Shown: in pieces, positions 1-60,441 of the stretch
Numbering within the stretch: the first letter of the stretch is position 1
How the letters are laid out: each line of letters begins with the position of its first letter
IMG/VR virus record: IMGVR_UViG_3300045283_000290
Span: 1-60,441 of that record
DNA: 60,441 nt
From: a virus
Lineage: Duplodnaviria; Caudoviricetes
Reading direction: 5' to 3' (one strand)
Position numbers and translations under genes: made by a program
Notes under the pieces: generated by a model
What the model was told of the DNA's origin: nothing
What the model saw: only the letters and a program-made list of their open reading frames with translations
The model's database searches: none

Positions 1-450
1 GAGGAGCGGGTCGCGCGCGAGGTACAGGCCGAGGCCGACCGGCTGGCGCGCGAGGCGGAGGACGCCCGCCAGGCCGCCGAGCGCGCGAAGAAGCCGGAGA
101 CCACCGCCGCGAAGGAGGCGGTCGCCGGCGTGAGGGAGGAGGCGGCGAGCACCGCCAGGATCGAGGCCGCGGTCGCCACCGGGCGCGCCGAGACCGCGCA
201 TATCGCCACGCTGGCGAGGCCGGCCGACATCATGCGCACGCGCGGAGCGGACGGCACGCTCTCGACGATGGCGACGGAGACCTACGCCGAGATCGAGGAC
301 GACTCGAAGCTCGACATGGCGAAGCTCTGGCCGTTCATCCGGCTCGACGTGAAGAAGACCGCGCTCACCGCATGGGCGAAGACGACGAACTTCGACCAGC
401 AGATGCCGGGCGCGAAGATCGGCCGGCGGCCGAAGTCGGTGGTCCGATGA
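1..450 (+). CDS. Phage coiled-coil hypothetical protein (5' partial)
   Basis: Frame is open from base 1 (EERVAREVQAEADRLAREAE...) into ORF 130..450. Stop overlaps the next ATG (ATGA). Confidence 0.7.
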   Translation, partial: EERVAREVQAEADRLAREAEDARQAAERAKKPETTAAKEAVAGVREEAASTARIEAAVATGRAETAHIATLARPADIMRTRGADGTLSTMATETYAEIEDDSKLDMAKLWPFIRLDVKKTALTAWAKTTNFDQQMPGAKIGRRPKSVVR

Positions 451-1049
451 TCTTCCGCCGGTATCGCGCCCGCGACCTCGGCGCGCAGCACCGAGCGCTC
501 GCCGACAAGTACCTCGCCATCGCGCAGGGGCAGCAGGGATTCCGCGCCTTCTTCGACGGCTGCTGCGAGCCGGTCAATCCGGGTGGGACTGCCGGCTACG
601 GCGCCGTCATTTTCGCCGGCGAGCACCGCGTGTTCGAGACATCCGGCATCGTGCCGGCCGCGCCGACAACGTCCAACAATGTTGCCGAGTACCTCGCGGT
701 GCTCGCGATCTTCGACTGGCTCATCAGGCACGCGCCCACCGGCGCGCGCTCGTGGCTGTTCGGCGATTCGCGTCTCGTGGTCTGCCAGCTGTGGGGCTGG
801 CCGCCCGGCGGGAAGCTGTGGAAGATCGGCGGCGTCGACGACCGCGACCGCCCGAGAGGCCGCTACGCCGACCGCGCGGTCGAGGCGCGCGATAAGCTGA
901 AGCTGCTGCCGGGATGCCGCGGCTTCTGGATTCCCCGCGAGAAAAACTCGCTGGCGGATGACCTCTCGAAGGCCGAGCTGCGGCGCGCGGGGGTCGAGTT
1001 CCGAATCCAACCGGAGGAAGATCATGGCGAAGGCGAAGACGCAGAGTAA
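447..1049 (+). CDS. Ribonuclease HI-family protein
   Basis: FFDGCCEPVNPGG, SNNVAEYLA, FGDSRLVV and WIPREKNSLADDLS motifs give the RNase H D-E-D-D catalytic set. Confidence 0.88.
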   Translation: MIFRRYRARDLGAQHRALADKYLAIAQGQQGFRAFFDGCCEPVNPGGTAGYGAVIFAGEHRVFETSGIVPAAPTTSNNVAEYLAVLAIFDWLIRHAPTGARSWLFGDSRLVVCQLWGWPPGGKLWKIGGVDDRDRPRGRYADRAVEARDKLKLLPGCRGFWIPREKNSLADDLSKAELRRAGVEFRIQPEEDHGEGEDAE

Positions 1050-2043
1050 GGACGAGCCGGCATTGTTTGAAACGCCGGCGGCGCAGGGCGAACTTGAAAG
1101 CGGCAATCAAGTTGAAAAGGTCGGCGCGGTGACGACCCGGCCGCGCAGCAAGAAGACCGTCGAGGGCGTTGAGGTTCACCAGCGGGCCATGGTGCGCGCG
1201 GAGCCGCCGCCGCCCCCGACCGTCCTGACCGACTATCAGGCGACGCTCGCATCGCTCGAGCGCCTCGCCACCAGGAAGGACGTCAACCCGGACGCGCTCG
1301 ATCGCATCGTCGCGCTGATGGAGCGCATCGAGGCGCGCCAGGCGAAGGCGCGGTTCGACGCGGCGTTCGTCGTCGTGCAGCCGAAGCTGGTCGCCGCCGT
1401 GCTGCCGAAGAGCGGCAGGATCGAGGTCAAGGCGAAGGACCAGAGCACGGGGCAGCGCACCGGCAAGGTGCTCCAGGACACGCCCTACCCGAAGTACGAG
1501 GAGGTCGCGCCGATCATCATCCCGATCCTCAACGCGGAGGGCTTCTCGCTCACGCATCGGACCGAGCGCACGCCGGAGGGGCGGCTCAAGGTCACCGCCG
1601 TGCTCACCGGCCACGGGCACGAGGACGCCACCTGCTCGCTAGAGTTCGAGGCCGACACCACCGGCTCGAAGAACAACGCGCAGGCGTGGGTCAGCGTCCA
1701 GAGCTACGGCCGGCGAGCCACGTCGTTCTCGCGGCTCAACCTCGTCGCCAAGGGCGAGGACGACGACGGCGCGAAGGCCGGCCGGCCGGTCGTCGGCGGC
1801 GATCCGCTCTCCGCCGATCAGACCCAGCAGCTGTTCGAGATTTGCGCGGCGACCGGCGCCGACCGCGACAAGTTCCTGGCCTTCATGAACCGGAAGCGGC
1901 CGAATGGGCACCCGGAGGCGAAGGAGATCGGGCATCTGCCGGCGTCGCGCTTCGAGGAAGCAATCGAGGAGCTGCGGCTGGCCGAAGAGGCGAGGAAGGC
2001 CGTCGCCGAGAAGGATGCTCACCACTGGCGGCGACCTCTATGA
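1024..2043 (+). CDS. ERF-family single-strand annealing protein
   Basis: NNAQAWVSVQSYGRR...GEDDDG ERF signature. Lies next to an exonuclease. Confidence 0.85.
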   Translation: MAKAKTQSKDEPALFETPAAQGELESGNQVEKVGAVTTRPRSKKTVEGVEVHQRAMVRAEPPPPPTVLTDYQATLASLERLATRKDVNPDALDRIVALMERIEARQAKARFDAAFVVVQPKLVAAVLPKSGRIEVKAKDQSTGQRTGKVLQDTPYPKYEEVAPIIIPILNAEGFSLTHRTERTPEGRLKVTAVLTGHGHEDATCSLEFEADTTGSKNNAQAWVSVQSYGRRATSFSRLNLVAKGEDDDGAKAGRPVVGGDPLSADQTQQLFEICAATGADRDKFLAFMNRKRPNGHPEAKEIGHLPASRFEEAIEELRLAEEARKAVAEKDAHHWRRPL

Positions 2044-2230
2044 GAATCCCGCCTTCGAGTGCTTGTGGCTCCGATGAAACGCGCGGTCGCAGTTTACGAG
2101 CCGGCAGGGGCCTTCCGCCCTCGCCAACCGAGGAGGACGTGGCGCTGACGATCCGGCGCATCATCGGTTGCTCTAGTGCGATTGCGGAGCACACCGCCCG
2201 GCAATTGGCCCTTTTAACGACGAGACGGTG

Positions 2231-2956
2231 ATGGCGCGTAATCTGGTAAAGCCGAAGCCCGCCCGCTTGGAAGACCTAGTCGAGGAGATCGACGTAGAGC
2301 AGGGCAGCGAGGAGTGGCGCGCGCTCCACGTCGGTGTGCCGTCCGCCGGCATCTTTCGCGCCGTCATGGCGGAGAGCCGAGAAGGTCCAGACACCGGCGT
2401 CCGCGCCTCGCTCCTTCACCGCATGGCTGCGGAGATCATCTTCGAGCGTCCGATGGAGACGTTCTCGAACGCCGACATGGACCGCGGCCGCGAGCAGGAG
2501 CCATGGCTTCTCGAGCAGTATGAGACCGAGCAGCACCGCAAGGCCTTCGCGCGCAACGCCACTTTCCCCGGCCTTCGGCGCGTCGGCTTCATAAAGCGCA
2601 CCATCCGCGACCCGCTGATGGAGGAGCCCCTCGTCGTCGGCTGCTCGCCGGATGCCCTCGTCGAGGACGACGGCATGGTCGAGACGAAGTCGATGCGGCC
2701 GAACCTCCTGGTGAAGCTGCTCGACTCCGGGCGCTTCCCTGGCGAGCACCGCTGGCAATGCCAGGGCTCGCTCTGGGTCAGCGGGCGGGCCTGGTGCGAT
2801 CTCCGCATCGGCTACGAGGAGTTTCCGCTCCGCGGGGAGTGGCGCATCCAGGCCAGCGATACCGATGCCCAGACCCTCCGCAATCAATGCGAGCGGTTCA
2901 TGTGGGACCTGCGCAAGCTAGTCGAGCGGGTGCGGGCGAAAGGAGGAGCGCGATGA
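2231..2956 (+). CDS. YqaJ/lambda-exonuclease family recombinase nuclease
   Basis: EQGSEEW, RGREQEP, GCSPDAL...ETK and QCQGSLWVSGRAWCD motifs. Confidence 0.9.
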   Translation: MARNLVKPKPARLEDLVEEIDVEQGSEEWRALHVGVPSAGIFRAVMAESREGPDTGVRASLLHRMAAEIIFERPMETFSNADMDRGREQEPWLLEQYETEQHRKAFARNATFPGLRRVGFIKRTIRDPLMEEPLVVGCSPDALVEDDGMVETKSMRPNLLVKLLDSGRFPGEHRWQCQGSLWVSGRAWCDLRIGYEEFPLRGEWRIQASDTDAQTLRNQCERFMWDLRKLVERVRAKGGAR

Positions 2957-3659
2957 AAGTCGATGAGCGAGTACTCCGGGTAATTGATCGAGCGACGTGC
3001 CGCGGAGATTTGCTCGTGCTGCCGGAGCAGTTGGAGCGGGAGGACTATCTCGCGGTCGACAAGGTTCTGAAGGCCGCGGGCGGCAAGTGGAATCGCGCAC
3101 GCGCCGGCCACGTCTTTGACGGCGGTGCGGCAGAGGCAATCGACCCGATCATCCTGACCGGGACGGTCACCGATGCAAGGCGCGAGTTCGGAGCGTTCTT
3201 CACCCCGCCGGATTTGGCCCGGCGAGCCGCAAAGCTTGCCGGCCTCCGCGACGGCTACCGCGTGCTTGAGCCGAGCGCCGGCCACGGGGCCCTGGTGCTG
3301 GCGGCACGCGCAGAGGCAAACGTCAAGGTCGACGCCGTCGAGCTGTATCCGGGAAGCTCCGTAGTGCTGAAGTCGGTCGATCTCGGCGGCGGCCGCCTCT
3401 GGGGGGAGACCGATTTCCTCGCCATGGGCCCAGGCGACGTCGGAAAGTTCGACGCCGTTCTGATGAACCCGCCGTTCGCGAAGATGGCGGACGCGAAGCA
3501 CGTCTTGCACGCGATCAACTTCGTTAGCCCTGGCGGTCGGATCGTTGCGATCATGTCGGCCGCAGTCACGTTCCGGCAAGCGGTCGACTATCGAATAATC
3601 CATGCCTATCCGGTTGTCACCCACAAACCCAAATACCCTCTAGATGTAGATGCTGACTC

Positions 3660-3854
3660 ATGATCGAAAAATCCAAAATACGGGATTTCTCAAAGCTCAA
3701 TATTCGAGACGGGGTGATCCATTACCGACTCTACCAGCAAGACGGAACGATGGTCGCCATGACCGTAAGAGACACCTATTCGATGCGGCTTTTCGTTTCG
3801 TGGGTACAAATTCACGACAGGTACACGGCTCACAAATCGGTCGCCGGAACATGA
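3660..3854 (+). CDS. Small hypothetical cargo protein (64 aa)
   Basis: Starts just inside the left end. ATGA overlap with the SpoU gene suggests translational coupling. Confidence 0.5.
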   Translation: MIEKSKIRDFSKLNIRDGVIHYRLYQQDGTMVAMTVRDTYSMRLFVSWVQIHDRYTAHKSVAGT

Positions 3855-4330
3855 ACATGCGCGGCTTTGCGGCAATCGGCCTCGACAATCCCAAAACGCC
3901 GTCGAATATCGGCGGCGTTCTGAGGGCTTGCGGATGCTATGGGGCCGCCCTTGTCGTTATCGGCGGCCCGCGCCCTGAGAGGCTTTCAAAGCTTTCCACG
4001 GACACCCAAAAGGCTTGGCGGCATATCCCTCACGTCCTCGTCGGCGACGTGTTTGATGCCATCCCGTATGACACTGTTGCGGTTGCCGTTGACTTGATTG
4101 ACGGCGCAATACCGCTGCCGCGTTACTGTCATCCCGAGCGCGCTTTCTACATTTTCGGGGCCGAAGACGCGACGCTCGGAAAGCGAATCCTTGATCGTTG
4201 CCGCGACAAGATCGTGGTGCCCACGAACTACTGCATGAATTTGGCGGCGACCGTGAACGTCGTCCTCTATGACCGGGCGGCAAAGGCCGCGCGCGCCGAC
4301 GTAGTTGCGAACAAAATGAGGCATCCATGA
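3851..4330 (+). CDS. SpoU/TrmH-family (SPOUT) RNA methyltransferase, cargo of E1
   Basis: GLDNPKTPSNIGGVLRA, YIFGAED and CMNLAATVNVVLYDR are SPOUT motifs 1-3. Confidence 0.88.
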   Translation: MNMRGFAAIGLDNPKTPSNIGGVLRACGCYGAALVVIGGPRPERLSKLSTDTQKAWRHIPHVLVGDVFDAIPYDTVAVAVDLIDGAIPLPRYCHPERAFYIFGAEDATLGKRILDRCRDKIVVPTNYCMNLAATVNVVLYDRAAKAARADVVANKMRHP

Positions 4331-4750
4331 CCGGCACTAGATGTAGAGGTGTGGGTGACAACCGGATAGGCATGGAATAATCCGATCGCTGACCTCGCAT
4401 GGAGGCGGCATCGAGCCGCTGCCGGCGGGCTCGTTCAAAAAATCCGGCACCGACGTAAATGCCTGCCTTGTGCATTTCGATGTATCCGCGCGGATGCGAG
4501 AGGAGGACCGGGCAATGAAGGCGCAGATGGAGAGCACCAGCGTGATCGATACCGTCACGCTTCCCGACGGGACGAAGGCGCGGGCGCGGCGATGGGACGG
4601 GGTCAGCGAGAAAGGCGTCCGGTTCTGCGCCTGGGTGCTGTTCTGTCAGGTCCCCGCCGCGGCTGACCAGGCGGAGTTCGAGCGCGCCCTCGCCGAGTCG
4701 AAGATCGAGCGCGAGCTGGTTTCTTTCGACTACCGCATGGTGGCGGACTG

Positions 4751-5236
4751 ATGCGCTACGGATTCAAGGCGCGCTTCGTTGCCCCGATCCAGGCCGGGCT
4801 CGGCATCCTGCCGATGTTCGAACACTGCGGCAAAGGCGTGCCGGCCGAGTTCACGCTTGAAGCCGGCGAGCTACGCCCATTCGATCCGGCGCGCGACCTT
4901 GATCCTCCGATATTCCCGAAGCGGCAGACCATCCGCGCGCACCGCAGGGGCCGCAGCCGCCACGTCCGCCCCGGCGAGGAGATTTCGCTGTGGCACGGTC
5001 CTCGTATGAAGCCGAAGCTGATCGGGCGGGCCCGGTGCACGAGCATCGAGCCGATTGGCTTTCGCGTGGCGTCGTCGCATCTTTTCCTCGAGCGGCCGAA
5101 CGGCTTTCAAAGCATCACGGACCTGTTTGCTCGGGCCGATGGCTTCGCCAATGCCGGCGAGATGCGCGACTTCTGGATCGCGGAGCACGGCCTCGGCATC
5201 TTCCGCGGCGTCATCATCCGGTGGGAGCCGCTGTGA
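4751..5236 (+). CDS. ASCH/PUA-like domain protein
   Basis: KRQTIR...PGEEISL...IGRARCTSIEPI...FARADGF...FW pattern. Confidence 0.65.
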   Translation: MRYGFKARFVAPIQAGLGILPMFEHCGKGVPAEFTLEAGELRPFDPARDLDPPIFPKRQTIRAHRRGRSRHVRPGEEISLWHGPRMKPKLIGRARCTSIEPIGFRVASSHLFLERPNGFQSITDLFARADGFANAGEMRDFWIAEHGLGIFRGVIIRWEPL

Positions 5237-5838
5237 GGTATCTCCCCGTCAACTTCACCTGGCGCGTCGTCGACGTCGTCGATGCCGACGGCGTCGCGGA
5301 GCGCCGCTTCGCCATGGTGCCGGCGAAGCGCTACGCGAACGTCTGCGGGCGCCAGTTTCACGAGGACGAGGAGTACCCGCTGGCGCCGCTCGAGGCGCGA
5401 TCGCGGTCGAGCCACAACCACTTCTTCGCCGCGCTCGCCGACGGCTTCGCGAACATCCCCGAGGACGTCGGCATGGTGCAGCAGCGGCTCAACATCAAGA
5501 CGATGCCGCCGGGCGGCTGGAAGGACGAGGAGCATTTCCGGGCATGGGCGCTGTGCGAGACCGGCTGGTGCGACCTCGACGAGTTCGAGTTCGACTCGCC
5601 GAAGGATGCCGTCACCTTCGCCCGCTACTGCCGCAAGAAGGACGACGAGCGCGACGCCTACACGATGATCCTCGTCCGCGGGAAGCACGTCACCATCAAG
5701 ACCCCGAAGTCTCAGAGCGCGGCGAACATGTCGAAGGAGCCGTTCGAACAGAGCAAGCGCGACGTGCTCGACCTTCTGGAGACGATCACCGGGCTCAAGA
5801 AGGGGACGCTCAACAAGGAGGCGGGGAAACACGCATGA
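5233..5838 (+). CDS. NinB/DUF1367-like phage protein
   Basis: RSRSSHNHFFA...PKSQSAANMSKEPFE pattern. GTG start overlaps the previous stop. Confidence 0.55.
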   Translation: MRYLPVNFTWRVVDVVDADGVAERRFAMVPAKRYANVCGRQFHEDEEYPLAPLEARSRSSHNHFFAALADGFANIPEDVGMVQQRLNIKTMPPGGWKDEEHFRAWALCETGWCDLDEFEFDSPKDAVTFARYCRKKDDERDAYTMILVRGKHVTIKTPKSQSAANMSKEPFEQSKRDVLDLLETITGLKKGTLNKEAGKHA

Positions 5839-6164
5839 CTCGCCAGCCCGACCTATTCGACATGCGCTCCCCGTACCGGAACCGGCCGGGGCACAAGGAG
5901 CGCGGCGGCACGTCCGAGGCCGCGGCCCGTGCGGTCGCAGGCGATGCCGACAACCTCCAGCGCGAGGTCTACCGCGCATTCGTGGCCGCCGGCCGGGACG
6001 GACTCACGGCAGACGAGGTCGCCGCCAGGGTCGGGCGCAGCGTGCTCTCGGTGCGCCCGCGCGTGACCGAGCTGGCGCACGCCGAGCGGCCGTGGATCGC
6101 GAGGACCGGCGAGCGCCGGCGCAACGAGAGCGGCCACAGCGCCGCGGTCTGGAGGGCTACATGA
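5835..6164 (+). CDS. Winged-helix DNA-binding protein
   Basis: GLTADEVAARVGRSVLSVRPRVTEL...TGERR. Confidence 0.7.
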   Translation: MTRQPDLFDMRSPYRNRPGHKERGGTSEAAARAVAGDADNLQREVYRAFVAAGRDGLTADEVAARVGRSVLSVRPRVTELAHAERPWIARTGERRRNESGHSAAVWRAT

Positions 6165-6334
6165 ATCACATCGTCACAACAGATGACGGGCAGTTTTGCG
6201 TCTTCGAGGACGACCATCAGGTTGCAGGCCCTTTCGCGACGGAAGCTGAGGCTTGGGCGTGGATCGACCGGCACGGCAAAGAGGGGCGCGCCGACTCCGA
6301 TCGTCACAACCGTATCAGGCAGGCATTCTCATGA
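6161..6334 (+). CDS. Small hypothetical protein
   Basis: ATGA-coupled, with upstream GGAGG. Confidence 0.55.
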   Translation: MNHIVTTDDGQFCVFEDDHQVAGPFATEAEAWAWIDRHGKEGRADSDRHNRIRQAFS

Positions 6335-6548
6335 ACGCGGCAACCTTCGTCCTCATCGCGACGCTCGCCTGCGGCGACCCCGCGCTGACGTTTCGCGAGT
6401 TCTTCGCCACCACCAGGGCGAGCCGGCGTTTCCTCGCGGCCATCACTACGAGACGACGGAGATGTACCTGACGCGCCAGGCCGAGGCGTTCGCCGACTTC
6501 CTCGACTACCGCGCCGCGCGCGCCGACAAATGCGGGAGGGCAAAGTGA
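6331..6548 (+). pseudogene. Small hypothetical protein with apparent frameshift near 6410
   Basis: MNAATFVLIATLACG... continues plausibly in another frame as QGEPAFPRGHHYETTEMY... Confidence 0.45.
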
Positions 6549-6880
6549 GAGAGATGTTTCACCCCCTGGAGTGGGAGCCGATCGCGTCGTGCCCCGAGGG
6601 CACCGCCGTCGAGGGCTGGGTCGATCGACCCGACGGCGGCTACCGGCTGCCGTTCCCGATCGCCTGGCGGCCGCGACGGGCGGCCGATGGGATTGCCATC
6701 TGCTCACCGGCAATGGTGCCGTCGGGATGCGACCCTCGTCGCCGGTGGCAAAACGTCGAGTACGAATCGCCAATCGATCTGGTCGTCGCGCCCTCGCACT
6801 GGCGACGCTGGCCCGAGCGGGTGTCGGCCGTCTTCGTCACCCGGGAGCTACCCCGACGCCAGGCCGGAGTCCGCGCGTGA
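6545..6880 (+). CDS. Phage hypothetical protein (DUF551-like)
   Basis: WEPIASCPEGT...PSHWRRWP. Confidence 0.55.
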   Translation: MREMFHPLEWEPIASCPEGTAVEGWVDRPDGGYRLPFPIAWRPRRAADGIAICSPAMVPSGCDPRRRWQNVEYESPIDLVVAPSHWRRWPERVSAVFVTRELPRRQAGVRA

Positions 6881-7197
6881 GCAAGATCACCGTCCAGGAC
6901 CAGCTCAAGGAGATAGAGGCGCTCATCCTCGACTTCCGGTGGGCGCGCGATACGCCGAGCGCGCCGGAGTGGCGCACGTTCCAGGTCCTCAAGATAATCG
7001 CCGCGAACCTGCGCGCTCAACTCCCCGGGGCTGCGGAGGAGGCGAGGGCCTCGATCACCCGCCGCTTCGGTGACCTGGACGCGCTGCGCGCGCGCATCGG
7101 CGGCGAACTCGGCGTCCTGCAGGAGTTGAACGCGCGATGGCCCGCGATCTCGCACGCGATCGAGGTGGCGTGCCGAATTGATCCGGAGGGAAAATGA
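6877..7197 (+). CDS. Hypothetical protein
   Basis: GTGA-coupled ORF with coding-like codon usage. Confidence 0.6.
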   Translation: MSKITVQDQLKEIEALILDFRWARDTPSAPEWRTFQVLKIIAANLRAQLPGAAEEARASITRRFGDLDALRARIGGELGVLQELNARWPAISHAIEVACRIDPEGK

Positions 7198-7596
7198 GCC
7201 GGAGCCGCGTGCACATGCTGATGGTTGCGGCCGCCAAGGTGCGGTCGCTCCAGCCGAAGATCGCCGAGGCGCTCGAGACGGCCCGCGCGCGAGCAGGCGG
7301 AGAGCCACGCCGAGGGCGCCGACTTCGACAAGCTGCGAGGCCGCCAGGAGGAGAGGCGCATCGAGCGCCAGCGGACACTCTTCCACGCCCTGCCGTCGTC
7401 GGGCCACACCGACCGGCTGCGCGGGGCGATGCTCCAGCGCGCCTACGACCTCATGTGGGACGGCTTCACGACCGAGTGTGACGCGCTCGTCGAGTTCCTG
7501 CCGAGCGACCTTGTCGAGGAGATGTTCGCGGCGTGGGAGGCCGACTCGATGGGGCGCGAGCCCCGCTCACGATTCTACGACGGAGGAAACAAATGA
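7194..7596 (+). pseudogene. Hypothetical protein with apparent frameshift near 7290
   Basis: MSRSRVHML...ETARA joins REQAESHAEG...FYDGGNK across a GCGCGC run. Confidence 0.5.
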
Positions 7597-7982
7597 CGAC
7601 GCTGATTGAGAGCATACTCATCGACCGCCTCATCCAGCAGGTGGAGCGGAGGACGCGGGCGGAAGATAAGAGCGGCGAGCACGTCGCCGCTCTGGGCGAC
7701 GCCGCCCTCCGCATCGTCGATCTGGAGAAGGACTTCGCCCGCGCCAACGAGAAGGCCGACGCGATGGAGAAGCTCGCCGACCGCAAGGCCAGCCAGGTCA
7801 ACGACATGATCCGGAGCCGGAACGACGCGGAGAAGCGACTGTTTGCTCTCTACGAGGCGGCCGACGCGCTGGTGAAGGAAATCGCCCGGCGGAAGAACCC
7901 GCACAAGGTCGACGACCTACGACGCCGCCTCGGCGTGGCGCTGCAGACCGCCCACGACGACTGCGGGCAGATTCCGTTCTGA
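7593..7982 (+). CDS. Coiled-coil hypothetical protein
   Basis: GGAGG RBS; ends in IPF. Confidence 0.65.
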   Translation: MTTLIESILIDRLIQQVERRTRAEDKSGEHVAALGDAALRIVDLEKDFARANEKADAMEKLADRKASQVNDMIRSRNDAEKRLFALYEAADALVKEIARRKNPHKVDDLRRRLGVALQTAHDDCGQIPF

Positions 7983-7984
7983 CG

Positions 7985-8602
7985 ATGCCGCGCCTCTATC
8001 GCCCGCACATCCCCGTCGAGGTCCGCTGCCGCGTCGCCCTGCGGCAGCTCGGCGAGATGTGGCCGGACCAGGTCATCGCCGCGCGGCGGCACACAGGGCG
8101 CGACGCGCACATCAAAAGCCTTGGCGTCCTCAAATCGAATAGCGGCGGCCTCGGGGCGCTGCTCGACGAGAGCCTCGCCAAGCTGGCCGATCTTCTGAAT
8201 TGTGAGGTCGGGCGCCTTCGGCTCGACCACAACCCTGCCCTGGGTGCGCGCGAGATCGTCGCCGAAGGCATCAAGAACGGCAAGCGGTGGGCGACGTACA
8301 GGCCCGATGCCAACAACCTCGAGTTTTTGATCTATCGGGAGAAGCACGCGCACCACATCAAGACGAACGTCCGCGGCGACGGCGCACAGCACCCCGACCG
8401 CGTGCTCATCAAGCGGGAGCGCCGGCGAAAACGGGAAAATACTTTAGGTGGGCGGCCTGTTTCGGGAAAACGCTTTAGGTGGGCCAAACACTCGCGCGGG
8501 TTGAAGGGCCGGCCGAAGGTGAAAATCCGCTCGCGCGGCTTCCGCAAGGTCGCCAAACAACGAAGGCGCCAGCTCCCGATCCCACCCAGGAGGATGACGT
8601 GA
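7985..8602 (+). CDS. HNH-like protein with basic C-terminal tail
   Basis: LDHNPALG...NNLEFLIY..KHAHHIKT. Confidence 0.55.
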   Translation: MPRLYRPHIPVEVRCRVALRQLGEMWPDQVIAARRHTGRDAHIKSLGVLKSNSGGLGALLDESLAKLADLLNCEVGRLRLDHNPALGAREIVAEGIKNGKRWATYRPDANNLEFLIYREKHAHHIKTNVRGDGAQHPDRVLIKRERRRKRENTLGGRPVSGKRFRWAKHSRGLKGRPKVKIRSRGFRKVAKQRRRQLPIPPRRMT

Positions 8603-9234
8603 CCGCCATTGCCCTCGCCGCGGCGATCGCCGCGAGCGTCGCCGGAGCCGAACTCAAGTCGCCGCGGTGGGAATTGGAGCTGACCCCGCATGGCTTCATC
8701 ATTTGGTTCCGCTTCGACCCGCCCGCCGGTCTGCAAGACAGAGACGGAGACGTGCGCGTGAGCAACCGCCCGATGATCCTCGGCATGAACAACCCGCTCT
8801 CCGACGCCCCGGAGCACGCGCTCTACCCGCTGCCGGCCGGCTGCACCGGCTCGCGGCTGTTCGGCATCCTGAAACTCGTGTGGCCCGAGATCGGGTTCCG
8901 CGACTACCTGCGCAGCTACGAGCGGCGCAACCTCGTCGTCGGCCAGGCTTGGAGCGCCGTGGCCGGAAGGATCGCAGCCGACGTGCTGCGCGAGGAGATC
9001 GCCAAGAGGCGGTCGGTCCAACAAATAGCCGTGCTCGGCGCGCAGACGTGGGCGGCGATTCATGGGCACCGCGACGACACGCCGGTGCTGGCCTCGCTGC
9101 GGGTCTCCAACATCGTCTGGAACCGGCTGCCGCATCCGAGCGGCCGGAACCCCTGGTACAATGTCGAGGAGAACCGGCTCGCCGCGGCGCGGCTGCTCCT
9201 CTCTCTCCTCACGCCGCTGCCGGAGACGACATGA
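8599..9234 (+). CDS. Hypothetical protein
   Basis: Coupled ORF with AGGAGG upstream. Confidence 0.55.
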   Translation: MTAIALAAAIAASVAGAELKSPRWELELTPHGFIIWFRFDPPAGLQDRDGDVRVSNRPMILGMNNPLSDAPEHALYPLPAGCTGSRLFGILKLVWPEIGFRDYLRSYERRNLVVGQAWSAVAGRIAADVLREEIAKRRSVQQIAVLGAQTWAAIHGHRDDTPVLASLRVSNIVWNRLPHPSGRNPWYNVEENRLAAARLLLSLLTPLPETT

Positions 9235-9414
9235 GCATCGAACGCCGCAACGGAAAGGTCGTCATCGAGTGCGACGTCGTGAACTGTCAGGCCGAGGTCG
9301 AGGGCGACGACTTCGAGAGCGCTTGGCGGGGACGCGAAGGGCGCTGGCTGGCGCGCGAGGAAGATCGGCCGCGACTGGGTGCGGGGCTGCCCGAAACACG
9401 CGAGGGACATCTGA
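9231..9414 (+). pseudogene. Small Cys-containing protein with an extra G in a GGGG run (~9330)
   Basis: Removing one G gives MSIERRNGKVVIECDVVNC...WRDAKGAGWRARKIGRDWVRGCPKHARDI*. Confidence 0.55.
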
Positions 9415-10223
9415 TGGGACTCATTCTGGACGACACCGGCAAGCCGGTGAAGGGCTTCGACGTGATCTATCCGCCGGGTTCGCAGGCGTGGGAGTACGCG
9501 CCGCTCGCGACGAACCCCTACAAGGGCTGCGGGCACGGCTGCGCCTACTGCTACGTGCCGCTCGCCACTCACCAGAAGCGCGCGGAGTTCGACGCCGGCG
9601 CCGTGCCGAGGCCAGGCTATTGGGGGCGCCTCGCCGACGACTGCCGCCGATATGAAGCCGCAGGCGTGCGCGAGCAGGTGCTCCTCTGCTTCAGCACCGA
9701 TCCTTATCACCCCGGCGACACATCGCTGACGCGAGGAACGCTGCTGACTCTAAGTCAGTTTGGCCTCGCCTTCTGCACGCTGACGAAGGGCGGAGAGAGA
9801 TCGATCCGCGACTGCGACCTCTTCCGGCCGGACCGCGACGCCTACGCCGCGACTCTCACGAGCCTGGACGACGCCTTCTCGCTGAAGTGGGAGCGCAACG
9901 CCGCGCTCCCGAGGGAGCGCATCGACACGCTGGCGACGTTCCGCAGCCGCGGCATCTTCACCTGGGTATCTATCGAGCCGACGCTCGACGCCGAGCACAG
10001 CCTCGCCGTCATCAGAGAGACGGCGTCCTTCGTCGACCTCTTCAAGATCGGCAAGGCGAACTATCTCGGCGAGTTCGGCAAGCGCATCGACTGGCGAGAC
10101 TACACGCTGCGCGTGATCGACCTCTGCCAGCGGCTCGGCGTCAAACACTACGTGAAGCGCGACCTCCAGCAATTCCTGCCGGAGGGATACCACAACCCGC
10201 TGCGCATCCCGCAGCATCACTGA
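9414..10223 (+). CDS. Radical SAM protein (SplB-like)
   Basis: NPYKGCGHGCAYCY (CxxxCxxC), STDPY, LTK and WVSIEP motifs. Confidence 0.85.
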   Translation: MGLILDDTGKPVKGFDVIYPPGSQAWEYAPLATNPYKGCGHGCAYCYVPLATHQKRAEFDAGAVPRPGYWGRLADDCRRYEAAGVREQVLLCFSTDPYHPGDTSLTRGTLLTLSQFGLAFCTLTKGGERSIRDCDLFRPDRDAYAATLTSLDDAFSLKWERNAALPRERIDTLATFRSRGIFTWVSIEPTLDAEHSLAVIRETASFVDLFKIGKANYLGEFGKRIDWRDYTLRVIDLCQRLGVKHYVKRDLQQFLPEGYHNPLRIPQHH

Positions 10224-10238
10224 AGGAGCAAAACCAAA

Positions 10239-10958
10239 ATGAGCATGCAAGGAAACGGGACTGACCCGCGCGGCGCCAGGATAGCGGCCGCGGTCGAGGA
10301 TGAACTCAAGATTCCCGGGTTCCTGGAGGGCAACGGCAAGGGCACGCAGCGTCCGGCCATGGTCGTGCGCGCCTCCTCGCTTCCGGCGCGCAGCAGCACG
10401 GCCGCCGATTTCGCCCCGCCGAGCCAGCGGCCGCCGGTGCCGCCCGAGGTCGAGTCGCACGACAAGCACCTGCGCGCCGCCGCCGAGATCGAGCACGACG
10501 CGGAGGTCCTGCGCGAGCACAGCGTCTCCCTCGACAAGTATCTGAACGACGGCCTGGCGTCCGTCGAGCAGGCGATGGTCGCCGCGCTCAAGAAGGCCGA
10601 GGCGCGGTGCGCCGAGACGCGCGTGCAGCTCGTCGCCGCCAACGACGCCCACAAGGCGGCGGTGGCCGAGTATCTGACCCTATGCGGCAGGCGCGCCGAT
10701 GACTTCCGCAACGTCGGCGTCGAGATTCTCGGCTACATCAAGAAGGCCGACGACCGCCTCGCGGCGAAGCGGGACGCGATCCTGCGGGCTGGCGAGGATG
10801 CCGAGCCGGCCGCGGCGGCAACTCACGAGTCAGGGAGTCAGGTGGCGAGAGGGGCGGTGGAATCAAAACCGCATGACGCGGCCAACGAGCCACGCGCCGA
10901 GCGCCCAGCCGGTCCCGGTGAAGAAGCCGACGCAGAACCAGACGCCGATCGAATATAG
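10239..10958 (+). CDS. Hypothetical coiled-coil protein
   Basis: AAGGAG RBS; last gene of the + operon. Confidence 0.6.
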   Translation: MSMQGNGTDPRGARIAAAVEDELKIPGFLEGNGKGTQRPAMVVRASSLPARSSTAADFAPPSQRPPVPPEVESHDKHLRAAAEIEHDAEVLREHSVSLDKYLNDGLASVEQAMVAALKKAEARCAETRVQLVAANDAHKAAVAEYLTLCGRRADDFRNVGVEILGYIKKADDRLAAKRDAILRAGEDAEPAAAATHESGSQVARGAVESKPHDAANEPRAERPAGPGEEADAEPDADRI

Positions 10959-10975
10959 GGTGATGGCGGTGGGCA

Positions 10976-11140
10976 TCAGAGCCTTCCCATCAGCAGCAAG
11001 ACGACGACGACGATCAGAATGACACCGATCACGCCGATGCCGCCGTTGCCGAAGCCGTAACCGGGGCCGCGAGGCGACCAGGGACCGATCCCTCCGAGCA
11101 GGAGGAGGATCAGGACCACGATGAGGATCGTCGACAGCAT
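10976..11140 (-). CDS. DUF3309-like small membrane protein (54 aa, not in the ORF track)
   Basis: MLSTILIVVLILLLLGGIGPWSPRGPGYGFGNGGIGVIGVILIVVVVLLLMGRL*. Confidence 0.75.
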   Translation of the reverse strand: MLSTILIVVLILLLLGGIGPWSPRGPGYGFGNGGIGVIGVILIVVVVLLLMGRL

Positions 11141-11160
11141 TTGGGGCCTCGCGGTCTACA

Positions 11161-11370
11161 TCAACGCGGCTCTGGCGGCGTTGTTCCGGGGATTGCCCGC
11201 GTGATGTCCACGATCCACTCGCTGTCCGGCCGGAAGTTGTCGCCGCCGAGAGCAGCGCGCGGGGCGTTGATGAACACCTCGGCCGGCTGCTCGCCGCCGT
11301 TCGACGTGAGATGAATCTGCACGACCCCGTTGTTGTTGCGCATCGAGCGGCACTGGCATTTCAGGCGCAT
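11161..11370 (-). CDS. Hypothetical protein
   Basis: ORF fits the operon spacing. Confidence 0.5.
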   Translation of the reverse strand: MRLKCQCRSMRNNNGVVQIHLTSNGGEQPAEVFINAPRAALGGDNFRPDSEWIVDITRAIPGTTPPEPR

Positions 11371-11373
11371 GGA

Positions 11374-12126
11374 CTATCCAGTCGTGGACGGTCGCGGGCG
11401 CCGTAAGGCGACGATGACGGCGGTGCCCACTCCAATCATCAAGGACAACAGAGTCAGCCCGCCGAGCACGTAGGCGATCGTGGCTGCGCTCCCGGCGCCG
11501 GCGCCGGCGGCACCGGAACTGCCGGTCTCCAGCGCGGCGATGCGCGTAGACAGAGCCGTGAACTGCTGCTGAACGTTTTTATTTGTTTCAGCAGCGGTAG
11601 AGGCCACCAGTGCACTCAATGTTGCCGCGCTGTCGGTCACTGTTTTTGCCAGGGCATTCGCGGTGGCGTTCGCGCGGTCATTGGCGAGCGCGATCGCGCC
11701 GGTATCTACACCCCTAATCGCATTGAGGCGTTCCGTTTCCTTGGCCTGAAGGATGGAAGCAAACTCGGCACGGAGCTTGGCCTCGCTGTCGAGGCGATCG
11801 CGCGCGACGACGAGCATCTCTCTGTCATGCGCGGAGCGCAGCTCGCCCAGTTCGTTGACGTTCTTCAGCCGGGCCTCGAATAGCTCCTTCGTCGCAATGC
11901 GCAGGTCGTCCTGGCGCAGCCGGTCCGCCGCCATCAGATCGTTGAGTCGCGTGACCGCCGCCAACACGAGGTCGAGGACGTTCTTGGTCGGGTCGATGAC
12001 CGGCTGGCCGCCGGCATCGACGGCGATTCCCGGGCGGTGCTCCTTGCCGGAGTCGACCTGCGCCCACGCAGGCAGCGCGACGGCGATCTGCACGGCCAGG
12101 GCGACCCCGAACGATAGGCGGCGCAT
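11374..12126 (-). CDS. Exported coiled-coil protein with C-terminal TM anchor (lysis region)
   Basis: Signal-like MRRLSFGVALAVQIAVALPAWA, hydrophobic C-terminus, AAAGGAG RBS. Confidence 0.65.
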   Translation of the reverse strand: MRRLSFGVALAVQIAVALPAWAQVDSGKEHRPGIAVDAGGQPVIDPTKNVLDLVLAAVTRLNDLMAADRLRQDDLRIATKELFEARLKNVNELGELRSAHDREMLVVARDRLDSEAKLRAEFASILQAKETERLNAIRGVDTGAIALANDRANATANALAKTVTDSAATLSALVASTAAETNKNVQQQFTALSTRIAALETGSSGAAGAGAGSAATIAYVLGGLTLLSLMIGVGTAVIVALRRPRPSTTG

Positions 12127-12155
12127 CTCGGCTTCTCCTTTCCACGCCGTAAATA

Positions 12156-12590
12156 TCAGGTAAGGGCGGAGGCGAGAAGCAGGGCAACCGTCACGCAGAT
12201 GATCCAGGCGCGGGGGCCCCAGGGGCGGTCGCCGAAGACGCGCAGCAGACAGAGCAGCGCCCACACCGAGAGCGCCAGGCCGATCGGAACGACCACGGCG
12301 CTCGCGGCCGGCGAGATGAACCCGTAGCTCGCCAGCCATAGCGCCGCGCGCACCCACGCCATCCCCGAGAAGTAGCACATCAACGCGACCGCGCTGTCGG
12401 ATGCCGGCGACCGCCAGAGCAGCGCGTTCCGCCAGCCGACCTCGCGACGGCGGACCTTCATGCGGTGCCAGGCGTAGAGGCCGAACAGCACGACGACGAA
12501 GACGTCGAGGAAGAACAGGAAGGCGTTCTGCCACGCGGCGAGCCACAGCCAGTCCGTCGGCGCGCTGACGGGTGTCGTTCCTCCGAGCAC
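12156..12590 (-). CDS. Multi-pass membrane protein (start uncertain)
   Basis: Four hydrophobic segments in the C-terminal part of ORF 12156..12842. Confidence 0.55.
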   Translation of the reverse strand: MLGGTTPVSAPTDWLWLAAWQNAFLFFLDVFVVVLFGLYAWHRMKVRRREVGWRNALLWRSPASDSAVALMCYFSGMAWVRAALWLASYGFISPAASAVVVPIGLALSVWALLCLLRVFGDRPWGPRAWIICVTVALLLASALT

Positions 12591-12607
12591 CTCGTGGAGG
12601 AGGTGGA

Positions 12608-12814
12608 TCAAGACCGCCTCGGGAAGGTCCGCAGCAGCTCGCTCATCGGGTCGCGCTTCATGTTGTAGGCCGCGTCGGCAACCTCCGCCCCGACGCGCTC
12701 GCCGATCTCGCGCGTCTCGGCCGACACGTGCTCCGCGCGCTCCGATACCGTCCCGCGCTCGTCGTTGAAGATGAGGAGGCGGAGCATGGCGCCCACGCGG
12801 TCGACCACTTTCAC
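12608..12814 (-). CDS. Small hypothetical protein
   Basis: ORF within the operon. Confidence 0.45.
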   Translation of the reverse strand: MKVVDRVGAMLRLLIFNDERGTVSERAEHVSAETREIGERVGAEVADAAYNMKRDPMSELLRTFPRRS

Positions 12815-12838
12815 CGATGTCCCCGCTGGTGCATGTTG

Positions 12839-13072
12839 TCACGGAGGGGCGGCCCTCAGAAGCTCAAGCAGCTCGAGCCGCTCGTTCTTGACGCCGGCGA
12901 CGATCTCAAGCGCCGCGGACAGCTTCTCGCCGTAGGTGGTCGCGTCGTCGATTCGCGCCTGCTGCGCATCCTCCAGCCGCACGAACAGTTTGTAAATGGC
13001 GAGGATGGCGAGGACGAGCAGCGCGGCGACGATGCCATGCTCGGCGACCTTCCCGAGGAGCGCTTCCCACAT
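12839..13072 (-). CDS. Small single-TM coiled-coil protein (holin-like)
   Basis: MWEALLGKVAEHGIVAALLVLAILAIYKLF... Confidence 0.55.
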   Translation of the reverse strand: MWEALLGKVAEHGIVAALLVLAILAIYKLFVRLEDAQQARIDDATTYGEKLSAALEIVAGVKNERLELLELLRAAPP

Positions 13073-13146
13073 TTTCCGAATCCCCGCGACGTTCATGTGA
13101 AATTTGCACGTCGTCGCCGGGCGCACAACCTCACGCGGGCACCAGT

Positions 13147-13182
13147 GAAACAAACGGGCCGCCTCCGGTTGAAGGCGACCCG
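13147..13182 (-). terminator. Putative rho-independent terminator
   Basis: Stem CGGGTCGCCTTC / GGAGGCGGCCCG followed by TTTGTTTC on the - strand, downstream of the OMP gene. Confidence 0.55.
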
Positions 13183-13227
13183 CTGTTGGCGGCCAGGGTG
13201 AAGGGGGCAGATTGCCGCCGCAGGTGA

Positions 13228-14025
13228 TCACAACACCGGCAGGTCGAAACGGAACCCGACGGTGTACTGAGTTCCGAGGTGCGCGCCGCCACTGAACACG
13301 GGCGCGCCGGGGCCGGCGATGCCAGCCACGGTGAACCCGCGCTGCGGGAAGGTGACGTTGAGGTAGGCGTCGATCAGGCCGCCGTTCGCCTTGCCGGTGG
13401 CATCCGCCGTCTGCCAAATCCAGCCGGTGCCGAAGCCCGGCGCCCAGTCCCACGTCGAGCCGGCGGCACCGAAGAACTGCCCGCTCAGCTGGCTCTCCTT
13501 GGCGAGCACGCCGACGTACTGCTTCGGCGCCCCGGACACGACTGCCACGTTCGACGGGAGGCCAGGCTGCGGGAACGCCGTTATGTTGATGAGGTTCGGC
13601 AGCAGGGCCGTAATCTGCGCCAGCCACTCGTAGCCGACGTCGCATTCCTGCGTGGCGCTCCAGCGGCTATCCAGGCTGCCGATCGCGCCGTTGGCCCCGG
13701 CGATGTTCTGGTACGCCACCGTGGCCTGGCAGCGGAACCACCGCTGCCTGTTGTTGAGGAAGCCGACGGCGCCCGTGACGGCTCCGCCGCTGGCCTGGAG
13801 GCTCCCGCCCTGGTTTATCAGACTCGTGGCGAAGAGGTTGGTGCCCTTGACGTCGGCCTGCTCGGTGCTGCCCTCGGCGCCGAGGCCGACGTACCAGATG
13901 AGGGTCGGATTGACCGCCGCCACCATGGGCGGCGCCTTGATCGGAAGGTCCGCGGCTCGCGCCGGGATACTGAGTGCGAGCGGGAGCGCACCGAGCGCCG
14001 CGGCCGCGAGCATGATCTTGCGCAT
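13228..14025 (-). CDS. Outer-membrane beta-barrel-like protein
   Basis: Signal peptide followed by ADLPIKAP, then WYVGLG...YTVGFRFD, typical of rhizobial OMP families. Confidence 0.7.
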   Translation of the reverse strand: MRKIMLAAAALGALPLALSIPARAADLPIKAPPMVAAVNPTLIWYVGLGAEGSTEQADVKGTNLFATSLINQGGSLQASGGAVTGAVGFLNNRQRWFRCQATVAYQNIAGANGAIGSLDSRWSATQECDVGYEWLAQITALLPNLINITAFPQPGLPSNVAVVSGAPKQYVGVLAKESQLSGQFFGAAGSTWDWAPGFGTGWIWQTADATGKANGGLIDAYLNVTFPQRGFTVAGIAGPGAPVFSGGAHLGTQYTVGFRFDLPVL

Positions 14026-14246
14026 CAAATTGTCCCCTTTGTTTGCTGCGAGCGCTGCCCGGCGCCCGCAGGATGAGCGGACACCCGCGCGTGCGCGAGC
14101 ACAAGGGGGAAACGAGACGGCCGGGACGATTCCCTCGCGGGTGTGTCCCGGCCGCCACATACGGCCCCGGCTTGGCGGGTCAGGCGACGAACTGCGTGCT
14201 GGTTCGGGGAACCAAGCCCCCGGCACCCGTCGCCGGCCGTAATCCT

Positions 14247-14456
14247 TTAGTCGGTGACCTTCTCGGCCGCATCGAGCCCGGTGACGAGGATCGCCCGCAC
14301 GCCCGCGTCGATCTGCGCGCGGTGCTCGTGAACCGCCTGGTCGGCCTGGCGCCTCATGAGCGGACTCGCGATGCCGGCCTCGGCGTCGGCGATCATCTTG
14401 TCGACGAGGGGGGTGGCGGCCTCGAACGCGGCGTCTAGCTTGGCCTTGGTAGTCAT
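14247..14456 (-). CDS. Small hypothetical protein
   Basis: GAAGGAGG RBS before MTTKAKLD. Confidence 0.6.
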   Translation of the reverse strand: MTTKAKLDAAFEAATPLVDKMIADAEAGIASPLMRRQADQAVHEHRAQIDAGVRAILVTGLDAAEKVTD

Positions 14457-14536
14457 GCTTCCTCCTTCGGGGTTAGGGGGCAGCGCGACCGGCCGGAAAC
14501 GGGGGGCACGGCGCGCTGTCGAGACGGGGGTGGCTA

Positions 14537-15322
14537 CTACCCCCGCGGGGCGTCCGCCGGACCGGCCTGTGTGGCTGCGGCTGGCGCGGCGGGGGCCTTT
14601 GCGTCGAGGACCGCAGGCGTCGGGACGGCCGGGTCGGCGATCAGCCGCTCGGCGCGAGCCCGGAGGGCCGCGACCGTCGCCGGGTCGTTCGGGTCTACCC
14701 CGAGCACCTTGAGGGTGTCGGCGCCGTGCGCCTGGGCGTAGGTGACCATGCTCGCCAGCGTGTCGTTCTTGACCTCGACCTGCCCCTTGCCGCGGAGGTC
14801 CCTCTGCGCCTCGTTCGCGCCGGCGTGGAGCCCGTTGAGGACGATCTGGTCGAGCCGGTCGCTGGCCTGCTGGCTCAGCTGGACCCCGGCCTTCGCGGCC
14901 AGCCGCTTGACCAGGAGCACCACGTAGCCGGCGATCACCGTCCCGAAGGTGGCGATCACCCACTGGATGATCTCGCCGGCGATGCCGCCGGTGTCGATGA
15001 CCGCCTTGGGAGGCGCGGGCGCCTGGTGCACGATGATGTTCGGCGTCCCGATCCTGCCCTGGTCCGGGTCGCCGATCGCGCCGAGGGGCGGAATATGGAT
15101 GCCGCCCTCGGGGAGCCGCTGCTCGACCTGCTTCTTGATCGCCTCGTCGATCGCCTTCTGGACGTGCTCCGGCGGCTGGAACTGCGCAAGCTGCCAGCAC
15201 GGAGGCAGGGCGGTGGCCTGCTCTACCGTCGCGCACTTGAGATTCCCAACAACCCGTATTTCGGCGAGCGCCGGCGAGCACATCGCTGCCGCGAGGCCGA
15301 GCGCGATCAGAAATTTCCTCAT
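14537..15322 (-). CDS. Holin-like protein (LL-H type) with N-terminal signal-peptide extension
   Basis: TM segment IIQWVIATFGTVIAGYVVLLV, then RLDQIVLNGL. Adjacent to the endolysin. Confidence 0.6.
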   Translation of the reverse strand: MRKFLIALGLAAAMCSPALAEIRVVGNLKCATVEQATALPPCWQLAQFQPPEHVQKAIDEAIKKQVEQRLPEGGIHIPPLGAIGDPDQGRIGTPNIIVHQAPAPPKAVIDTGGIAGEIIQWVIATFGTVIAGYVVLLVKRLAAKAGVQLSQQASDRLDQIVLNGLHAGANEAQRDLRGKGQVEVKNDTLASMVTYAQAHGADTLKVLGVDPNDPATVAALRARAERLIADPAVPTPAVLDAKAPAAPAAATQAGPADAPRG

Positions 15323-15359
15323 TTTCCCCTCCGGTTGAGTGTTGCGTCGTTGGCGTAGC

Positions 15360-15581
15360 TCAGGAGCCTCTGACCAACAGATGCACGCTACCCACGTGCG
15401 CCACGCTGCTGCGACCCTCGACCCACGTGGCCTCGATCATCTTCTCGTCGGTGTCGAGACGGGCGACCCGCGGAGAGGCCTCGCGCGCCCCGCAGAAGAC
15501 AACCTTCACCACCACTGCGGCCGTGGCCACCGTCAGCGGCCCGGCCAGACAGACCAATATCAGAAGCTCGCCCTCAGTCAT
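15360..15581 (-). CDS. Small TM protein
   Basis: Hydrophobic N-terminus; coupled to the endolysin stop. Confidence 0.4.
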   Translation of the reverse strand: MTEGELLILVCLAGPLTVATAAVVVKVVFCGAREASPRVARLDTDEKMIEATWVEGRSSVAHVGSVHLLVRGS

Positions 15582-16492
15582 ATCGCCCTCCCGGCCGCGA
15601 TCGTCGCATCGAGCGCGGTCTCGGTCTCCTCGCCGACGACGCCGTCGGGGTCGAGGTGCTTGGCCGCCTGGAAGAGGCGGACCGCCTTGCGCGTCATACG
15701 CCCGAAGTTGCCGTCGACGTCGAGCGGCTTCTCGAGCTGGAAGACGCCGGCCTCGCCGATCTTGTTGAGGGCATCCTGCAGATGCTCGACGCCCGCGATG
15801 GTGTTGCCGAAGCCGGACGGAACCTTTGGCTCCGGCGGGTGGGCGGTGGTGTCGCGCAGCACCGGAGTCGGTGCGAAGGCGAGGTCCGGGAAGGCGCGCG
15901 CCAGCTCCAGCATGATCGGAATGATGCCGGGCTGCGGGTCCAGATAGTCAGGATCCCAACCGCCACCATCGACCTTGTACTTCCCCCGGCCAGGCGGCAC
16001 CGGCGGGTCGTCGTAGACGTTGGTGCCCGACATGCAGTAGCCCGGAATGTGCCCGTGCATGTTCGGCCCGAAGCCGTTCCAGGCGTTCCCTTTGTAGTAG
16101 CCGAAGGCCCACGACCACGTCGGCGGAACAAGGCCGTTCGTCGAGTCCATGTGGTCGTAGCGGACATAGAAAATATCCGCCTGAAGCTTGCTGGAGAAAG
16201 GCCCCTTGTCGCGAGGCACGTGGGTCGATCGATGGTCCCACCGATCCCCCTGGCCGATGCCGGTGCGCGGATCGCAGCCGCTCTCCCGATAATCGAGCGC
16301 GGCGAGGAAGATCGCCGGCACCGGCCGCACGGCGTCGGCGAGCTCGCGGTAGTAGTCGAGCCCGACCTTGTCGCCGATGCGCACCGTCACGATGCGGTGG
16401 ACTCCTTCGTCAATGATCCGGGGCCGGGTGACCCGGGAGATGGAGAGGAGATGCTCGATCTCTGGTCGCTGCTGCGCGAATGGATGATCCAT
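15578..16492 (-). CDS. Endolysin: lysozyme-family domain plus C-terminal peptidoglycan-binding domain
   Basis: YRESG...GQGD...VPRDKGPF...WNGFG...GKYKVDG, then LQDALN...VDGNFGRMTRKAVRLFQ...DGVVGEET. Confidence 0.88.
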   Translation of the reverse strand: MDHPFAQQRPEIEHLLSISRVTRPRIIDEGVHRIVTVRIGDKVGLDYYRELADAVRPVPAIFLAALDYRESGCDPRTGIGQGDRWDHRSTHVPRDKGPFSSKLQADIFYVRYDHMDSTNGLVPPTWSWAFGYYKGNAWNGFGPNMHGHIPGYCMSGTNVYDDPPVPPGRGKYKVDGGGWDPDYLDPQPGIIPIMLELARAFPDLAFAPTPVLRDTTAHPPEPKVPSGFGNTIAGVEHLQDALNKIGEAGVFQLEKPLDVDGNFGRMTRKAVRLFQAAKHLDPDGVVGEETETALDATIAAGRAI

Positions 16493-16545
16493 GGGGGCCT
16501 CCTAAAGGAGAGGGACAATGCTCCCTCGCGGCACACCGCGTCAAG

Positions 16546-17013
16546 TTATTGGTCGATGATCGGCCAGAGCCCGGAGAGAATCGACGGCGCGAGGTTGAGG
16601 GGCTCGAGGTCGCCCCGCTTCAGGTGGGGCAGCCCCTCCTCGCCGGGGAAGGCGGTCTTCGCCAGCAGCTCGGTCTGGTACGCCTGGAACTTGACCATTC
16701 CCTCCGGCGTGAGGTCGCTGCCGTCGGCCTTGCGCGGCAGCGTCGCGAGGTGCGCGGTCACAATGCGCTGATACTCCTGGACCACGTTCGTTGCGCGGCG
16801 AAGTATCAGCGCGATCTGCCAGGCGAGGCCGACCTTCAGCGGCGCGCATTCCTTCACGCCGGCCTTGGTCGGAGTCGACTCGCACTTGATCTCGGTGAGC
16901 GAGTTCGTGATCTCGATGACCTGCTGGATGGTGAGCGGCTCGGGGCGCGGCTCCTGCGCCGGAGCGGCGCTGACGGCGGCGAGGACGATGGCGGCGGCGG
17001 CGAGCATTCGCAT
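16546..17013 (-). CDS. Exported hypothetical protein
   Basis: MRMLAAAAIVLAAVSAAPAQ signal; Cys pair. Confidence 0.65.
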   Translation of the reverse strand: MRMLAAAAIVLAAVSAAPAQEPRPEPLTIQQVIEITNSLTEIKCESTPTKAGVKECAPLKVGLAWQIALILRRATNVVQEYQRIVTAHLATLPRKADGSDLTPEGMVKFQAYQTELLAKTAFPGEEGLPHLKRGDLEPLNLAPSILSGLWPIIDQ

Positions 17014-17088
17014 GGCGGGGAACCTTCTCTTTGGTGGGGGACGATAATCCCGTCTCCCTTACTACTGTTTTTGCTGGAGCGCCACCCT

Positions 17089-17305
17089 TCAGGCGTCGCC
17101 GAAGTAGAGGACGTTGAGGACGGCGCCGGCGCCCTGCGCGACGAAGCGGAGCAGCGAGAGGTCGCCCCGCAGGTGGAGCAGCGAGCCCGGCGCGAGCGGC
17201 ATGCCCACCGACGGCGTCGGGTCGGTGCCGTCGAAGCGGAAGCGCACCGTCATTCCCTCGGCGGCGATGATGACGGCGTTGGCGCCGGCCGGCGGCTCAA
17301 GAGCG
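17089..17305 (-). pseudogene. Start-less, frameshifted paralog fragment of 35171-35548
   Basis: LEPPAGANAVIIAAEGMTVRFRFDGTDPTPSVGMPLAPGSLL...AGAVLNV aligns to IPAGATMAYVQPEAQAVRWRDDGTAPSATVGMPLAVGSALL...AGAKLNV. Confidence 0.7.
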
Positions 17306-17315
17306 CCGCCCCCGA

Positions 17316-17777
17316 CTATTTGGCGGCCTCGGCGCCCGCGTCGGGATCGATGAGTCGTACGATGGTGCCGGAGAGCACCGCGCTCGGGTAGACCAGCGGC
17401 GCACGGTCGCGCAGCAGGACGATTTCCTTCGCCGTCAATGCGACCGGCACGTGGTCAACTTCGGACCGCGCGATTTTCCGGGCGAGGTCGTCGCGCTCCC
17501 ACTTCGAGCGCATGTCGCGCTCCTGCTTGTCGGCGTCGATGACCGCGCTCAAAATCGTGTAGCAGGCGAAGCCGAGCGTGAACGGGGTCCACTCCTCGCA
17601 CTTGCCCTCGGCGGGGTTCGCCTTGACGCAAACCGGCGCGCCGAGCTGCTTGCCCCGCGGGTCGACGAGCTCCTGCGAGAAAACGATCAGGCGTTTTTGC
17701 GGCGCGGCGTCATCGCCGCTCGCGGCGCACGGCGCGAACAACGCCACCATGACGAAAAAGATGTGGACTGGCTTCAT
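17316..17777 (-). CDS. Exported hypothetical protein (possible fibre chaperone)
   Basis: Signal-like MKPVHIFFVMVALFAPCAAS; Cys residues; AGGAAGG RBS. Confidence 0.65.
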   Translation of the reverse strand: MKPVHIFFVMVALFAPCAASGDDAAPQKRLIVFSQELVDPRGKQLGAPVCVKANPAEGKCEEWTPFTLGFACYTILSAVIDADKQERDMRSKWERDDLARKIARSEVDHVPVALTAKEIVLLRDRAPLVYPSAVLSGTIVRLIDPDAGAEAAK

Positions 17778-17846
17778 CGACGTATACCTTCCTTTTTTGA
17801 TGGAAGGGCACGAAAGACAGGTTAGGGGTCCCGCGTCAACCCGATC

Positions 17847-18758
17847 TCATTGCGATGAGTAGACGCCGCCGCCGGGACCGATCTTCACGTCGCCCCAGTC
17901 GATGCCGTGGACCCCTCCGGGCGGAGGCAAGTTGCCGCCGGGAAACAGGTCGAGTTTCCCGCCGGTGTTGAGCACGAGGGCGAGGTTGTCGACGATGCAC
18001 CGCCACGGTGAGGTCACGCCGAGCGTGCCGAGGTTGTTCATGTCCCAGATGATGGAGTCGGCGCCCCACAGCGTGCCGTGGACATCGGCAGTGACGGTCG
18101 CCTCGCGGAAGGTCCGACCGCCGCTGGGACCGCTCCAGAGCAGGAACCTGGGGTCGGCGTCGAGGATGCCGCCGGCCACCGAGATCGCGTAGTCGCTGTC
18201 ACCGCCGATCCATATCTCGGTGTTCTCAGGCGTGCTGATTGTCCCGACCCCCTCCCCGCAGAACAAGTGGGAACCGCCCTGGCCGGGAACGCCTGCGTTT
18301 CCCAGCGACAGGTCGTTGCCGCCGGCCCGGTTGCCCGCGAGGCTGACGGTTGCTCCGAACGTGGAGCGGACGCAGTCGCTGGTGTCGGACTGCAGGGTCC
18401 CGTGACCGCTGACGGTCACGACGGCGTCGTACCCGGCCCACAGGCCCTCGGCGCCTGCGCCGTTACCGGCTCCCGGTCCGACTGCGGTGCCGTGTAGTCT
18501 GGCATTCTGGTCGAGCGTGACCGTGCATCCCTTCATAGCCGCTCCGAGCAAGTTGCCCTCGAGGCGTATGCCGGGGCGCTCGCCCTGGATGAAGATGTCC
18601 GGAATGGCAAAGCCGCAGTCCGCGTAGCGCAGGAGCCACCTGTAGCAGCCGGTGCCGGTCGCAAACGTTCCCGGCGTCGGCGTCGCCGGCTGATCGTCGC
18701 TCCCGCCGGAAGCGACGAAGAACCTCGGCGCCTGTGTGTCCAGATAGATGCGGCCCAT
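17847..18758 (-). CDS. Tail-associated Gly-rich protein (possible beta-helix)
   Basis: FFVASGGSDD motif; located after the fibre genes. Confidence 0.55.
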   Translation of the reverse strand: MGRIYLDTQAPRFFVASGGSDDQPATPTPGTFATGTGCYRWLLRYADCGFAIPDIFIQGERPGIRLEGNLLGAAMKGCTVTLDQNARLHGTAVGPGAGNGAGAEGLWAGYDAVVTVSGHGTLQSDTSDCVRSTFGATVSLAGNRAGGNDLSLGNAGVPGQGGSHLFCGEGVGTISTPENTEIWIGGDSDYAISVAGGILDADPRFLLWSGPSGGRTFREATVTADVHGTLWGADSIIWDMNNLGTLGVTSPWRCIVDNLALVLNTGGKLDLFPGGNLPPPGGVHGIDWGDVKIGPGGGVYSSQ

Positions 18759-18790
18759 TTTTTGTTCCCTTCCTCAGCGCGCGTCCGATT

Positions 18791-21700
18791 TCAGCGGAAC
18801 CTATAGGCGGTCAGTTCGCAGCTGTTAAAATTCACCGTGCCGACTGCGAAGTTCGCTTGTCCGACGAGGTAGATGGTCGTCGTGCTTGCGAGCTTGATGA
18901 CGGTCGGCCCCACTTGAACGTTGGGATTTTTACTTGCGGTACCCCCTCCGGCGGCCAAATCCGTCTGCGAGGTTAAACCGGCGCCGACGAGTGCGTTGGT
19001 GGTCTGCGAGATCGCCGCCGACAAATCGGTGATGGTCGCAGCCCCACTCGGATTGAAGCCGATTGTCCCGTTGACCATCCAATTGCCCGCTGGCAGGCTC
19101 TTGCTCGTGCAGGTGAGAGGAGTCCCGGTCGTAAGCGACGTGGCGGTCACGGCCGAACTGTCCTGGACCTCGCCGAAATTCCCCGCCGTCGCGTCGTCAT
19201 TAGTATTTGTAGCAACAAGCTGGCCGCGGTTGTAGCAGGTGCCGGTGGTCGTGATGGTCGTGCTGGCGCAAACAACACTCGTCACCGTGCCGGTGCCGCC
19301 CGCGGCGACCCACGACGGCGGCGCGCTGGTGCTGTTCGTCGACAGCACCTTTCCAGCGGTATCGGCCGCGAGCCGTTTGATGACGCCGGTCGAGTCGCGG
19401 TAGTAGATGTCGTAGTTCGCGTCGGAGCCCAGCGTCATAGTGACGCCCGCGATGACGAAGCCCGTGCCGGCCGTGCCGCCCGTCAGAGTGCCGACCGACG
19501 TGAGCGACGACGTGACGACGCCGCTCGCCAGCGTCGTTCCGGTCAGGGTCCCGGCCGCGGCTGCGACCGTGCAGGTGGCGCCGAGCGTGCAGGTCTGTCC
19601 GTTGACGGTCGTCGCCGGATTGACCAGGTCCGCATTGGTCACCAGCCCGGTCGCCGTGAACGACCCCGTGACGGTGACGGCGCCCGACGCCGAGACGGTG
19701 AACGGGTTGCTGGTGCCGATGCGCAGGCTGTCGCCGCCGAGCGCCCAGGAATTTGTGAAGGTTACGTTGGTGCCCGCGATTGGGGCCTTGACGTACAACG
19801 AAATGTAATTCGTGTACGTCACCGCGCTTGATGCCGCGATTGTGTTCCCGCCGAGTGTATCGGTGACGGCCGCCGCGACCGTGCCGCTCGACGTGGTGTC
19901 GGTCAACGTGCCGGTAATGCCCTTGATGCGGACGCCGTTGGTGGTCCAGGCCGGGACGGACTGGTTGCCGCTCAGGACGAAGGGAGCGCCCGCTACGGTG
20001 ACGCTGCCGTTGAAGGTGGAAGTCCCAGTAACCTCCAGGGCGTCGGAGCCGATCGAGCCGCCGCCGAGCGCGAGCGAGGTTCCGGTCGCCACGCCGAGCG
20101 CGGGGGTAACCAGCGCGGGCGAGGTCGCGAGCACCGCCGATCCCGTCCCGGTCGTCGCGATCCAGGAGGGAACGCCCGCGCCGGTCTCCTGCAAGAGGGT
20201 CGTGCCGCTGTTGTTGCCGGCGAGCGTCGTCCAGACGCTGCCGTTCCAGTACACGATCTCGCCCGCGCGCAGCGGCGTGGGCAGGATGTTGTTGAGCGCG
20301 GTGGCGGCGTTGTTCCACGCCGGCAACCCGGACGCTATCTGGAGCGTGAACCCATTGCTGCTGATCGGTAGGCGATGCAGCAGTCCGCCCGAGTCGCGAT
20401 AGTAGATGTCGCCGGTGGCGTCGCTGCCGAGCGCGACCGTGACGGCGCCGATGGAGCCGGTCGTCCACTTGCCCGTGATGTCGACCGTGAACAGGCTCGC
20501 GGCGGCAGCCGACTGGAAGTCGAGGAAGTTGCCGGTCGGACTGGTGTCGGTGTTCCGCTTCGACAGGTACGCGGTGACGTTGTTGGCGCCGAGCGTTTGC
20601 GAGATGCGGCTGTTCGTCGGCGCGGCGACGCCGAGGCCCAGCCCGAGGAGCCCGCCTAGGCCGGTGGTGCCCCAGGTCGACCCGTCTGGGCCGGTGACCG
20701 AGGCCGAGATCGTGAGGTTGGGGCACGACCAGGCGGGCGTGGCGTTCACCCAGCACACATCCACGAAAAGGTGGCTCTGGACCGTGACGTCCTGGGTGCC
20801 CTGCCCGGCGAGAATAAGGCCCTTGCCGGTGGTGGCGCCGATCACGCCCAGGCCGTTCGACACGGTGGGGACCGCGGCGTTGATGCGTATCCCGGCGGCG
20901 GGAGAGGACGTGTTGATGCCCACGCCGGTGAACTGGCCGAGGCCGGGCGTGGTCTGCCCGATATTGGACCCGTTGATGCCGCCCGAGTCCCACGTGCCGG
21001 CGTCCGCGAAGGTCGCCGTGGCGTTGAAAATCGACGCGGAGTTGAAGGTCGTCGCCGCCGTGCTGAAGGTCTGAGCGCCGGTCCACGTGTTCGCGTGCCC
21101 TAACGCAAGCGAGGCGACGACCGCTCCCGTCGTCGGCGAGATCGTCAGCGTGCCGTCGTTGTTAGAGACCGAGGCCACGCCCGAGGCGAGCACGCCGTTG
21201 ACGTAGTAACCGCCGGGAACGTTGAACTTACCGGCCCCGAGATCGCCGCCCGTCGGGCTGTCGAGGGTGACGCCGCCGGTCGCGCGGACGCACAGATGGT
21301 CCGTGATCGAGATCGCAGCAGAGGCGGTCGTCGCGAGGCAGGCCGCGCCGGGGTGAGAGGTGGGGCTCCAGGTGCCATCGGCGTAGACGTGAAGGGACGC
21401 GCCAGTGCCGGTCCAAACGGAGGAGTCGTAGCCCTTGCCCTCGAACGAGGCCAGCAACGTTCCCGAGGTGACCGTCAACGGTGACGCGCGGGTGCCAAGC
21501 GATGTGCGACCGTCGAAGATCGCGGCACCGCTCACGCCGTTGTTGAACGCCGTGATCTCTATTCGTGCCACTGAGCCGTCGGCGCCGTAGGCTTTCCACG
21601 TCGCGCCGGAGCCGCCGGCCGGCACCGCGCCGCTGCCGTTGTCGATCGTTTGCGGCGCAGCCCAGGTGTTGGCATGGGCGAGGTTGAGCGAGGCGGTGAT

Positions 21701-21916
21701 CGCACCGGTGCTCGGCGAGATCGTCAATGTGCCGTCGACATTGGTGATCGATGAGACGACGGCGTTGGCGTCGGCCTTCGCCGCGAAGCAGGTGTTCCAC
21801 TGCCCGGCGGTGAGCACCGCCCCGAACGCGATGTAGGGGCACGCCGACTGCGCGAGCGCGCCCGAGGGCGCCAGCAGCGCGGCTGCGAAAACAATGAGGC
21901 GGAGGAGCGCGCGCAT
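18791..21916 (-). CDS. Long tail-fibre/receptor-binding-like protein, 1041 aa, with signal peptide
   Basis: Thr/Gly/Ser-rich. Internal repeats DGTLTISP.TGA..ASL.L.HANTW (x2) and LGSDA..DIYYRDS.G (x2). Confidence 0.75.
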   Translation of the reverse strand: MRALLRLIVFAAALLAPSGALAQSACPYIAFGAVLTAGQWNTCFAAKADANAVVSSITNVDGTLTISPSTGAITASLNLAHANTWAAPQTIDNGSGAVPAGGSGATWKAYGADGSVARIEITAFNNGVSGAAIFDGRTSLGTRASPLTVTSGTLLASFEGKGYDSSVWTGTGASLHVYADGTWSPTSHPGAACLATTASAAISITDHLCVRATGGVTLDSPTGGDLGAGKFNVPGGYYVNGVLASGVASVSNNDGTLTISPTTGAVVASLALGHANTWTGAQTFSTAATTFNSASIFNATATFADAGTWDSGGINGSNIGQTTPGLGQFTGVGINTSSPAAGIRINAAVPTVSNGLGVIGATTGKGLILAGQGTQDVTVQSHLFVDVCWVNATPAWSCPNLTISASVTGPDGSTWGTTGLGGLLGLGLGVAAPTNSRISQTLGANNVTAYLSKRNTDTSPTGNFLDFQSAAAASLFTVDITGKWTTGSIGAVTVALGSDATGDIYYRDSGGLLHRLPISSNGFTLQIASGLPAWNNAATALNNILPTPLRAGEIVYWNGSVWTTLAGNNSGTTLLQETGAGVPSWIATTGTGSAVLATSPALVTPALGVATGTSLALGGGSIGSDALEVTGTSTFNGSVTVAGAPFVLSGNQSVPAWTTNGVRIKGITGTLTDTTSSGTVAAAVTDTLGGNTIAASSAVTYTNYISLYVKAPIAGTNVTFTNSWALGGDSLRIGTSNPFTVSASGAVTVTGSFTATGLVTNADLVNPATTVNGQTCTLGATCTVAAAAGTLTGTTLASGVVTSSLTSVGTLTGGTAGTGFVIAGVTMTLGSDANYDIYYRDSTGVIKRLAADTAGKVLSTNSTSAPPSWVAAGGTGTVTSVVCASTTITTTGTCYNRGQLVATNTNDDATAGNFGEVQDSSAVTATSLTTGTPLTCTSKSLPAGNWMVNGTIGFNPSGAATITDLSAAISQTTNALVGAGLTSQTDLAAGGGTASKNPNVQVGPTVIKLASTTTIYLVGQANFAVGTVNFNSCELTAYRFR

Positions 21917-23112
21917 CAGTCATAATACTCCGTGATGGAGAGGATACCGGACTGTGCGTTGCCGGCCCCGGCGCCCACCGTGAAGCCCGTCGACGTGGGA
22001 TTGAAGACATCAAACTCGACGTACTCGCCGGCGCCGCCGCCGCCCGAGCAATTCAGCGAGCTGTTGCTGACGCTGATTGTGCCGAGGCCGACGCCGCCCT
22101 CCCCCGAGTTAGGACCGCCGCCGAAGTGGTTGAGGCCGCCGGCCGTCGAACACGTGATGGCGACCGAGCCGCTCAGAGCCGTCCCGGTCAGGCTGAAACC
22201 GTTCTTGCCGTTGCCGCCCGGGAGGCGCAGCGCGAGCCTGCCGGTGCCGTTCGAGCCGCCGGTGCCGCCGGCGCCTCCTGCCGCGCTGCCGCCGGAGTTC
22301 GTGCCGGGGGAGCCACCAATGGCCGTCCAGCTGCCGAAGGAGGACGTTCCGCCGGTCCCGCCGCCGTTACTGCCGCCGTTGCCGCCGCCGGCGACGAGGA
22401 TCACGTGCGCCCGCACCACGCCCGCGCTCGGGACATAGGTGCTGGTGGTCGGGCCGGAGGACGAGTAGGTCGGCTGCGCGCCGCTCGCCGCCGCCGTGAT
22501 GCGGCCGGTGATGTCGACGGTGAGCTGCGGCCGAACGTAGGTGCCCGAAGAGACGCCCGACGCGACGAGCTGCGCGAGGCCGACCGAGTTGGCCGCGAGC
22601 CCCGGGTTCGGCAGCGTGCCGGTGAGAGAGCCGCCGACCGCGCAGGTGTTCGTCCAGTTGGCGCCCCCGGTGTCGGGGTTCGTCGTGTTGTTGTCGACCG
22701 TCGAAATCCACAGGCACCGCGGGACCGCGAGCTGCTGGACCCTGGCACCGTTCGCGTAGCCGCCGATCACGCCGGAGAAGGCCGAGTTCCAGTAGATCGG
22801 CCCGCCCATGGTCTGCCAGCGCGACCACTGCGAGATGTTCTTGAGGATGCCGTTGAAGTCCTGCCCGAACGGCGGGCAGCCGCCGGCGGAGGCGGGCACG
22901 AAGGTCAGCGGCGGGAAGCCGTCGGTGAACGAGGCCGCGCAATTCTGGATGCCGATCTGCGAGGCGTTCGGGATCGCCCGGACGTAGGCTCCTCCCGCCG
23001 AGTTCGCCCAGGGGATGGAGATCGCCGGCGGAACGCTCCCGGCCGTCTCGGCGAGCGCCGGAACGAACGGGAGGAGGACGAACGCCAGCGCGGCGAGGAG
23101 GAGCTTCCTCAT
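21916..23112 (-). CDS. Tail fibre protein (Bcep781-type baseplate-anchor domain) with signal peptide
   Basis: ASFTDGFPPLT..P..AGG.PP.GQDFNGIL...RW anchor motif; Gly-rich C-terminal domain. Confidence 0.85.
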   Translation of the reverse strand: MRKLLLAALAFVLLPFVPALAETAGSVPPAISIPWANSAGGAYVRAIPNASQIGIQNCAASFTDGFPPLTFVPASAGGCPPFGQDFNGILKNISQWSRWQTMGGPIYWNSAFSGVIGGYANGARVQQLAVPRCLWISTVDNNTTNPDTGGANWTNTCAVGGSLTGTLPNPGLAANSVGLAQLVASGVSSGTYVRPQLTVDITGRITAAASGAQPTYSSSGPTTSTYVPSAGVVRAHVILVAGGGNGGSNGGGTGGTSSFGSWTAIGGSPGTNSGGSAAGGAGGTGGSNGTGRLALRLPGGNGKNGFSLTGTALSGSVAITCSTAGGLNHFGGGPNSGEGGVGLGTISVSNSSLNCSGGGGAGEYVEFDVFNPTSTGFTVGAGAGNAQSGILSITEYYD

Positions 23113-23119
23113 CGAGACC

Positions 23120-23785
23120 TCACAGGTGCACGAGGGTTGAAGCGACGCCGACCGGCTTCGGAAGAATCCCGGGCGTGCTCAAGATGGCGACCTCCGGGGC
23201 GGTGAGGACGAAGTTGAATTGAAACGTCATAGTCATGTTTTGACCGTCTGTCACGAAACAATCGCCGCGGTGAGGAAAGAGCGCCAGCAGCACGGCGTTG
23301 ATGCCCGGGATCGACCCGTCGCAGATGTTCGCCGCGGCCTTCGCCAGGATCAGCGTGCGGAACTGGTCGTCGGGCAGCGAGAAGGTCGCGGTGATCGTCT
23401 GCCCGCTGAAGAAGCCGCCCTGCCCGAAGCCGGTCCAGCTCGACGCCTCGTTGAAGCCGAAGAAGCTCGAGCCGGCCGGGATGGCGACGACGCGCGTCAC
23501 CCCGACGATGCGCCCCCAGATGTCCAGACCGACGCCCTGCGCCGTCATCACGTTCCAGATGAAGTCGTAGAAGTTGTCGAGGTTGAGCGTCGGGTCGAGC
23601 GCGGCGTTTATCGAGACCAGGAGCGAGTCGAGCGTCTGGCTGTTCGCGTACTGAGAAATGACCGTCGCCCACAGGTCGAACGGCGGAATCGTCCCGATCG
23701 GCGAGACGCCGATCTGGAACGCGCCGATCGCGTTCGACCCCGGGGCCGGATTCGGGTGCGGATAGGGAGGGCCGGCGCCAAGCAT
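23120..23785 (-). CDS. Baseplate protein DUF2612
   Basis: TVISQYANS...TAQGVGLDIWGRIVGVTR...LILAKAAANI. Confidence 0.88.
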   Translation of the reverse strand: MLGAGPPYPHPNPAPGSNAIGAFQIGVSPIGTIPPFDLWATVISQYANSQTLDSLLVSINAALDPTLNLDNFYDFIWNVMTAQGVGLDIWGRIVGVTRVVAIPAGSSFFGFNEASSWTGFGQGGFFSGQTITATFSLPDDQFRTLILAKAAANICDGSIPGINAVLLALFPHRGDCFVTDGQNMTMTFQFNFVLTAPEVAILSTPGILPKPVGVASTLVHL

Positions 23786-25473
23786 CAGGTGTGCCCCACG
23801 GCGATGTTGGCGCCGAGTATCTGCGGGACCTGGTTCGCGTTGACGAGGACGAGGCTCTGGTTCGCCGAGGCCGCGGTGATGCTCTCGCTCGCGACGGTCT
23901 GCGAGTTGTTTATGTTGTAGGTCCCGGTGCCGCCGGTCCCGGTGCCGAACGAGACGATCGACGTCGACGGAAGGATGTTGCCGGTGGAATCGAAGAGCGT
24001 CTGGCCCACCGCGAGCGTCCCCGAGCTGACCGCCGTCACGGTCAGCACGGTCCCCGCGATCGAGCCGGTAACGACGGCGCCGGAGGTGTTGGCGGAGCCG
24101 ATGGTGATCGCGGCGACCTGCGCCCACGACCCGAGCGCCGCGATCGCGGGGATGTAGGAGCCCGCGTAGATCGTCTGCCCGATGCGCGCGCGCAGCCCCG
24201 CCTGGACCGGCTGGGTGGTGAGCGCGGAGTTCATCGTCTCCGCGGCGACGGTCTGAGAGACCGAGACCGTGTAGGTCCCCGTGCCGCCGGTGCCGGAGAG
24301 GAATCCGGTGACCTGCGTCCCGGCGGTCAGCAGGCCGGTGTTGTCGGAGAGGACCTGCCCGACCGCGATCACGCCCGACACCAGCGAGGAAACAGTGAGC
24401 GTGTTGCCGGCGATCGAGCCGACGAAGACCGCGCCGCTGCCGATGATGCCCTGCGTGAACGCCGCGATGACGGCCTGCTGCACCAGCGCGACCGTGTTCG
24501 ACGGCAGCAGCGGCGAGTTGACCAGCGTGACCGAGAACAGGAACTGGAGCGGCGACGGGATCGTGAACTTGACGCTGTAGGCGATCGGCGCCGAGTAGAG
24601 CGGGTTGCTGTCGAACGCGGTGACGGTGGTCGTCCCGGTGTAGGCGCAGCCCGGCGCCTTCTTCGAGAGGATGGCCTGCGCGACCGCCGCCTGCGCGCCG
24701 CCGGCGACGCACAGATAGATCGAGTTCGCCGCGACCGAGACGCCTCCGACCGTGACCGGCGCGGCCGTCGCGTTGTCGAAGCCGAAGAAGTCGAGGACGC
24801 CGGGCACCTTCGCCAGCGCGCCCACGATCGAGCCGATGGCGCCGAAGCTGTTGCCGGCCACCGCGCTCTGCCGGCGCTGCTCGAGCGCCTGGCGGCTCTC
24901 CGTCGCCGTGCCGACGATGCCGGAGACGAGCGTCGCCGTGTCCCACCCCGAGATGGCCTGATAGATCGTGACCGAGGTCGGCACCGGCACCGGGCCCGGC
25001 GTCGTGCACGCGAACGAGAGCGTGATGTTTCCTCCGCCGCCCGGGAGCGTGCCGGCCCCGGTGCAGGCGTAGAGGTTGCCGCTCGCGTCCTGCACCAGCG
25101 CGGCCGGCGTCGGCGGCGTCGAGCCGTCCGGGATGAGCGCGCTGGATCCCGAGCACTGCACCTGGAGGACGGTCGGCTGCGCCGCGTTGCGCTGGAGGCC
25201 GGAGAGTCGCGCGATCGCGTCCTGCATGCGCCCGGTCGCGAACGCGGGGTCGACCTGCGCGGCGTAATAGATAATCTGCTGGTACGCGCTGCTGATGATC
25301 GCCGCGGTGGTCGAGGCGAGCTGCCCCTGCGGCGTGTTGAGGTTGAAGTTTAGCGTCTTCCCGAACGCCGCCGAGATGTCGGCCTGGTAGCCGGCGAGGA
25401 TGGCCGGACCGGACGGCGCGATCGGGCCGGCCGCGGTCCACGAGATCGGAGGGACGCTGGTGCCGCCGGCCAT
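23785..25473 (-). CDS. Baseplate J/gp47-like protein
   Basis: [20 protein letters not shown] and KKAPGC motifs. Confidence 0.88.
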
Positions 25474-25856
25474 CAGAATGTTCCCTGCGGGATTGAGACC
25501 GCGAATGGCGCCGTCGCGATCTGGCCCGACGACGCCGAGATGACCTGGACTTGGCCGGAGAGGGCGCGCGCGGAGAGCGCGGAGATGAACACCTGCGCGG
25601 CCACGACGTCGTCCACGGTCAGCGCCGCGTCGACGAGCTTCTTCTTGATGAGCGCGAGCGGCGGCGGCGTCACGCCGAGGATTTGCTGCAGCCACGGCAC
25701 GCCGACGGTCGTGTCCCAGTAGCACTCGCCCAGGAACGTCAGGATGGCCGAGGCCGCGTCCTGCGCGAGCGCCGCCGGCTCGTCCAACGTCGCGATGTTC
25801 CCGTTGGCATCGAGCGTGAGGTCCCACGTACTGTCGAGGGCGAGCGTTGACGGCAT
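25473..25856 (-). CDS. Baseplate wedge/sheath initiator (gp25-like)
   Basis: [12 protein letters not shown]...[15 protein letters not shown]. Confidence 0.82.
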
Positions 25857-25905
25857 CCGAGGAATCCCCCGCGGCGATTCCGAACCGTTAGCACGTTTCC
25901 ACGTG

Positions 25906-26583
25906 CTACGGCACCGTCACCGCAACGCCGTTGACCTTGAAGACGGTGGTGACGAGGTTGATCTGCCCGGCTGTCATCTGAATCTGGTTCGCCGGCGTGT
26001 TGCAGTCGGTGATGTTGACCCCACCCGCCGAGGTCGTGATCGTGTTGCCCTTGCCATCCTTGAGCACCGCGGTCCCGTCGGGCTTGAGCCAGAGGTACTG
26101 CGTCGGCGCCTTGTTGAGGCAGCCGCCGACATAGATGCCGTCCGCGACGCTCATCCGCCGCCAGGAGCCCGGCGTCACGCTGCCGGCCTGGACCGAGCGG
26201 CCGGCGGTCAGCGCCGCGACGAGGTGCGAGATGTCCTGGCTCGCGGCGATGAGGAAGCCGTAGTCGCCCACGACCGGGTCGGCGACGATGGCCCACGCGC
26301 CGGCCTGGACGCGGAAGTAGGGCAGCCCCGAGACTTTCCCCGCCGGCGTCGTGTTGCCGGAGCCGTCGATCGAGCTGACGAGAAGCTGGACGTCGACCGT
26401 GCCCGCGGCGCCAGGCGGCCCGCCGGCGCCGGGATGCACGGCGGTGACCTGGACCGGCCGCATGACGTCCAGCTCGGCGAGGAGCTGCTGGACGATGAAG
26501 CATGTCACCGTGAACGGCGAGTTGCTGTCGAACGGCGTCTGGAAGCCCGCCCCGGTGCCGCTGCCGCTGCCCTGCGTCGTCAT
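25906..26583 (-). CDS. Baseplate central spike (Gp138-like)
   Basis: GTVDVQLLV...LPYFRVQAG...DPVVGDYG...QDIS...DGIYVGG. Confidence 0.82.
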   Translation of the reverse strand: MTTQGSGSGTGAGFQTPFDSNSPFTVTCFIVQQLLAELDVMRPVQVTAVHPGAGGPPGAAGTVDVQLLVSSIDGSGNTTPAGKVSGLPYFRVQAGAWAIVADPVVGDYGFLIAASQDISHLVAALTAGRSVQAGSVTPGSWRRMSVADGIYVGGCLNKAPTQYLWLKPDGTAVLKDGKGNTITTSAGGVNITDCNTPANQIQMTAGQINLVTTVFKVNGVAVTVP

Positions 26584-27581
26584 GCCGGCCCCGCGGGCGG
26601 GAGGATGGTCGGCGCGAAGTTCGGGTTGTAGGCGTACAGGATCGAGGCCCAGTCCCCCTTCTCCACCTGCGCGTCGAGCGCGAGGTCGAGCTTGTTGACC
26701 GCCCACTGTGTCGGGAATTTTGAGGACGCCGACGTGTTGCCCTTCGCGGCCTGCACCGCCGCGATGCCGGAGAGGACGCTGCTCTCGACCTGCACGAGCC
26801 CGTTGAACGCGATGAGCGGATTAAACAGGGTCTTGACCATGATGCCCTGCTGCGTGAACGACGGCGACGTTATCATGCCGGTCGCCTTCGAGATGACGGG
26901 GACCTGCGCGCCGCCGAGGTTGCCGCCCTTGCCGAGCGGCCAGATGCCCATGGTCGCCGGATTGACGAATCCCCACGTGATGCGGGCCTGCCGCGCCAGC
27001 TTGTCGGCCTGCCGCTTGAGCGAGCCCTCGAGGTAGACGTTCGATAGCTTGACGTTGACGCCGAAGTTCTGAAATCCGACGTTCATCTGCCGGGCAATGC
27101 CGGACATGATCGACGCGACGTCCTGAGAGCCCGGGAAGCTCGACGGCGGCGAGTTCACCACCGCATCGGCGAGACCGATCAAACAATCAAAGATGAATGC
27201 GACCGAGGGCTGCGCGGAGTAGTCCGCGTAGGCGTACTGGATGATGCCGGTGAAGATCGAGGTCAGGCCGGTCTTCGCGTCGCCGGCGGCGATCGTCAGC
27301 TTGTTCTTCGGGACCAGATTGAAGACCAGCCCGAGCGTCGAGAGCTGGTTCATCAGGCTCGGCGTCATCCCCCAGACCTTCACCTCGGCGCGCCCGTCGG
27401 CCGGCGAGCCCGAGTTTTGCACGCGGACCGAGGTGCGCAGCTGCTTGGAGATGTCCTTGAGCGCGCCGTCGCTCAGAACGACGGTGTCGGTCCCGCTCTC
27501 CAGGAAGGTGGACGGCTGGTTCGTTCCCGGGTTTGGCGCCAGCTGCACCGTGACCGTGATGACGCGCTGGATGAATGGCAC
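26580..27581 (-). CDS. Baseplate hub protein
   Basis: Gene position; AEVKVWGM, IAAGD and TGMITSP motifs. Confidence 0.8.
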   Translation of the reverse strand: MPFIQRVITVTVQLAPNPGTNQPSTFLESGTDTVVLSDGALKDISKQLRTSVRVQNSGSPADGRAEVKVWGMTPSLMNQLSTLGLVFNLVPKNKLTIAAGDAKTGLTSIFTGIIQYAYADYSAQPSVAFIFDCLIGLADAVVNSPPSSFPGSQDVASIMSGIARQMNVGFQNFGVNVKLSNVYLEGSLKRQADKLARQARITWGFVNPATMGIWPLGKGGNLGGAQVPVISKATGMITSPSFTQQGIMVKTLFNPLIAFNGLVQVESSVLSGIAAVQAAKGNTSASSKFPTQWAVNKLDLALDAQVEKGDWASILYAYNPNFAPTILPPAGPA

Positions 27582-27582
27582 G

Positions 27583-27900
27583 TCACGGCCCCAGCGTCGC
27601 CGGCAGGTCGCCGGGGGCGACGTACACCAGCTGCCAACGCGAGCCGAGCCCGGTGTAGATCGGGTCCGCCGACCCCTGCTGGTCCCAGAAGACGAGGTCG
27701 CCGGAGAAGCCGAGATACGGCGACCGCACGATGCGGTTGAGGTTCTCGCACGGCACCGACGCGACGATCAGCGTCGTCCCGACGAAAAGCGTGAGGAACA
27801 ACCCGAACTGATACTGAAAGAGGTTGATGGTGCAGGTCTGCGTCCCGAGCTGCGCCTGGAAGGACTGGTTCGGGATCGGCTGGAGCGGAATGATCTGCAT
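27583..27900 (-). CDS. Baseplate plug-like protein
   Basis: MQIIPLQPIPNQSF...YLGFSGDL.F.D.QG..DP.YTGLGSRWQL. Confidence 0.8.
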   Translation of the reverse strand: MQIIPLQPIPNQSFQAQLGTQTCTINLFQYQFGLFLTLFVGTTLIVASVPCENLNRIVRSPYLGFSGDLVFWDQQGSADPIYTGLGSRWQLVYVAPGDLPATLGP

Positions 27901-28577
27901 CACTGCACCGAGCCGCTCGGAAAGAACGTGCTCACGTAGGACGAGCCGTTCGATGACGTCGACGGGATGGTCGAGGTCGGCTGCACGAGCCCGGTCGACT
28001 GCGGCGGCGCGTCGCCCGGCTGCTTCGTGCTCGTGAAGGTGGGCGAGCCGGCGACCGGAATCTCCTTGAACCAGAGGTCGACGAGTATCAACTGCACGCC
28101 GCGCCGCGCCTCCCGCCGCGGGATGCTGATGTGCTCGACGTTGCAGCCGCTGTAGATCGTCTCCGGCGTGACGACGTCGAAGAGCGCCATCGAGGTCGCG
28201 ATCGCGGAGCACGAACTGAGGAACGCCTGGCGGTTCTGCGGCGAGCCGGTGCACCCGAGCGTGATCTTCACGTCGAAGGGCATCGTCACCTTGTTGTAGC
28301 TCTGGAACGCTCCCTGCTCCTGCGGGTAGTTCGAGATCGGGAAGTCCTGCGCGTACTCGAAGTCGATCGTCGAGGCGAAGCACGGCAGGAGGTTCGGGAC
28401 GCCGAGCAGGGCGGCCACCGACTGAATCGGCCCGAGCAGGGCGGAGAGCTGCAGGCCGACCTGCGTCGCCGGCTGGATCACCGGCCGGCCGTTGAGGTAG
28501 ACGCCCCACGCCGGCTGCGAGAGCGCCAGCGAAGCCAAGGCCACGGCGTCGGCGATGAGAAGCGCGGGGTTCGCCAT
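27900..28577 (-). CDS. Baseplate/tube-initiator (Dit-like) protein
   Basis: ISNYPQEQGAFQSYNKV..P. Confidence 0.8.
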   Translation of the reverse strand: MANPALLIADAVALASLALSQPAWGVYLNGRPVIQPATQVGLQLSALLGPIQSVAALLGVPNLLPCFASTIDFEYAQDFPISNYPQEQGAFQSYNKVTMPFDVKITLGCTGSPQNRQAFLSSCSAIATSMALFDVVTPETIYSGCNVEHISIPRREARRGVQLILVDLWFKEIPVAGSPTFTSTKQPGDAPPQSTGLVQPTSTIPSTSSNGSSYVSTFFPSGSVQ

Positions 28578-28584
28578 GGCGGCC

Positions 28585-30102
28585 TCAGTTGTGGTTCGCG
28601 GCGCCGGCGGTCACGCCGCGGTCGATCGCGCCGCCGATGTCGCGCGCGATGCCCGGCGCGTCGGTCGCCTGCGTCTGGATGTTGATGGTCCCGATCGACA
28701 CCGTCGTCCCGGCCCCCGGCGGCCGCGGCCCTCCGCCGCGAAGCTCCTCGCGGAACGTAGCATACCGGCCGGCGCTCTGCGTGGCCTGGCTGCCGCCGGG
28801 CAGACTCGGCCAGCGCTGGTTGAGCATCCCGACCGCCGCAGAGAAGTCGCCGCGGTCCAGCGCGGCCGCGGCGTCGGGGTGGAAGCGCCGGATGAACTGC
28901 TCGGTCGCGCGCCGCTGCGCGCCGTAGTCCCCGACCGCGGGGTCCGGGATCCCGGCGCCGATGGCGTCGCGCCGGGTCGCGCTCGTGAACTGGAAGAACC
29001 CGCGCGCGCTCGACTGCGTGCTCGGCGCGCCGGTGTGCGAGGTCTCCAGGAAGGACAGGCCAGAGAGAAAGTTCTCCCAGTGCGCGCTCGCCGACGCGGC
29101 CGCGGCCGGCGCGCGGGCAGCCTGCATCCGGGCGCCGAGGAGTTCGAGGCCGGCCGTCCGCTGCTCGGACGACACCCCCATCGGCGCCATGCCGAGCTTG
29201 CCCCGCAACCAGTTCTCCAGGCCGACCATTCCCGACGCGTCCTCGAGGCGCGACCGAGCCGCCGCCTCCCTCGCACCCGGCGCGTTGGTAATCTGCGCCA
29301 GGATGCTCGTCGCCGCGTTCATCGTGCCGCTGAGGAAACCGGCCGAGGTCGTCACCACGTTGCGCCAGAGGTTCGTCCATGCGTTGTCGACCTGGCCGAC
29401 CGCCGCCTGGTAGCGCTTCGCCGCCTGCGTGCTCTCGTCGGTCGCCGTGCCGGCCTCGCGCGCGTTCTTGATGTACTGCTCCATCGCCAGCCGGCCCATC
29501 AGCGCGAAGTTAATCATCTCCTGGTTCGCGCCCGGGATCATCTGCAGGAACGCCTTCGCCGCGGCAGGGTCCATGCCGGAGATCGCATCCGAAAGCTCGA
29601 GCCACAGCTGGCCGGAGGTCTTCAGGTTCCGGTTCTGGTCGTAGAGGCTGATGCCGAGCCGCGAGAGCACGCCGAGCATCTGAGACTGGCCGGTGAGCTG
29701 AAAGCGGTTCATCTCGCCGGAGAGGCCGGCGAGCGCGGCGCTGGCGCCCTCGGCGGTGCCGCCGGCCTGCTTCATGCCGCCCTGCCACGCCGACACGTCG
29801 CGCACGCTCATGTCCATCGTGTGCGCGAGCCGGCCGGTAGCGGCGTCGAGGTTCGCGACGTTGTCGATGAAGTGCTTGAAGCCGAAGCCGCCGACGATGG
29901 CGGCGAGCCCGCCGAGGAATCCGCGCCGCAGCGTGTCGAGCGTCCCGACGACCTTGTTGACCGCCGTCTCGGTGCCGCGCGCGCTGCGCACGGCCTGCTC
30001 CTCGAAGGTGCGCAGCTGGCGCATCGACTCCTGCGCGCCCCGCGTGAACTTCGACGGGTCGAGGCCAAGCTCGAGGACGAGCGAGTCGATGACGGTCGGC
30101 AC
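28585..30102 (-). CDS. Tape measure protein with C-terminal lysozyme-like domain
   Basis: PTVIDSLVLELGLD N-terminus; SARGFFQF and WPSLPGG motifs. Confidence 0.85.
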   Translation of the reverse strand: MPTVIDSLVLELGLDPSKFTRGAQESMRQLRTFEEQAVRSARGTETAVNKVVGTLDTLRRGFLGGLAAIVGGFGFKHFIDNVANLDAATGRLAHTMDMSVRDVSAWQGGMKQAGGTAEGASAALAGLSGEMNRFQLTGQSQMLGVLSRLGISLYDQNRNLKTSGQLWLELSDAISGMDPAAAKAFLQMIPGANQEMINFALMGRLAMEQYIKNAREAGTATDESTQAAKRYQAAVGQVDNAWTNLWRNVVTTSAGFLSGTMNAATSILAQITNAPGAREAAARSRLEDASGMVGLENWLRGKLGMAPMGVSSEQRTAGLELLGARMQAARAPAAAASASAHWENFLSGLSFLETSHTGAPSTQSSARGFFQFTSATRRDAIGAGIPDPAVGDYGAQRRATEQFIRRFHPDAAAALDRGDFSAAVGMLNQRWPSLPGGSQATQSAGRYATFREELRGGGPRPPGAGTTVSIGTINIQTQATDAPGIARDIGGAIDRGVTAGAANHN

Positions 30103-30104
30103 GG

Positions 30105-30455
30105 CTATGTCCCGAGGTAGCGGTCTGTGAGTTCAAGCGGGAGCGCGGGCAGCGGCACGCGCTGCCCCTTCAGGGCGTGCGTGCAGTCGGGCAGGAACTC
30201 AATCTCGCCGGCGCGGAGGAAGTAGTGGCAGACCGACGAGCATGCCTGCGGCTGATACTCCGGCATGTCCGGCGTGTTCACCTTGACGTGGACGCTCGGC
30301 GCGAAGGTCGGCGCCTCGATGTTGCCGTCCCACGTCCATTTGGCGCCCGACGAGTTCGGCGCGTCGATCGCGATCTGGTGCATGCCTCGGCAGCCCGGGC
30401 ACCAGTGGGCGAGCCCGCCGACAATACTGCGCAGCTTCGTTCCGACCTGGCCCAT
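30105..30455 (-). CDS. DUF6527-like Cys/His protein
   Basis: WCPGC..MH...WTWDGN.EAPTFAPS...CHYFLRAGEIEFLPDCTH. Confidence 0.7.
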   Translation of the reverse strand: MGQVGTKLRSIVGGLAHWCPGCRGMHQIAIDAPNSSGAKWTWDGNIEAPTFAPSVHVKVNTPDMPEYQPQACSSVCHYFLRAGEIEFLPDCTHALKGQRVPLPALPLELTDRYLGT

Positions 30456-30883
30456 CAGCCGCCCCCGGGGTACTTCGGCACGACGACGTCGCGCGAGAGG
30501 AAGAGGCCGATCGCGCTGCGCGGGTTATCCTCCGCGCGCGGGTACATCCGGTTCGCCTGCGTCATGCGCTGAATCTGAAAATCGACCGGCAGGCCGGTGC
30601 GGTTCTTGAGCCACTCCGATGTCGCCGCGCATATCAGCGACCAGAAGCCGTCGAGCGCGGGGTTGCCCTCGCCGCCCTTCAGCGTGGGGAAAAGGCGGTC
30701 GAAGTCCTTGTCCGCGAGGATCACGCGGATGTCGACGTCGCGCCAGTCCCGCTTCTTCAGGCACGAGCCGCAGAGGAAGACGCTGCCGTGCTCGAACGCA
30801 TCCTGCAGCGCGGCGCAGGCCAGCGTGAGGTTGTGGTACTCGGCACCGCCGAGCCAGTTCGCCCGCCTCACTCCCCCGAGCAT
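30455..30883 (-). CDS. Minimal nucleotidyltransferase-like protein
   Basis: VFLCGS...RDVDIRVI...PVDFQI, the pol-beta GS/DxD/D pattern. Confidence 0.65.
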   Translation of the reverse strand: MLGGVRRANWLGGAEYHNLTLACAALQDAFEHGSVFLCGSCLKKRDWRDVDIRVILADKDFDRLFPTLKGGEGNPALDGFWSLICAATSEWLKNRTGLPVDFQIQRMTQANRMYPRAEDNPRSAIGLFLSRDVVVPKYPGGG

Positions 30884-30905
30884 CTCTCATCGCCCATGGC
30901 CGTCC

Positions 30906-31169
30906 TCAGTAGTCGAAGTCGACGCTCCCGCGCTCGCGCCGGAGCCGCTTCGCCGTGATTCGCGCATTGTGCTGGTTGACCTCGTGGACCTCAAGCAGGT
31001 CGTAGAGGTCCTCGAGCCCGTAGACCGTCTGAAGCTCGCGCAGCGTCGCCAGCCGCTCCGAGACGACGATTGCTATGCCGGGGGGGATGTTTCGGTACTC
31101 GGCGAAACCCCCTCCGGCGTCATGATGAGACTGACCAAGTGAGAGAGGGCGTCGCCGGGAGAAAAACCC
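30906..31169 (-). CDS. Tail assembly chaperone C-terminal (frameshift) part
   Basis: LATLRELQTVYGLEDLYDLLE, reachable by a -1 shift at GGGTTTT (31163-31169). Confidence 0.7.
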   Translation of the reverse strand, partial: GFFSRRRPLSLGQSHHDAGGGFAEYRNIPPGIAIVVSERLATLRELQTVYGLEDLYDLLEVHEVNQHNARITAKRLRRERGSVDFDY

Positions 31170-31591
31170 GTGTGAAGTCTTATTACCTCCGATCTCAGCC
31201 ACAAGCGAGTGGCGACCTCCTCGATGTCGTCGTCGCTCACGATCGGCGTCGCCACCGGCTCCCCGGTCTCCTTGTCGCGCGCGCTCGGGTCGCGGATTAT
31301 TTTCACGCACTCGAGCAGCTCGTTAAGGATCGGAACGATCTCCTCGGCCCGCATCTGACCGCGCAGGAACGTCTGAATCCCGAAGATGGCGATCGCCCTC
31401 ATCCCCATGCCGAGCGCGCGGTCGAGGTTGATGTCGACGCCGCCGCGGTTGTAGGCGAGGATCGCGCGGATGGCCCACTCCTCGGCACGCGCGGCCGGCC
31501 ACTCGGTCAGGAGGAAGTGTTTGCTCGTCGGCTCGCGGTCGCGGCCGTACTTCGGGTCGCTCGGGACCACGACGACTTCGGTCTTGCGCAT
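31073..31591 (-). CDS. Tail assembly chaperone
   Basis: GRD...FLLTEWPA.RAEEWA...DIEEVATRLWLR.EV..LHTGF. Confidence 0.8.
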   Translation of the reverse strand: MRKTEVVVVPSDPKYGRDREPTSKHFLLTEWPAARAEEWAIRAILAYNRGGVDINLDRALGMGMRAIAIFGIQTFLRGQMRAEEIVPILNELLECVKIIRDPSARDKETGEPVATPIVSDDDIEEVATRLWLRSEVIRLHTGFSPGDALSHLVSLIMTPEGVSPSTETSPPA

Positions 31592-31592
31592 C

Positions 31593-31832
31593 TCACTCCC
31601 CGCTCGGCTTGAGGCGCGGGTAGCTCGCCGGGCCGGCCGCGGGGTCGGTCGGCTGCGGCTTCTCCTCGCGCGCGACGCCGAAGTCGGCCGGCACCAGGAA
31701 CTCGACGCGGGTGATGATGAGGCCGGTGACGTCGTCGAACTCGACCGCCTTCACGTACGGGCAGAGCCGGTGTTCGCCGCCGCACCAGCGGCAGGGTTTT
31801 TCTGCGGGGGCCTCGCTCATCCCCGCGACCAT
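31593..31832 (-). CDS. Small CxxC-H-C protein
   Basis: PCRWCGGEHRLCPYVKAVEF. Confidence 0.55.
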   Translation of the reverse strand: MVAGMSEAPAEKPCRWCGGEHRLCPYVKAVEFDDVTGLIITRVEFLVPADFGVAREEKPQPTDPAAGPASYPRLKPSGE

Positions 31833-31853
31833 GACAGGCGCGGGGACGATTGT

Positions 31854-32279
31854 CTACGCCGGCGCCGGCAGGGCGAGATTCCAGGTGATGTGATACGGCC
31901 GCGGCTGCACCAGCTTCTTCGCGCTCGGGAGCTTGTAGCCGGTGAGGTAGCCGTTCGAGAGGACGATCTTCAGCCCGATCGACGGGAGCCGGATGACGCC
32001 GTTGGCGAGGTACGCCTGGCCGGTGGCGACCTGCTGCGCGTTCCATGTGTCGAAGACCGCGTTCGAGGCCGAGTCCGCCTGCAGGATGACCCGCTGCGGC
32101 TGCGGCTTCCAAACAAAGCCGCCGGAGAGGATGCCGTCGACGCCCATCATGGTCTCGACGCTCTCGATCTGGTCGAGGTCGAATACGTCGTCGGCCGCGA
32201 AGCCCTGGATGTTCTGCGGGATCGGAAAGACCGACGCGATCTGAAGCGAGAGCGTGGCGTTCGCTGCGCTGATGTCCAT
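31854..32279 (-). CDS. Tail tube protein
   Basis: QGFAADD...MGVDG.LSGG; follows the sheath gene. Confidence 0.85.
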   Translation of the reverse strand: MDISAANATLSLQIASVFPIPQNIQGFAADDVFDLDQIESVETMMGVDGILSGGFVWKPQPQRVILQADSASNAVFDTWNAQQVATGQAYLANGVIRLPSIGLKIVLSNGYLTGYKLPSAKKLVQPRPYHITWNLALPAPA

Positions 32280-32289
32280 GGCGTTCCCC

Positions 32290-34302
32290 TTATTGCAGCG
32301 AGACCGAGCCGAGGTTGAAGGACTGCACCGACCCCTGGTCCAGATACCAGAACGTCATCGGCGGCGAGGTGCGCTGCGCTCGCACCGACGGCGCGGCCGG
32401 CAGTATTTGTAGATAGTAGCCCTGCGAGGCGATCGACGGCGCGACGTTCGCCCCGGCGGCGTTGTTGACCGCCGCGATCTCCGATGCCGAGAGCACGCCG
32501 GGCCCGAACGCGCCGAAGTTCTTGAACTGCTGAATCGTCGGCGCCAGCGCGGCCTCGATCTGGCTGTTGCCGATCGTCGAGTACGGAATCGACTTCGCGA
32601 GCGCGGCCAGGGTGAGCAGCGCGTTCTGGAAGCTGTAGTTCATCACCACCTGGTTGACGTAGCTGTCCAACCAGATGAACGGGCCGGTCACCGTGCCGCG
32701 CTGCATCCACACGAAGCTCGTCGTCGCCGAGCCGTAGGCGCCGTAGAAATTGTAGCCGTTGCCGAAGCTGTTCGCCTGCTGCGGGTTGCCGGCGAGGTTC
32801 GCCGCGATCGTCGGGTCCGACACCGAGGCGACGAGCCCGCCCTGAGACTTGAACGCCAGCGTCGCGCGGCCGCCGATCTGCGTGAAGTCGATCGACGCGA
32901 CGGCGCCGCAGACGAAGGCCGCGTGGTTGAGGTCGGTGGCCTCCCACATGATGCACGTGCCGCTGTCGCCGTTGCCGGCGAGGACCTGCCCGAGGCTCGA
33001 GGAGGCCGGCAGCGTGGTGGTCGGCGTCGGGTCGCTGTCGAAGGGGACGTAGAGGAAGCGGTTGTTCTGCGTCTGCTTCCACGCCGCGAACGCCTGCTTC
33101 TGCGCGCTGCCGCCCGCCGCGCCGCCGTCGGGGTCGAAGCCCGTCATGAACGACACCCAGTTGGAGTTCTGGGTGACCAGGTTGTTCATGAAGGTCGCGA
33201 TGTTCGCCGAGGCCGCGCCCTGCGAGAGCACCGCGCCGGTCGCCGAGGTCAGGAGGAGGAGCGGCGCGGCCGCCCCGGTCGCGAAGGCGATGGTCGAGGC
33301 CGGGCCGACGATGCCGGAGGTGATGATGAACGCCGTCGAGACGGAGTCGTAGGTCACCGCGACCGCGGTCCCCGACGAGTTGAGCGCCGCGCTCGCGACG
33401 GTCTGCGTCAGGTTGACGTAGTAGGTGCCCGCGCCGCCAGTGCCGGTGCCGAGCGCGATGATGATCGTCCCGGCGCTCGTCGTGCCGCCGGTGATGGTCT
33501 GGCCCACCGCGTAGGCCGAGCCGCCCACGGCGCCGCCGATCGTCAGCAGGCCGCAGGTCTGGGTGATCGCGGTCGAGGCGACGGTCTGAGAGACGCTGAC
33601 GGCGTAGACGCCGATGCCGCCGGTCGTGCCGGAAATCTGGCCGGTCACCACGGTGCTCGCCGCGACGCCGGTGCCGGTCACGAGGCTCCCGAGGAGGACC
33701 GCCGCCGGGCCGCCCGCAGGCGCCGTCGTCACGGTCATCAGGTTGCCGTTGATCGAGGCGGTGTAGGTCGTCGTCTGCGCGGCGATCGTCGAGGCCGTGC
33801 TGGTGCCCTGCGCCGGCAGCGCCGCGTTTAGCGCGGTCTGGATCAGGCCCGCGGCGTTCGAGAGGCTGGTCGCGCCGGTGAGGTTGCACGCGCCGGTGCG
33901 CGCGTAGCCGTCGACCACGACGTTGAGGGTGGCGTTGATCGCCTGGACCTGAGTGAGCGTCAGGCCCGGGCCGCCGCGCATGTAGGCCGCGACGGCGTTC
34001 TGGTTGAACTGTGCGAAGAGGATGGCGCCCGGCTTTTTGTTTGAACCGTCGAAGCCGCCGAAGTAGCCGGTGCCCTTGCCGAGTCCGCCCTGCGCGATCG
34101 TATTCTCGTTCGACGACGGGCCGAAGAAGTTGGAGACCGCGACGCCGTTCGGGAACGAGGCCACCGTCGGGAGGTTCGAGCCGTTGATCGGCACCCGGGT
34201 GCTCGGCGTCAGGATGAGGCCGCTCGCCGAGAGGGCGGCGCCGCCGGCCGCGATGACGCTCGGATTGACGGTAGCGAGCGAGCTTACCGGGATCGTTGAC
34301 AT
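32290..34302 (-). CDS. Tail sheath protein (DUF3383)
   Basis: V.PSVI.AGG, NWVSFM, ASIDF...TLAFKSQ.GL and WLDSYVNQ motifs. Confidence 0.9.
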   Translation of the reverse strand: MSTIPVSSLATVNPSVIAAGGAALSASGLILTPSTRVPINGSNLPTVASFPNGVAVSNFFGPSSNENTIAQGGLGKGTGYFGGFDGSNKKPGAILFAQFNQNAVAAYMRGGPGLTLTQVQAINATLNVVVDGYARTGACNLTGATSLSNAAGLIQTALNAALPAQGTSTASTIAAQTTTYTASINGNLMTVTTAPAGGPAAVLLGSLVTGTGVAASTVVTGQISGTTGGIGVYAVSVSQTVASTAITQTCGLLTIGGAVGGSAYAVGQTITGGTTSAGTIIIALGTGTGGAGTYYVNLTQTVASAALNSSGTAVAVTYDSVSTAFIITSGIVGPASTIAFATGAAAPLLLLTSATGAVLSQGAASANIATFMNNLVTQNSNWVSFMTGFDPDGGAAGGSAQKQAFAAWKQTQNNRFLYVPFDSDPTPTTTLPASSSLGQVLAGNGDSGTCIMWEATDLNHAAFVCGAVASIDFTQIGGRATLAFKSQGGLVASVSDPTIAANLAGNPQQANSFGNGYNFYGAYGSATTSFVWMQRGTVTGPFIWLDSYVNQVVMNYSFQNALLTLAALAKSIPYSTIGNSQIEAALAPTIQQFKNFGAFGPGVLSASEIAAVNNAAGANVAPSIASQGYYLQILPAAPSVRAQRTSPPMTFWYLDQGSVQSFNLGSVSLQ

Positions 34303-34372
34303 CGCGTGGTCCCCTCAAAGGCCGAGTCGGCGCGGCTCTCTGCTGTTAACACGACCTCGCCGCCCGCACAAT

Positions 34373-35164
34373 TCAATGCGGCGGGTAGGCGGCGTCGACG
34401 CTGACGAGGACGACCGAGAGCGAGTCCGTGAACTGCTGCGGCACCGCGACGACCTGGTTCGCCTGGAGGTGGACGTCGAGCACCCACCGCCACTCGTACT
34501 GCTGGCTCTCGTTGATGAAGGGCATGTAGCGCGGGTCGTCGGCGTAGAGAGGCGCGACCGCGTTGAGCGGCGGCGCCAGGCCGGCGAAGAAGTTGACGCC
34601 GAACTCGTCGCGCAGCGTGGTCGCCACGGTCTGCGCCATGTCCGACGCGGCCGCGGGGTCCGGCGTGCCGTCCGCCGGCGGCGCGGAGTGGAAGTCGAGC
34701 TGAACGACGACCTCGGCCTCCTGGAGGAGCGACTCCTGGCCCGCCGAGAGCGTGCGCGAGCCGAGGGTCTGAGAGACGGAGACCTGATACATCCCGACGC
34801 CGCCGGGCGCGCCGGTGAGCTGCGCCTGCACCACGGTGCTCGCGGCCACGCCGACGCCGAAGATAGTCGCGCCGACGTTCACGGTCCCGCCGACGCCCGG
34901 GTCGACCGCGGTCACCGTCATGACGTTCGCGGCGATCGAGGCGGTGAACTTGCTGTCCGCCGAGGTGTCCTGGTTCGTCGCGAGGCGCGCGAAGCGCAGC
35001 GGCGACATGACCACGAAGCTGACGCCGTCCGGTTCCGGCACGCGGTTCTCGACCGCCGCCACCACCGAGACCGGCTTGCCGTCGCCCCCGAGCGGCGGCA
35101 GCACGGCCGCGAGGAACGCGGCGAGCGCGGCCTGGATGTTGGACTGCGTCGGGGAGACGTTCAT
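34373..35164 (-). CDS. Neck/tail terminator protein
   Basis: ENRVPEP...RLATN...QLDFH...PLYADD..YMPFIN..QQYE.RW. Confidence 0.8.
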   Translation of the reverse strand: MNVSPTQSNIQAALAAFLAAVLPPLGGDGKPVSVVAAVENRVPEPDGVSFVVMSPLRFARLATNQDTSADSKFTASIAANVMTVTAVDPGVGGTVNVGATIFGVGVAASTVVQAQLTGAPGGVGMYQVSVSQTLGSRTLSAGQESLLQEAEVVVQLDFHSAPPADGTPDPAAASDMAQTVATTLRDEFGVNFFAGLAPPLNAVAPLYADDPRYMPFINESQQYEWRWVLDVHLQANQVVAVPQQFTDSLSVVLVSVDAAYPPH

Positions 35165-35170
35165 CGCCGA

Positions 35171-35548
35171 CTATTTGTAGAACGTCACGTTGAGCTTCGC
35201 GCCCGCGGTTTGCGAGATAACCCGGAGCGCCGGGAGCGTGCCGACGTAGAGCAGCGCGGATCCCACCGCGAGCGGCATGCCGACCGTGGCCGAGGGCGCC
35301 GTCCCGTCGTCGCGCCAGCGCACCGCCTGCGCCTCGGGCTGGACGTAGGCCATCGTCGCGCCCGCCGGGATCCCGCCGCTGCACGACGAGATGAGCGTCG
35401 AGGAATCGATCGAGGTGAGCTGGCAGTAGCCGAGCGGCGTCATCGGCAGCCCGGGTACCGTCACCTGCGCGCGCGCGACGGTGTGGAGCGCGGCGAGCGC
35501 CAGGAAGAAGGCGAGCGCGAGCAGGAGCCGAGCGATCTTCGCGGTCAT
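35171..35548 (-). CDS. Exported small beta protein in the neck region
   Basis: MTAKIARLLLALAFFLALAALHTVARAQ signal; Cys pair. Confidence 0.65.
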   Translation of the reverse strand: MTAKIARLLLALAFFLALAALHTVARAQVTVPGLPMTPLGYCQLTSIDSSTLISSCSGGIPAGATMAYVQPEAQAVRWRDDGTAPSATVGMPLAVGSALLYVGTLPALRVISQTAGAKLNVTFYK

Positions 35549-35725
35549 CTTGATTGTCCTCTTCTTTCCTCTTCTTTCAAGTTGCGCCCGCCATCCCGCA
35601 CTTTCAGCGCGCACCACCGGCAGGATGATGATGACCGCCGCCCTCGCCGGGTCGCGCTGCACCGCGCAGGCATCGGGGTCGCGTTGGTCGGGGTCGGGGA
35701 AACGGAAGACTTCTGCCGCCATCTT

Positions 35726-36322
35726 TCATCCTCCATTTTGCAGCGTGATCGCCGCGCAGCACCAGTCCGGGAACTGCTCGAGGATCATCGCGACCAGCCA
35801 CGTGCCGGCGTGCGGCCCGCTCGGGATGATCACCAGGTCGCCGCCCTTCTTCTCCGATCGCACCAGCGCGTCGACCTCGCCGTGCAGATAGACCTTGTAG
35901 CGCACGCCGCCGAGGTTGAGCCCCTCCATCTGCTGCGTGTCGCGCCAGCCCACCGGCTGCACGCTGCCGAACAGCACGTAGAAGGTCGTCATCGCCTCGG
36001 ACCCGACGTTCTGGTTGATGCTGACCCCGTAGGTTCCGGCCCCGCCAGGCGTGCCGCCGAGCTGCTGTGTGATGACGGTCTGGCCGGCGACGCCAGCCCC
36101 GGCGATCGACTGGCCGGGCTGCAGGACCGTCCCCGGCGCGACGGCGGAGACGGTGAGGACGTTACCGGCGATCGAGGCGGTGATCGAGCCCGGCGAGGCG
36201 TAGCCCGGCGTCCTGGTGCCGTCCGGCGCCGCCTGGCCTGGCCCCGTGCTGATGCGCACGGTGACCAGCATCTGCGGGAGCACCGAACCGACGAGGGGGC
36301 CCGCGAGGCCGGCGAGGTCCAT
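35726..36322 (-). CDS. Head-closure/collar protein
   Basis: DGTRTPGY...VQP...GGDLV...WLV..ILEQFPDWC. Confidence 0.75.
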   Translation of the reverse strand: MDLAGLAGPLVGSVLPQMLVTVRISTGPGQAAPDGTRTPGYASPGSITASIAGNVLTVSAVAPGTVLQPGQSIAGAGVAGQTVITQQLGGTPGGAGTYGVSINQNVGSEAMTTFYVLFGSVQPVGWRDTQQMEGLNLGGVRYKVYLHGEVDALVRSEKKGGDLVIIPSGPHAGTWLVAMILEQFPDWCCAAITLQNGG

Positions 36323-36364
36323 CGGTGCTCCGAAGCGCTCCGGGCTTCCCCCCGGGGGCGCCGC

Positions 36365-37204
36365 TTAGTTCATCGCGTTCACTTCGAGGAAGCTGAAGAC
36401 GATGTCCGACGCGGCGGTCGTCGCGTTGCCGGTGACGGCGATCAGGATGGCCGCGTTCTCGACCGCGGTGATGAGCGAGGGCGCCAGCAGCGCCGCGACG
36501 GCCGCGCCGACCTGCGCCTGCTGGTGCAGGCCGATCTGCGTGTTCGAGTTCGCCGCACCGTACTTGAAGACGTTCGCCGCGAGCGACCAGCCGCCGCCGT
36601 TCGTCGCTACGGTCCCGGTGTCTGCGATCGTGGTGCCGCCGGCGCCGACGGTCGAGCCCACCACCGCCGTGGCGGGATTGAAGATGATCTTGACGCGCTT
36701 GTTGTTGCCGGTCGCGCCGAAGGAGCCCTGCGCGCTGATGCACAGGCCGCGGTTCGTGTTGGCGACGCCGTCGAAGGAGTTCGCCGGAAGCGAGAAGAAG
36801 GCGAGGACGTTGTCGGCGCCGGTCGCGCCGGGCTGCACGCCGGCCGAGGAAATCTGCCGGTTGATGTTGCCCTCGGCAGCCATCAGGCCGGCGCCGGTGC
36901 CGAACTGCGTCGCCTCCGTCGCGGGAACGGTCCCGCCGCTCGAGTAGTCCGCGCCGACGAATGCCCACTTCGCCGCGCCGGCCGTGGCGTCGTAGCAGCT
37001 CCACACCCGCTTGGCGCCGGCGGCGTTGTTGAACCAGAGGGAGCCGACCGAGTAGCCCTGCGTGCTGTCGTTGCCGACGCCGGGGTCCGCCGAGGCCGCC
37101 AGGTTGCTGAAGGCGACGATGCTCGGAAGGACGCCGCCGACCTTGCCGGGGACCGCGACCGGAATGTCGGCGCCGGTGACGGTGTCGAGAAGGCGAGCAA
37201 GCAT
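36365..37204 (-). CDS. Putative virion structural protein
   Basis: DPGVGNDSTQGYSVGSLWFN motif; located in the head-neck region. Confidence 0.65.
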   Translation of the reverse strand: MLARLLDTVTGADIPVAVPGKVGGVLPSIVAFSNLAASADPGVGNDSTQGYSVGSLWFNNAAGAKRVWSCYDATAGAAKWAFVGADYSSGGTVPATEATQFGTGAGLMAAEGNINRQISSAGVQPGATGADNVLAFFSLPANSFDGVANTNRGLCISAQGSFGATGNNKRVKIIFNPATAVVGSTVGAGGTTIADTGTVATNGGGWSLAANVFKYGAANSNTQIGLHQQAQVGAAVAALLAPSLITAVENAAILIAVTGNATTAASDIVFSFLEVNAMN

Positions 37205-37219
37205 GGGTCTCCCCCTTTG

Positions 37220-37690
37220 TTAGATCGCCCGGACCTCGTGGTCGATCGAGTTGAGCATGTGGCCGGTCTCGACGAGCGGCTTCGCGTGACCCTTCCGCCG
37301 AATCGTGCTGGGCGCCAGCGGCGGCTCGTTGGTATCTATCACGCTTTGGCGAAGCTGTCCTGCGATCGCGGCGCCGGCGATGTCAAGCGCGCGCCTGGCG
37401 ATGTCGTCGATGGCCCCGCCGGAGCGGGTCACGTTCGCGATGATGCCGGCGATCGCCGCCGGCCACTCGCCCTTCTTCGCCGCGATCATGTTGCGGAAGA
37501 ACGGGCGAGGCGGGATCCCGGCGCGGGGTGCGCCGAAGTCCTGGATGGCCGCGATCATCGCGACCGGCTTTCCGTCGGGGTAGCGGGCGCGCTCCAGGAA
37601 GCCGACGCGGAGCACCGCGCCGGCCTGGAGGCCCTGCGCCAGGCGGCGCATCTCGGCCTCGAACTTCTTCCCCCCGGAGAGCGTCGCCAT
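37220..37690 (-). CDS. Tail completion protein (HK97 gp10-like)
   Basis: VGFLE..YPDG..VA...FG....IPPRPFFR...KPLVETGHMLNSI. Confidence 0.82.
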   Translation of the reverse strand: MATLSGGKKFEAEMRRLAQGLQAGAVLRVGFLERARYPDGKPVAMIAAIQDFGAPRAGIPPRPFFRNMIAAKKGEWPAAIAGIIANVTRSGGAIDDIARRALDIAGAAIAGQLRQSVIDTNEPPLAPSTIRRKGHAKPLVETGHMLNSIDHEVRAI

Positions 37691-37691
37691 C

Positions 37692-37874
37692 TCAGGTCCG
37701 CCGCTCCTTGTTGTGGGCGACCCAGTCGTGGAAGTGGCCGCGCCAGCCCTCGGGCAGCTGGCCCATCGCCATCATCTGTTCGGCGCGGGCGTGGCCCATG
37801 TCCTCGAACCTGTCGAGGACGTGCTGCGGCATGCCGGCCTCGACGAGCGGGTGCTTCTTTTCCTCGGCCATCAC
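37692..37874 (-). CDS. Small hypothetical protein
   Basis: Coupled ORF. Confidence 0.5.
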   Translation of the reverse strand: MMAEEKKHPLVEAGMPQHVLDRFEDMGHARAEQMMAMGQLPEGWRGHFHDWVAHNKERRT

Positions 37875-38392
37875 CCGCCCTCGGTGCCGCCGGTCCCGCC
37901 GGACGGCGGTTGCTGCTCGGTTCTGCCGGCGTCGGCCTCGGTGCTCCCGCCTGCCGCCTGCGGAACGAACCCAGTGTTGCCGCCGCCGGAGAAGTGCGCC
38001 GCGTCCTCGAGGTGGCGCTCGATGTGCGTGATGCGCTCGTGGAGCGGGGGCCGGTCGCCGGGGTCCGCCGCGCCGGTCGCGTCCTCCAGCTTGCGAATGC
38101 GCTCCTCGTGGGTCTTGAGCCAGTCGGCCTTATCCGCAAACTCGGCGACGGAGGCTTCGACCGCCGCCATGCGTTCCTCGGTCGGGCCGTTCGCCGGCTG
38201 GTGCTCGATCGCAGCGACGCGGTCGGAAAGCTCGCGCTGGCGCTCGCGGCCGCCGCGGATGGTATCTGCGGCCTCGATGAGTTGCTCGATCAGGTCGGGG
38301 TGCTGCCCGAGCTTCTCGAGCATCGGGAGGACGCCGTACAGCCTGCGGAGGGTGCCCTCGTGATCGTGGGCTGCGCCTGCTTCACCTGCCAT
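37871..38392 (-). CDS. Hypothetical coiled-coil protein
   Basis: AAGGAG RBS before MAGEAG. Confidence 0.55.
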   Translation of the reverse strand: MAGEAGAAHDHEGTLRRLYGVLPMLEKLGQHPDLIEQLIEAADTIRGGRERQRELSDRVAAIEHQPANGPTEERMAAVEASVAEFADKADWLKTHEERIRKLEDATGAADPGDRPPLHERITHIERHLEDAAHFSGGGNTGFVPQAAGGSTEADAGRTEQQPPSGGTGGTEGG

Positions 38393-38414
38393 GTCTCGCT
38401 CCTTTGTTTGTTTG

Positions 38415-38903
38415 CTACCACCGGCCGCGGAGTCCCGGGAAGACGTAGCTGGCCGCCGCTGCACGCCGGGCCCGCTGCGGGCCGGGCACGTAGAAGCCGG
38501 TGCGGAACTGCGCCGTGGCCGACCAATACGCCGCGCCGTAGGGTGTCTGCAAGTACCACGACGCCGACGGGTTCTGGTTCGCGTCGAACTCCGCCTGCAC
38601 CGAGACGGAGCCCTGCGAGGCCGAGGAGATGCGGCCGACGATCGGCGGCGGCGGGATGATCCCGGAGTCGCTCGGGCGCCCCTGCGCGTCGCGCATCGAG
38701 AAGAGGTAGGCGACGTGCGCGGTGAGCAGCCCGAGGAGCGTCGGCGCCTGCGTCAGGCCGCTCGGCCAGCCGATCGTGTCGAACCACAGGCTGGCGAGCG
38801 GGAGGTAGGTGTTAGCGAAGGTCGTCGGGCCGATGCCCGCGAGCGCCGGATAGGTGGCGACCCAGGTGTTGTAGTCGATCGTTACGTTGCCCTGCGTCGC
38901 CAC
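38415..38903 (-). CDS. Head-tail adaptor DUF4054
   Basis: LLTAHVA...VGRISSASQGSVSV...WYLQTPYGAAYW. Confidence 0.88.
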   Translation of the reverse strand: MATQGNVTIDYNTWVATYPALAGIGPTTFANTYLPLASLWFDTIGWPSGLTQAPTLLGLLTAHVAYLFSMRDAQGRPSDSGIIPPPPIVGRISSASQGSVSVQAEFDANQNPSASWYLQTPYGAAYWSATAQFRTGFYVPGPQRARRAAAASYVFPGLRGRW

Positions 38904-38915
38904 TGTTCATCACGA

Positions 38916-39476
38916 TCAGGCCGCGATGGGACGCCGGCGGCGCTGCTCCTCGTCATACTCGACGTTCTCGATCTCGGTGATGTTGATCGGGCGCGGCATG
39001 CGCGGATCCTGGTCGAGCGCATCGGGGTTGAGCGGCTGGAAGCCGCTCTCCAGCTTGGCGTGCTCGGCGGAGTGGCCCTCGGCGTGGTCGATCGACGCGT
39101 GCGCGTAGATGAGGCCGTTCACGACCATGTCGTCCGTCGCGTGCTGCTCGCGCCACGCCTCCCAGAAGTCGGCCCGGACGTTATGCGTGAGCGCGAAGCC
39201 GCCGTCGACCATCTCCGGCCGGCGGTACTTCTTCGGCGCCTGGCCGGCGGGCTCCTGCGTGCCGCGGATGTAGACCTGCCCCATGCTCGGGTCCGGCTCG
39301 TAGACGGTCTCGGCTTCCGAGCCGTAGCGGCCGGGGACCCTCTTCGTGACCGGCTTGTCGACGTGCAGCCAGATCGAGAACGGCAGCTTCGACGCGACGG
39401 TGACGGTCTTCGCGGACTTCAGCGGGTCGGTGCGGACGACGGGCGCGGCCGCGACCTTCGCCGGGGACTTCGACAT
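38916..39476 (-). CDS. Conserved phage protein downstream of the capsid gene
   Basis: VTVASKLP...GGFALTHNV.ADFWEAW...SGFQPLNP. Confidence 0.75.
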   Translation of the reverse strand: MSKSPAKVAAAPVVRTDPLKSAKTVTVASKLPFSIWLHVDKPVTKRVPGRYGSEAETVYEPDPSMGQVYIRGTQEPAGQAPKKYRRPEMVDGGFALTHNVRADFWEAWREQHATDDMVVNGLIYAHASIDHAEGHSAEHAKLESGFQPLNPDALDQDPRMPRPINITEIENVEYDEEQRRRRPIAA

Positions 39477-39551
39477 GGGTACTCCTCGGGGTTGCCGAGC
39501 GTGGCCCGCCGGACGCTCGAACTACTGCCGGCGGGCGCTCTCGGTGTGAAA

Positions 39552-40685
39552 TCAGACGCCGATCATGCCGGAGACGGCGACCGGGCTGCGAAGGATCGTG
39601 CCCCAGGTGCCCGACGTGTGCTTCTGCTTCCACGCCGATGACTCCGGCACCAGCTTGTGGGCGCGCAGCTTCTCGGTGAACGAGCAGTAGGCGACCGGCT
39701 GCCCCTGAATCTTCTTGGCGATAAGCTGCAGCACGTTGCCGGCGGACGAGTAGCCCTGCGGGTTGTTGGTGGTCTGCGTGCCGTACTGCGGCGCGGTCTT
39801 GATCTCGATGTTCGGGTAGCCCTTCTTGAGCAGGTCCGCGACGCTCACGCCGAAGGAGTTCGTGAAGGTGAGCGCGATCTCGCTCTGCGGGCTCATCGCG
39901 AGGAGCATCGGAGACTTGAGGTCGAGCGCGCCGTTCGTCTGCGCGATCAGCTTGTTCACGAGCGCGATGATGTCGTTGTAGACCTCGTTCGCGGTCGCGT
40001 TCGGCGTGTTGCCGCTGAACCAGCCAGTGCCGCCCGCCGCCTTCGTCGCCGGGGTCAGGAACGCCGACAGGAACGGGTTGTTGATGATGCCGTAGTTCTG
40101 CAGCCCGCTGATGCCGAAGGCGTAGCTGAGGTTCTGCGCGCGGTTGAGCAGGTCGGACGCCGCGCCCTGAAGCTCCGAGACGTAATTGATCTTCGCGAGG
40201 CCGGCGCGGTCGATCTCGCGCTCGCCGTAGCGGACCATCGTCTGGAAGTGGTAGCTCTGGAACTGCGGCCAGTTGAGGTTCACGCCGGCGCGGCCGTTCT
40301 CGTTGAAGTCCCCGTAGCTGGAGACCTCGCCGGTGATCTCGATCACCGGGAACATGTCGACGTCGGTGACCCACGTCCCGCGCTTGTTCTCGCCGAGCAT
40401 CTCGCCGAACGCGAGCGGCGACAGGATGACCCGGATAATCTCGGGGTCGATCATGGTCGAGAGGATCGCCGGGATGGCCGAGTTCGGGTCGGTCACCAGC
40501 GGACCGGCGGTGACGTCCATGCCGAGCGCGTCGAGCCCGAGCGCGTCCATCGCCAGCAGGTCGCCGTTGCCGTTCTTCCACTCGTCCGCGACGTAGGTCT
40601 TGATGCTCCGCGGGAGCACGATCCCCTTGGCCGCGATCATCGCCCGGTGATCGGCGAACCTGGCGAGAGCCTCTTGGCGGTTCAT
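39552..40685 (-). CDS. Major capsid protein (DUF2184-like)
   Basis: E.TGEVSSYGD, YG.IN.P and FTEKLRAH...QK..SGTWG.I motifs. Confidence 0.9.
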   Translation of the reverse strand: MNRQEALARFADHRAMIAAKGIVLPRSIKTYVADEWKNGNGDLLAMDALGLDALGMDVTAGPLVTDPNSAIPAILSTMIDPEIIRVILSPLAFGEMLGENKRGTWVTDVDMFPVIEITGEVSSYGDFNENGRAGVNLNWPQFQSYHFQTMVRYGEREIDRAGLAKINYVSELQGAASDLLNRAQNLSYAFGISGLQNYGIINNPFLSAFLTPATKAAGGTGWFSGNTPNATANEVYNDIIALVNKLIAQTNGALDLKSPMLLAMSPQSEIALTFTNSFGVSVADLLKKGYPNIEIKTAPQYGTQTTNNPQGYSSAGNVLQLIAKKIQGQPVAYCSFTEKLRAHKLVPESSAWKQKHTSGTWGTILRSPVAVSGMIGV

Positions 40686-40728
40686 CTCTGCGCTCCCTCG
40701 TGAAGTTTTAGGTCAGCCTCGGCCACTA

Positions 40729-41721
40729 TCAGCCGAGCGGGTGGTCGGTGATCTTGACCAGCTCGCCCGTCAGACCCGAGGACATCGCGTACCACTTCGT
40801 CTCGATGTACGCGGTCTGCGTGATGGTGGTCGAGCCGACCACGGTGTTGTTGTTGACGAAGTAGGTCCCGGTGCCACCAGTGCCGGTGCCGAACTGCGTC
40901 ACGGCCGTCCCGGCCGCCACGCCCGCGCCCGCGAGCACGCCGCCGCCGATGACGGCGCCCGAGCCGACCGCGGTCACGGTCATCGTCCCGTAGGTGCCGG
41001 AGACCGTGGTCGACGCGGCCGTCTGCTCGTCGATCGAGACGTAGTAGCGGCCGATGCCGCCGAGCGCCTCGCCGGCGAGAAGCGGCGTGAGCTGCGAGAC
41101 GATCTGCGTCCCGGTTGCGATGCCGGTGCCCGAGATGGTCGCGCCCTGGACGACCGTGCCGGAGCCGACGGCGGTGACCGTCAGGATGTTGTTGGTGATC
41201 GAGCCGGTGACCGAGAAGGTCGAGGCCGCGATCGAGGCGGTGACCGACGCCGCCTGCGGGGGCGCGCCCGTGGCAGCGAACGCGACCGAGCCGTCGGAGA
41301 ACTTCGCGTACGCCTTCATCGCCGCCTGGCCGGGGCCCTGCGGCAGCGCCTCGGTCGTGCCGGCATTGACGACCCAGAAGTCGCCGCCGGTCAGCAGCGT
41401 GGCCTGCGTCCCCTTCTGGATGGTCATCCCGGCGAACGCGAGGAACGCCGTGATTAGGCCCTGCTGCTCGCGGTGCACGAAGCCGGCCACCGGCCCGTAG
41501 TTGCCGCCGCCGACGTTCTGCGCGATCTGCGCCGTCCCGTTCGGGTCGAGCGGCGGGAACACCCACGCGAAGTTGCCGATCACCAGGCCGTTCGGGCCGG
41601 CGACCAGGCCGCCGGGGCCGGCGTTGTAGCTGAAGAACGGGTTGTTGCTGGCGAAGTCGCCCGCAACGGCCGCGTTCGGCTGATTGTAGACTTGCGTCTG
41701 GAAGCCGCCGGTGCCGGACAT
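40729..41721 (-). CDS. Capsid cement/decoration protein
   Basis: FQTQV..QP..AVAGDFAS.NP...GFVHREQQGLIT...ETKWY. Confidence 0.82.
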   Translation of the reverse strand: MSGTGGFQTQVYNQPNAAVAGDFASNNPFFSYNAGPGGLVAGPNGLVIGNFAWVFPPLDPNGTAQIAQNVGGGNYGPVAGFVHREQQGLITAFLAFAGMTIQKGTQATLLTGGDFWVVNAGTTEALPQGPGQAAMKAYAKFSDGSVAFAATGAPPQAASVTASIAASTFSVTGSITNNILTVTAVGSGTVVQGATISGTGIATGTQIVSQLTPLLAGEALGGIGRYYVSIDEQTAASTTVSGTYGTMTVTAVGSGAVIGGGVLAGAGVAAGTAVTQFGTGTGGTGTYFVNNNTVVGSTTITQTAYIETKWYAMSSGLTGELVKITDHPLG

Positions 41722-41763
41722 CTAAAAGCTCCTCCGTCGTGTGGCGTTCGGTTCGAGCGCCGA

Positions 41764-42918
41764 TCAGGCCGTGCCGATGCGCGCGGCGCCGGGAAACAAC
41801 GTGTTGAAGTCCGACAGCTGCGTCTCGTCCATGCCGAGGTGCGCATCGCCGGGCGCCTTCGGGCGGGCGTTGATCGGCTCGAGCATCGCGACCGCCAGCT
41901 TCAGGCCGGCGCTGTTGACGCCCTCGATCGACTTGCCGCGCGCCTTGAGCACGTGCCGGCGCACCGCGTCGGCGCTGTCGAACGCGAGGTCGCTGCGCAG
42001 CTTGCCGACCAGCGGAATCGCCTCGTCGAGCGCTACGCGGACCTCCGCCTGGTTCTGGCGCTCGCGCGCAACGGCCGCGCTGACCTCGCGCGTCATCTCG
42101 TCCTTCGTGACCATCTTGTCCCTCGCTCCGCGATCTTCGGCCTCCTTGGCCTCGCGCTTCTTGCGCTCGGTCTCCTCGTCGCTGGCGTAGTGGTGGTGGT
42201 GCTGCGCGTCTTTCCCGGCAGGGTGTCGGTCCTCGGCCGCCTTCTCGCGCTCGCGCCGCGCCTCCTCCGCCTCGCTCTCGTCGCGCGCGCCGTGATAGTG
42301 GTGGACGTCGTGGGCGGCGGCGCCCATCGCGCTCTCCGGCATCATGCCCTTGAGGTGCTCGATGTCGTCGTCGCCGAAGCCCTTGCCCCGCAGGTAGTCG
42401 AAGACCGCGTCGAAGCTCTTGCCCTTGTCGGCCTCGGCGAACTCCTCGCCGACGTCCTTCGGGATGCCGAGGTTCGACTGGCCGTGCGCGGCCGCCTCCA
42501 TCGCCTTGTGCTGCTCGGCCGAGACGGACTCGTCGAGCGTGCCGGGGAGTTCCTTGCCGGGCTCGTGCGGCTTCTCGAGCATCTTGAGCGCCGTCTCGAC
42601 GTGCCCGAGGTCGGCATCCTTCGCGATCGTCTTGCCGCGGATGACCTTGCGCAGGCGGTCGACGACGAGCTTCGGCTTGAAGTTCTTCGTGGTGAGGTCC
42701 GCCACGACCGGCATGAACTCGACCTTGGCGTCCATCGCCAGCAGCGGCTCGGTCGCGCGCTTGATGACGGCCAGCGAGACGGCGGCGAGCCTGGTCGGAC
42801 GGTTCATGATGTTCTCCCGCGTGAGCAGCGCCTCGTCGAGGCCGAGGGCCTTAGCCACCTCTCGCGGGGTCATCCCTTTGGCTTTGAGAGCGGCAACAAT
42901 TTCTTTAGCTGCGCTCAT
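41764..42918 (-). CDS. Scaffold-like protein (normally the C-terminal part of DUF2213 proteins)
   Basis: LAMDAK, AFDSADAV.R..L and LGMD motifs; charged, low complexity. Confidence 0.7.
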   Translation of the reverse strand: MSAAKEIVAALKAKGMTPREVAKALGLDEALLTRENIMNRPTRLAAVSLAVIKRATEPLLAMDAKVEFMPVVADLTTKNFKPKLVVDRLRKVIRGKTIAKDADLGHVETALKMLEKPHEPGKELPGTLDESVSAEQHKAMEAAAHGQSNLGIPKDVGEEFAEADKGKSFDAVFDYLRGKGFGDDDIEHLKGMMPESAMGAAAHDVHHYHGARDESEAEEARREREKAAEDRHPAGKDAQHHHHYASDEETERKKREAKEAEDRGARDKMVTKDEMTREVSAAVARERQNQAEVRVALDEAIPLVGKLRSDLAFDSADAVRRHVLKARGKSIEGVNSAGLKLAVAMLEPINARPKAPGDAHLGMDETQLSDFNTLFPGAARIGTA

Positions 42919-42981
42919 CGCCCCTCGCGAGATTCGGCGTCCCGCGATATTTCGCGCATTTTGTGAGAATCCGAAAGTGCG

Positions 42982-43179
42982 TCAGTGACCGACCACACGC
43001 TGGACGGCCTCCGGCTCGCGCTCGATCAGCATCAGGAGCACGCGCGCCGGCCCGTCGGGACGACGGCGGTCTTGCTCCCACTGGCGAAGCGTCTGGAGGT
43101 TGAGGCCGAAGGTAATCGCGAACTTGCGCTGGCTCATCCCGAGCCGCTCGCGGATCTCCCGGACGCTGGACTCAGCCAC
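42982..43179 (-). CDS. XRE/HigA-like HTH regulator
   Basis: [46 protein letters not shown]. Confidence 0.88.
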
Positions 43180-44320
43180 CGAGCGCCTCCGCAAGAACGG
43201 CCCACTGCAAGTCGGCGAGCGAGTCGGCAACGACGACGTCGGGCCCGGCGCGCCCCTGCTCGACGAGGGCGACGTGGTTGACCCGGATGTCGCGCATCAC
43301 GCCGTCGTAGTCCTCCCCCTCCGGCGTTCGGCCGGGCGTCATGTCCGCCCGGTAGTGATAGCCCATCGAGAGCTGCTTCTTCTCGCTGTTGTTGATCGCC
43401 TCGATGGCCGGCTTCGTCCAGATAGTCAGGCTGTTGTCGAGGTACGGGTGCGAGAACGCGCCCTCGGTGCCGACCGAGCCGACGACGTCGTACTGCTGCG
43501 CGTCGTCTGCGCTTACCGGGATGTGCTTGCGGAGCAGCTGGACACCGTTTGACGACGCCGCGCCCCTCGCGAGTTCGTCGGGGTCGCGGTAGAGCCGGTA
43601 GAGCCGCCCCGGGTCGAGGCCGAGCTTCTCCCACCCCGGAATCTCGTTCCCCTTGTAGGGGCAGACGTTGGCCTTCGAGATGTGCACGCGCGCGACGCGC
43701 AGCCGGCCGTCCTGGTCCTCCTCGCGGCCGCCCACCGGCTGGTCCGCGGCGAAGTCGGTCGCCATGTCCCACGGCAGATAGTCGTAGGCGAGCGCCTGGT
43801 CCGACGCCTGCTTCTCGCGATCGAGCCCCATCACGTCGATCGCGTAGTCGACGCCCTCTCGGGTAAGCCAGGCGTGCCCGAACTCATGATGCGCCAGGCC
43901 GAGGTCGCACAGCTCGCCGCGGCCGACCTTCGACGGGATGTCTCCGTCCCATGTCGGCCCGTTGAGGAAGAGCCCGCGCATCGTGTCGCTTGCGCCGCCA
44001 GATAGCTCCCACTTCTGGCATACGGCCTTCGCTGCGATCGGGCCGGCGACAAGCGTGCAGCGGGCCGCGCCCTCGGCCGGACGGAACATTGCGCAGTTCG
44101 CGCACTTCTTCGGGCCCGGCGCCTCGTCGACGTAGCCGGCCTCCGCCTTCGTCAGCGACGGCTCGTCCTCGGCGTGCTCGTCCTCCTCGCGCTCCTCGGC
44201 GAAGAACTCGGCCAGGCCGGCCTCGAGCGCGCGCCACGCGCTCTCGGTCATGTCCTCGCCCTGGCGCCGCGTCGAGAGGGCGGCCGGGATCCCGGAGCTT
44301 GGCGCGGTGACGAGCGTCAT
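43172..44320 (-). CDS. DUF2213 head maturation protein with N-terminal HiPIP-like domain
   Basis: DGRL.V....[13 protein letters not shown]...LSMGY...[12 protein letters not shown], preceded by a CANC..F...C.LV.G.I....VCQKW segment. Confidence 0.85.
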
Positions 44321-44353
44321 GCGTCAAGCCACTACCACGGAGTCGCGCCGCCG

Positions 44354-44395
44354 AAAAGGCGAGAGGGGCCGGTCCCGAAGGCCCCGCCCCCTCTC
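44354..44395 (-). terminator. Putative terminator hairpin
   Basis: GAGAGGGG...CCCCTCTC stem with TTTT downstream on the - strand. Confidence 0.45.
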
Positions 44396-44452
44396 CCATC
44401 CGTTTGCTGTGTGCTGATAGAGTTAGTCCGGTGCGTCAAGCGTAGACCGGCC

Positions 44453-44692
44453 TCAAGCGAATCCCATGCGGCCGCCGGGATGCGGGTCCGGCGCCTTCCT
44501 CACGCCGACCAGGATGGCGTCGCCGGTCGGCCGCGTGCGACCGCGGAACGTTCCGTCGGGCTCAAGCGCGCCCATGCGGGTGTGGCGATCGCTGCCCCTT
44601 AGCAACTCGCCACCCTCCTTGCTCATCCCCTGCGTCCCGATGATCTCGTACTCGGGATGCGCGCGCAGCCACTCCGCCTGCTCGTTGGTCAT
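44453..44692 (-). CDS. Small hypothetical protein
   Basis: Coupled ORF. Confidence 0.5.
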   Translation of the reverse strand: MTNEQAEWLRAHPEYEIIGTQGMSKEGGELLRGSDRHTRMGALEPDGTFRGRTRPTGDAILVGVRKAPDPHPGGRMGFA

Positions 44693-44907
44693 CGGAAGAC
44701 CTGCACCAGTTTTTGGTCAGACACCCGTTCCGACTGCCACCCATAGCTCGCAGCGCGTCTAGCCTGCTCGGCTGACACCCACATGCGACCACGCGGCAGG
44801 CTGCCGCACGCAATACCCCTTACCCCGTCACTTATCCAAAGATCGCCCATCGCATTGGCCACCTCGCCAGGAGTTTTAAGGTCGATGGTGGCCCCGGGAA
44901 TCCTCAT
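44689..44907 (-). CDS. Small hypothetical protein
   Basis: MRIPGATIDL...; lower GC. Confidence 0.4.
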   Translation of the reverse strand: MRIPGATIDLKTPGEVANAMGDLWISDGVRGIACGSLPRGRMWVSAEQARRAASYGWQSERVSDQKLVQVFR

Positions 44908-45128
44908 CGTTTTCTCCCGACGACCTCGCGGGCGAGCTGATGCGACGCATCGTCCCCCGGAATTTCGCCGTAGTCGATCATGCGGTTGCGCCACCCGTGC
45001 CAGAACGCGCGGCCGCGGTTCTCCCCGGGCTCGGGGTCGCCGCGCTGCGTCGTCGTGTAGCCCTCGATGACGGCCGAATGATCGAGCGTCGCGAGGTCGG
45101 CAGCGGTGCGCACGGGCGCGAACTTCAT
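44904..45128 (-). CDS. Small hypothetical protein
   Basis: Coupled ORF containing AFWHGWRN. Confidence 0.55.
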   Translation of the reverse strand: MKFAPVRTAADLATLDHSAVIEGYTTTQRGDPEPGENRGRAFWHGWRNRMIDYGEIPGDDASHQLAREVVGRKR

Positions 45129-45343
45129 TTGTAGATCGCCGCGCGCACGGCGGCATCCTTCGCCTCGAGCAGCTTGCGCAGCGCGACCCTCCGCTCCGGG
45201 TTGCGCGGTAGTTCGTCCACGAGATTGTGGGCGAGCAGGTGGAACGGGGCGGAGACCGTCTTCAGGTCGTCGCGGAGGTGCGCGAAGTCGAAGAACTGAA
45301 GAATCGGCTCGGTCGTGACCGTTGCGTCTTCGTGGTGTGCCAT
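45125..45343 (-). CDS. Small helical-hairpin protein, possibly Acb2/Tad1-like
   Basis: ILQFF.FAHL...LA..L..ELP.NPER.VALRKLLEAKDAAVRA. Confidence 0.6.
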   Translation of the reverse strand: MAHHEDATVTTEPILQFFDFAHLRDDLKTVSAPFHLLAHNLVDELPRNPERRVALRKLLEAKDAAVRAAIYK

Positions 45344-46134
45344 CAGCTAAACCCCTTCACTACCGGCCGCCAGGTACAGCGGCACCGGATAAGCTCGCCG
45401 GGCATGATGCGCCGGCGCACCCTCGGGTCCGGATCATACCAGCCCTCGCGGATGTTGAATCGCTTGCCGTGGTTCGCAAGGTGCGTCCGGCGCGGTTCCT
45501 TGCCGGCCTTCGAGTGCAGCCATACACCCTCCTCGAGGCCGAGGTCCAGCTCGCGCACGCGCCGCAGCGCCGTCGTCGCCTTGTTGTTCTGATCGAGCGC
45601 GATGAGGTTCGCGCGGTCCTGCGTCACGCCGAATCGCTTGCGCAGCTGGCGGGAGAGCGCGGCGAGGTCGCGGCCCTCGGTCACCGACCGCATCACCAGC
45701 CCCTCGACCTGGCCGTGGTACTCGACGCCGATCGACTTGATGAGCGAGACGTTCTCCGCGACGACGGCGTCGACCACGTCGCGCATCGCCGGCGTCATCT
45801 GGTAGCGGACCGTCATCCCGGCGTCGCGGAGTATCTTGCGCAGCGCGGCGTCGGAGCGCTGCCACGCCTTCTGCTGGAACCACTTCGCGAGCTTCGGGGC
45901 TGCCGCGTTGAATCGCCGCTCCCACCTGTCGCCGAGGACGCGCAGCTCGCGCTGAAGCTCGCGCGCCGGCGTGGCGTCGGTCGCCATCCGCGGCGGCTTC
46001 TCCTCGTATTGATCGGCGAGCACGGTCTCATAGTCGTCCGCCATCTCGGCGATGAGCCTGCGCATCTGGCGCCGGTAGGCGGCCGCGAGGCCCGCGTTCG
46101 GCCAGACCGGGCGGAGCGGCCGCGGCTTCTTCAC
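45343..46134 (-). CDS. Minor head protein (MuF/SPP1 gp7 family)
   Basis: ENVSLIKSI, RA.LIA.DQNNKA and WLHS...PR..H...PGELIRCRC motifs. Confidence 0.9.
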   Translation of the reverse strand: MKKPRPLRPVWPNAGLAAAYRRQMRRLIAEMADDYETVLADQYEEKPPRMATDATPARELQRELRVLGDRWERRFNAAAPKLAKWFQQKAWQRSDAALRKILRDAGMTVRYQMTPAMRDVVDAVVAENVSLIKSIGVEYHGQVEGLVMRSVTEGRDLAALSRQLRKRFGVTQDRANLIALDQNNKATTALRRVRELDLGLEEGVWLHSKAGKEPRRTHLANHGKRFNIREGWYDPDPRVRRRIMPGELIRCRCTWRPVVKGFS

Positions 46135-46494
46135 CTATTTGGTCCCCAGATTCGTATTGCTGTCGTTACCGACTCCGCAGATTTGGAAACACGGATTCGA
46201 GCCAACGACGGTGAAAGTTGAAGAAGCGACGATTGGCCCACCAGCGCCAGAGATTGGGCCAGCGACCGTAAATGAACGCCAGAACAGCCTTCCCCTACTT
46301 CGCAGCATTGCCGCCTCGTTGTAAAAGGGCCAATTCCTCCCCGAAAAAGCGGCGGCGCCGGGGCCGGATTGCCGAGACGCCGCTCGCTCATTCAGGTTGC
46401 CCCGATGCCGGGGATTATTTTCCCTTTTTCCCGCGCTGTCCACCCCCGAACAGCGCGTCGATCTCGGGCAGGTCCGAGAGGTCGTCGTCGTCGG

Positions 46495-49400
46495 TCAGGT
46501 CGAGGCGACCGAGCCGCCCACGCCGGTCGAGGAGAACTTCCCCTCCGGGTCGCGCGGGTGTTTGCTCTCCTCCCACTTCGCCTCGTCGCCGGCGAGGCCC
46601 TCCGCGATCTTGCGGTCGCGGGCGCGGTTGAGGAAGTCGTCGAGCCGCTTCGCCGGCGCCAGGACGACGCCCTCGGTCTCATTGTCGTGCTGCGACGGGT
46701 CGCCGGCCTCGCGCTCCGCGTAGTAGTAGCGCGTCATCGACGTGTCGCCCTCGTGGTCGCCGGCGTGCCCCGTGATGCGCACCTTGAGCCCGCTCTCCTC
46801 GTACGCCTCCTTGATGGCGTTCGCCTGGAGCGAGAGCCCGGCGTCGACGCCGCCCTTCGGGAAGGTCGCCTCGTAGCCGCCGAAGCCGCCGCGCGGCTGC
46901 ACGAGCCAGATGCGCCCGTCGGCCTCGCGCACGATGACGCCCGAGGACGGTTTCTTGCCGGTCGGCACGGTAAACTCGGGCTCGTCGAGATCGATCTGGC
47001 CGTCGACGCCAGCCCAGTCCGACGGCGCGCGCCACGCCTTGAACGGAACGCCGTTTAGCTCCTTCACCGGCATGGCCTCGCCGGCCGGGACGACCATCGT
47101 GCCCGTCGGCTTCTTCGGGTCGCCCTCGGCGCCGAACCTGCGGGCGCGCTCGGCGATGTCGGCCTTCCGCTTGACCAGCTTCTCCGCCAGCTTGTCGTCG
47201 CCGCCCGCGGCCTTGACGGTCTCGCGGATTCGGTCGTCCGGGATCCCGGTGACGAGGCGCGCGCTCTCGCGGAGCTGCCCCGGCGTCATCTTGCCGAACA
47301 GGCCGGCCGAGTCGCCGTTGACCGCGGGGTCGCGCAGGCTGTCCAGCTCGCCGACGCTGTCGCCGAACGCCTTGCCCTTGGGACCGCCCTGCGCGCGGTA
47401 CTCCAGCGCGCCGCCGAGGTCGAGCGCCGTCGGCACGCCGCCCACGGTGCCGATGTTGTCGCCGCCGAGGCCGACCGCGTCCCAGTTGCCGAGCCAGGCG
47501 TGCACGGCGAACTCGCGCTGCGCCTCGCGCCGCTCCTCCTTCGAGAGCTTCGAGACGTTGTCCTTCGATAGTTTCGACATCTCGGTCGCGATCGAGCCGC
47601 CGCCCTCGACCGGGCGGTACTTGAGCGTGGGCGAGCCGGCCAGGCCGTAGAGCGCGGCCGCGACCATCTCATTTCTGACGTGCGCCGGTGACTTGCCCTT
47701 CTTGACGTAGAACCGCTTGCCGTCGGCATCCTCGAACACGCCGCCGGGGTTCGAGCCCATCTGCGCGCCGACCTTCGTGAGCTTGGACGCGTCGAGCGGC
47801 GCGCCGATGTTGCGGGGCCCGGCCGGCTTCGCCCACCCGACCGACGGGTGCGAGGCCGGGCCGTACGGTAGCCCGAGCTGCGGCGCGCGGAACGTGCCGC
47901 TGCCGCCGCCGCCGGTGATCTTGCCGGGAATCTTCAGGTGGGTCGGCGTGCCTCCGCCGGAGCCCGCGGTGAACTTGCCGCCGTCATCTCGGGGGTGCTC
48001 GGCCTCGCGGAACTCGTCGGCCGCCCCATCACGCGGGGCGTCGCGGCCGAAAGGGGTGACGTTCTCGCCACCGCCCTCCCCACCTTCGCCGCCTTCGCCG
48101 CCCCCGCCGCCGCCGCCGCCGCTCGCGCGCTTGCCGCCGGGCTCGAGGCCCGCATCTTCCTCCTCCTGGAGGTCCGGCACGTCGTCGACGTCGATGTCGG
48201 GGTAGCGGCTCTTAGGATCATCGGCGATCGCCTGGCGCTCCTCGACCTGGTCGATGACGCCGTCGCCGATGCGGATGCTCGCGGTCTCCGCGCGCATCTT
48301 CTCAAGCTCGGCCTCCTCCTTCTCGGACATCGCCTCGAGCGGCACGAACTCGTGCGTGATGTCGTCGTCGATCTCACCCCACAGCGAGAGGTTCATCACC
48401 CACCCGACGTAGTCGAGCTTCGGCGCGTACAGCTTGCCCTGGTAGGAGCCGATCGTCTCGTCGAACGCCCGCAGCTCGCCGTCGGACGTGGCGTTGAGGC
48501 CCTGCGGCTGCATGCCGGTGAACTTGACCGCCGGGATGCGCGCCACGCTCATGATGTCCTCGTGCGCCGAGGACTTCAGCTCGTGGAGCCCGGCGATCGG
48601 GTGCGCGACCGACTTGACGTCCTCCGATTCTTTGTTGGCGACGAACATGCCCTGGTTGTCGCGCATGATCGTGAACCCGGCGATGCGCGCGATAAGGTCG
48701 GCCGCACCGCCGCCGGGCGCCAGCAGCGTCGAGAGGTCGGTGAGCAGCACCATCGTGGCGTAGGACTGCACCAGGTCGGCGACGCTCTCGCGCGTGCGCA
48801 CCCAGATGTCGACGTACGGCTTCGCCATCTGAGTGAGCGAGAGGCCGCCGAACGAGTAGGCCGGCTTGAGCAGGTCGGGCACCGGGCGCCCGATGAACGT
48901 CGGGATGCGGGAGCGATGAATCTGCCTCCCCATCACGTACCAGACCTGCGGGTTGTACCAGTCGAGCGCGAGCGGATTGCTCGCGTTGTAGGTCATCGGA
49001 TAGACCCACATCGGCTCGATGTGCGCGACGCGCTTGAGCCAGTCGCGCCCGACCTTCGCCTTGAGGGCATCGCGCAGCTGCTCGCGGCTCAGTCCCGGCG
49101 GGACGAGCGGCTGCTTTAGTTCCTCGTCGTCGTCCTTGCCGTCGTCGAGGAACAGGTGGCTGCGCCCCATCAGCCCGTCGTAGAGCGCGGCGTCGCAGAA
49201 GCGGTCGACCAGCTGCAGGTGCTTCTCCATGTCCCGCAGCTCGCGAATCTTCGCGCTCTTGTCGTCGTCGCCGAGCTTCGTCGCCCGCGAGGCCGGGCCG
49301 TTCGGCTTGCGCTTCTCCGCGATGCGCGCCGCGGCCGCCTCGTCGCCCTTGTCGCGCTTCTTCTCGTCGTCCTCGCCGGTGCCCTTCCAGCGCCAGCCCT

Positions 49401-49863
49401 TGCGCGTCATCTCGGTCGCGATCGTCTCGCTGATGACGCGGAACTCCGGCCGCTGCGCCAGCTCAGAGAGCAGCGGGTAGCCGAGGAACATGAGCCCCTC
49501 GGATTCGACGGCGCCGAGCAGGCCGCCGGTCAGCCACTGCTGCTGCGCCCACGCGTTGTTCGCCACGAGCGCGCTGTCGCTCGCCATCCGGTGCTCGCGC
49601 GCCGGCATCGCGGCCTTCGGGTGGAGGAACTGCGTCGCGTACCTGCCCTCGATCCGGTAGGGGCACCAGTCCAGCGTGCGCTCGCGCTTCTTCGCCGCCG
49701 CCTGGCTGGCCTCGACCAGCGCGCCCATCTGCTCGATGCTGATGCGCGTCTTCGCCGGCGCGGGCTTCGGCTCGGCCGGCACGGTGGCGACGGGGGCCTT
49801 CCTCCGCGGCGGGCCTGCACCCTCGCGACGGCCGCCCCACCCACCCTTGCGCTTGTAGGCCAT
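46495..49863 (-). CDS. Portal protein (DUF1073) fused to kinase-like and Nudix domains
   Basis: Portal core: FLGYPLLSELAQRPEFR, IHRSR, G.QP.GLNATSDGE. Then GSNPGG...YVK...WLGNWDAVG..DN...LDLGG. Then Nudix box FPKGG...AIKEAYEESGL. Confidence 0.88.
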   Translation of the reverse strand: MAYKRKGGWGGRREGAGPPRRKAPVATVPAEPKPAPAKTRISIEQMGALVEASQAAAKKRERTLDWCPYRIEGRYATQFLHPKAAMPAREHRMASDSALVANNAWAQQQWLTGGLLGAVESEGLMFLGYPLLSELAQRPEFRVISETIATEMTRKGWRWKGTGEDDEKKRDKGDEAAAARIAEKRKPNGPASRATKLGDDDKSAKIRELRDMEKHLQLVDRFCDAALYDGLMGRSHLFLDDGKDDDEELKQPLVPPGLSREQLRDALKAKVGRDWLKRVAHIEPMWVYPMTYNASNPLALDWYNPQVWYVMGRQIHRSRIPTFIGRPVPDLLKPAYSFGGLSLTQMAKPYVDIWVRTRESVADLVQSYATMVLLTDLSTLLAPGGGAADLIARIAGFTIMRDNQGMFVANKESEDVKSVAHPIAGLHELKSSAHEDIMSVARIPAVKFTGMQPQGLNATSDGELRAFDETIGSYQGKLYAPKLDYVGWVMNLSLWGEIDDDITHEFVPLEAMSEKEEAELEKMRAETASIRIGDGVIDQVEERQAIADDPKSRYPDIDVDDVPDLQEEEDAGLEPGGKRASGGGGGGGGEGGEGGEGGGENVTPFGRDAPRDGAADEFREAEHPRDDGGKFTAGSGGGTPTHLKIPGKITGGGGSGTFRAPQLGLPYGPASHPSVGWAKPAGPRNIGAPLDASKLTKVGAQMGSNPGGVFEDADGKRFYVKKGKSPAHVRNEMVAAALYGLAGSPTLKYRPVEGGGSIATEMSKLSKDNVSKLSKEERREAQREFAVHAWLGNWDAVGLGGDNIGTVGGVPTALDLGGALEYRAQGGPKGKAFGDSVGELDSLRDPAVNGDSAGLFGKMTPGQLRESARLVTGIPDDRIRETVKAAGGDDKLAEKLVKRKADIAERARRFGAEGDPKKPTGTMVVPAGEAMPVKELNGVPFKAWRAPSDWAGVDGQIDLDEPEFTVPTGKKPSSGVIVREADGRIWLVQPRGGFGGYEATFPKGGVDAGLSLQANAIKEAYEESGLKVRITGHAGDHEGDTSMTRYYYAEREAGDPSQHDNETEGVVLAPAKRLDDFLNRARDRKIAEGLAGDEAKWEESKHPRDPEGKFSSTGVGGSVAST

Positions 49864-50350
49864 CAGCGCAGCCCCCGGAGAACCGCCAGCGCGGTGTTGA
49901 GCGCGCGCCTGACCGAGATGCCGTCGCTCTTGCCGCGGCGCTCAGCGAGGCACCTGTGGCCCTCCAGGCAGGCATTGACGTCGGGGTTTAGCGCGAGCCA
50001 CGCCCGCCGCTCGTTCGTGAGGCGGTCGAGCCGGCACGCCTGGCCGGTGCGCACCGCCATAAACTCGTCGGGCAGGAGGTGGCCCTTCTCGTTGTTGCAG
50101 GTCGCGCAGCAGATGACGATGTTCTCGATGGCGTCGCTCCCGCCGCGGGCCTGCGGAATCCGGTGGTCGCGCGTCGGCGCGCGCGGCGTGTTGACGCCGC
50201 GGCTCATCGGGTGGCCGCACCACGGGCACGGCTTGCCCAGGAACCGCAGGAGGTAGCCACCTCCCTCCATCGTGAAGCGCTCGCGCTCGCGCGCCCCGAT
50301 CGGCCGCATGCGCAGCGCGGTCCCGGCGATCTGCTCCGGCAACACCTGCA
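49863..50350 (-). CDS. HNH endonuclease
   Basis: CPWCG...TRDHRIPQARGG....NIVICCATCNNEKG. Confidence 0.88.
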
Positions 50351-50369
50351 TCGCCCCTTCCCTCCGGGA

Positions 50370-50396
50370 ATCAACTTGATTAGTAATCAAGTTGAT
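50370..50396. promoter_or_regulatory. Perfect 13-1-13 inverted repeat, candidate operator
   Basis: ATCAACTTGATTA-G-TAATCAAGTTGAT, AT-rich, between divergent genes. Confidence 0.65.
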
Positions 50397-50424
50397 CTAA
50401 CCTGCCAGCCGCCAGGAGCACAAG

Positions 50425-50751
50425 ATGTCCGAGACCAACGGATCAAAGCCGCCGGAGCCGCCAGCGGAAGGCCGCCCGCTCTCCCCGACCGAGAGCTACA
50501 TGCGCCAGCACCTCGGCGTGATCATGTGCGGGATGAACGCCACGAACCCGCTGGTTCCGGCGCCAGTGCTGGTCGAGGAGGCCGCGCGCGCCATGGGCTT
50601 CGCTCTCGCGGCCCTCCTCATCACCACGCCCGAGGACCGCGGCAAGCTCTACCAGGCCATGCGCCGGGGCTTCCGCGACGGGATGGACGAGGCGCCGCGG
50701 CTCGAGCCGCTGGTGGCGCCGGCGACCGCCGACACGGCGGTGAAGGCGTGA
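50425..50751 (+). CDS. Hypothetical protein (counter-oriented moron-like)
   Basis: AGGAG RBS. Confidence 0.6.
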   Translation: MSETNGSKPPEPPAEGRPLSPTESYMRQHLGVIMCGMNATNPLVPAPVLVEEAARAMGFALAALLITTPEDRGKLYQAMRRGFRDGMDEAPRLEPLVAPATADTAVKA

Positions 50752-50899
50752 CGGTCGATTGGACGCGCTGGTGCGAGGGGCCGGAGACGCAGGCGCGGCT
50801 GAGGGCCGAGTACCTGGAGACGATCGCCAAGGAGCGCGATGCCGCAGCCGCCCGGTGGAAGCGGATGACGCCCGCGCAGCAGGCCGCATGGCCGCGGGT

Positions 50900-52597
50900 C
50901 TAGCGCCGGCGACGCCCCGCGGCCGCGAGCGCCTGGACCACGTCGGGCGTGAACGCGGCGGGCCCGGCCTCCACCCTGGCGAACCGCATCATGCAGCCGT
51001 CGGCGAGGTTCGGCGACGGCATGCCCTCGGGCGCCTTGTCGATGACGACCTTCCCCACGCCGTTCGTCGCGTAGGTCGCCTGCGATAGCTCGCGCTCCAG
51101 CTTGTCGAGGTTCGGCATGTCGGGGTCGAGGTCGATGATGTCGTCGGGCTCGCACGCCTGGCCCTTCTCGATCCACAGCCACGTCCGGTGGAAGCGACGG
51201 CGCAGGTCCATCCAGCCCTGCGCCTTGGCGTTCTGATAGTAGTCCTTGTTGAGCCGCCCGCCCTCGCCCTCGCGCCCCTTCGTCCCCTCGACGATGCCCT
51301 CGGGGTCTACGACGGCGCCGGATGCGCGCCAGCCGATGACGCGGTGCGTCTTGACCTTCTCCGCCCTCCGCCGGTCGTTGATCACGCGGGCATCGCCGCG
51401 CACCAGGGCGCCGAGGCCGTCGGCGTCGTAGCGCCACTCGTCGAAGCCGTGCTCGTCGGCGAGCGCGAACGCCCGCTCCACGGTGGCGAACGTGTCGGAA
51501 CCCTTGCCGCTCCACTCCTCGGCGACGCTGACCGTCGTGCCCTGGCCGCCGACGAAGGCGTTCGCGTCCTTGCCCTCGTCCGCGACGTCGAGCGCGGCGA
51601 GCTTGCGGCCGGACGGCGCGATGCCGAGCCGGCGCTTCGCCCCGATCGCCGCGCGCACCCACGTCCCGGGGATGACGATGCCGGCGACCGACGCCGATCG
51701 GTCGCGGTCGATCTCCTGCGCGACGACCACGGGGTCGAGGTCGCGCTGCTGGCGCTTGTACCACTCGTCGTCCTTGCGGGGGTCGTGGCGCCAGTCGAAG
51801 ACGAACGTCTTGACGCGCTTCTTGATGATCCGCTGCGCCGTCGGGTTCGCGCTGCCGTTGACCGAGGAGATGTCGATGCGGCAGTTCGTCGTCTGCGAGA
51901 GCGCGAAGTCGACGAGGTCCGGCCGCTCCAGGTACTCGGCCTCGTCCACGAAGTAGATCGACGTGCGGTCGCCGCGCCCGAGCTGGTCGCCGGCCTCCCC
52001 GGTGATGATCGAGCCGCTCTGCGGGAAGTTGATCCGCATGAAGGGCGCGTCGCGCCACGGCGTCCAGCCGCCGCGGAACTCCTCGGGCAGGTTCGTCATG
52101 AAGAGCCGCGCCTTCGGCAGGATCGGCTTGAACGTGCCGATCTTGTCGACGTACTCCTCCTTGCGGGAGCCGAAGCCCACCGCCATGCCCTCGAAGAATA
52201 GGCAGGCCGTGCAGGCGAACGCGACCGCCTCCCACGTGACGCCGCACTCGCGCGCCTTCTCCGTCGCGCCTGGCTCGCGCGAGCGCCAGCGCTCCCACAC
52301 CCAGTGAATCCACTCCCGCTGCTTCTCGAACAGCACGAACGGGACGATCGCCGGCAGGCCGATCTCGGGATTGCGCGGGTCGTAGGTGACGCCCCAGTCG
52401 CTGATGAAGTCGCAGATGCCGGCCGGCCCGGCCTTGTAGTACGCGCGGATGGAGGGGAGGTCCTCGGGGTGCGCGCGGATGTCGTCCAGCGCGGCGAGCC
52501 GCTGCGAGAAGATCGCGGCGTAGTCCGGGTTCTTGAAGTCGACGCGGTGGCGAGGCGCGAAGCTGACCGTCGGCGCCGCGAGCGCTCGGGCACTCAT
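50900..52597 (-). CDS. terL: Terminase large subunit
   Basis: EKARECGVTW Walker A-like, FVDEAE Walker B, ALDVADEG.D and SPNLADG nuclease motifs. Confidence 0.92.
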   Translation of the reverse strand: MSARALAAPTVSFAPRHRVDFKNPDYAAIFSQRLAALDDIRAHPEDLPSIRAYYKAGPAGICDFISDWGVTYDPRNPEIGLPAIVPFVLFEKQREWIHWVWERWRSREPGATEKARECGVTWEAVAFACTACLFFEGMAVGFGSRKEEYVDKIGTFKPILPKARLFMTNLPEEFRGGWTPWRDAPFMRINFPQSGSIITGEAGDQLGRGDRTSIYFVDEAEYLERPDLVDFALSQTTNCRIDISSVNGSANPTAQRIIKKRVKTFVFDWRHDPRKDDEWYKRQQRDLDPVVVAQEIDRDRSASVAGIVIPGTWVRAAIGAKRRLGIAPSGRKLAALDVADEGKDANAFVGGQGTTVSVAEEWSGKGSDTFATVERAFALADEHGFDEWRYDADGLGALVRGDARVINDRRRAEKVKTHRVIGWRASGAVVDPEGIVEGTKGREGEGGRLNKDYYQNAKAQGWMDLRRRFHRTWLWIEKGQACEPDDIIDLDPDMPNLDKLERELSQATYATNGVGKVVIDKAPEGMPSPNLADGCMMRFARVEAGPAAFTPDVVQALAAAGRRRR

Positions 52598-52817
52598 CGC
52601 AATAGCCCGGCGAGCGGGTGCCCCGCACGCACTCGACCGAAGCGCACCCACCTGCGGGCCGCCAGCTCGCACAGGGGCGCCGTGAGCGCGATTCCGTTGG
52701 CGCAGCCCGTGTGGGTCGCGCGCATCTTGCAACCGCACCAGCAACGGCGCCGCGTTTTGACCGGCAGCATGTAGCGCGGGTGCTCGACCGCCGACGCTCT
52801 TCGACCCCACTCGCTCA
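52594..52817 (-). CDS. Small Cys-rich protein
   Basis: RRCWCGC..RATH.G.ANG.AL...C. Confidence 0.45.
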
Positions 52818-53300
52818 CGTCAGTCCCTCGCGCCGCGGCCGTGCAGATAGAGCACGTCGGACATCTCGCGCGCGGTGAGCGGGAAGGCACCGGAACGTTC
52901 CCGCCTCTCCTCGACGCTAATGCTGTACTGCGGTGCAGGTACGCAAGCTGCGAGCGCGCATCGCGATTGCGCCTCATCATGGACTCCTCAGGGCTGTCAG
53001 GAGAGCGTTTCGTTCAGCGATCTTGCGCTCTGCGTCGGAATTGCCGGCGCCAAGGTTGACGCGACGATAACAGGTCCAGCAACAGACTTGTCCGCGTCCC
53101 TTTGATCCCGAGCAAAGCGGGCAGGTATCGTCCGCTCGGACTGCGGGGTTGTCTTCCATGTCATGCCCTCGCGTGGATGATCGCCGGGCGCGCCCATCTA
53201 CGCTGGAAGGCGCGCCACTCGAGAAGGTCGGGAGGTCCGAACCGCGCCAGCGCGTCGTCGGGCGTCGCCTTCGTCTTGCGCGGGAAGACGCGGATGATCC

Positions 53301-53756
53301 TCATCGCACCGCCTGCACGCGCCGCTGATAGATGCGCGAGAGTTCCTCGGCGTCGTGCAGCGCCACGACCTTCTCGCCGTCGATCATGCGCGGGTCCGGC
53401 GGCAGCGGCGGCGGGACGACCGCGATCGCCTTGAGCTTCGGGCTCTGGTACTCGGCGAGCTTGGCCGCCGTGTCGACCGCGAGGCGCGCGTACTTCTCGA
53501 ACTTCGCGTCGTCGGGCGTGCGGCCGGGCGCCGACACCACCCCGGGCGGGAGCGGCTGGTAGGCCGCCGCCATCCCGGCGAACAGCTCCATGAAGTCGTG
53601 GAGGACCTGCTTGCCGAGCTTCTCGGGCTTGCCGCCGGTGAGCATCTGCTCGGCGATGCGCGCCTTCTCCTCGCGCTCGATCGTGAGCTTGTTGCGGGAG
53701 CCGCGGGGTCGGCCGCCGGGGTGCTTCGGCTTGGTCGTCGTGGGGAGCGGCGTCAT
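53301..53756 (-). CDS. Terminase small subunit-like protein
   Basis: GGRPRGSRNKLT...AA.KLA.YQSPKL.AI; upstream of terL. Confidence 0.7.
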   Translation of the reverse strand: MTPLPTTTKPKHPGGRPRGSRNKLTIEREEKARIAEQMLTGGKPEKLGKQVLHDFMELFAGMAAAYQPLPPGVVSAPGRTPDDAKFEKYARLAVDTAAKLAEYQSPKLKAIAVVPPPLPPDPRMIDGEKVVALHDAEELSRIYQRRVQAVR

Positions 53757-53795
53757 GGAGAGTATTTTACTGCGGAAACTCGGCGGGCGCCAAGC

Positions 53796-54443
53796 TCAGC
53801 GCATGCGGACGCGCCCCACGCGCCCGTGGTCCCGACCTTTCAATTCAGCGGGCGCGTCGAAGCGGAAGGCATACTTGTCCACGATCTCGATCGCGAGGCG
53901 GCGCACGCGCGCGGCGTCGCCGACCTCGATGGTCTTCGCGTCGTGCTGGCGCAGGCGGTTCTCGAGCATGCGCTCGATCGGGCGCGCGGGATCCGTGCTC
54001 TTGAAGCGCGCGGCAATGTCGACGAGCGTCTCGCGGATGATCTTGCCGGCCTCGACGGTCTGCTCGGCCTGGGCGATCTCGTTGACCATCTGCAGGCGGA
54101 ACTCGGACAGGAGGTCGCGGCGGCGCGGGTCGTCGGCCGGGTCCAGGTTCGTGATGTATTTGTTGAGCGCCGTCTCGACGAACGCCTGGATGATGCCGAG
54201 AGCGGCCGCGCGGTCCGCGTTCTCGGTGGGCTCGTCGCCCATGGCGCCGGTCGCGTCGTAGCGGGCGCGCAGGTTGGGGTCTGAGAGGACGACGAGCGCG
54301 CGGCTCGTGCGGTTGAACGCGTCGACCGAGCCGCCGGCGTCGGGGTGCGTCTTCTTGCGGCGACGCTTGCCGGCGCGCTTGATCTCCTCGGTGGAGGCGT
54401 CGCGCGGCAAGCCGAGTTCCTCGTAAGGGTCGAAGGTCGTCAT
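53796..54443 (-). CDS. J-domain (DnaJ-like) protein
   Basis: DPYEELGL...EIKRA...THPD.GG...LSDP..RARYD. Confidence 0.88.
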   Translation of the reverse strand: MTTFDPYEELGLPRDASTEEIKRAGKRRRKKTHPDAGGSVDAFNRTSRALVVLSDPNLRARYDATGAMGDEPTENADRAAALGIIQAFVETALNKYITNLDPADDPRRRDLLSEFRLQMVNEIAQAEQTVEAGKIIRETLVDIAARFKSTDPARPIERMLENRLRQHDAKTIEVGDAARVRRLAIEIVDKYAFRFDAPAELKGRDHGRVGRVRMR

Positions 54444-55017
54444 TGCCTGTTTATGGTCACAAGGGCCGCATTGACGTCTGTGCCGGATTTCTTGAAGGAG
54501 CCCGGTGGCAGCGCCTCGATGGCCCCGCCGTTGTGAGAGGCCAGCGATCGAACGATCTGATAGTCCGTCGTCTCGCGGAATGTCACCGCAGCCGACATAA
54601 TCGCCACGAGATGACCGCCCTCGTCGAGGAAATTGACGGCGTGCAGCACGTGGCGCGCATCGGCCATCTTCGCGAACGGCGGATTCATGAGCACGCGATC
54701 GAAGCGGCCTATATCGCCCGGACTGGCCGCCAGGAAGTCGACCTCGCCCCACAGCCGGCCGCCGCCGAGGTCGATCGACTTCATCACGACCGCACTCCCC
54801 GGGTAAAGCTCGATAGCATCGACCTGGACGTCGGCCTCCGCTCGGGCGGCGAGGACCAGCGCGCCGTGCCCGGCACTCGGCTCCAGCACTCGCATGCCTG
54901 CCCGAAGGTCTGCGAGTTTAGCTGCGCGGCGCGCGAGGTCCGGCGGCGTGAAAAACACACCGAACTCTCGCTTGGCGTCCGTCACAATGCCGGTAAGCAG
55001 AATGGGATCAATGGCGC

Positions 55018-55310
55018 CATGCTTATCCGGTTTAGACACACAGCCCTACATCTTGTGTCTAGGCTGATTTCTTTGCAGCGGGCGCCGCGCGCTTGGCCGC
55101 TTCGAGAAATAGCGAGATGTCGTTGAGATGCCCGAAAAACTCTGCCTGCTTGGACTTAGGCAGCGCTTTGAACAACTCTTCGACCGCTTTCATGGTCTCT
55201 GTCGCCTCTTCCTTGGTAAATTCGCCCTGTGCCATCGTCACTCTCCTTTGGTTGATGATCACAACATCTAGTAGGTCTCAGCGTTTGTGTGTGTTAACCG
55301 GATAAGCATG
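55018..55310 (-). mobile_element. Non-autonomous IS1595 (ISSod11-type) cargo cassette E2, 293 bp
   Basis: TIRs CATGCTTATCCGGTT.A.ACACACA (23/25 match). 8-bp TSD AATGGCGC (55010-55017, 55311-55318). Confidence 0.95.
55059..55235 (-). CDS. 58-aa helical cargo protein of E2
   Basis: AAAGGAGAG RBS; MAQGEFTKEEATETMKAVEELFKALPKSKQAEFFGHLNDISLFLEAAKRAAPAAKKSA fills the cassette. Confidence 0.75.
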   Translation of the reverse strand: MAQGEFTKEEATETMKAVEELFKALPKSKQAEFFGHLNDISLFLEAAKRAAPAAKKSA

Positions 55311-55487
55311 AATGGCGCCGGCCGCGTCGTCCGGGAAGACATGCCCACTCCTCTTGCGGTCCCACTTGCCGCCCGCAGCATGGAGCACCTTGTCGACCGC
55401 GAGATAGGGGAACGCGATAGCTGCTCCGGCAATCGCAGCAGGTCTCCCTCGCAGGAGGATCGGTCGAGGACGCGCAACGTCGATTCG

Positions 55488-55839
55488 TCAACGCGCATCC
55501 TGCTTCTCCTCCGCGGGCGGCTCGACCTTCTCCGGCTTCCAGCCCTCGTCGCCGGGCAGGATCATCCGCATGCCCATGTCGCGCGCCAGCTCCCAGTCGA
55601 ACTCGCGGCCCATGTTGCCGACGATGGTGACGGCGATGCGCTCCTGGACGGCGCGGTTGAGGATCGGCCCGCACTCCTTGCCCCTCGTAGGGACCGAAGC
55701 GGAACGCGAAGGCGCCGCGGCCGACGACTATCCACCACTCCGTCGCGCGGCCGAGCGCGGCGTAGGTCTTGTCGAGTTCGCCCTCGCCGACGTGCATCTC
55801 CTTCGGCTCGCGGAAGGGTTTCGATTCCTGCTCGCTCAC
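55488..55839 (-). pseudogene. Hypothetical protein with apparent frameshift near 55682
   Basis: MSEQESKPF...GPYEG continues as KECGPILNRAVQERI...EKQDAR* across a GGGG run. Confidence 0.5.
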
Positions 55840-56040
55840 TTTGTTTGCTCCCGAAAATGAAAGGAGCCCGGCCCGCCGGCGTCCGTGCTCCCTGAGTTTT
55901 GCTGATGCTGTCGGAGGCTGTCGCCGCTCGGGCCAGGCGAATCGCAGCATAGGGGAAATCGGTCCCCGGCGTCCAGTGGACAACCTCGGGTCCAGGACGG
56001 TAAGTTGCCTGTGGAAAACTCGGAAAGGCGGGGGAACCAA

Positions 56041-56499
56041 ATGAACCGGATAAGGCGCCATCGCGACCTGGTGATCACGACGCACCAGCGCGACCTCTTG
56101 ATCGACCACCTCGACGGGCCGGCGCCGATCGTCAACTCGCCGCTGGCACGACGCGAGCACGCCGCGAACTGGAAGACGGTCTCGGCCAGGCGCGAGGCGC
56201 TCAAGGGTCTCGTCGAGCGCGGGCTGCTGCGGCTCGACATGCGTCACCGTACGCCCCGGACCACGGTGATGACCGAGAAGGGGCGGGCGGCGCTCGCGGC
56301 CGCGCTCGCGGACTGGGCCGAGGCGCTGGTGCGCGCCGGCTACGGCGTTAACGGTTCGTTGACCATGCCGGTGGTAGCCTCCTCGGCGATCTTGGAGGTC
56401 CACCAATGCTTGAGCGACGACGTCCCCGCGCCCTGCCCTGCGGCTGCTGGACAGACTGCCGGTTCCTCTGCGACGAGCACGCCCCTGTCGGGGTCGTGA
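56041..56499 (+). CDS. Winged-helix (MarR-like) protein
   Basis: ALKGLVERGLL...TVMTEKGRAAL. Confidence 0.55.
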   Translation: MNRIRRHRDLVITTHQRDLLIDHLDGPAPIVNSPLARREHAANWKTVSARREALKGLVERGLLRLDMRHRTPRTTVMTEKGRAALAAALADWAEALVRAGYGVNGSLTMPVVASSAILEVHQCLSDDVPAPCPAAAGQTAGSSATSTPLSGS

Positions 56500-56809
56500 T
56501 TCTCGACCCGCCGGTTGCCGAAGTAAATCTGCCAGCCCCGGATGCCCTCCTCCCGGGCGTACCGCCGCGCGCCGTCTAGCGTCGCGAAGCCTCCCCGCGA
56601 GGTGCCGTCGTCGAGCGCGAGCAGGTGGTATTCACGCATCGGCGTCTCCCCGGGGCCGGGGGAATGCGATCCACCTGCCCGCAGCCGCAGTAGCCGCCTC
56701 TTTTGGCGGCGCGCGCGGGGACTGGACATTCACCGGAAAGCACGCAACACGACGACTGCCGGGGACAATCGTCCCCGCAACCGGGCCAAGGCCCCACAAG
56801 GAGAGTACC

Positions 56810-57058
56810 ATGGAGACGAAGAAGAACGGCGCCGACGCGCCGACCATCGACCTGCCGGCGGACGGCTCGATCCCGCCGGAACTGCAGCGCGAGGACACCC
56901 CCGAGCAGCGGGAGCGGATCAAGGAGATCGTCGCGGCGGACCAGCGTGCCGCCACCGGCGCCGGCATCAAGACTGGCGGGCGAGCGGGGCCTCGCTCTCG
57001 GAACCGCGCGCCAGCACGTGAGCGCGTTCTTCGCCTATTGCAAGGAGGCGCTCGATGA
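56810..57058 (+). CDS. Small hypothetical protein
   Basis: AAGGAGAG RBS. Confidence 0.5.
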   Translation: METKKNGADAPTIDLPADGSIPPELQREDTPEQRERIKEIVAADQRAATGAGIKTGGRAGPRSRNRAPARERVLRLLQGGAR

Positions 57059-57125
57059 CTTCCACGGCCCGGCCTCGCGGCTCCAGCGGGTTCGGCGCGG
57101 CGTCTACAAGCTGGCGGACGGGCCC

Positions 57126-57491
57126 ATGCGCCGAGTGATCGTCGAGAGCCCCTACCGGGGCAAGGACCGCGCCGAGACCGAGCGGAACCGCAGGTACGCG
57201 CGAGCGTGCCTGCGGGACTGCCTCGTGCGCGGGGAATCGCCGCTGGCGAGCCACCTGCTCTACACGCAGGCCGGCGTCCTCGACGACGCCGACGAGGAAG
57301 AGCGCAACCTCGGCATCGAGGCCGGGCTCGCCTGGGGCGTCGTCGCCGAGGCGAGCGTCGTCTACGAGGACCTCGGCATCAGCCCGGGGATGGCGCGGGG
57401 GATCGAGCAGGCGCTCGGCGACGGCCGGCCGGTCGAGTACCGGCGCCTTCCGCCGCTCGCGCTTCGGCTCGGACTGCTTTCCGGCCGGTGA
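57126..57491 (+). CDS. Nucleoside 2-deoxyribosyltransferase-like phage protein
   Basis: VIVESPYRG...N..YAR....GESPLASHLLY.Q...ER.LGI...GIS.GM. Confidence 0.7.
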   Translation: MRRVIVESPYRGKDRAETERNRRYARACLRDCLVRGESPLASHLLYTQAGVLDDADEEERNLGIEAGLAWGVVAEASVVYEDLGISPGMARGIEQALGDGRPVEYRRLPPLALRLGLLSGR

Positions 57492-58707
57492 AGGTCTCCC
57501 ACCTCCGCACGGCGAGGTCGCAGTAGGTCGGGTCGACCTCGAGGCCGACCGCCCGCCGCTTCTCGATCTCAGCCGCGATGATCGTCGTCCCCGAGCCCAT
57601 GAACGGGTCGAGCACCGCCTCGCCTGGCCGGGTGTTGTTGACCATCGGGCGGCGCATGCACTCGACCGGCTTCTGCGTGCCGTGGCCGGTGCGGGCGTCC
57701 TTGCCCTCGGTCTTGCTCGTGAAGCCGACGTTCGAGTTGATGTCCCACACCGTCGTCTGCTTGCGGTCCCCGTTCCAGTGCGAGCGGGCGCCGCGCCGGA
57801 CGCCGTAGAAGCAGCACTCGTGCTGCCAGTGATAGTCGCCCATCGCCATCGCGAAGTGCGGCTTGTTCCAGATGATCTGCGCGCGGAGGAGGTAGCCGGC
57901 CTGCTGCAGCGAGCGCTGGACGACCGAGCTGCGCAGCCCGGCGTGCCAGATGTAGGCGACGTCGCATCCGCAAATCTGCCAGACCACCGTCCAGTCGGCC
58001 TGGTCGTCGTTGTAGACGGCGCCGCTCGCCGAGAAGTTCCGCTTCATCACCTTCTTGCCGTCCTGGCTCAGCTTCAGCTTGGTGTCGATGCGCTCCTTCC
58101 GCCAGGCCGGCCGGTAGTCGATGCCGTAGGGCGGGTCGGTGATGAGCAGGTGCGGATTGAGGTCGCCGCAGGCGAGCGCCACGTCGTCGCCGTCGGTGCT
58201 GTCGCCGCACAGCAGGCGGTGGTCGCCCATGATCCACAGGTCGCCCGGCTTGGTTACCGCGACCGCCGGCGGCTCCGGCACCGCCTCGGGGTCCGGCCCG
58301 TCGGTGCCGAGCGAGACGCCGAAGACGCGGAGCTGCGCCTCGGAGAACCCGAGCAGCGGCAGGTCGTAGCCCTCGTTCTTGAGTTCCAGCAGATCGCCGC
58401 GGAGCAGCTTCGCGTCCCACCCGGCGAGGAGCGGCAGCGCGTTGTCCTCGATGCGGATCGCCTTCTTCTCCGCCTCGCTGAGGCCGCGGCGCTGGACGTA
58501 CGGCGCGCCCTTGAGCCCGGCGAGCTGCGCCGCCTCGAGCCGGCCGTGCCCCTTGAGGATGACCCACGCCTCGTCGACGACGATCGGCTGGTCGAAGCCG
58601 CGCTCCTTGAGGATGGTCGCCAGCGCGGCGACCTCGTTCTCGGGGTGCGTGCGCGCGTTGTTCGGATACGGGACGAACCTGTCGAGCGGCGCCCACCCGC
58701 TCGCCAT
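57379..58707 (-). CDS. ParB-like N-terminal domain plus N4/N6 DNA methyltransferase (beta class); 5' end abuts the IS
   Basis: NARTH, GFDQPI and GHGRLEAA (ParB); TDPPYG, HGTQKPV and VLDPFMGSGTT (MTase). The frame stays open up to and through the IS end. Confidence 0.92.
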   Translation of the reverse strand: MASGWAPLDRFVPYPNNARTHPENEVAALATILKERGFDQPIVVDEAWVILKGHGRLEAAQLAGLKGAPYVQRRGLSEAEKKAIRIEDNALPLLAGWDAKLLRGDLLELKNEGYDLPLLGFSEAQLRVFGVSLGTDGPDPEAVPEPPAVAVTKPGDLWIMGDHRLLCGDSTDGDDVALACGDLNPHLLITDPPYGIDYRPAWRKERIDTKLKLSQDGKKVMKRNFSASGAVYNDDQADWTVVWQICGCDVAYIWHAGLRSSVVQRSLQQAGYLLRAQIIWNKPHFAMAMGDYHWQHECCFYGVRRGARSHWNGDRKQTTVWDINSNVGFTSKTEGKDARTGHGTQKPVECMRRPMVNNTRPGEAVLDPFMGSGTTIIAAEIEKRRAVGLEVDPTYCDLAVRRWETFTGRKAVRAEARAAEGAGTRPAGRRRAPARSPAPSPG

Positions 58708-58755
58708 CTTGCGGCCGTCGACCGCGAACGGGTCGGTCTTAACATGCCTATCCGG

Positions 58756-58784
58756 TTGACGCATACAGATACTTGTGCTAGTGT
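58756..58784 (+). promoter_or_regulatory. Putative sigma70 promoter for the transposase
   Basis: TTGACG-N17-TAGTGT within and next to the TIR. Confidence 0.5.
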
Positions 58785-58832
58785 TTCCGACGTTGACGGG
58801 CATTTCGCCCTCCGATGTTGGAGTAAAGAGCC

Positions 58833-59882
58833 ATGCCGCCCCATGCCGACGTTCTCCAATGGGAACACCTGCCGTTTCCCCGGTCGCTTCCGCAGTTCCA
58901 GAGGCTTTTCCCGAATGACGAGGCGTGCGCGCGGTACTTGGAAGGGGCCAAATGGCCCAAGGGCTTCGTTTGCCCCTACTGCGACGAAAAGGGCGAGCCG
59001 TTCCGCATGACCACGCGCCCGACCGTGCTCACTTGCCGTTCCTGCCGTCGCCAGCATTCGCTGACGACCGGAACCGTGATGCAAAAGACACACTCGCCGC
59101 TGACGACGTGGTTCTGGGGCGCGTACCTCGTTTCGAGCATGACGCCCGGAATGTCCGCGATGCAATTCCAGCGCCAGCTTGGCTTGACCCGGTACGAGAC
59201 GGCCTTCCAAATCCTGCACAAGCTGCGCGCGGGGATGGTGCGCCAAGGGCGCGACCGGATCGGCGGCAATCTCGCGCGCGGCGATCACGTCGAAATTGAC
59301 GAGACGTACATCGGTGGCGTGACGCGCGGCGAAGGCAAAGGCCCCCATGCCGAAGACAAGACGCTTGTGGTCGCGGCGGTAGAGGTTCGCACCCGGCCGG
59401 CCAAGAAGGGCGACAAGCCCATGAAGCGCGGCGGGCGCTATGCTGGCCGGTTGCGGCTGGAAATCGCGCCGACGCGCGGCGCTAAGTCCCTGACGGGCTT
59501 TGTGGAAGCCGCCGTCGAACCGGGCGCGATGGTCATCACGGATGCTTGGGGCGGATACAACGGGCTGGCCGCGCTCGGCTACCAGCACTTGCCCGTTGTC
59601 GAGTCCGGCCGACCGGACGTGGCGGAAGAATACCTGCCCATCGTCCACTTGGTTTTCAGCAACTTGAAGGCTTGGCTGGCGGGGACGCATCACGGCGCGA
59701 TCAGCCACAAGCACCTGCAAACCTATTTGAACGAGTTCACCTTTCGCTTTAACCGGCGCTTCTACCCCTTCAACGCCTTCCGTTCGCTCTTGGGCATCGG
59801 GACCAACGGCGAAGGCCCGACTTATGATGGGCTTTATCAAGGAACTTGGAAGCATCCGACGATGGCTAGTCATCATGCGTGA
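58833..59882 (+). CDS. IS1595-family transposase (DDHK type)
   Basis: Zn ribbon CPYC...CRSC, then VEIDETY, ITDAW, VHLVFSNLK and YLNEFTFRFNRR. Confidence 0.96.
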   Translation: MPPHADVLQWEHLPFPRSLPQFQRLFPNDEACARYLEGAKWPKGFVCPYCDEKGEPFRMTTRPTVLTCRSCRRQHSLTTGTVMQKTHSPLTTWFWGAYLVSSMTPGMSAMQFQRQLGLTRYETAFQILHKLRAGMVRQGRDRIGGNLARGDHVEIDETYIGGVTRGEGKGPHAEDKTLVVAAVEVRTRPAKKGDKPMKRGGRYAGRLRLEIAPTRGAKSLTGFVEAAVEPGAMVITDAWGGYNGLAALGYQHLPVVESGRPDVAEEYLPIVHLVFSNLKAWLAGTHHGAISHKHLQTYLNEFTFRFNRRFYPFNAFRSLLGIGTNGEGPTYDGLYQGTWKHPTMASHHA

Positions 59883-60042
59883 CGTCAACCAATTGGGAAT
59901 ACTCGGATCGATCATTGCCACATGCGTCATAGTCGCCATTGCAGCGCTGATAAGTGCTGCGATGGACCCCCCTGGGGTCGCTCCTGGCGTCGCCATGTTC
60001 TGGTTTGCCGTAGGGGCTGGCGTTTCCAGAATTTGGCGCTGA
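59875..60042 (+). CDS. Small two-TM passenger protein
   Basis: Overlaps the transposase stop; two hydrophobic segments. Confidence 0.45.
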   Translation: MRDVNQLGILGSIIATCVIVAIAALISAAMDPPGVAPGVAMFWFAVGAGVSRIWR

Positions 60043-60080
60043 CCCGACCTAACCCGATGTTGAAAATCTAGGAGAGAACG

Positions 60081-60410
60081 ATGTCCGACAACGTAACCCA
60101 ACTTCCGCGCCGCGACTTGATCGCTGAAATGAAGGGGCCTGAATGCCCCGGAACATCCGTCATTATGGAGGGGCGCGAAGTCCCCGGCATGATGATGTTC
60201 GATCGGGGCGACGAAATCGAGTTCATAATCGATCATCGCGTCGCTTTCGGGTTTCCCAAGGCGCAAGCTTGGAACGCGGCTGCTTTCGCGTTCGCCGCAA
60301 TGGCCTTCGGCGCGGGGTGTGATCCGTTGAATTTCGAGCCGCGCCCCTTCGCAAAAAAAGTTGTGAGCCTCGGAATCATCGAAGGGCCTACGGAAGATGG
60401 TCATGGGTAA
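60081..60410 (+). CDS. Hypothetical passenger protein (109 aa)
   Basis: AGGAGAG RBS. Confidence 0.65.
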   Translation: MSDNVTQLPRRDLIAEMKGPECPGTSVIMEGREVPGMMMFDRGDEIEFIIDHRVAFGFPKAQAWNAAAFAFAAMAFGAGCDPLNFEPRPFAKKVVSLGIIEGPTEDGHG

Positions 60411-60441
60411 GGCTTGCCTACCCATGGGTGACCTCCGAAAA

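Follow-up and report, generated by a model that had tools for sequence, protein, structure and literature searches.

ISSod11-type elements in the three predicted methyltransferase genes of a soil phage

Three genes, three elements

How did three different transposable elements come to lie in the three methyltransferase (MTase) genes of one phage, and in no other gene? The window that we analysed is the entire 60,441-bp record of a soil phage. By searching it for the 15-mer end CATGCYTATCCGGTT with at most two mismatches, we found exactly five ends, at 3601 (+), 4374 (−), 55018 (+), 55310 (−) and 58743 (+), compared with 0.10 expected by shuffling and five reached in 0 of 100 shuffles. These ends, which all read CATGC[C/T]TATC and were compared in an alignment of 11 ends, delimit the elements E1 (3601-4374), E2 (55018-55310) and E3 (58743 to the record end). 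Among the 25 longest of 149 inverted-repeat pairs, which are mostly G+C-rich matches with 70-84% complementarity, none beyond those of E1 (I1) and E2 (I11) resembles element terminal repeats. Motif IV ([DNS]PP[YFW]) is found in the three MTases only, among the 81 called genes, and when 13 diverse MTases were compared with the window by tblastn, five matched, every one in the gene of the MTase with a putative ParB domain and none outside it. Together, these searches confirm the observation of three element-interrupted MTase genes: as a preliminary description of this DNA had claimed, ends of this type occur only at the three MTase elements, and all three MTase ORFs carry elements while nothing else does. 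The differing inner ends, cargo and targets also support its view that the insertions were three independent events.

The first gene, MT1, starts with a 5' piece of 216 codons (2953-3600, + strand) that encodes a predicted N6-adenine-type methyltransferase with motif IV NPPF (Pfam N6_Mtase, 28.9 bits, cut-off 20.4). Its start overlaps the stop of an upstream exonuclease gene (PHROG exonuclease), in a recombination module with Erf, exonuclease and NinB. It is cut by E1 (+ strand), a 774-bp non-autonomous ISSod11-type cassette without transposase, flanked by a perfect 8-bp target site duplication (TSD), GAATAATC, at 3593-3600 and 4375-4382; the inverted repeat I1 is 33 nt long and 94% complementary, and the G+C content is 0.558 versus 0.686 for the phage. 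E1 carries two + strand genes, a 64-aa ORF (3660-3854) for which Pfam and NCBIfam searches gave no match, and, with its start overlapping the stop of the former, a 159-aa gene (3851-4330) of the SpoU/TrmH (SPOUT) methyltransferase class (Pfam SpoU_methylase, E 4.5e-16, 59.7 bits, cut-off 29.7). NCBIfam returned for the latter weak sub-threshold matches only (TrmL, TrmJ, RlmB), without reaching any equivalog, and its product looks like an RNA rather than a DNA methyltransferase. The 3' piece of MT1 (4383-4751, + strand) lacks the usual family stop and its frame stays open to 4751, into the next gene (called at 4515-4751, probable start 4515). Family members terminate about 8-10 residues past the SGTxV motif, and the 35 homologs are 244-265 aa long.

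The second gene, MT2, lies on the minus strand with its 5' piece at 55319-55498 and its 3' piece at 54440-55017 (N6_Mtase, 33.0 bits, cut-off 20.4), the stop of which overlaps the start of the downstream gene at 54443. Between them sits E2 (55018-55310, + strand), a 293-bp cassette with the perfect 8-bp TSD AATGGCGC at 55010-55017 and 55311-55318 and a 25-nt inverted repeat (I11, 92% complementary). Its cargo is a 60-aa minus-strand ORF (55059-55241) preceded by AAAGGAGAG, with a gene caller score of 10.5 and no Pfam or NCBIfam family match. E2 is found without any difference in a 3,520-bp contig of the public run X1. MT1 and MT2 are paralogs (72.5% nucleotide identity over 440 nt) that read collinearly across both junctions once each element and one TSD copy are deleted. 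Both are above the N6_Mtase threshold and have motifs I and IV (NPPF); their homologs bear varying names (methyltransferase, N-6 DNA methylase, restriction subunit M, predicted RNA methylase), and their RNA methyltransferase matches in NCBIfam are all sub-threshold. Thus both are predicted N6-adenine methyltransferases, each split by a cassette.

Apart from the E2 insertion, MT2 has lost 1 nt near 55414 in comparison with MT1, a second lesion that shows as a frame switch and an alignment gap and recurs in an independent X1 contig. The gene upstream in the same operon (55488-55836, − strand) is frameshifted too, which brings the lesions to three in a stretch of about 550 bp: in its first half one frame has a GC3 of 0.87-0.93, in its second half a different frame has 1.0. 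These two lesions and the missing stop of MT1 add to what had been described before.

The third gene is a minus-strand ORF (57379-58742) for an N6/N4 DNA methyltransferase with a putative ParB domain and motif IV DPPY (Pfam N6_N4_Mtase, 78.3 bits, cut-off 26.7). Its N-terminus scores 20.9 bits with ParB_N, under the cut-off of 26.3; the PYxxNxRxH motif is found, as are full-length homologs of the protein. E3 cuts this ORF at about codon 9, and an intact ORF remains from an internal Met at 58707. First, the 11 codons from the junction to this ATG (58740-58708) have a coding score of +9.1 in frame, compared with −8.6 and −11.8 in the other frames; as a control, the 11 in-frame triplets that precede 11 training genes score negative throughout. 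Second, the 30 letters that an X1 contig shows beyond the junction hold an in-frame ATG 8 codons ahead of the insertion. E3 therefore lies within the 5' end of the open frame, where it had been placed before. Its TSD, predicted as GGTCTTAA at 58735-58742, could also be confirmed, because in one X1 contig matching from 58743, a loose end that shows the other junction of E3, the preceding letters end in the reverse complement of GGTCTTAA.

E3 itself (58743-60441, + strand) is autonomous and of ISSod11 type, carries passenger ORFs and is cut by the record end; a 4,164-bp X1 contig reaches about 4 kb past the end of the window. It encodes a 349-aa transposase with a zinc ribbon and a DDE-type domain (58833-59882, + strand) and a 109-aa passenger ORF (60081-60410, + strand) without Pfam or NCBIfam match and without homolog among the fetched loci.

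An ISSod11-type family of compact cassettes

Members of the IS1595 family have 8-bp TSDs and a single transposase gene with Zn_Tnp_IS1595 and DDE domains, and they form seven groups including ISSod11 (PMC8101967). The E3 transposase combines DDE_Tnp_IS1595 (PF12762, 112.4 bits, cut-off 27) with an N-terminal zinc ribbon (PF12760, 47.7 bits, cut-off 25.4) and matches the NCBIfam IS1595 transposase (NF033547, 187.8 bits, cut-off 75). TSDs of 8 bp were observed directly for E1 and E2 and, for E3, at the loose end of a single contig; 113 relatives are likewise flanked by perfect ones. For the ISSod11 group, which we take to be marked by the end consensus nnnGcnTATC and the catalytic label DDHK, we found that all five ends fit this consensus and that the E3 transposase has D, D, H, K rather than DDE/N, in a D-D-H-x6-K motif (D156, D237, H272, K279, E301 and R305 being invariant across 12 aligned transposases). 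Judged by sequence, the elements are of the IS1595 family and of ISSod11 type, in line with the preliminary description, the group being set by these end and catalytic traits.

Members of the ISSod11 group are generally simple IS that measure about 1.0-1.1 kb and lack passenger genes. E3 shares their ends, TSDs, zinc ribbon and catalytic motif, but it is no simple IS: it is phage-borne, measures at least 1,699 bp and has at least one to two passenger ORFs. Autonomous relatives measure 1.5-2.3 kb, and, again unlike the ISSod11 group, most relatives found here are transposase-less cassettes. Mobile insertion cassettes, of which the IS231-derived MIC231 of Bacillus cereus is one, are IS derivatives that are non-autonomous and carry a passenger gene. 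Like these and like MITEs, E1 and E2 lack a transposase and combine IS-type terminal repeats and TSDs with one or two passenger ORFs; they differ by their IS1595 parent family, their location in phage genomes and their extreme compactness. Among 92 relatives, the longest ORF fills the element to a median of 85%. Start codons, like stop codons, are grouped at fixed distances within the conserved ends. The non-autonomous relatives are compact single-gene cassettes, which is a new lead. The ends of E2 (about 40-50 bp) resemble those of about 40 other cassettes, mostly at 82-100% identity, while the interiors differ. The mycobacteriophage elements MPME1/2 have one small ORF and number one or two, nearly identical and from a single host genus. 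The cassettes found here resemble mycobacteriophage mobile elements, which are very small phage-borne transposable elements (PMC5356059), in being very small, phage-resident and provided with one small ORF, but they carry many unrelated cargos, and a sequence relation is not expected.

Where the family inserts

A target model built from 58 unique insertions revealed an AT-rich, palindromic target, approximately R-T-N | R-W-W-B-V-W-W-Y | N-A-Y, the TSDs having 34% G+C compared with 59% in the 2-kb flanks. Among 57,642 positions of the window, the E1 site ranks 7th, the E3 site about 578th (top 1%) and the E2 site about 4,831st (top 8.4%); as a middling match, the E2 site counts against the reading preferred below.

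We also compared 86 insertions with 2,000 random positions. The longest spanning ORF had a median of 150 aa at insertions and 265 aa at random positions (Mann-Whitney p ~1e-14), 41% versus 14% were within 15 codons of an ORF end, and 13% versus 43% were in ORFs of at least 300 aa. E1 and E2 are interior disruptions, unlike the 41% near ORF ends, and this too counts against the preferred reading. Structural-protein families were absent from the flank matches of the 113 insertions, whereas portal, Mu-F and tail lysozyme do appear in the control. In our phage, the large terminase gene (about 51-52.4 kb) is part of a long minus-strand block (about 11-53 kb); the terminase match and the gene layout suggest that this block is the structural module, and on this basis the whole block was taken as non-permissive, a further point against the preferred reading.

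The preliminary description had proposed gene-class targeting as one of two readings, together with a test of TSD-flanked relatives for enrichment in MTase genes. Run on 113 unique relatives in viral contigs, a test of this kind gave no excess: four disrupt a DNA MTase gene (in one case a weak C5 match), and of 150 positions picked at random in these loci, four fall in MTase ORFs (Fisher p = 0.73). No cassette ends lie near the control MTases. The count of 4/113 may be too low, because the flanks of insertions were searched in fragments but control ORFs in full; at least three of the four control MTases were still detected once split like insertions (the three identified ones were tested; the fourth is C5). 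This control would not reveal a preference for MTase-rich neighbourhoods, because its positions are no more than a few kb away from insertions. In other viral contigs, all 35 MT1-family genes examined are intact, with no cassette ends within about 3 kb. Two of about 17-21 autonomous elements (L021 and L074, the latter with a transposase 80.5% identical to that of E3) lie in MTase genes, which is above the 2.7% background but in small numbers. Gene-class targeting was thus not borne out.

Probable tolerated insertions, possible selection against methylation

We favour, at a probability of roughly 0.55, tolerated insertions in dispensable genes without MTase-specific targeting. Three separate ISSod11-group elements would have transposed into the phage, E3 as an autonomous element and E1 and E2 presumably mobilised in trans by an E3-like transposase. 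Two filters would then have acted: the transposase prefers an AT-rich palindromic target, rare in a 69% G+C genome, and only insertions in dispensable accessory genes would persist. The three MTase genes would be dispensable and would have lost their function. Under such filters, three MTase hits are uncommon but unremarkable, because the three genes make up 18% by length, or 26% by target weight, of a permissive space of about 16 kb of non-structural arms. Given a window chosen after the fact, which bears on every one of these values, the probability of three out of three is 1.3e-4 for uniform insertion, 4.3e-4 with the target model only, 5.9e-3 when limited to the arms and 1.8e-2 with arms and target preference. 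The chance of about 1e-4 estimated before is matched by the uniform model and overstates the improbability once both biases are considered (about 0.006-0.02). Even so, the most generous null still gives about 2%, which counts against tolerated insertion.

It is possible, though clearly less probable, that this phage-host pair selects against phage methylation, for example through a methylation-dependent (Type IV-like) host defence or an MTase cost in lysogens, so that MTase-knockout variants swept and cassettes were the commonest available mutagen. Such selection would fit the interruption of three out of three MTase ORFs and of no other gene, the low probability under the neutral model, the second lesion of MT2 and the third in its operon neighbour, and the E2-bearing allele being the one found in the X1 contig (about 58x). 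However, relaxed selection predicts extra frameshifts equally, and the data fit it as well; moreover, the family as a whole has no excess of MTase insertions, and the ParB-MTase ORF is still intact from its internal Met.

More doubtful is a cassette-driven turnover, in which the family would deliver modification cargo and displace resident MTases, coupling gain and loss. DNA methyltransferases are the commonest recognisable cargo of the non-autonomous relatives, which belongs to the new lead named above: they are carried by nine of the 113 elements (N6_N4 in four, C5 in three, D12 in two), and Mom by one. Also, E1 carries a SPOUT methyltransferase, and one cassette (L087) lies within an N6_N4 MTase gene while its own ORF has a DPPY motif. 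But the cargo excess is modest (9/96 non-autonomous cassettes versus 4/137 control ORFs, p = 0.044; p = 0.09 over all 113), the E1 cargo resembles an RNA methyltransferase, the cargo of E2 and E3 has no family match, and MTase genes are hit at the background rate.

Active targeting of MTase genes, by the transposase itself or through a host factor and with no target sequence in common, could draw on the pattern seen here plus L021, L074 and L087 elsewhere, but it is very improbable given the survey above, the 0/35 interrupted MT1-family genes and a clear motif shared by insertion sites that explains the E1 site very well, and we know of no mechanism for recognising a gene class.

The preliminary interpretation is thus partly supported overall. 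Its idea that methylation of CATG/CCGG sites in the element ends matters would parallel, as an idea only, the Dam control of IS10/IS50, a precedent for IS-end methylation governing transposition. As for phage pan-genomes, orphan MTases rank first among the annotated genes of the variable islands (51/482; Bellas et al. 2020, PMC7468147); in a term search, "inverted repeat" is absent from that text, and the parts covered name no vehicle for the MTases. Such MTase variability fits both the loss of these genes in our phage and their presence as cassette cargo.

Insertions in three methyltransferase genes

The window is a complete linear IMG/VR virus record of 60,441 bp (CheckV estimate 83%) and represents a tailed phage genome of about 69% G+C. 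Between about 11 and 53 kb, the minus strand carries a block of long uninterrupted ORFs; among them is a large terminase gene (50900-52810) whose DNA resembles that of terminases from Burkholderia, Bordetella and Salmonella phages. The left arm (1-11 kb, plus strand) encodes an RNase H-like protein, an Erf-like annealing protein, a RecE-like exonuclease and a NinB/Orf-like protein. The stop of the exonuclease gene overlaps the start of MT1, which lies directly downstream. Among the 81 called genes, motif IV was found only in the paralogous methyltransferase (MTase) genes MT1 (2953-3600 and 4383-4751) and MT2 (54440-55498, minus strand) and in the ParB-MTase gene (57379-58742, minus strand).

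By searching the window for the terminal sequence CATGCYTATCCGGTT with up to two mismatches, we found five matches, against 0.10 expected: the paired ends of elements E1 (3601-4374, within MT1) and E2 (55018-55310, within MT2), and a lone left end at 58743 belonging to E3, which runs to the end of the record. E1 and E2 are each flanked by a perfect 8-bp target-site duplication (TSD), and only I1 (E1) and I11 (E2) look like element termini among the 25 longest inverted-repeat pairs of 149. The 349-aa transposase of E3 carries the IS1595 zinc ribbon and DDE domains (187.8 bits on the NCBI IS1595 model), and its residues D156, D237, H272-x6-K279 and E301-x3-R305 are invariant in 12 relatives. We placed E1-E3 in the ISSod11 group by what we take to be its end consensus and its DDHK label. 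E1 lacks a transposase; its cargo is a 64-aa ORF and, coupled to it, a gene for a SpoU-class methyltransferase. E2 holds a single 60-aa ORF after a good ribosome-binding site; tblastn against all fetched loci found no homologs of the cargo of E1, E2 or E3. The inner parts of the ends are unlike among the three elements, which therefore represent separate events, as the preliminary description had proposed.

Removing each element together with one TSD copy restored the frames of MT1 and MT2, which are then collinear with each other across both junctions (72.5% identity over 440 nt). They belong to a family of methyltransferases of about 250 aa for which over 3,000 relatives are detectable, and from their sequences the substrate of MT1 and MT2 may be DNA or RNA. 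No relative was close enough for an empty-site comparison: the closest MT1 relatives share 64% identity in the protein collection and 51% in viral contigs, and for the ParB-MTase the best identity is 30-40%. The MT1 frame at 4383-4751 lacks a stop where its 35 homologs (244-265 aa) terminate and continues into the next gene, which probably starts at 4515 behind a strong ribosome-binding site of its own; this read-through reflects either stop loss or a natural fusion.

MT2 bears a second lesion, a 1-nt deletion near 55414. The gene directly upstream (55488-55836, minus strand) switches frame midway, with a GC3 of 0.9 in one frame up to that point and of 1.0 in a different frame beyond it. Counting both frameshifts, three lesions lie within about 550 bp. 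Both frameshifts also occur in a separate contig of X1, the only run found to contain the phage. X1 is a public soil metagenome, kept as contigs, in which 99% of the sampled words are present, and the window probably comes from it. Since MT2 and its upstream neighbour are both frameshifted, this corner of the genome is decaying. No X1 contig showed a joint bypassing E2, which weighs neither way as contigs lose rare variants.

The position of E3 was resolved with one X1 contig that aligns from 58743, in a region (57-59.8 kb) of thin contig cover. The last of the letters ahead of this alignment are the reverse complement of GGTCTTAA; the contig thus captures the far junction of E3 and confirms the TSD predicted from the window alone. 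The letters ahead of the alignment hold an ATG in the MTase frame 8 codons ahead of the insertion. Moreover, the 11 codons from the junction to 58707 have a coding score of +9.1 in frame versus -8.6 and -11.8 out of frame, and negative scores were obtained for the matching triplets ahead of each of 11 confident genes. Because of this score and the upstream in-frame ATG, we conclude that E3 cuts the ParB-MTase ORF at about codon 9, in agreement with the 5'-end placement first proposed. The same two observations overturned another placement, with E3 35 bp upstream of an intact coding sequence starting at ATG 58707, which had relied on homolog starts 8-24 residues ahead of PYxxNxRxH and on the choice of the gene caller. 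The ORF from the internal Met at 58707 is still intact, and ParB-MTase function is likely lost, as far as sequence can tell. A sigma-70-type scan of 58500-59000 gave no outward promoter from E3, which says little.

Two further observations on X1 contigs concern the E3 region. A single contig, with short sides, joins 59828 to 60315 and omits 486 bp with the passenger ORFs of E3; this single joint could represent a cargo-less copy of E3. A contig of 4,164 bp (about 56x, the phage depth) overlaps 60315-60441 and extends about 4 kb beyond the record, so the remainder of E3 and of the phage is present in public data.

Interrupted genes and target sites of related elements

Three scans of viral contigs returned at least 120, 61 and at least 119 stretches, and cover elements that keep an exact 15-mer at one end. 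By requiring both ends (up to 3 mismatches in total) and a perfect 8-bp duplication, we obtained 113 unique elements among the matches listed. At the rebuilt empty site of each, we took the longest spanning ORF, or the two longest, and scanned the pieces on each side against Pfam. In the first batch (60 elements, 143 pieces), one N6_N4_Mtase, one MethyltransfD12 and one ParB_N hit were found (insertions L021, L074 and L087), next to DUF5131, HNH_3, AP2, DUF1653, a RecA-dependent nuclease, NUDIX, NUMOD4 and SfsA. The second batch (55 elements; 114 pieces, from 54) added one weak C5 methylase (E 6e-4), together with DNA_pol_A, YAcAr, KTSC, TPR, Trypsin_2 and two IS1595 transposases, the latter two insertions being therefore nested. 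MTase genes were thus interrupted by 4 of the 113 elements among the matches listed. As a control, 150 random positions in the same loci gave 137 distinct ORFs, of which four were MTases (two N6_N4, one D12, one C5). The comparison of 4/113 with 4/150 (Fisher odds ratio 1.3, p=0.73) sets insertions against positions local to them, with insertion ORFs scanned as pieces and control ORFs as wholes; the three Pfam-confirmed control MTases among the motif-picked candidates were still detected after cutting at their respective random positions, and no cassette end lay within 400 bp of these candidates. The gene-class targeting put forward in the preliminary description, as one of two possibilities, is disfavoured by the survey that it had itself proposed.

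Of 36 viral loci of the MT1 family, we examined 35 after dropping one partial match; all 35 encode intact proteins of 244-265 aa, and no ISSod11-type end was found inside the loci. A scan of bacterial genome contigs returned 120 stretches with only 16 TSD-flanked elements, and single 15-mer matches in bacterial genomes are probably mostly chance. Uninterrupted ParB-MTase homologs lie a few kb from ISSod11-type ends at L031/L338, L090, L121, L152, L276 and L351, which fits elements living in MTase-rich accessory modules. Some viral contigs hold several cassettes, three in L258 and two each in L093, L113, L269, L275, L314 and L333.

A palindromic target preference emerged from the first batch, which contains 58 unique sites. 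First, A or T occupies TSD positions 2, 3, 6 and 7 at 81-85% of sites. Second, the TSD opens with a purine (position 1) and closes with a pyrimidine (position 8) in 76%. Third, a T two bases ahead of the TSD and an A two bases past it occur in 55% each. The G+C content is 34% in the TSD versus 59% in the flanks. We scored all 57,642 positions of the rebuilt window with a weight matrix built from these sites: the E1 target ranked 7th, the E3 target (its last five columns added by hand from the X1 contig letters) fell at about the top 1%, and the E2 target in the top 8.4%. Listings for ISSod11/IS1595, mobile insertion cassettes and phage MITEs gave no description of this preference.

The interrupted ORFs are also short, with a median of 150 aa versus 265 aa at random positions (p about 1e-14). 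An ORF boundary is at most 15 codons away for 41% of insertions versus 14% of random positions, and 13% versus 43% are in ORFs of 300 aa or more. No structural family appeared among the flank hits of the 113 elements, whereas the control positions list several.

Architecture and cargo of the cassettes

Compact, single-gene, non-autonomous cassettes of this type occur in the viral contigs (L006-L125 and L256-L361) and in the window (3601-4374 and 55018-55310). In those of up to 1,300 bp (n=92), the longest ORF covers a median of 85% of the element, compared to 47% in shuffled interiors, and coverage of at least 70% was reached by 76/92 cassettes versus 0/92 shuffled means. Start codons concentrate at 33 and 43 nt from one end and stop codons at 5, 13-14, 29 and 41 nt from the opposite end, recurrent offsets within the conserved ends. 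The ends of E2 (about 40-50 bp) are shared, mostly at 82-100% identity, by about 40 cassettes with unrelated interiors; the ORF runs inward from the same end in 9 of 11 orientable cassettes, often from an ATG within the conserved end.

A cargo scan of 147 ORFs in the 113 elements found a Pfam transposase in 16-17 of them. DNA MTases were the commonest recognisable cargo, with 9/113 elements (four N6_N4, at L286, L288, L077 and L037; three C5, among them L036 and L313; two D12, at L039 and L017), plus one Mom. Single cases included NADAR, a TnpB-like protein, HNH and a PAPS-reductase fold, among others. The excess of MTase cargo over neighbouring ORFs is modest and suggestive only (9/96 non-autonomous cassettes versus 4/137, p=0.044; p=0.09 with all 113 elements). 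The element at L069:1253-2408, bounded by ISSod11-type ends and an 8-bp TSD, contains no ORF other than a TnpB/Cas12f-like gene (OrfB_IS605 and TNB domains), so that a gene for an RNA-guided nuclease travels in a cassette of another IS family. Orphan MTases are described as the most variable annotated genes of phage genomes (PMC7468147), and cassettes may be one vehicle for the mobility of these and other small accessory genes among phages. Titles and abstracts on ISSod11/IS1595, on mobile insertion cassettes with phage and methyltransferase, and on phage-genome MITEs did not describe such cassettes.

Odds of three hits and competing explanations

The three MTase ORFs make up 5.0% of the rebuilt window (7.5% by target weight) and 18% of the two non-structural arms (26% by target weight). 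The preliminary description put the chance of three hits out of three at about 1e-4, or a few 1e-3 with only ~20 kb dispensable. A uniform model reproduces the first of these values (1.3e-4; 4.3e-4 with target weight), but the chance rises to 5.9e-3 within the arms and 1.8e-2 within the arms with target weight, all for a gene category picked post hoc, from a scan that covered very many windows. We favour, with a probability of roughly 55%, ordinary transposition followed by selective survival. The elements would insert into a preferred AT-rich motif, insertions would survive only within dispensable accessory genes, and MTase genes would represent a fifth to a quarter of the permissive space in this phage.

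Selection against methylation in this phage is a possible but clearly weaker explanation. The decay near MT2, with two frameshifts besides E2, is compatible with selection for silencing, but relaxed selection accounts for it just as well.

A broader proposal is doubtful: E1-E3 might come from a large, undescribed population of phage-borne, ISSod11-type single-gene cassettes that shuffle accessory genes, DNA-modification genes above all. Their conserved ends would supply translation start and stop, so that various genes fit one mobile frame, and here they would both deliver a methyltransferase (E1) and erase all three residents. If true, such cassettes would drive rapid turnover of phage methylation genes.

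Active targeting of the MTase gene class is very improbable given the survey of relatives; MTase genes as a true target class would have meant a new kind of transposon targeting, or clear selection against phage self-methylation.

Together, these data make a target consensus from 58 independent insertions available for the ISSod11 group and indicate that insertions in phage genomes are filtered to short accessory ORFs and gene edges. The hundreds of compact TIR-ORF-TIR cassettes in viral contigs, some of them carrying DNA MTases, provide a lead on gene mobility.

Follow-up and report, generated by a model that had tools for sequence, protein, structure and literature searches.

Two short elements, E1 and E2, of a Caudoviricetes virus (IMGVR_UViG_3300045283_000290, positions 1-60,441, the whole of which was analysed and is here called the window) belong to an IS1595-family group as mobile insertion cassettes (MICs), and each of them splits a DNA methylase gene (Table 1). 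They are probably non-autonomous MICs of an ISAcr1/ISSod11-like type, in which a 10-nt motif found close to both ends (CWAGATGTWG, here called the box) would be the inner module of a bipartite end recognised by the transposase. In the passages of PMC3129680 that deal with them, MICs are defined as IS-type inverted repeats (IRs) around one or more passenger genes, without a transposase, presumed to be mobilised in trans by a related IS. Both E1 and E2 have IS-type IRs at their two ends (25/25 and 23/25, respectively), with tips identical to those found in relatives that bear a transposase, and passenger genes, and both are transposase-free, as the first-pass annotation of this sequence had proposed, with nothing transposase-like in the ORF lists or Pfam matches of either. 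The label MITE, which stands for short and non-coding elements, was considered and rejected, given the two ORFs of E1 and the one of E2.

The tip sequence CATGCYTATCCGGTT occurs exactly five times in the window, at 3601 (+), 4374 (-), 55018 (+), 55310 (-) and 58743 (+), and when up to three mismatches are allowed there are six matches against 1.26 expected, a number reached in 0 of 100 shuffles. The motif CWAGATGTWG is present in four copies in the window, which are the four boxes of E1 and E2 and nothing else (chance expectation 0.08, highest shuffle count 1). Both elements are true insertions: they are flanked by perfect TSDs, the removal in silico of E1 plus one TSD copy gives a gap-free methylase alignment, the two methylase paralogues, with E1 and E2 removed in silico, align without gaps across both sites, and the E1 site is uninterrupted in all 36 methylase homologues from elsewhere. 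The reading of both elements as non-autonomous was borne out. Their ends are of IS1595 type and their TSDs 8 bp long, a length described as typical of the IS1595 family in the section of PMC8101967 concerned with it. E1 and E2 run in the same direction as the methylase genes that they interrupt, and the 5' part of methylase B bears a 1-nt frameshift.

Table 1. Coordinates of the cassettes, the interrupted genes and the resident IS1595-family element in the window.
Feature	Position	Strand	Basis or remark
N6 DNA methylase A, 5' part, split by E1	2950..3600	+	PF02384; 3' part 4375-4751
E1 TSD, left copy, GAATAATC	3593..3600	.	perfect 8 bp
E1, 774-bp MIC, without transposase	3601..4374	+	tip matches; in-silico removal
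E1 upstream TIR outer module, 25 nt	3601..3625	+	25/25 vs reverse complement of 4350-4374
E1 spacer, about 11 nt longer than at downstream end	3626..3639	+	ends compared outside-in
E1 upstream box CTAGATGTAG, candidate inner IR module	3640..3649	+	motif search, end comparison
E1 cargo ORF1, 64 aa	3660..3854	+	no family match
E1 cargo ORF2, 159 aa, SpoU-family RNA 2'-O-methyltransferase-like	3851..4330	+	Pfam PF00588
E1 downstream box CTAGATGTAG; outside-in CTACATCTAG	4337..4346	+	motif search, end comparison
E1 downstream TIR outer module	4350..4374	-	25/25 IR
E1 TSD, right copy, GAATAATC	4375..4382	.	perfect 8 bp
Paralogous N6 DNA methylase B, 3' part, split by E2	54440..55017	-	5' part 55311-55498
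E2 TSD, AATGGCGC (given on + strand)	55010..55017	.	perfect 8 bp
E2, 293-bp MIC, minus-strand cargo	55018..55310	-	tip matches, TSD; IR 23/25
E2 downstream box CAAGATGTAG; outside-in CTACATCTTG	55046..55055	-	motif search, end comparison
E2 cargo ORF, 58 aa, own AGGAG ribosome-binding site	55059..55235	-	homologues are ordinary phage genes
E2 upstream box CTAGATGTTG, element positions 40-49	55262..55271	-	motif search, end comparison
E2 TSD, second copy	55311..55318	.	perfect 8 bp
ParB_N + N6_N4 DNA methylase gene	57379..58742	-	5' end adjoins left tip of resident IS
Resident IS1595-family element with transposase	58743..60441	+	left tip = E1 tip over 15 nt
IS1595-family transposase, 349 aa	58833..59882	+	PF12762, PF12760, NF033547

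When oriented by cargo, the upstream ends of E1 and E2 are identical at 38 of 49 positions and past position 49 at just 1 of 11, and the downstream ends are identical at 32 of 40 positions, dropping to 6/20 beyond position 40. The box has the same offsets in both elements, counted as 40-49 from the 5' end and 29-38 from the 3' end, and its downstream copy is preceded by the cargo stop codon at a distance of 6 nt in E1 and 3 nt in E2. These values agree with those of the first-pass annotation, as does the contrast in cargo, which the ORF lists confirmed to be two genes in E1 and one 58-aa ORF in E2. Compared as a direct repeat, the two boxes of E1 are identical at 10/10 positions (8/10 as an inverted repeat) and those of E2 at only 8/10, which is also their score as an inverted repeat. 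The spacer of E1 shifts its upstream box from about position 29 to 40, which is like the shift (40 versus 29/30) seen in family members. The start ATG of E1 ORF1 overlaps the TGA that closes the truncated methylase frame, and its stop shares an ATGA overlap with the start of the SpoU-family gene, whose product scores 59.7 bits against PF00588 (cut-off 29.7) and matches TrmL weakly.

A census of relatives was made with 57 paired elements (114 ends) fetched by the 15-nt tip alone, and perfect 8-bp TSDs are found in 41 of them. The box is present at 29, 30, 38 or 40 on at least one end in 27/57, and the 40/29 layout is observed in 11/57, with an exact match to the pattern first described in six. 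When one mismatch is allowed, 48 matches to the box occur in the 114 ends and 45 of these lie at 29/30/38/40, far above chance (shuffle mean 0.89, maximum 4). The box is not universal among elements with this tip, as it is missing from both ends in 30/57, including the cargo-less ISs L019, L025 and L059. The layout was found again, as anticipated, around unrelated cargo in other viral contigs, and the same 40/29 end pair encloses at least ten cargos that differ from one another and lie at different sites. In a 40/29 class of 14 elements, the columns are at least 70% identical as far in as position 51 on the upstream end and position 40 on the downstream end, and identity drops beyond. E1 and E2 and their kin constitute a large phage-borne family, apparently undescribed so far, that ferries varied small genes. 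The common edge at upstream position 51 or so, across more than ten different cargos, is sharper than would be expected from random breakpoints alone.

With its sequence CTA-S-AT-S-TWG the box is quasi-palindromic, and most likely it represents the inner module of a bipartite terminal repeat of about 39 bp, at the inner edge of the putative functional end. We read it in this way because it is inverted at 30-39 of both ends in cargo-less ISs, namely ISAcr1 (with CTAGATCTAG and CTAAATGTAG), L078 and L104, and also in coding-free MITEs. Its loose form, CWA....TWG, is present in 6/22 MITE ends and 5/18 ends of ISs or transporter ISs (tISs) found by tip, in all cases at position 30, in 15/62 IS/tIS ends found by transposase search, all at 29/30, and in 35/70 MIC ends at 29, 30 or 40, with two occurrences elsewhere.

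The first-pass annotation had instead suggested that the 10-mer is a capture or exchange boundary. In a model of this kind it would be a dedicated recombination site where cargo is exchanged, site-specifically or by microhomology, in an integron-like manner, and the IS ends would merely transport it. The identical direct repeats of E1 and the more than ten unrelated cargos with common inner edges would suit such a site, as would the two central box bases, which in 8 of 11 elements of the 40/29 layout agree with the direct orientation. The comparison of E2 with its native gene context would suit it too: judged by eye, similarity sets in at most a few nt from the upstream box, and another stop takes the place of the native one no more than about 9 nt from the downstream box. 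However, the inverted box on both ends of the cargo-less ISs and MITEs named above speaks against a dedicated capture site, which we consider unlikely, and the exchange model as a whole is very improbable, since in addition the direct repeat is flipped, with an inverted downstream copy, in 3/11 elements with the 40/29 layout (L143, L164 and L204), and the box lies at 40 on both ends in L160 and L220. Empty single-box elements were also sought, and in the viral collection nothing between 70 and 130 nt in length carries these tips; MITEs with these tips, of 101-214 bp, occur in bacterial genomes. Cargo breakpoints do not always map to the box: in L257 at least one falls inside an earlier methylase cargo, of which an N-terminal remnant of about 20 codons is kept, fused to other DNA. 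The bias towards direct orientation of the boxes (E1; 8/11) is not predicted by a pure extension of the IR.

It also seems rather unlikely that the box is kept mainly as an expression adaptor (providing a TAG stop, an ATG start or a -10-like element, together with far-end stops) and plays no part in transposition. Such a role would be in line with the 12 elements in which the longest ORF begins at the box ATG (offset 44 or 34), with the ORFs whose ends, 41, 28 or 14 nt from the tip, coincide with stop codons that the element end contains, with the shared direction of E1 and E2 and the genes they interrupt, and with L247 and L266, whose left ends have a sigma-70-like site (TTGACA/TTGACT-17-TAGTAT) with its -10 on the box region. 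Nevertheless, E1, E2 and the left end of the resident IS gave no match to such a site, own start codons 3' of the box are used by E1, E2, L136, L143, L159 and L204, the box of the downstream end has no start function, and non-coding MITEs carry the box on both ends.

A transposase-bearing relative had been expected in the same record and is present there: the element that starts at 58743 has the 15-nt tip in common with E1, and its transposase contains a DDE_Tnp_IS1595 domain and an N-terminal zinc ribbon, scoring 112.4 bits against PF12762, 47.7 bits against PF12760 and 187.8 bits against NF033547 (cut-off 75). ORFs are present 3' of the transposase, and the right end is not seen because the element runs past the contig end. 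The inner box of its left end is CTTGTGCTAG, which differs from the E1/E2 box at 3/10 positions. Among the transposase relatives examined, no transposase-bearing element with E2-like inner ends turned up, and whether this resident transposase in particular would mobilise E1 and E2 is uncertain. The nearest named IS, according to RefSeq annotation ('IS1595-like element ISAcr1 family transposase'), is ISAcr1, which resembles E1 and E2 in its tips (xxTGCCTATCCGGTT), its 8-bp TSD and its box at 30-39 of both ends, and whose transposase shares 62.8% identity with that of the resident element. At 1080 bp, ISAcr1 is an autonomous IS without cargo, and its boxes are inverted at equal offset on both ends, whereas E1 and E2 lack a transposase and have one box moved to position 40. 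We take ISAcr1 to be a member of the ISSod11 group, for which we assume the tip consensus nnnGCnTATC; tips of the E1/E2 type look compatible with it, and the label "ISSod11-type" is plausible for this group.

The close relatives of the resident transposase belong mostly to tISs with the layout IRL-cargo-transposase-IRR and variable small cargo; the 58743 element is of the tIS type, as are at least 20 relatives. In these related tISs, 44-46 nt separate the transposase stop from the right tip, and the right end is similar to the MIC downstream end. This likeness, and the fact that no second copy of E1 or E2 was found in the collections searched, would be compatible with E1 and E2 being inert fossils, never mobile as cassettes, of ISs that carried passengers and whose transposase was lost in situ. 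In our view this is most improbable, as the IR of E1 is complete (25/25) and the TSDs are perfect, and as one 40/29 end pair around at least ten cargos at different sites is hard to obtain through decay in situ. Moreover, an IS1595 transposase is encoded in just 5 of the 33 MIC-bearing viral records, and among those at least 90% complete it is present in 3/11 and absent in 8/11. These eight genomes, the TSDs and the uninterrupted sites lend indirect support to the putative mobilisation in trans.

The cargo appears, from sequence comparison, to be recruited from ordinary phage genes. The 15 homologues of the E2 cargo and the two of the SpoU gene of E1 are all in TIR-free contexts, and E2 retains a native-looking ribosome-binding site. 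A search of the E1 and E2 cargo proteins against the family loci collected gave zero matches. That both cassettes derive by internal deletion from one IS holding both cargos, a possibility raised at the outset, is contradicted by the absence of the cargos from these loci and by the TIR-free contexts of their homologues.

Elements of this kind are already known as MICs and tISs, and E1 and E2 are a variant that is IS1595-type and phage-borne. Known MICs include MIC231 of Bacillus cereus and the qnrS2/qnrD MICs. Like E1 and E2, they have their passengers between IRs, lack a transposase, show TSDs and are presumed to be mobilised in trans. The parent IS family of E1 and E2 is IS1595, versus IS231 for MIC231, a pairing given by a title cited in PMC3129680. 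The family of E1 and E2 is further unlike known MICs in being carried by phage genomes, and their subfamily in having common ends of 51 nt and about 40 nt around many unrelated small ORFs, with the start codon often within the end. The tIS subgroups of the IS1595 family include ISPna2+, ISNwi1+ and ISNha5. The tIS concept, as outlined in PMC3129680 with reference to Siguier et al. 2009, covers IS1595-family elements with passenger genes; E1 and E2 also carry passengers but no transposase, and are therefore MICs and not tISs. With integron gene cassettes they share promoter-less single-ORF units, sharp boundaries and highly variable cargo. In contrast to these, E1 and E2 have no attC-type site, their two box copies belong to IS ends, and the unit moves as a whole by DDE transposition, as its TSDs and terminal IRs show. 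Integron-like exchange was rejected, as no single-box platform was found (70-130 nt, viral collection) and cargo-less ISs have the box at both ends.

In the bipartite-end model that we favour, each cassette would consist of two functional IS ends around passenger genes, with no transposase, and each end of an outer module (positions 1-25) and an inner one, the box, which in the parent ISs lies near position 30. If the family transposase recognises both modules, as we infer, the stretch from tip to box would therefore be conserved and the interior free to vary; similarity would then end just past the box, and the cargo seem to fit exactly, because only tip-to-box is constrained. An insert of 10-11 nt on the cargo-upstream end would shift the box to position 40, where its TAG-ATG could be reused for expression, many relatives having a cargo ORF that starts at the box ATG, and cargo ORFs would stop at their own stop codon or at those resident in the downstream end. 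Phage genes may have been captured through illegitimate recombination; selection would then have favoured compact and expressed cassettes, which a transposase acting in trans would move, preferring AT-rich 8-mers.

There is also a more far-reaching reading, which we regard as improbable. The ISAcr1/ISSod11-like ends would be a standard ORF-level vehicle for accessory genes of phages probably infecting Hyphomicrobiales, with the box giving the start and the far end the stops, a dedicated mechanism, rather than random breakage, would swap the cargo exactly at the box, and the replacement of phage DNA-methylase genes by cassettes would be due to selection or targeting. If this were true, such cassettes would be a main route by which phages swap nucleic-acid-modification and counter-defence genes.

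The 15-nt tip that forms the outermost ends of the transposase-free cassettes E1 and E2, CATGCYTATCCGGTT, is present in exactly five copies in the window (60,441 bp, linear, about 83% complete according to the IMG/VR record), as two inward-facing pairs that delimit the cassettes and a single copy that opens a third element, the resident IS. With up to three mismatches the tip has six matches, against 1.26 expected, and none of 100 shuffles gave six. The 10-mer CWAGATGTWG, hereafter the box, occurs four times (0.08 expected), confined to the E1 and E2 pairs. When the cassettes are oriented by their cargo, their upstream ends are identical at 38/49 positions and the following 11 nt at only 1/11, while the downstream ends agree at 32/40 and the following 20 nt at 6/20; in both, the box occupies positions 40–49 from the 5' tip and 29–38 from the 3' tip. 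These end identities and offsets had been reported in the first-pass annotation and proved correct on recount.

E1 and E2 are real insertions. They interrupt two paralogous N6 DNA-methylase genes (PF02384), A and B, and when each element and one copy of its target-site duplication (TSD) are deleted in silico the paralogues align gap-free over both sites, so that each gene is the empty-site reference for the other. In addition, the E1 site is uninterrupted in every one of the 36 methylase A homologues from other viral contigs. No second copy of E1 was found, its junction 26-mer having no match in metagenome contigs. The 5' part of methylase B also carries a 1-nt deletion relative to A, and is therefore frameshifted besides being interrupted. 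The truncated methylase A frame runs into the upstream end of E1, where its TGA overlaps the ATG of the first cargo ORF (ATGA), and in E2 the already frameshifted upstream host frame ends at the TAG of the box, immediately 5' of the box ATG. These stops next to starts may reflect translational coupling or chance.

Coordinates of the elements, target genes and related loci discussed in the text (L-numbers are loci fetched from viral or bacterial genome collections; tIS, transporter IS)
Feature	Position	Strand	Size	Details
E1	3601–4374	+	774 bp	inverted repeat 25/25; perfect 8-bp TSD GAATAATC
E2	55018–55310	cargo on −	293 bp	inverted repeat 23/25; perfect 8-bp TSD AATGGCGC
Methylase A stop/E1 ORF1 start	3650–3663			
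Resident IS	from 58743			
Resident transposase	58833–59882		349 aa	
ORFs after resident transposase	59824–60410		72 aa, 109 aa	
Methylase A (with E1)	2950–4751			
Methylase B (with E2)	54440–55498			
Methylase B, 5' part	55311–55498	−		
ParB_N + N6_N4 gene	57379–58742			
L147 cassette	4675–5148			TSD ATGAATAT
L147 flank with ParB_N + N6_N4 gene	5149–6609			
L253 tIS	919–2584			
L257 tIS	1261–2584			
L272 tIS	889–2596			
Box-ATG ORF starts	offset 44			L139, L147, both L158 elements, L164, L165, L173, L214, L238
Box-ATG ORF starts	offset 34			L145, L146, L197

The resident IS encodes an IS1595-family transposase (PF12762, PF12760; NF033547, 187.8 bits with the cut-off at 75), followed by further ORFs and the contig end. 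The 72-aa (hydrophobic) and 109-aa ORFs located there have no family match, and a short TCAACC stretch right after the transposase stop resembles the start of the right end of related ISs; judging from this arrangement, the extra genes may have entered at the inner boundary of the right end. The closest named IS is ISAcr1 (transposase 62.8% identical, 97% of the protein covered). Neither E1 nor E2 contains a transposase gene. IS1595-family elements are characterized by 8-bp TSDs and an N-terminal zinc finger (PMC8101967), a mobile insertion cassette (MIC) is defined as IS ends enclosing passenger genes without a transposase, and a tIS as an IS that carries passenger genes (PMC3129680). E1 and E2 satisfy the MIC definition, and their end sequences assign them to an ISAcr1-like group of the IS1595 family, for which the label ISSod11 is plausible.

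In order to collect relatives we scanned with the tip alone, which returned at least 120 stretches from a 596-Gb genome collection, where many single matches are probably due to chance, and at least 120 viral stretches, and retained a forward and a reverse tip 60–6000 nt apart as a pair. Among the matches listed there were at least 57 distinct paired elements outside the window, 41 of the 57 with a perfect 8-bp TSD. They comprise MITEs of 101–214 bp in bacterial genomes and ISs of about 1.1 kb (both among the matches listed), together with at least some 35 cassettes of 184–1191 bp, nearly all in viral contigs. Two pairs, L200 (4686 bp, no TSD) and L196 (1165 bp), probably join ends of different elements; they are included in the 57-element box count and left out of the count of the loose form CWA....TWG. 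The duplications of the 41 TSD elements listed have a mean GC of 0.34, compared with 0.56 in the 300-nt flanks, a difference suggestive of insertion favouring AT-rich 8-mers. Searching with the transposase, we identified 26 viral loci (77–94% identity) and 22 genome loci, the closest of the latter in MAGs of Hyphomicrobiales and other alphaproteobacteria. Those with placeable ends are mostly tISs, ordered IRL, variable small ORFs, transposase, IRR, and some have extra genes 3' of the transposase instead. The GenBank phage collection held no close transposase relative (three hits, at most 33% identity). We found no description of phage-borne IS1595/ISSod11 MICs in the literature covered, which did not include the possibly relevant Siguier et al. 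2009.

With at most one mismatch to its family form, CTASATSTWG, the box gave 48 hits in the 114 ends of the elements listed, 45 of them at positions 29, 30, 38 or 40, whereas shuffled ends gave 0.89 on average and never more than 4. It is found on at least one end in 27 of the 57 elements listed and on both in 18; 11 have it at 40 upstream and 29 downstream (the 40/29 layout), and six match the proposed pattern exactly, although one of these, L200, which has no TSD, is probably a false pair. The layout extends to further members; 30 of the 57 listed elements have no box on either end. The box is conserved, but in another form than first proposed, since its direct orientation does not hold throughout. 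The box is a quasi-palindrome whose common E2-like form, read from the outside in, is CTAGATGTTG upstream and CTACATCTTG downstream, with flanks in inverted symmetry and direct symmetry in the two central bases only; in L143, L164 and L204 the downstream box is wholly inverted, and in L160 and L220 the box lies at 40 on both ends.

The box is also a feature of elements without cargo. ISAcr1 (1080 bp, cargo-less, TSD ATATATTG) has CTAGATCTAG on the left and CTAAATGTAG on the right, both at 30–39, and the cargo-less ISs L078 and L104 have the same arrangement. In MITE ends (6/22) and in the ends of tip-found ISs and tISs (5/18) the loose form is confined to position 30, and in those of transposase-found ISs and tISs (15/62) to 29/30, while 35 of 70 MIC ends have it at 29, 30 or 40 and two at other positions (MITE, tip-found and MIC counts among the matches listed). 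That elements with nothing to express have the box at a constant distance from each tip argues for a role in transposition, although the box is missing from the cargo-less ISs L019, L025 and L059, which have the same tip. On sequence grounds, the terminal inverted repeat plus box is best read as a bipartite terminal repeat, with the box as the inner limit of the functional end; in the cassettes, the cargo-side box would have been shifted by roughly one turn of the helix and put to use in translation. The first-pass annotation had instead viewed the box as the site of cargo capture or exchange. The strikingly sharp cargo edges and the perfect direct repeat formed by the E1 boxes fit that idea, which is less economical given the box in cargo-less ISAcr1, L078 and L104. 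Nor do cargo breakpoints always map to the box: the tIS L257 matches the methylase cassette L197 in its left end and over ~20 initial codons, beyond which it diverges into other DNA, so that at least some cargo turnover breaks inside the cargo. This N-terminal stretch, joined to other DNA 5' of the transposase, is by its similarity taken as a remnant of earlier cargo.

In the 14 elements of the 40/29 class (E1, E2 and 12 others), column identity is at least 70% up to position 51 upstream and 40 downstream, and then falls to background. The upstream end is 10–11 nt longer than the downstream end, and in E2-like members these extra nucleotides hold a GAG(A/G) stretch 8–11 nt 5' of the box ATG. 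Among the matches listed, the longest ORF begins at the box ATG in 12 elements; six of the 14 class members, including E1 and E2, have their own start codon further inside. Stops of cargo ORFs lie 41 nt (E2 and six others), 28 nt or 14 nt from the tip and belong to the end sequence; the tIS transposase stop lies 44–46 nt from the right tip. Two tIS left ends have a sigma-70-like site with its −10 overlapping the box region, and the promoter scan detected none in E1, E2 or the left end of the resident IS. A comparison of cargo and flanking-gene orientation by GC per codon position gave low or mixed results at 30 of 34 loci, with two co-oriented and two opposed.

In E1 the cargo is a 64-aa ORF without a family match, followed by the gene for a 159-aa SpoU-family protein (PF00588, 59.7 bits; weak TrmL match), the stop of the first overlapping the start of the second (ATGA). 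E2 carries a single 58-aa ORF, also without a family match, that has an AGGAG ribosome-binding site of its own. For the E2 protein there are 15 homologues in other viral contigs (46–84% identity), none flanked by tips; a tip-like match with three mismatches ~1.3 kb from one of them (L300) looks like chance. The two homologues of the SpoU protein likewise have no tips. The E2 ribosome-binding site resembles that of L297; by eye, similarity between the two begins a few nucleotides from the box, and on the 3' side the native stop is replaced, the change lying within ~9 nt of the downstream box. Neither cargo was found in any other element fetched, so that derivation of E1 and E2 by deletion from one larger IS with both cargos is unsupported. 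A tblastn search with five passenger proteins of the window gave no relatives in the fetched loci, the sole matches being the 72-aa ORF overlapping transposase C-termini out of frame.

Among the tISs L247–L277, whose transposases are 80–90% identical to each other, a common left end (a −35/−10-like site, a GGGCG...CGCCC hairpin and a GGAG site) precedes sets of one to three small ORFs that vary widely in content and stop precisely where the transposase ATG begins; sharp-edged cargo turnover thus occurs in autonomous elements too. When 30 cassette proteins were compared with Pfam, three exceeded the curated cut-off (D12 N6 DNA methylase, NADAR and N6_N4 DNA methylase), six had sub-threshold matches (PAPS reductase, radical SAM, nucleoside deoxyribosyltransferase, C-5 methylase, generic methyltransferase and a DUF) and 21 had no hit. 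PHROGs matched three of 20 passenger proteins, adding a DNA methyltransferase (L207) and a radical-SAM protein (L168).

An IS1595-family transposase is encoded in five of 33 cassette-bearing viral records and in three of the 11 that are at least 90% complete, and is thus absent from most near-complete phage genomes with cassettes (all among the matches listed). Where an MIC-bearing record does encode such a transposase, the tips are mostly different ones, or none is recognizable within two mismatches. The resident IS has an inner box, CTTGTGCTAG, with three differences from that of E1/E2, so that this IS may not be their cognate mobiliser, and the search for a transposase-bearing element with E2-like inner ends found none. 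Cargo-free copies were not found in phages either: the viral collection had no empty, single-repeat element of 70–130 nt with these tips, a form sought as an expectation of the capture idea.

Searched with four Pfam DNA-methylase families, the window shows exactly three such genes, and each is hit by one IS-family element. E1 and E2 interrupt the two N6 paralogues; the resident IS is positioned at the 5' end of the ParB_N + N6_N4 gene or immediately before it. The three genes account for 5.5% of the window and 4.8–6.4% of its AT-rich 8-mers, so that three hits in three by composition alone would arise about 2 times in 10,000; either selection against methylases or targeting could be involved. 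In another phage record (L147) an E2-like cassette is placed right at the start codon of a gene for a ParB_N + N6_N4 methylase, its TSD duplicating the ATG, and gene type and 5' position are as for the resident IS. Among 10 flanking fragments of other MICs this is the only methylase, one other matching DUF5131 (L160) and eight having no Pfam match, and no homologue of the window methylases flanks other family members; we make no claim of methylase targeting as a general rule.

So far, MICs and ISs with passenger genes have mainly figured as oddities of bacterial chromosomes and plasmids. In the viral contigs examined here, a single IS1595-type end pair encloses dozens of different small genes, among them genes for DNA methylases, for a NADAR protein and for a SpoU RNA methylase. 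The mechanism of the IS1595 family has, to our knowledge, been little studied, and the box is a candidate second transposase-contact site. The sharp common cargo edges make it simple to catalogue such genes in metagenomes. If the cassettes move, they would provide a concrete, testable route by which phages gain or exchange 'moron'-type accessory genes.
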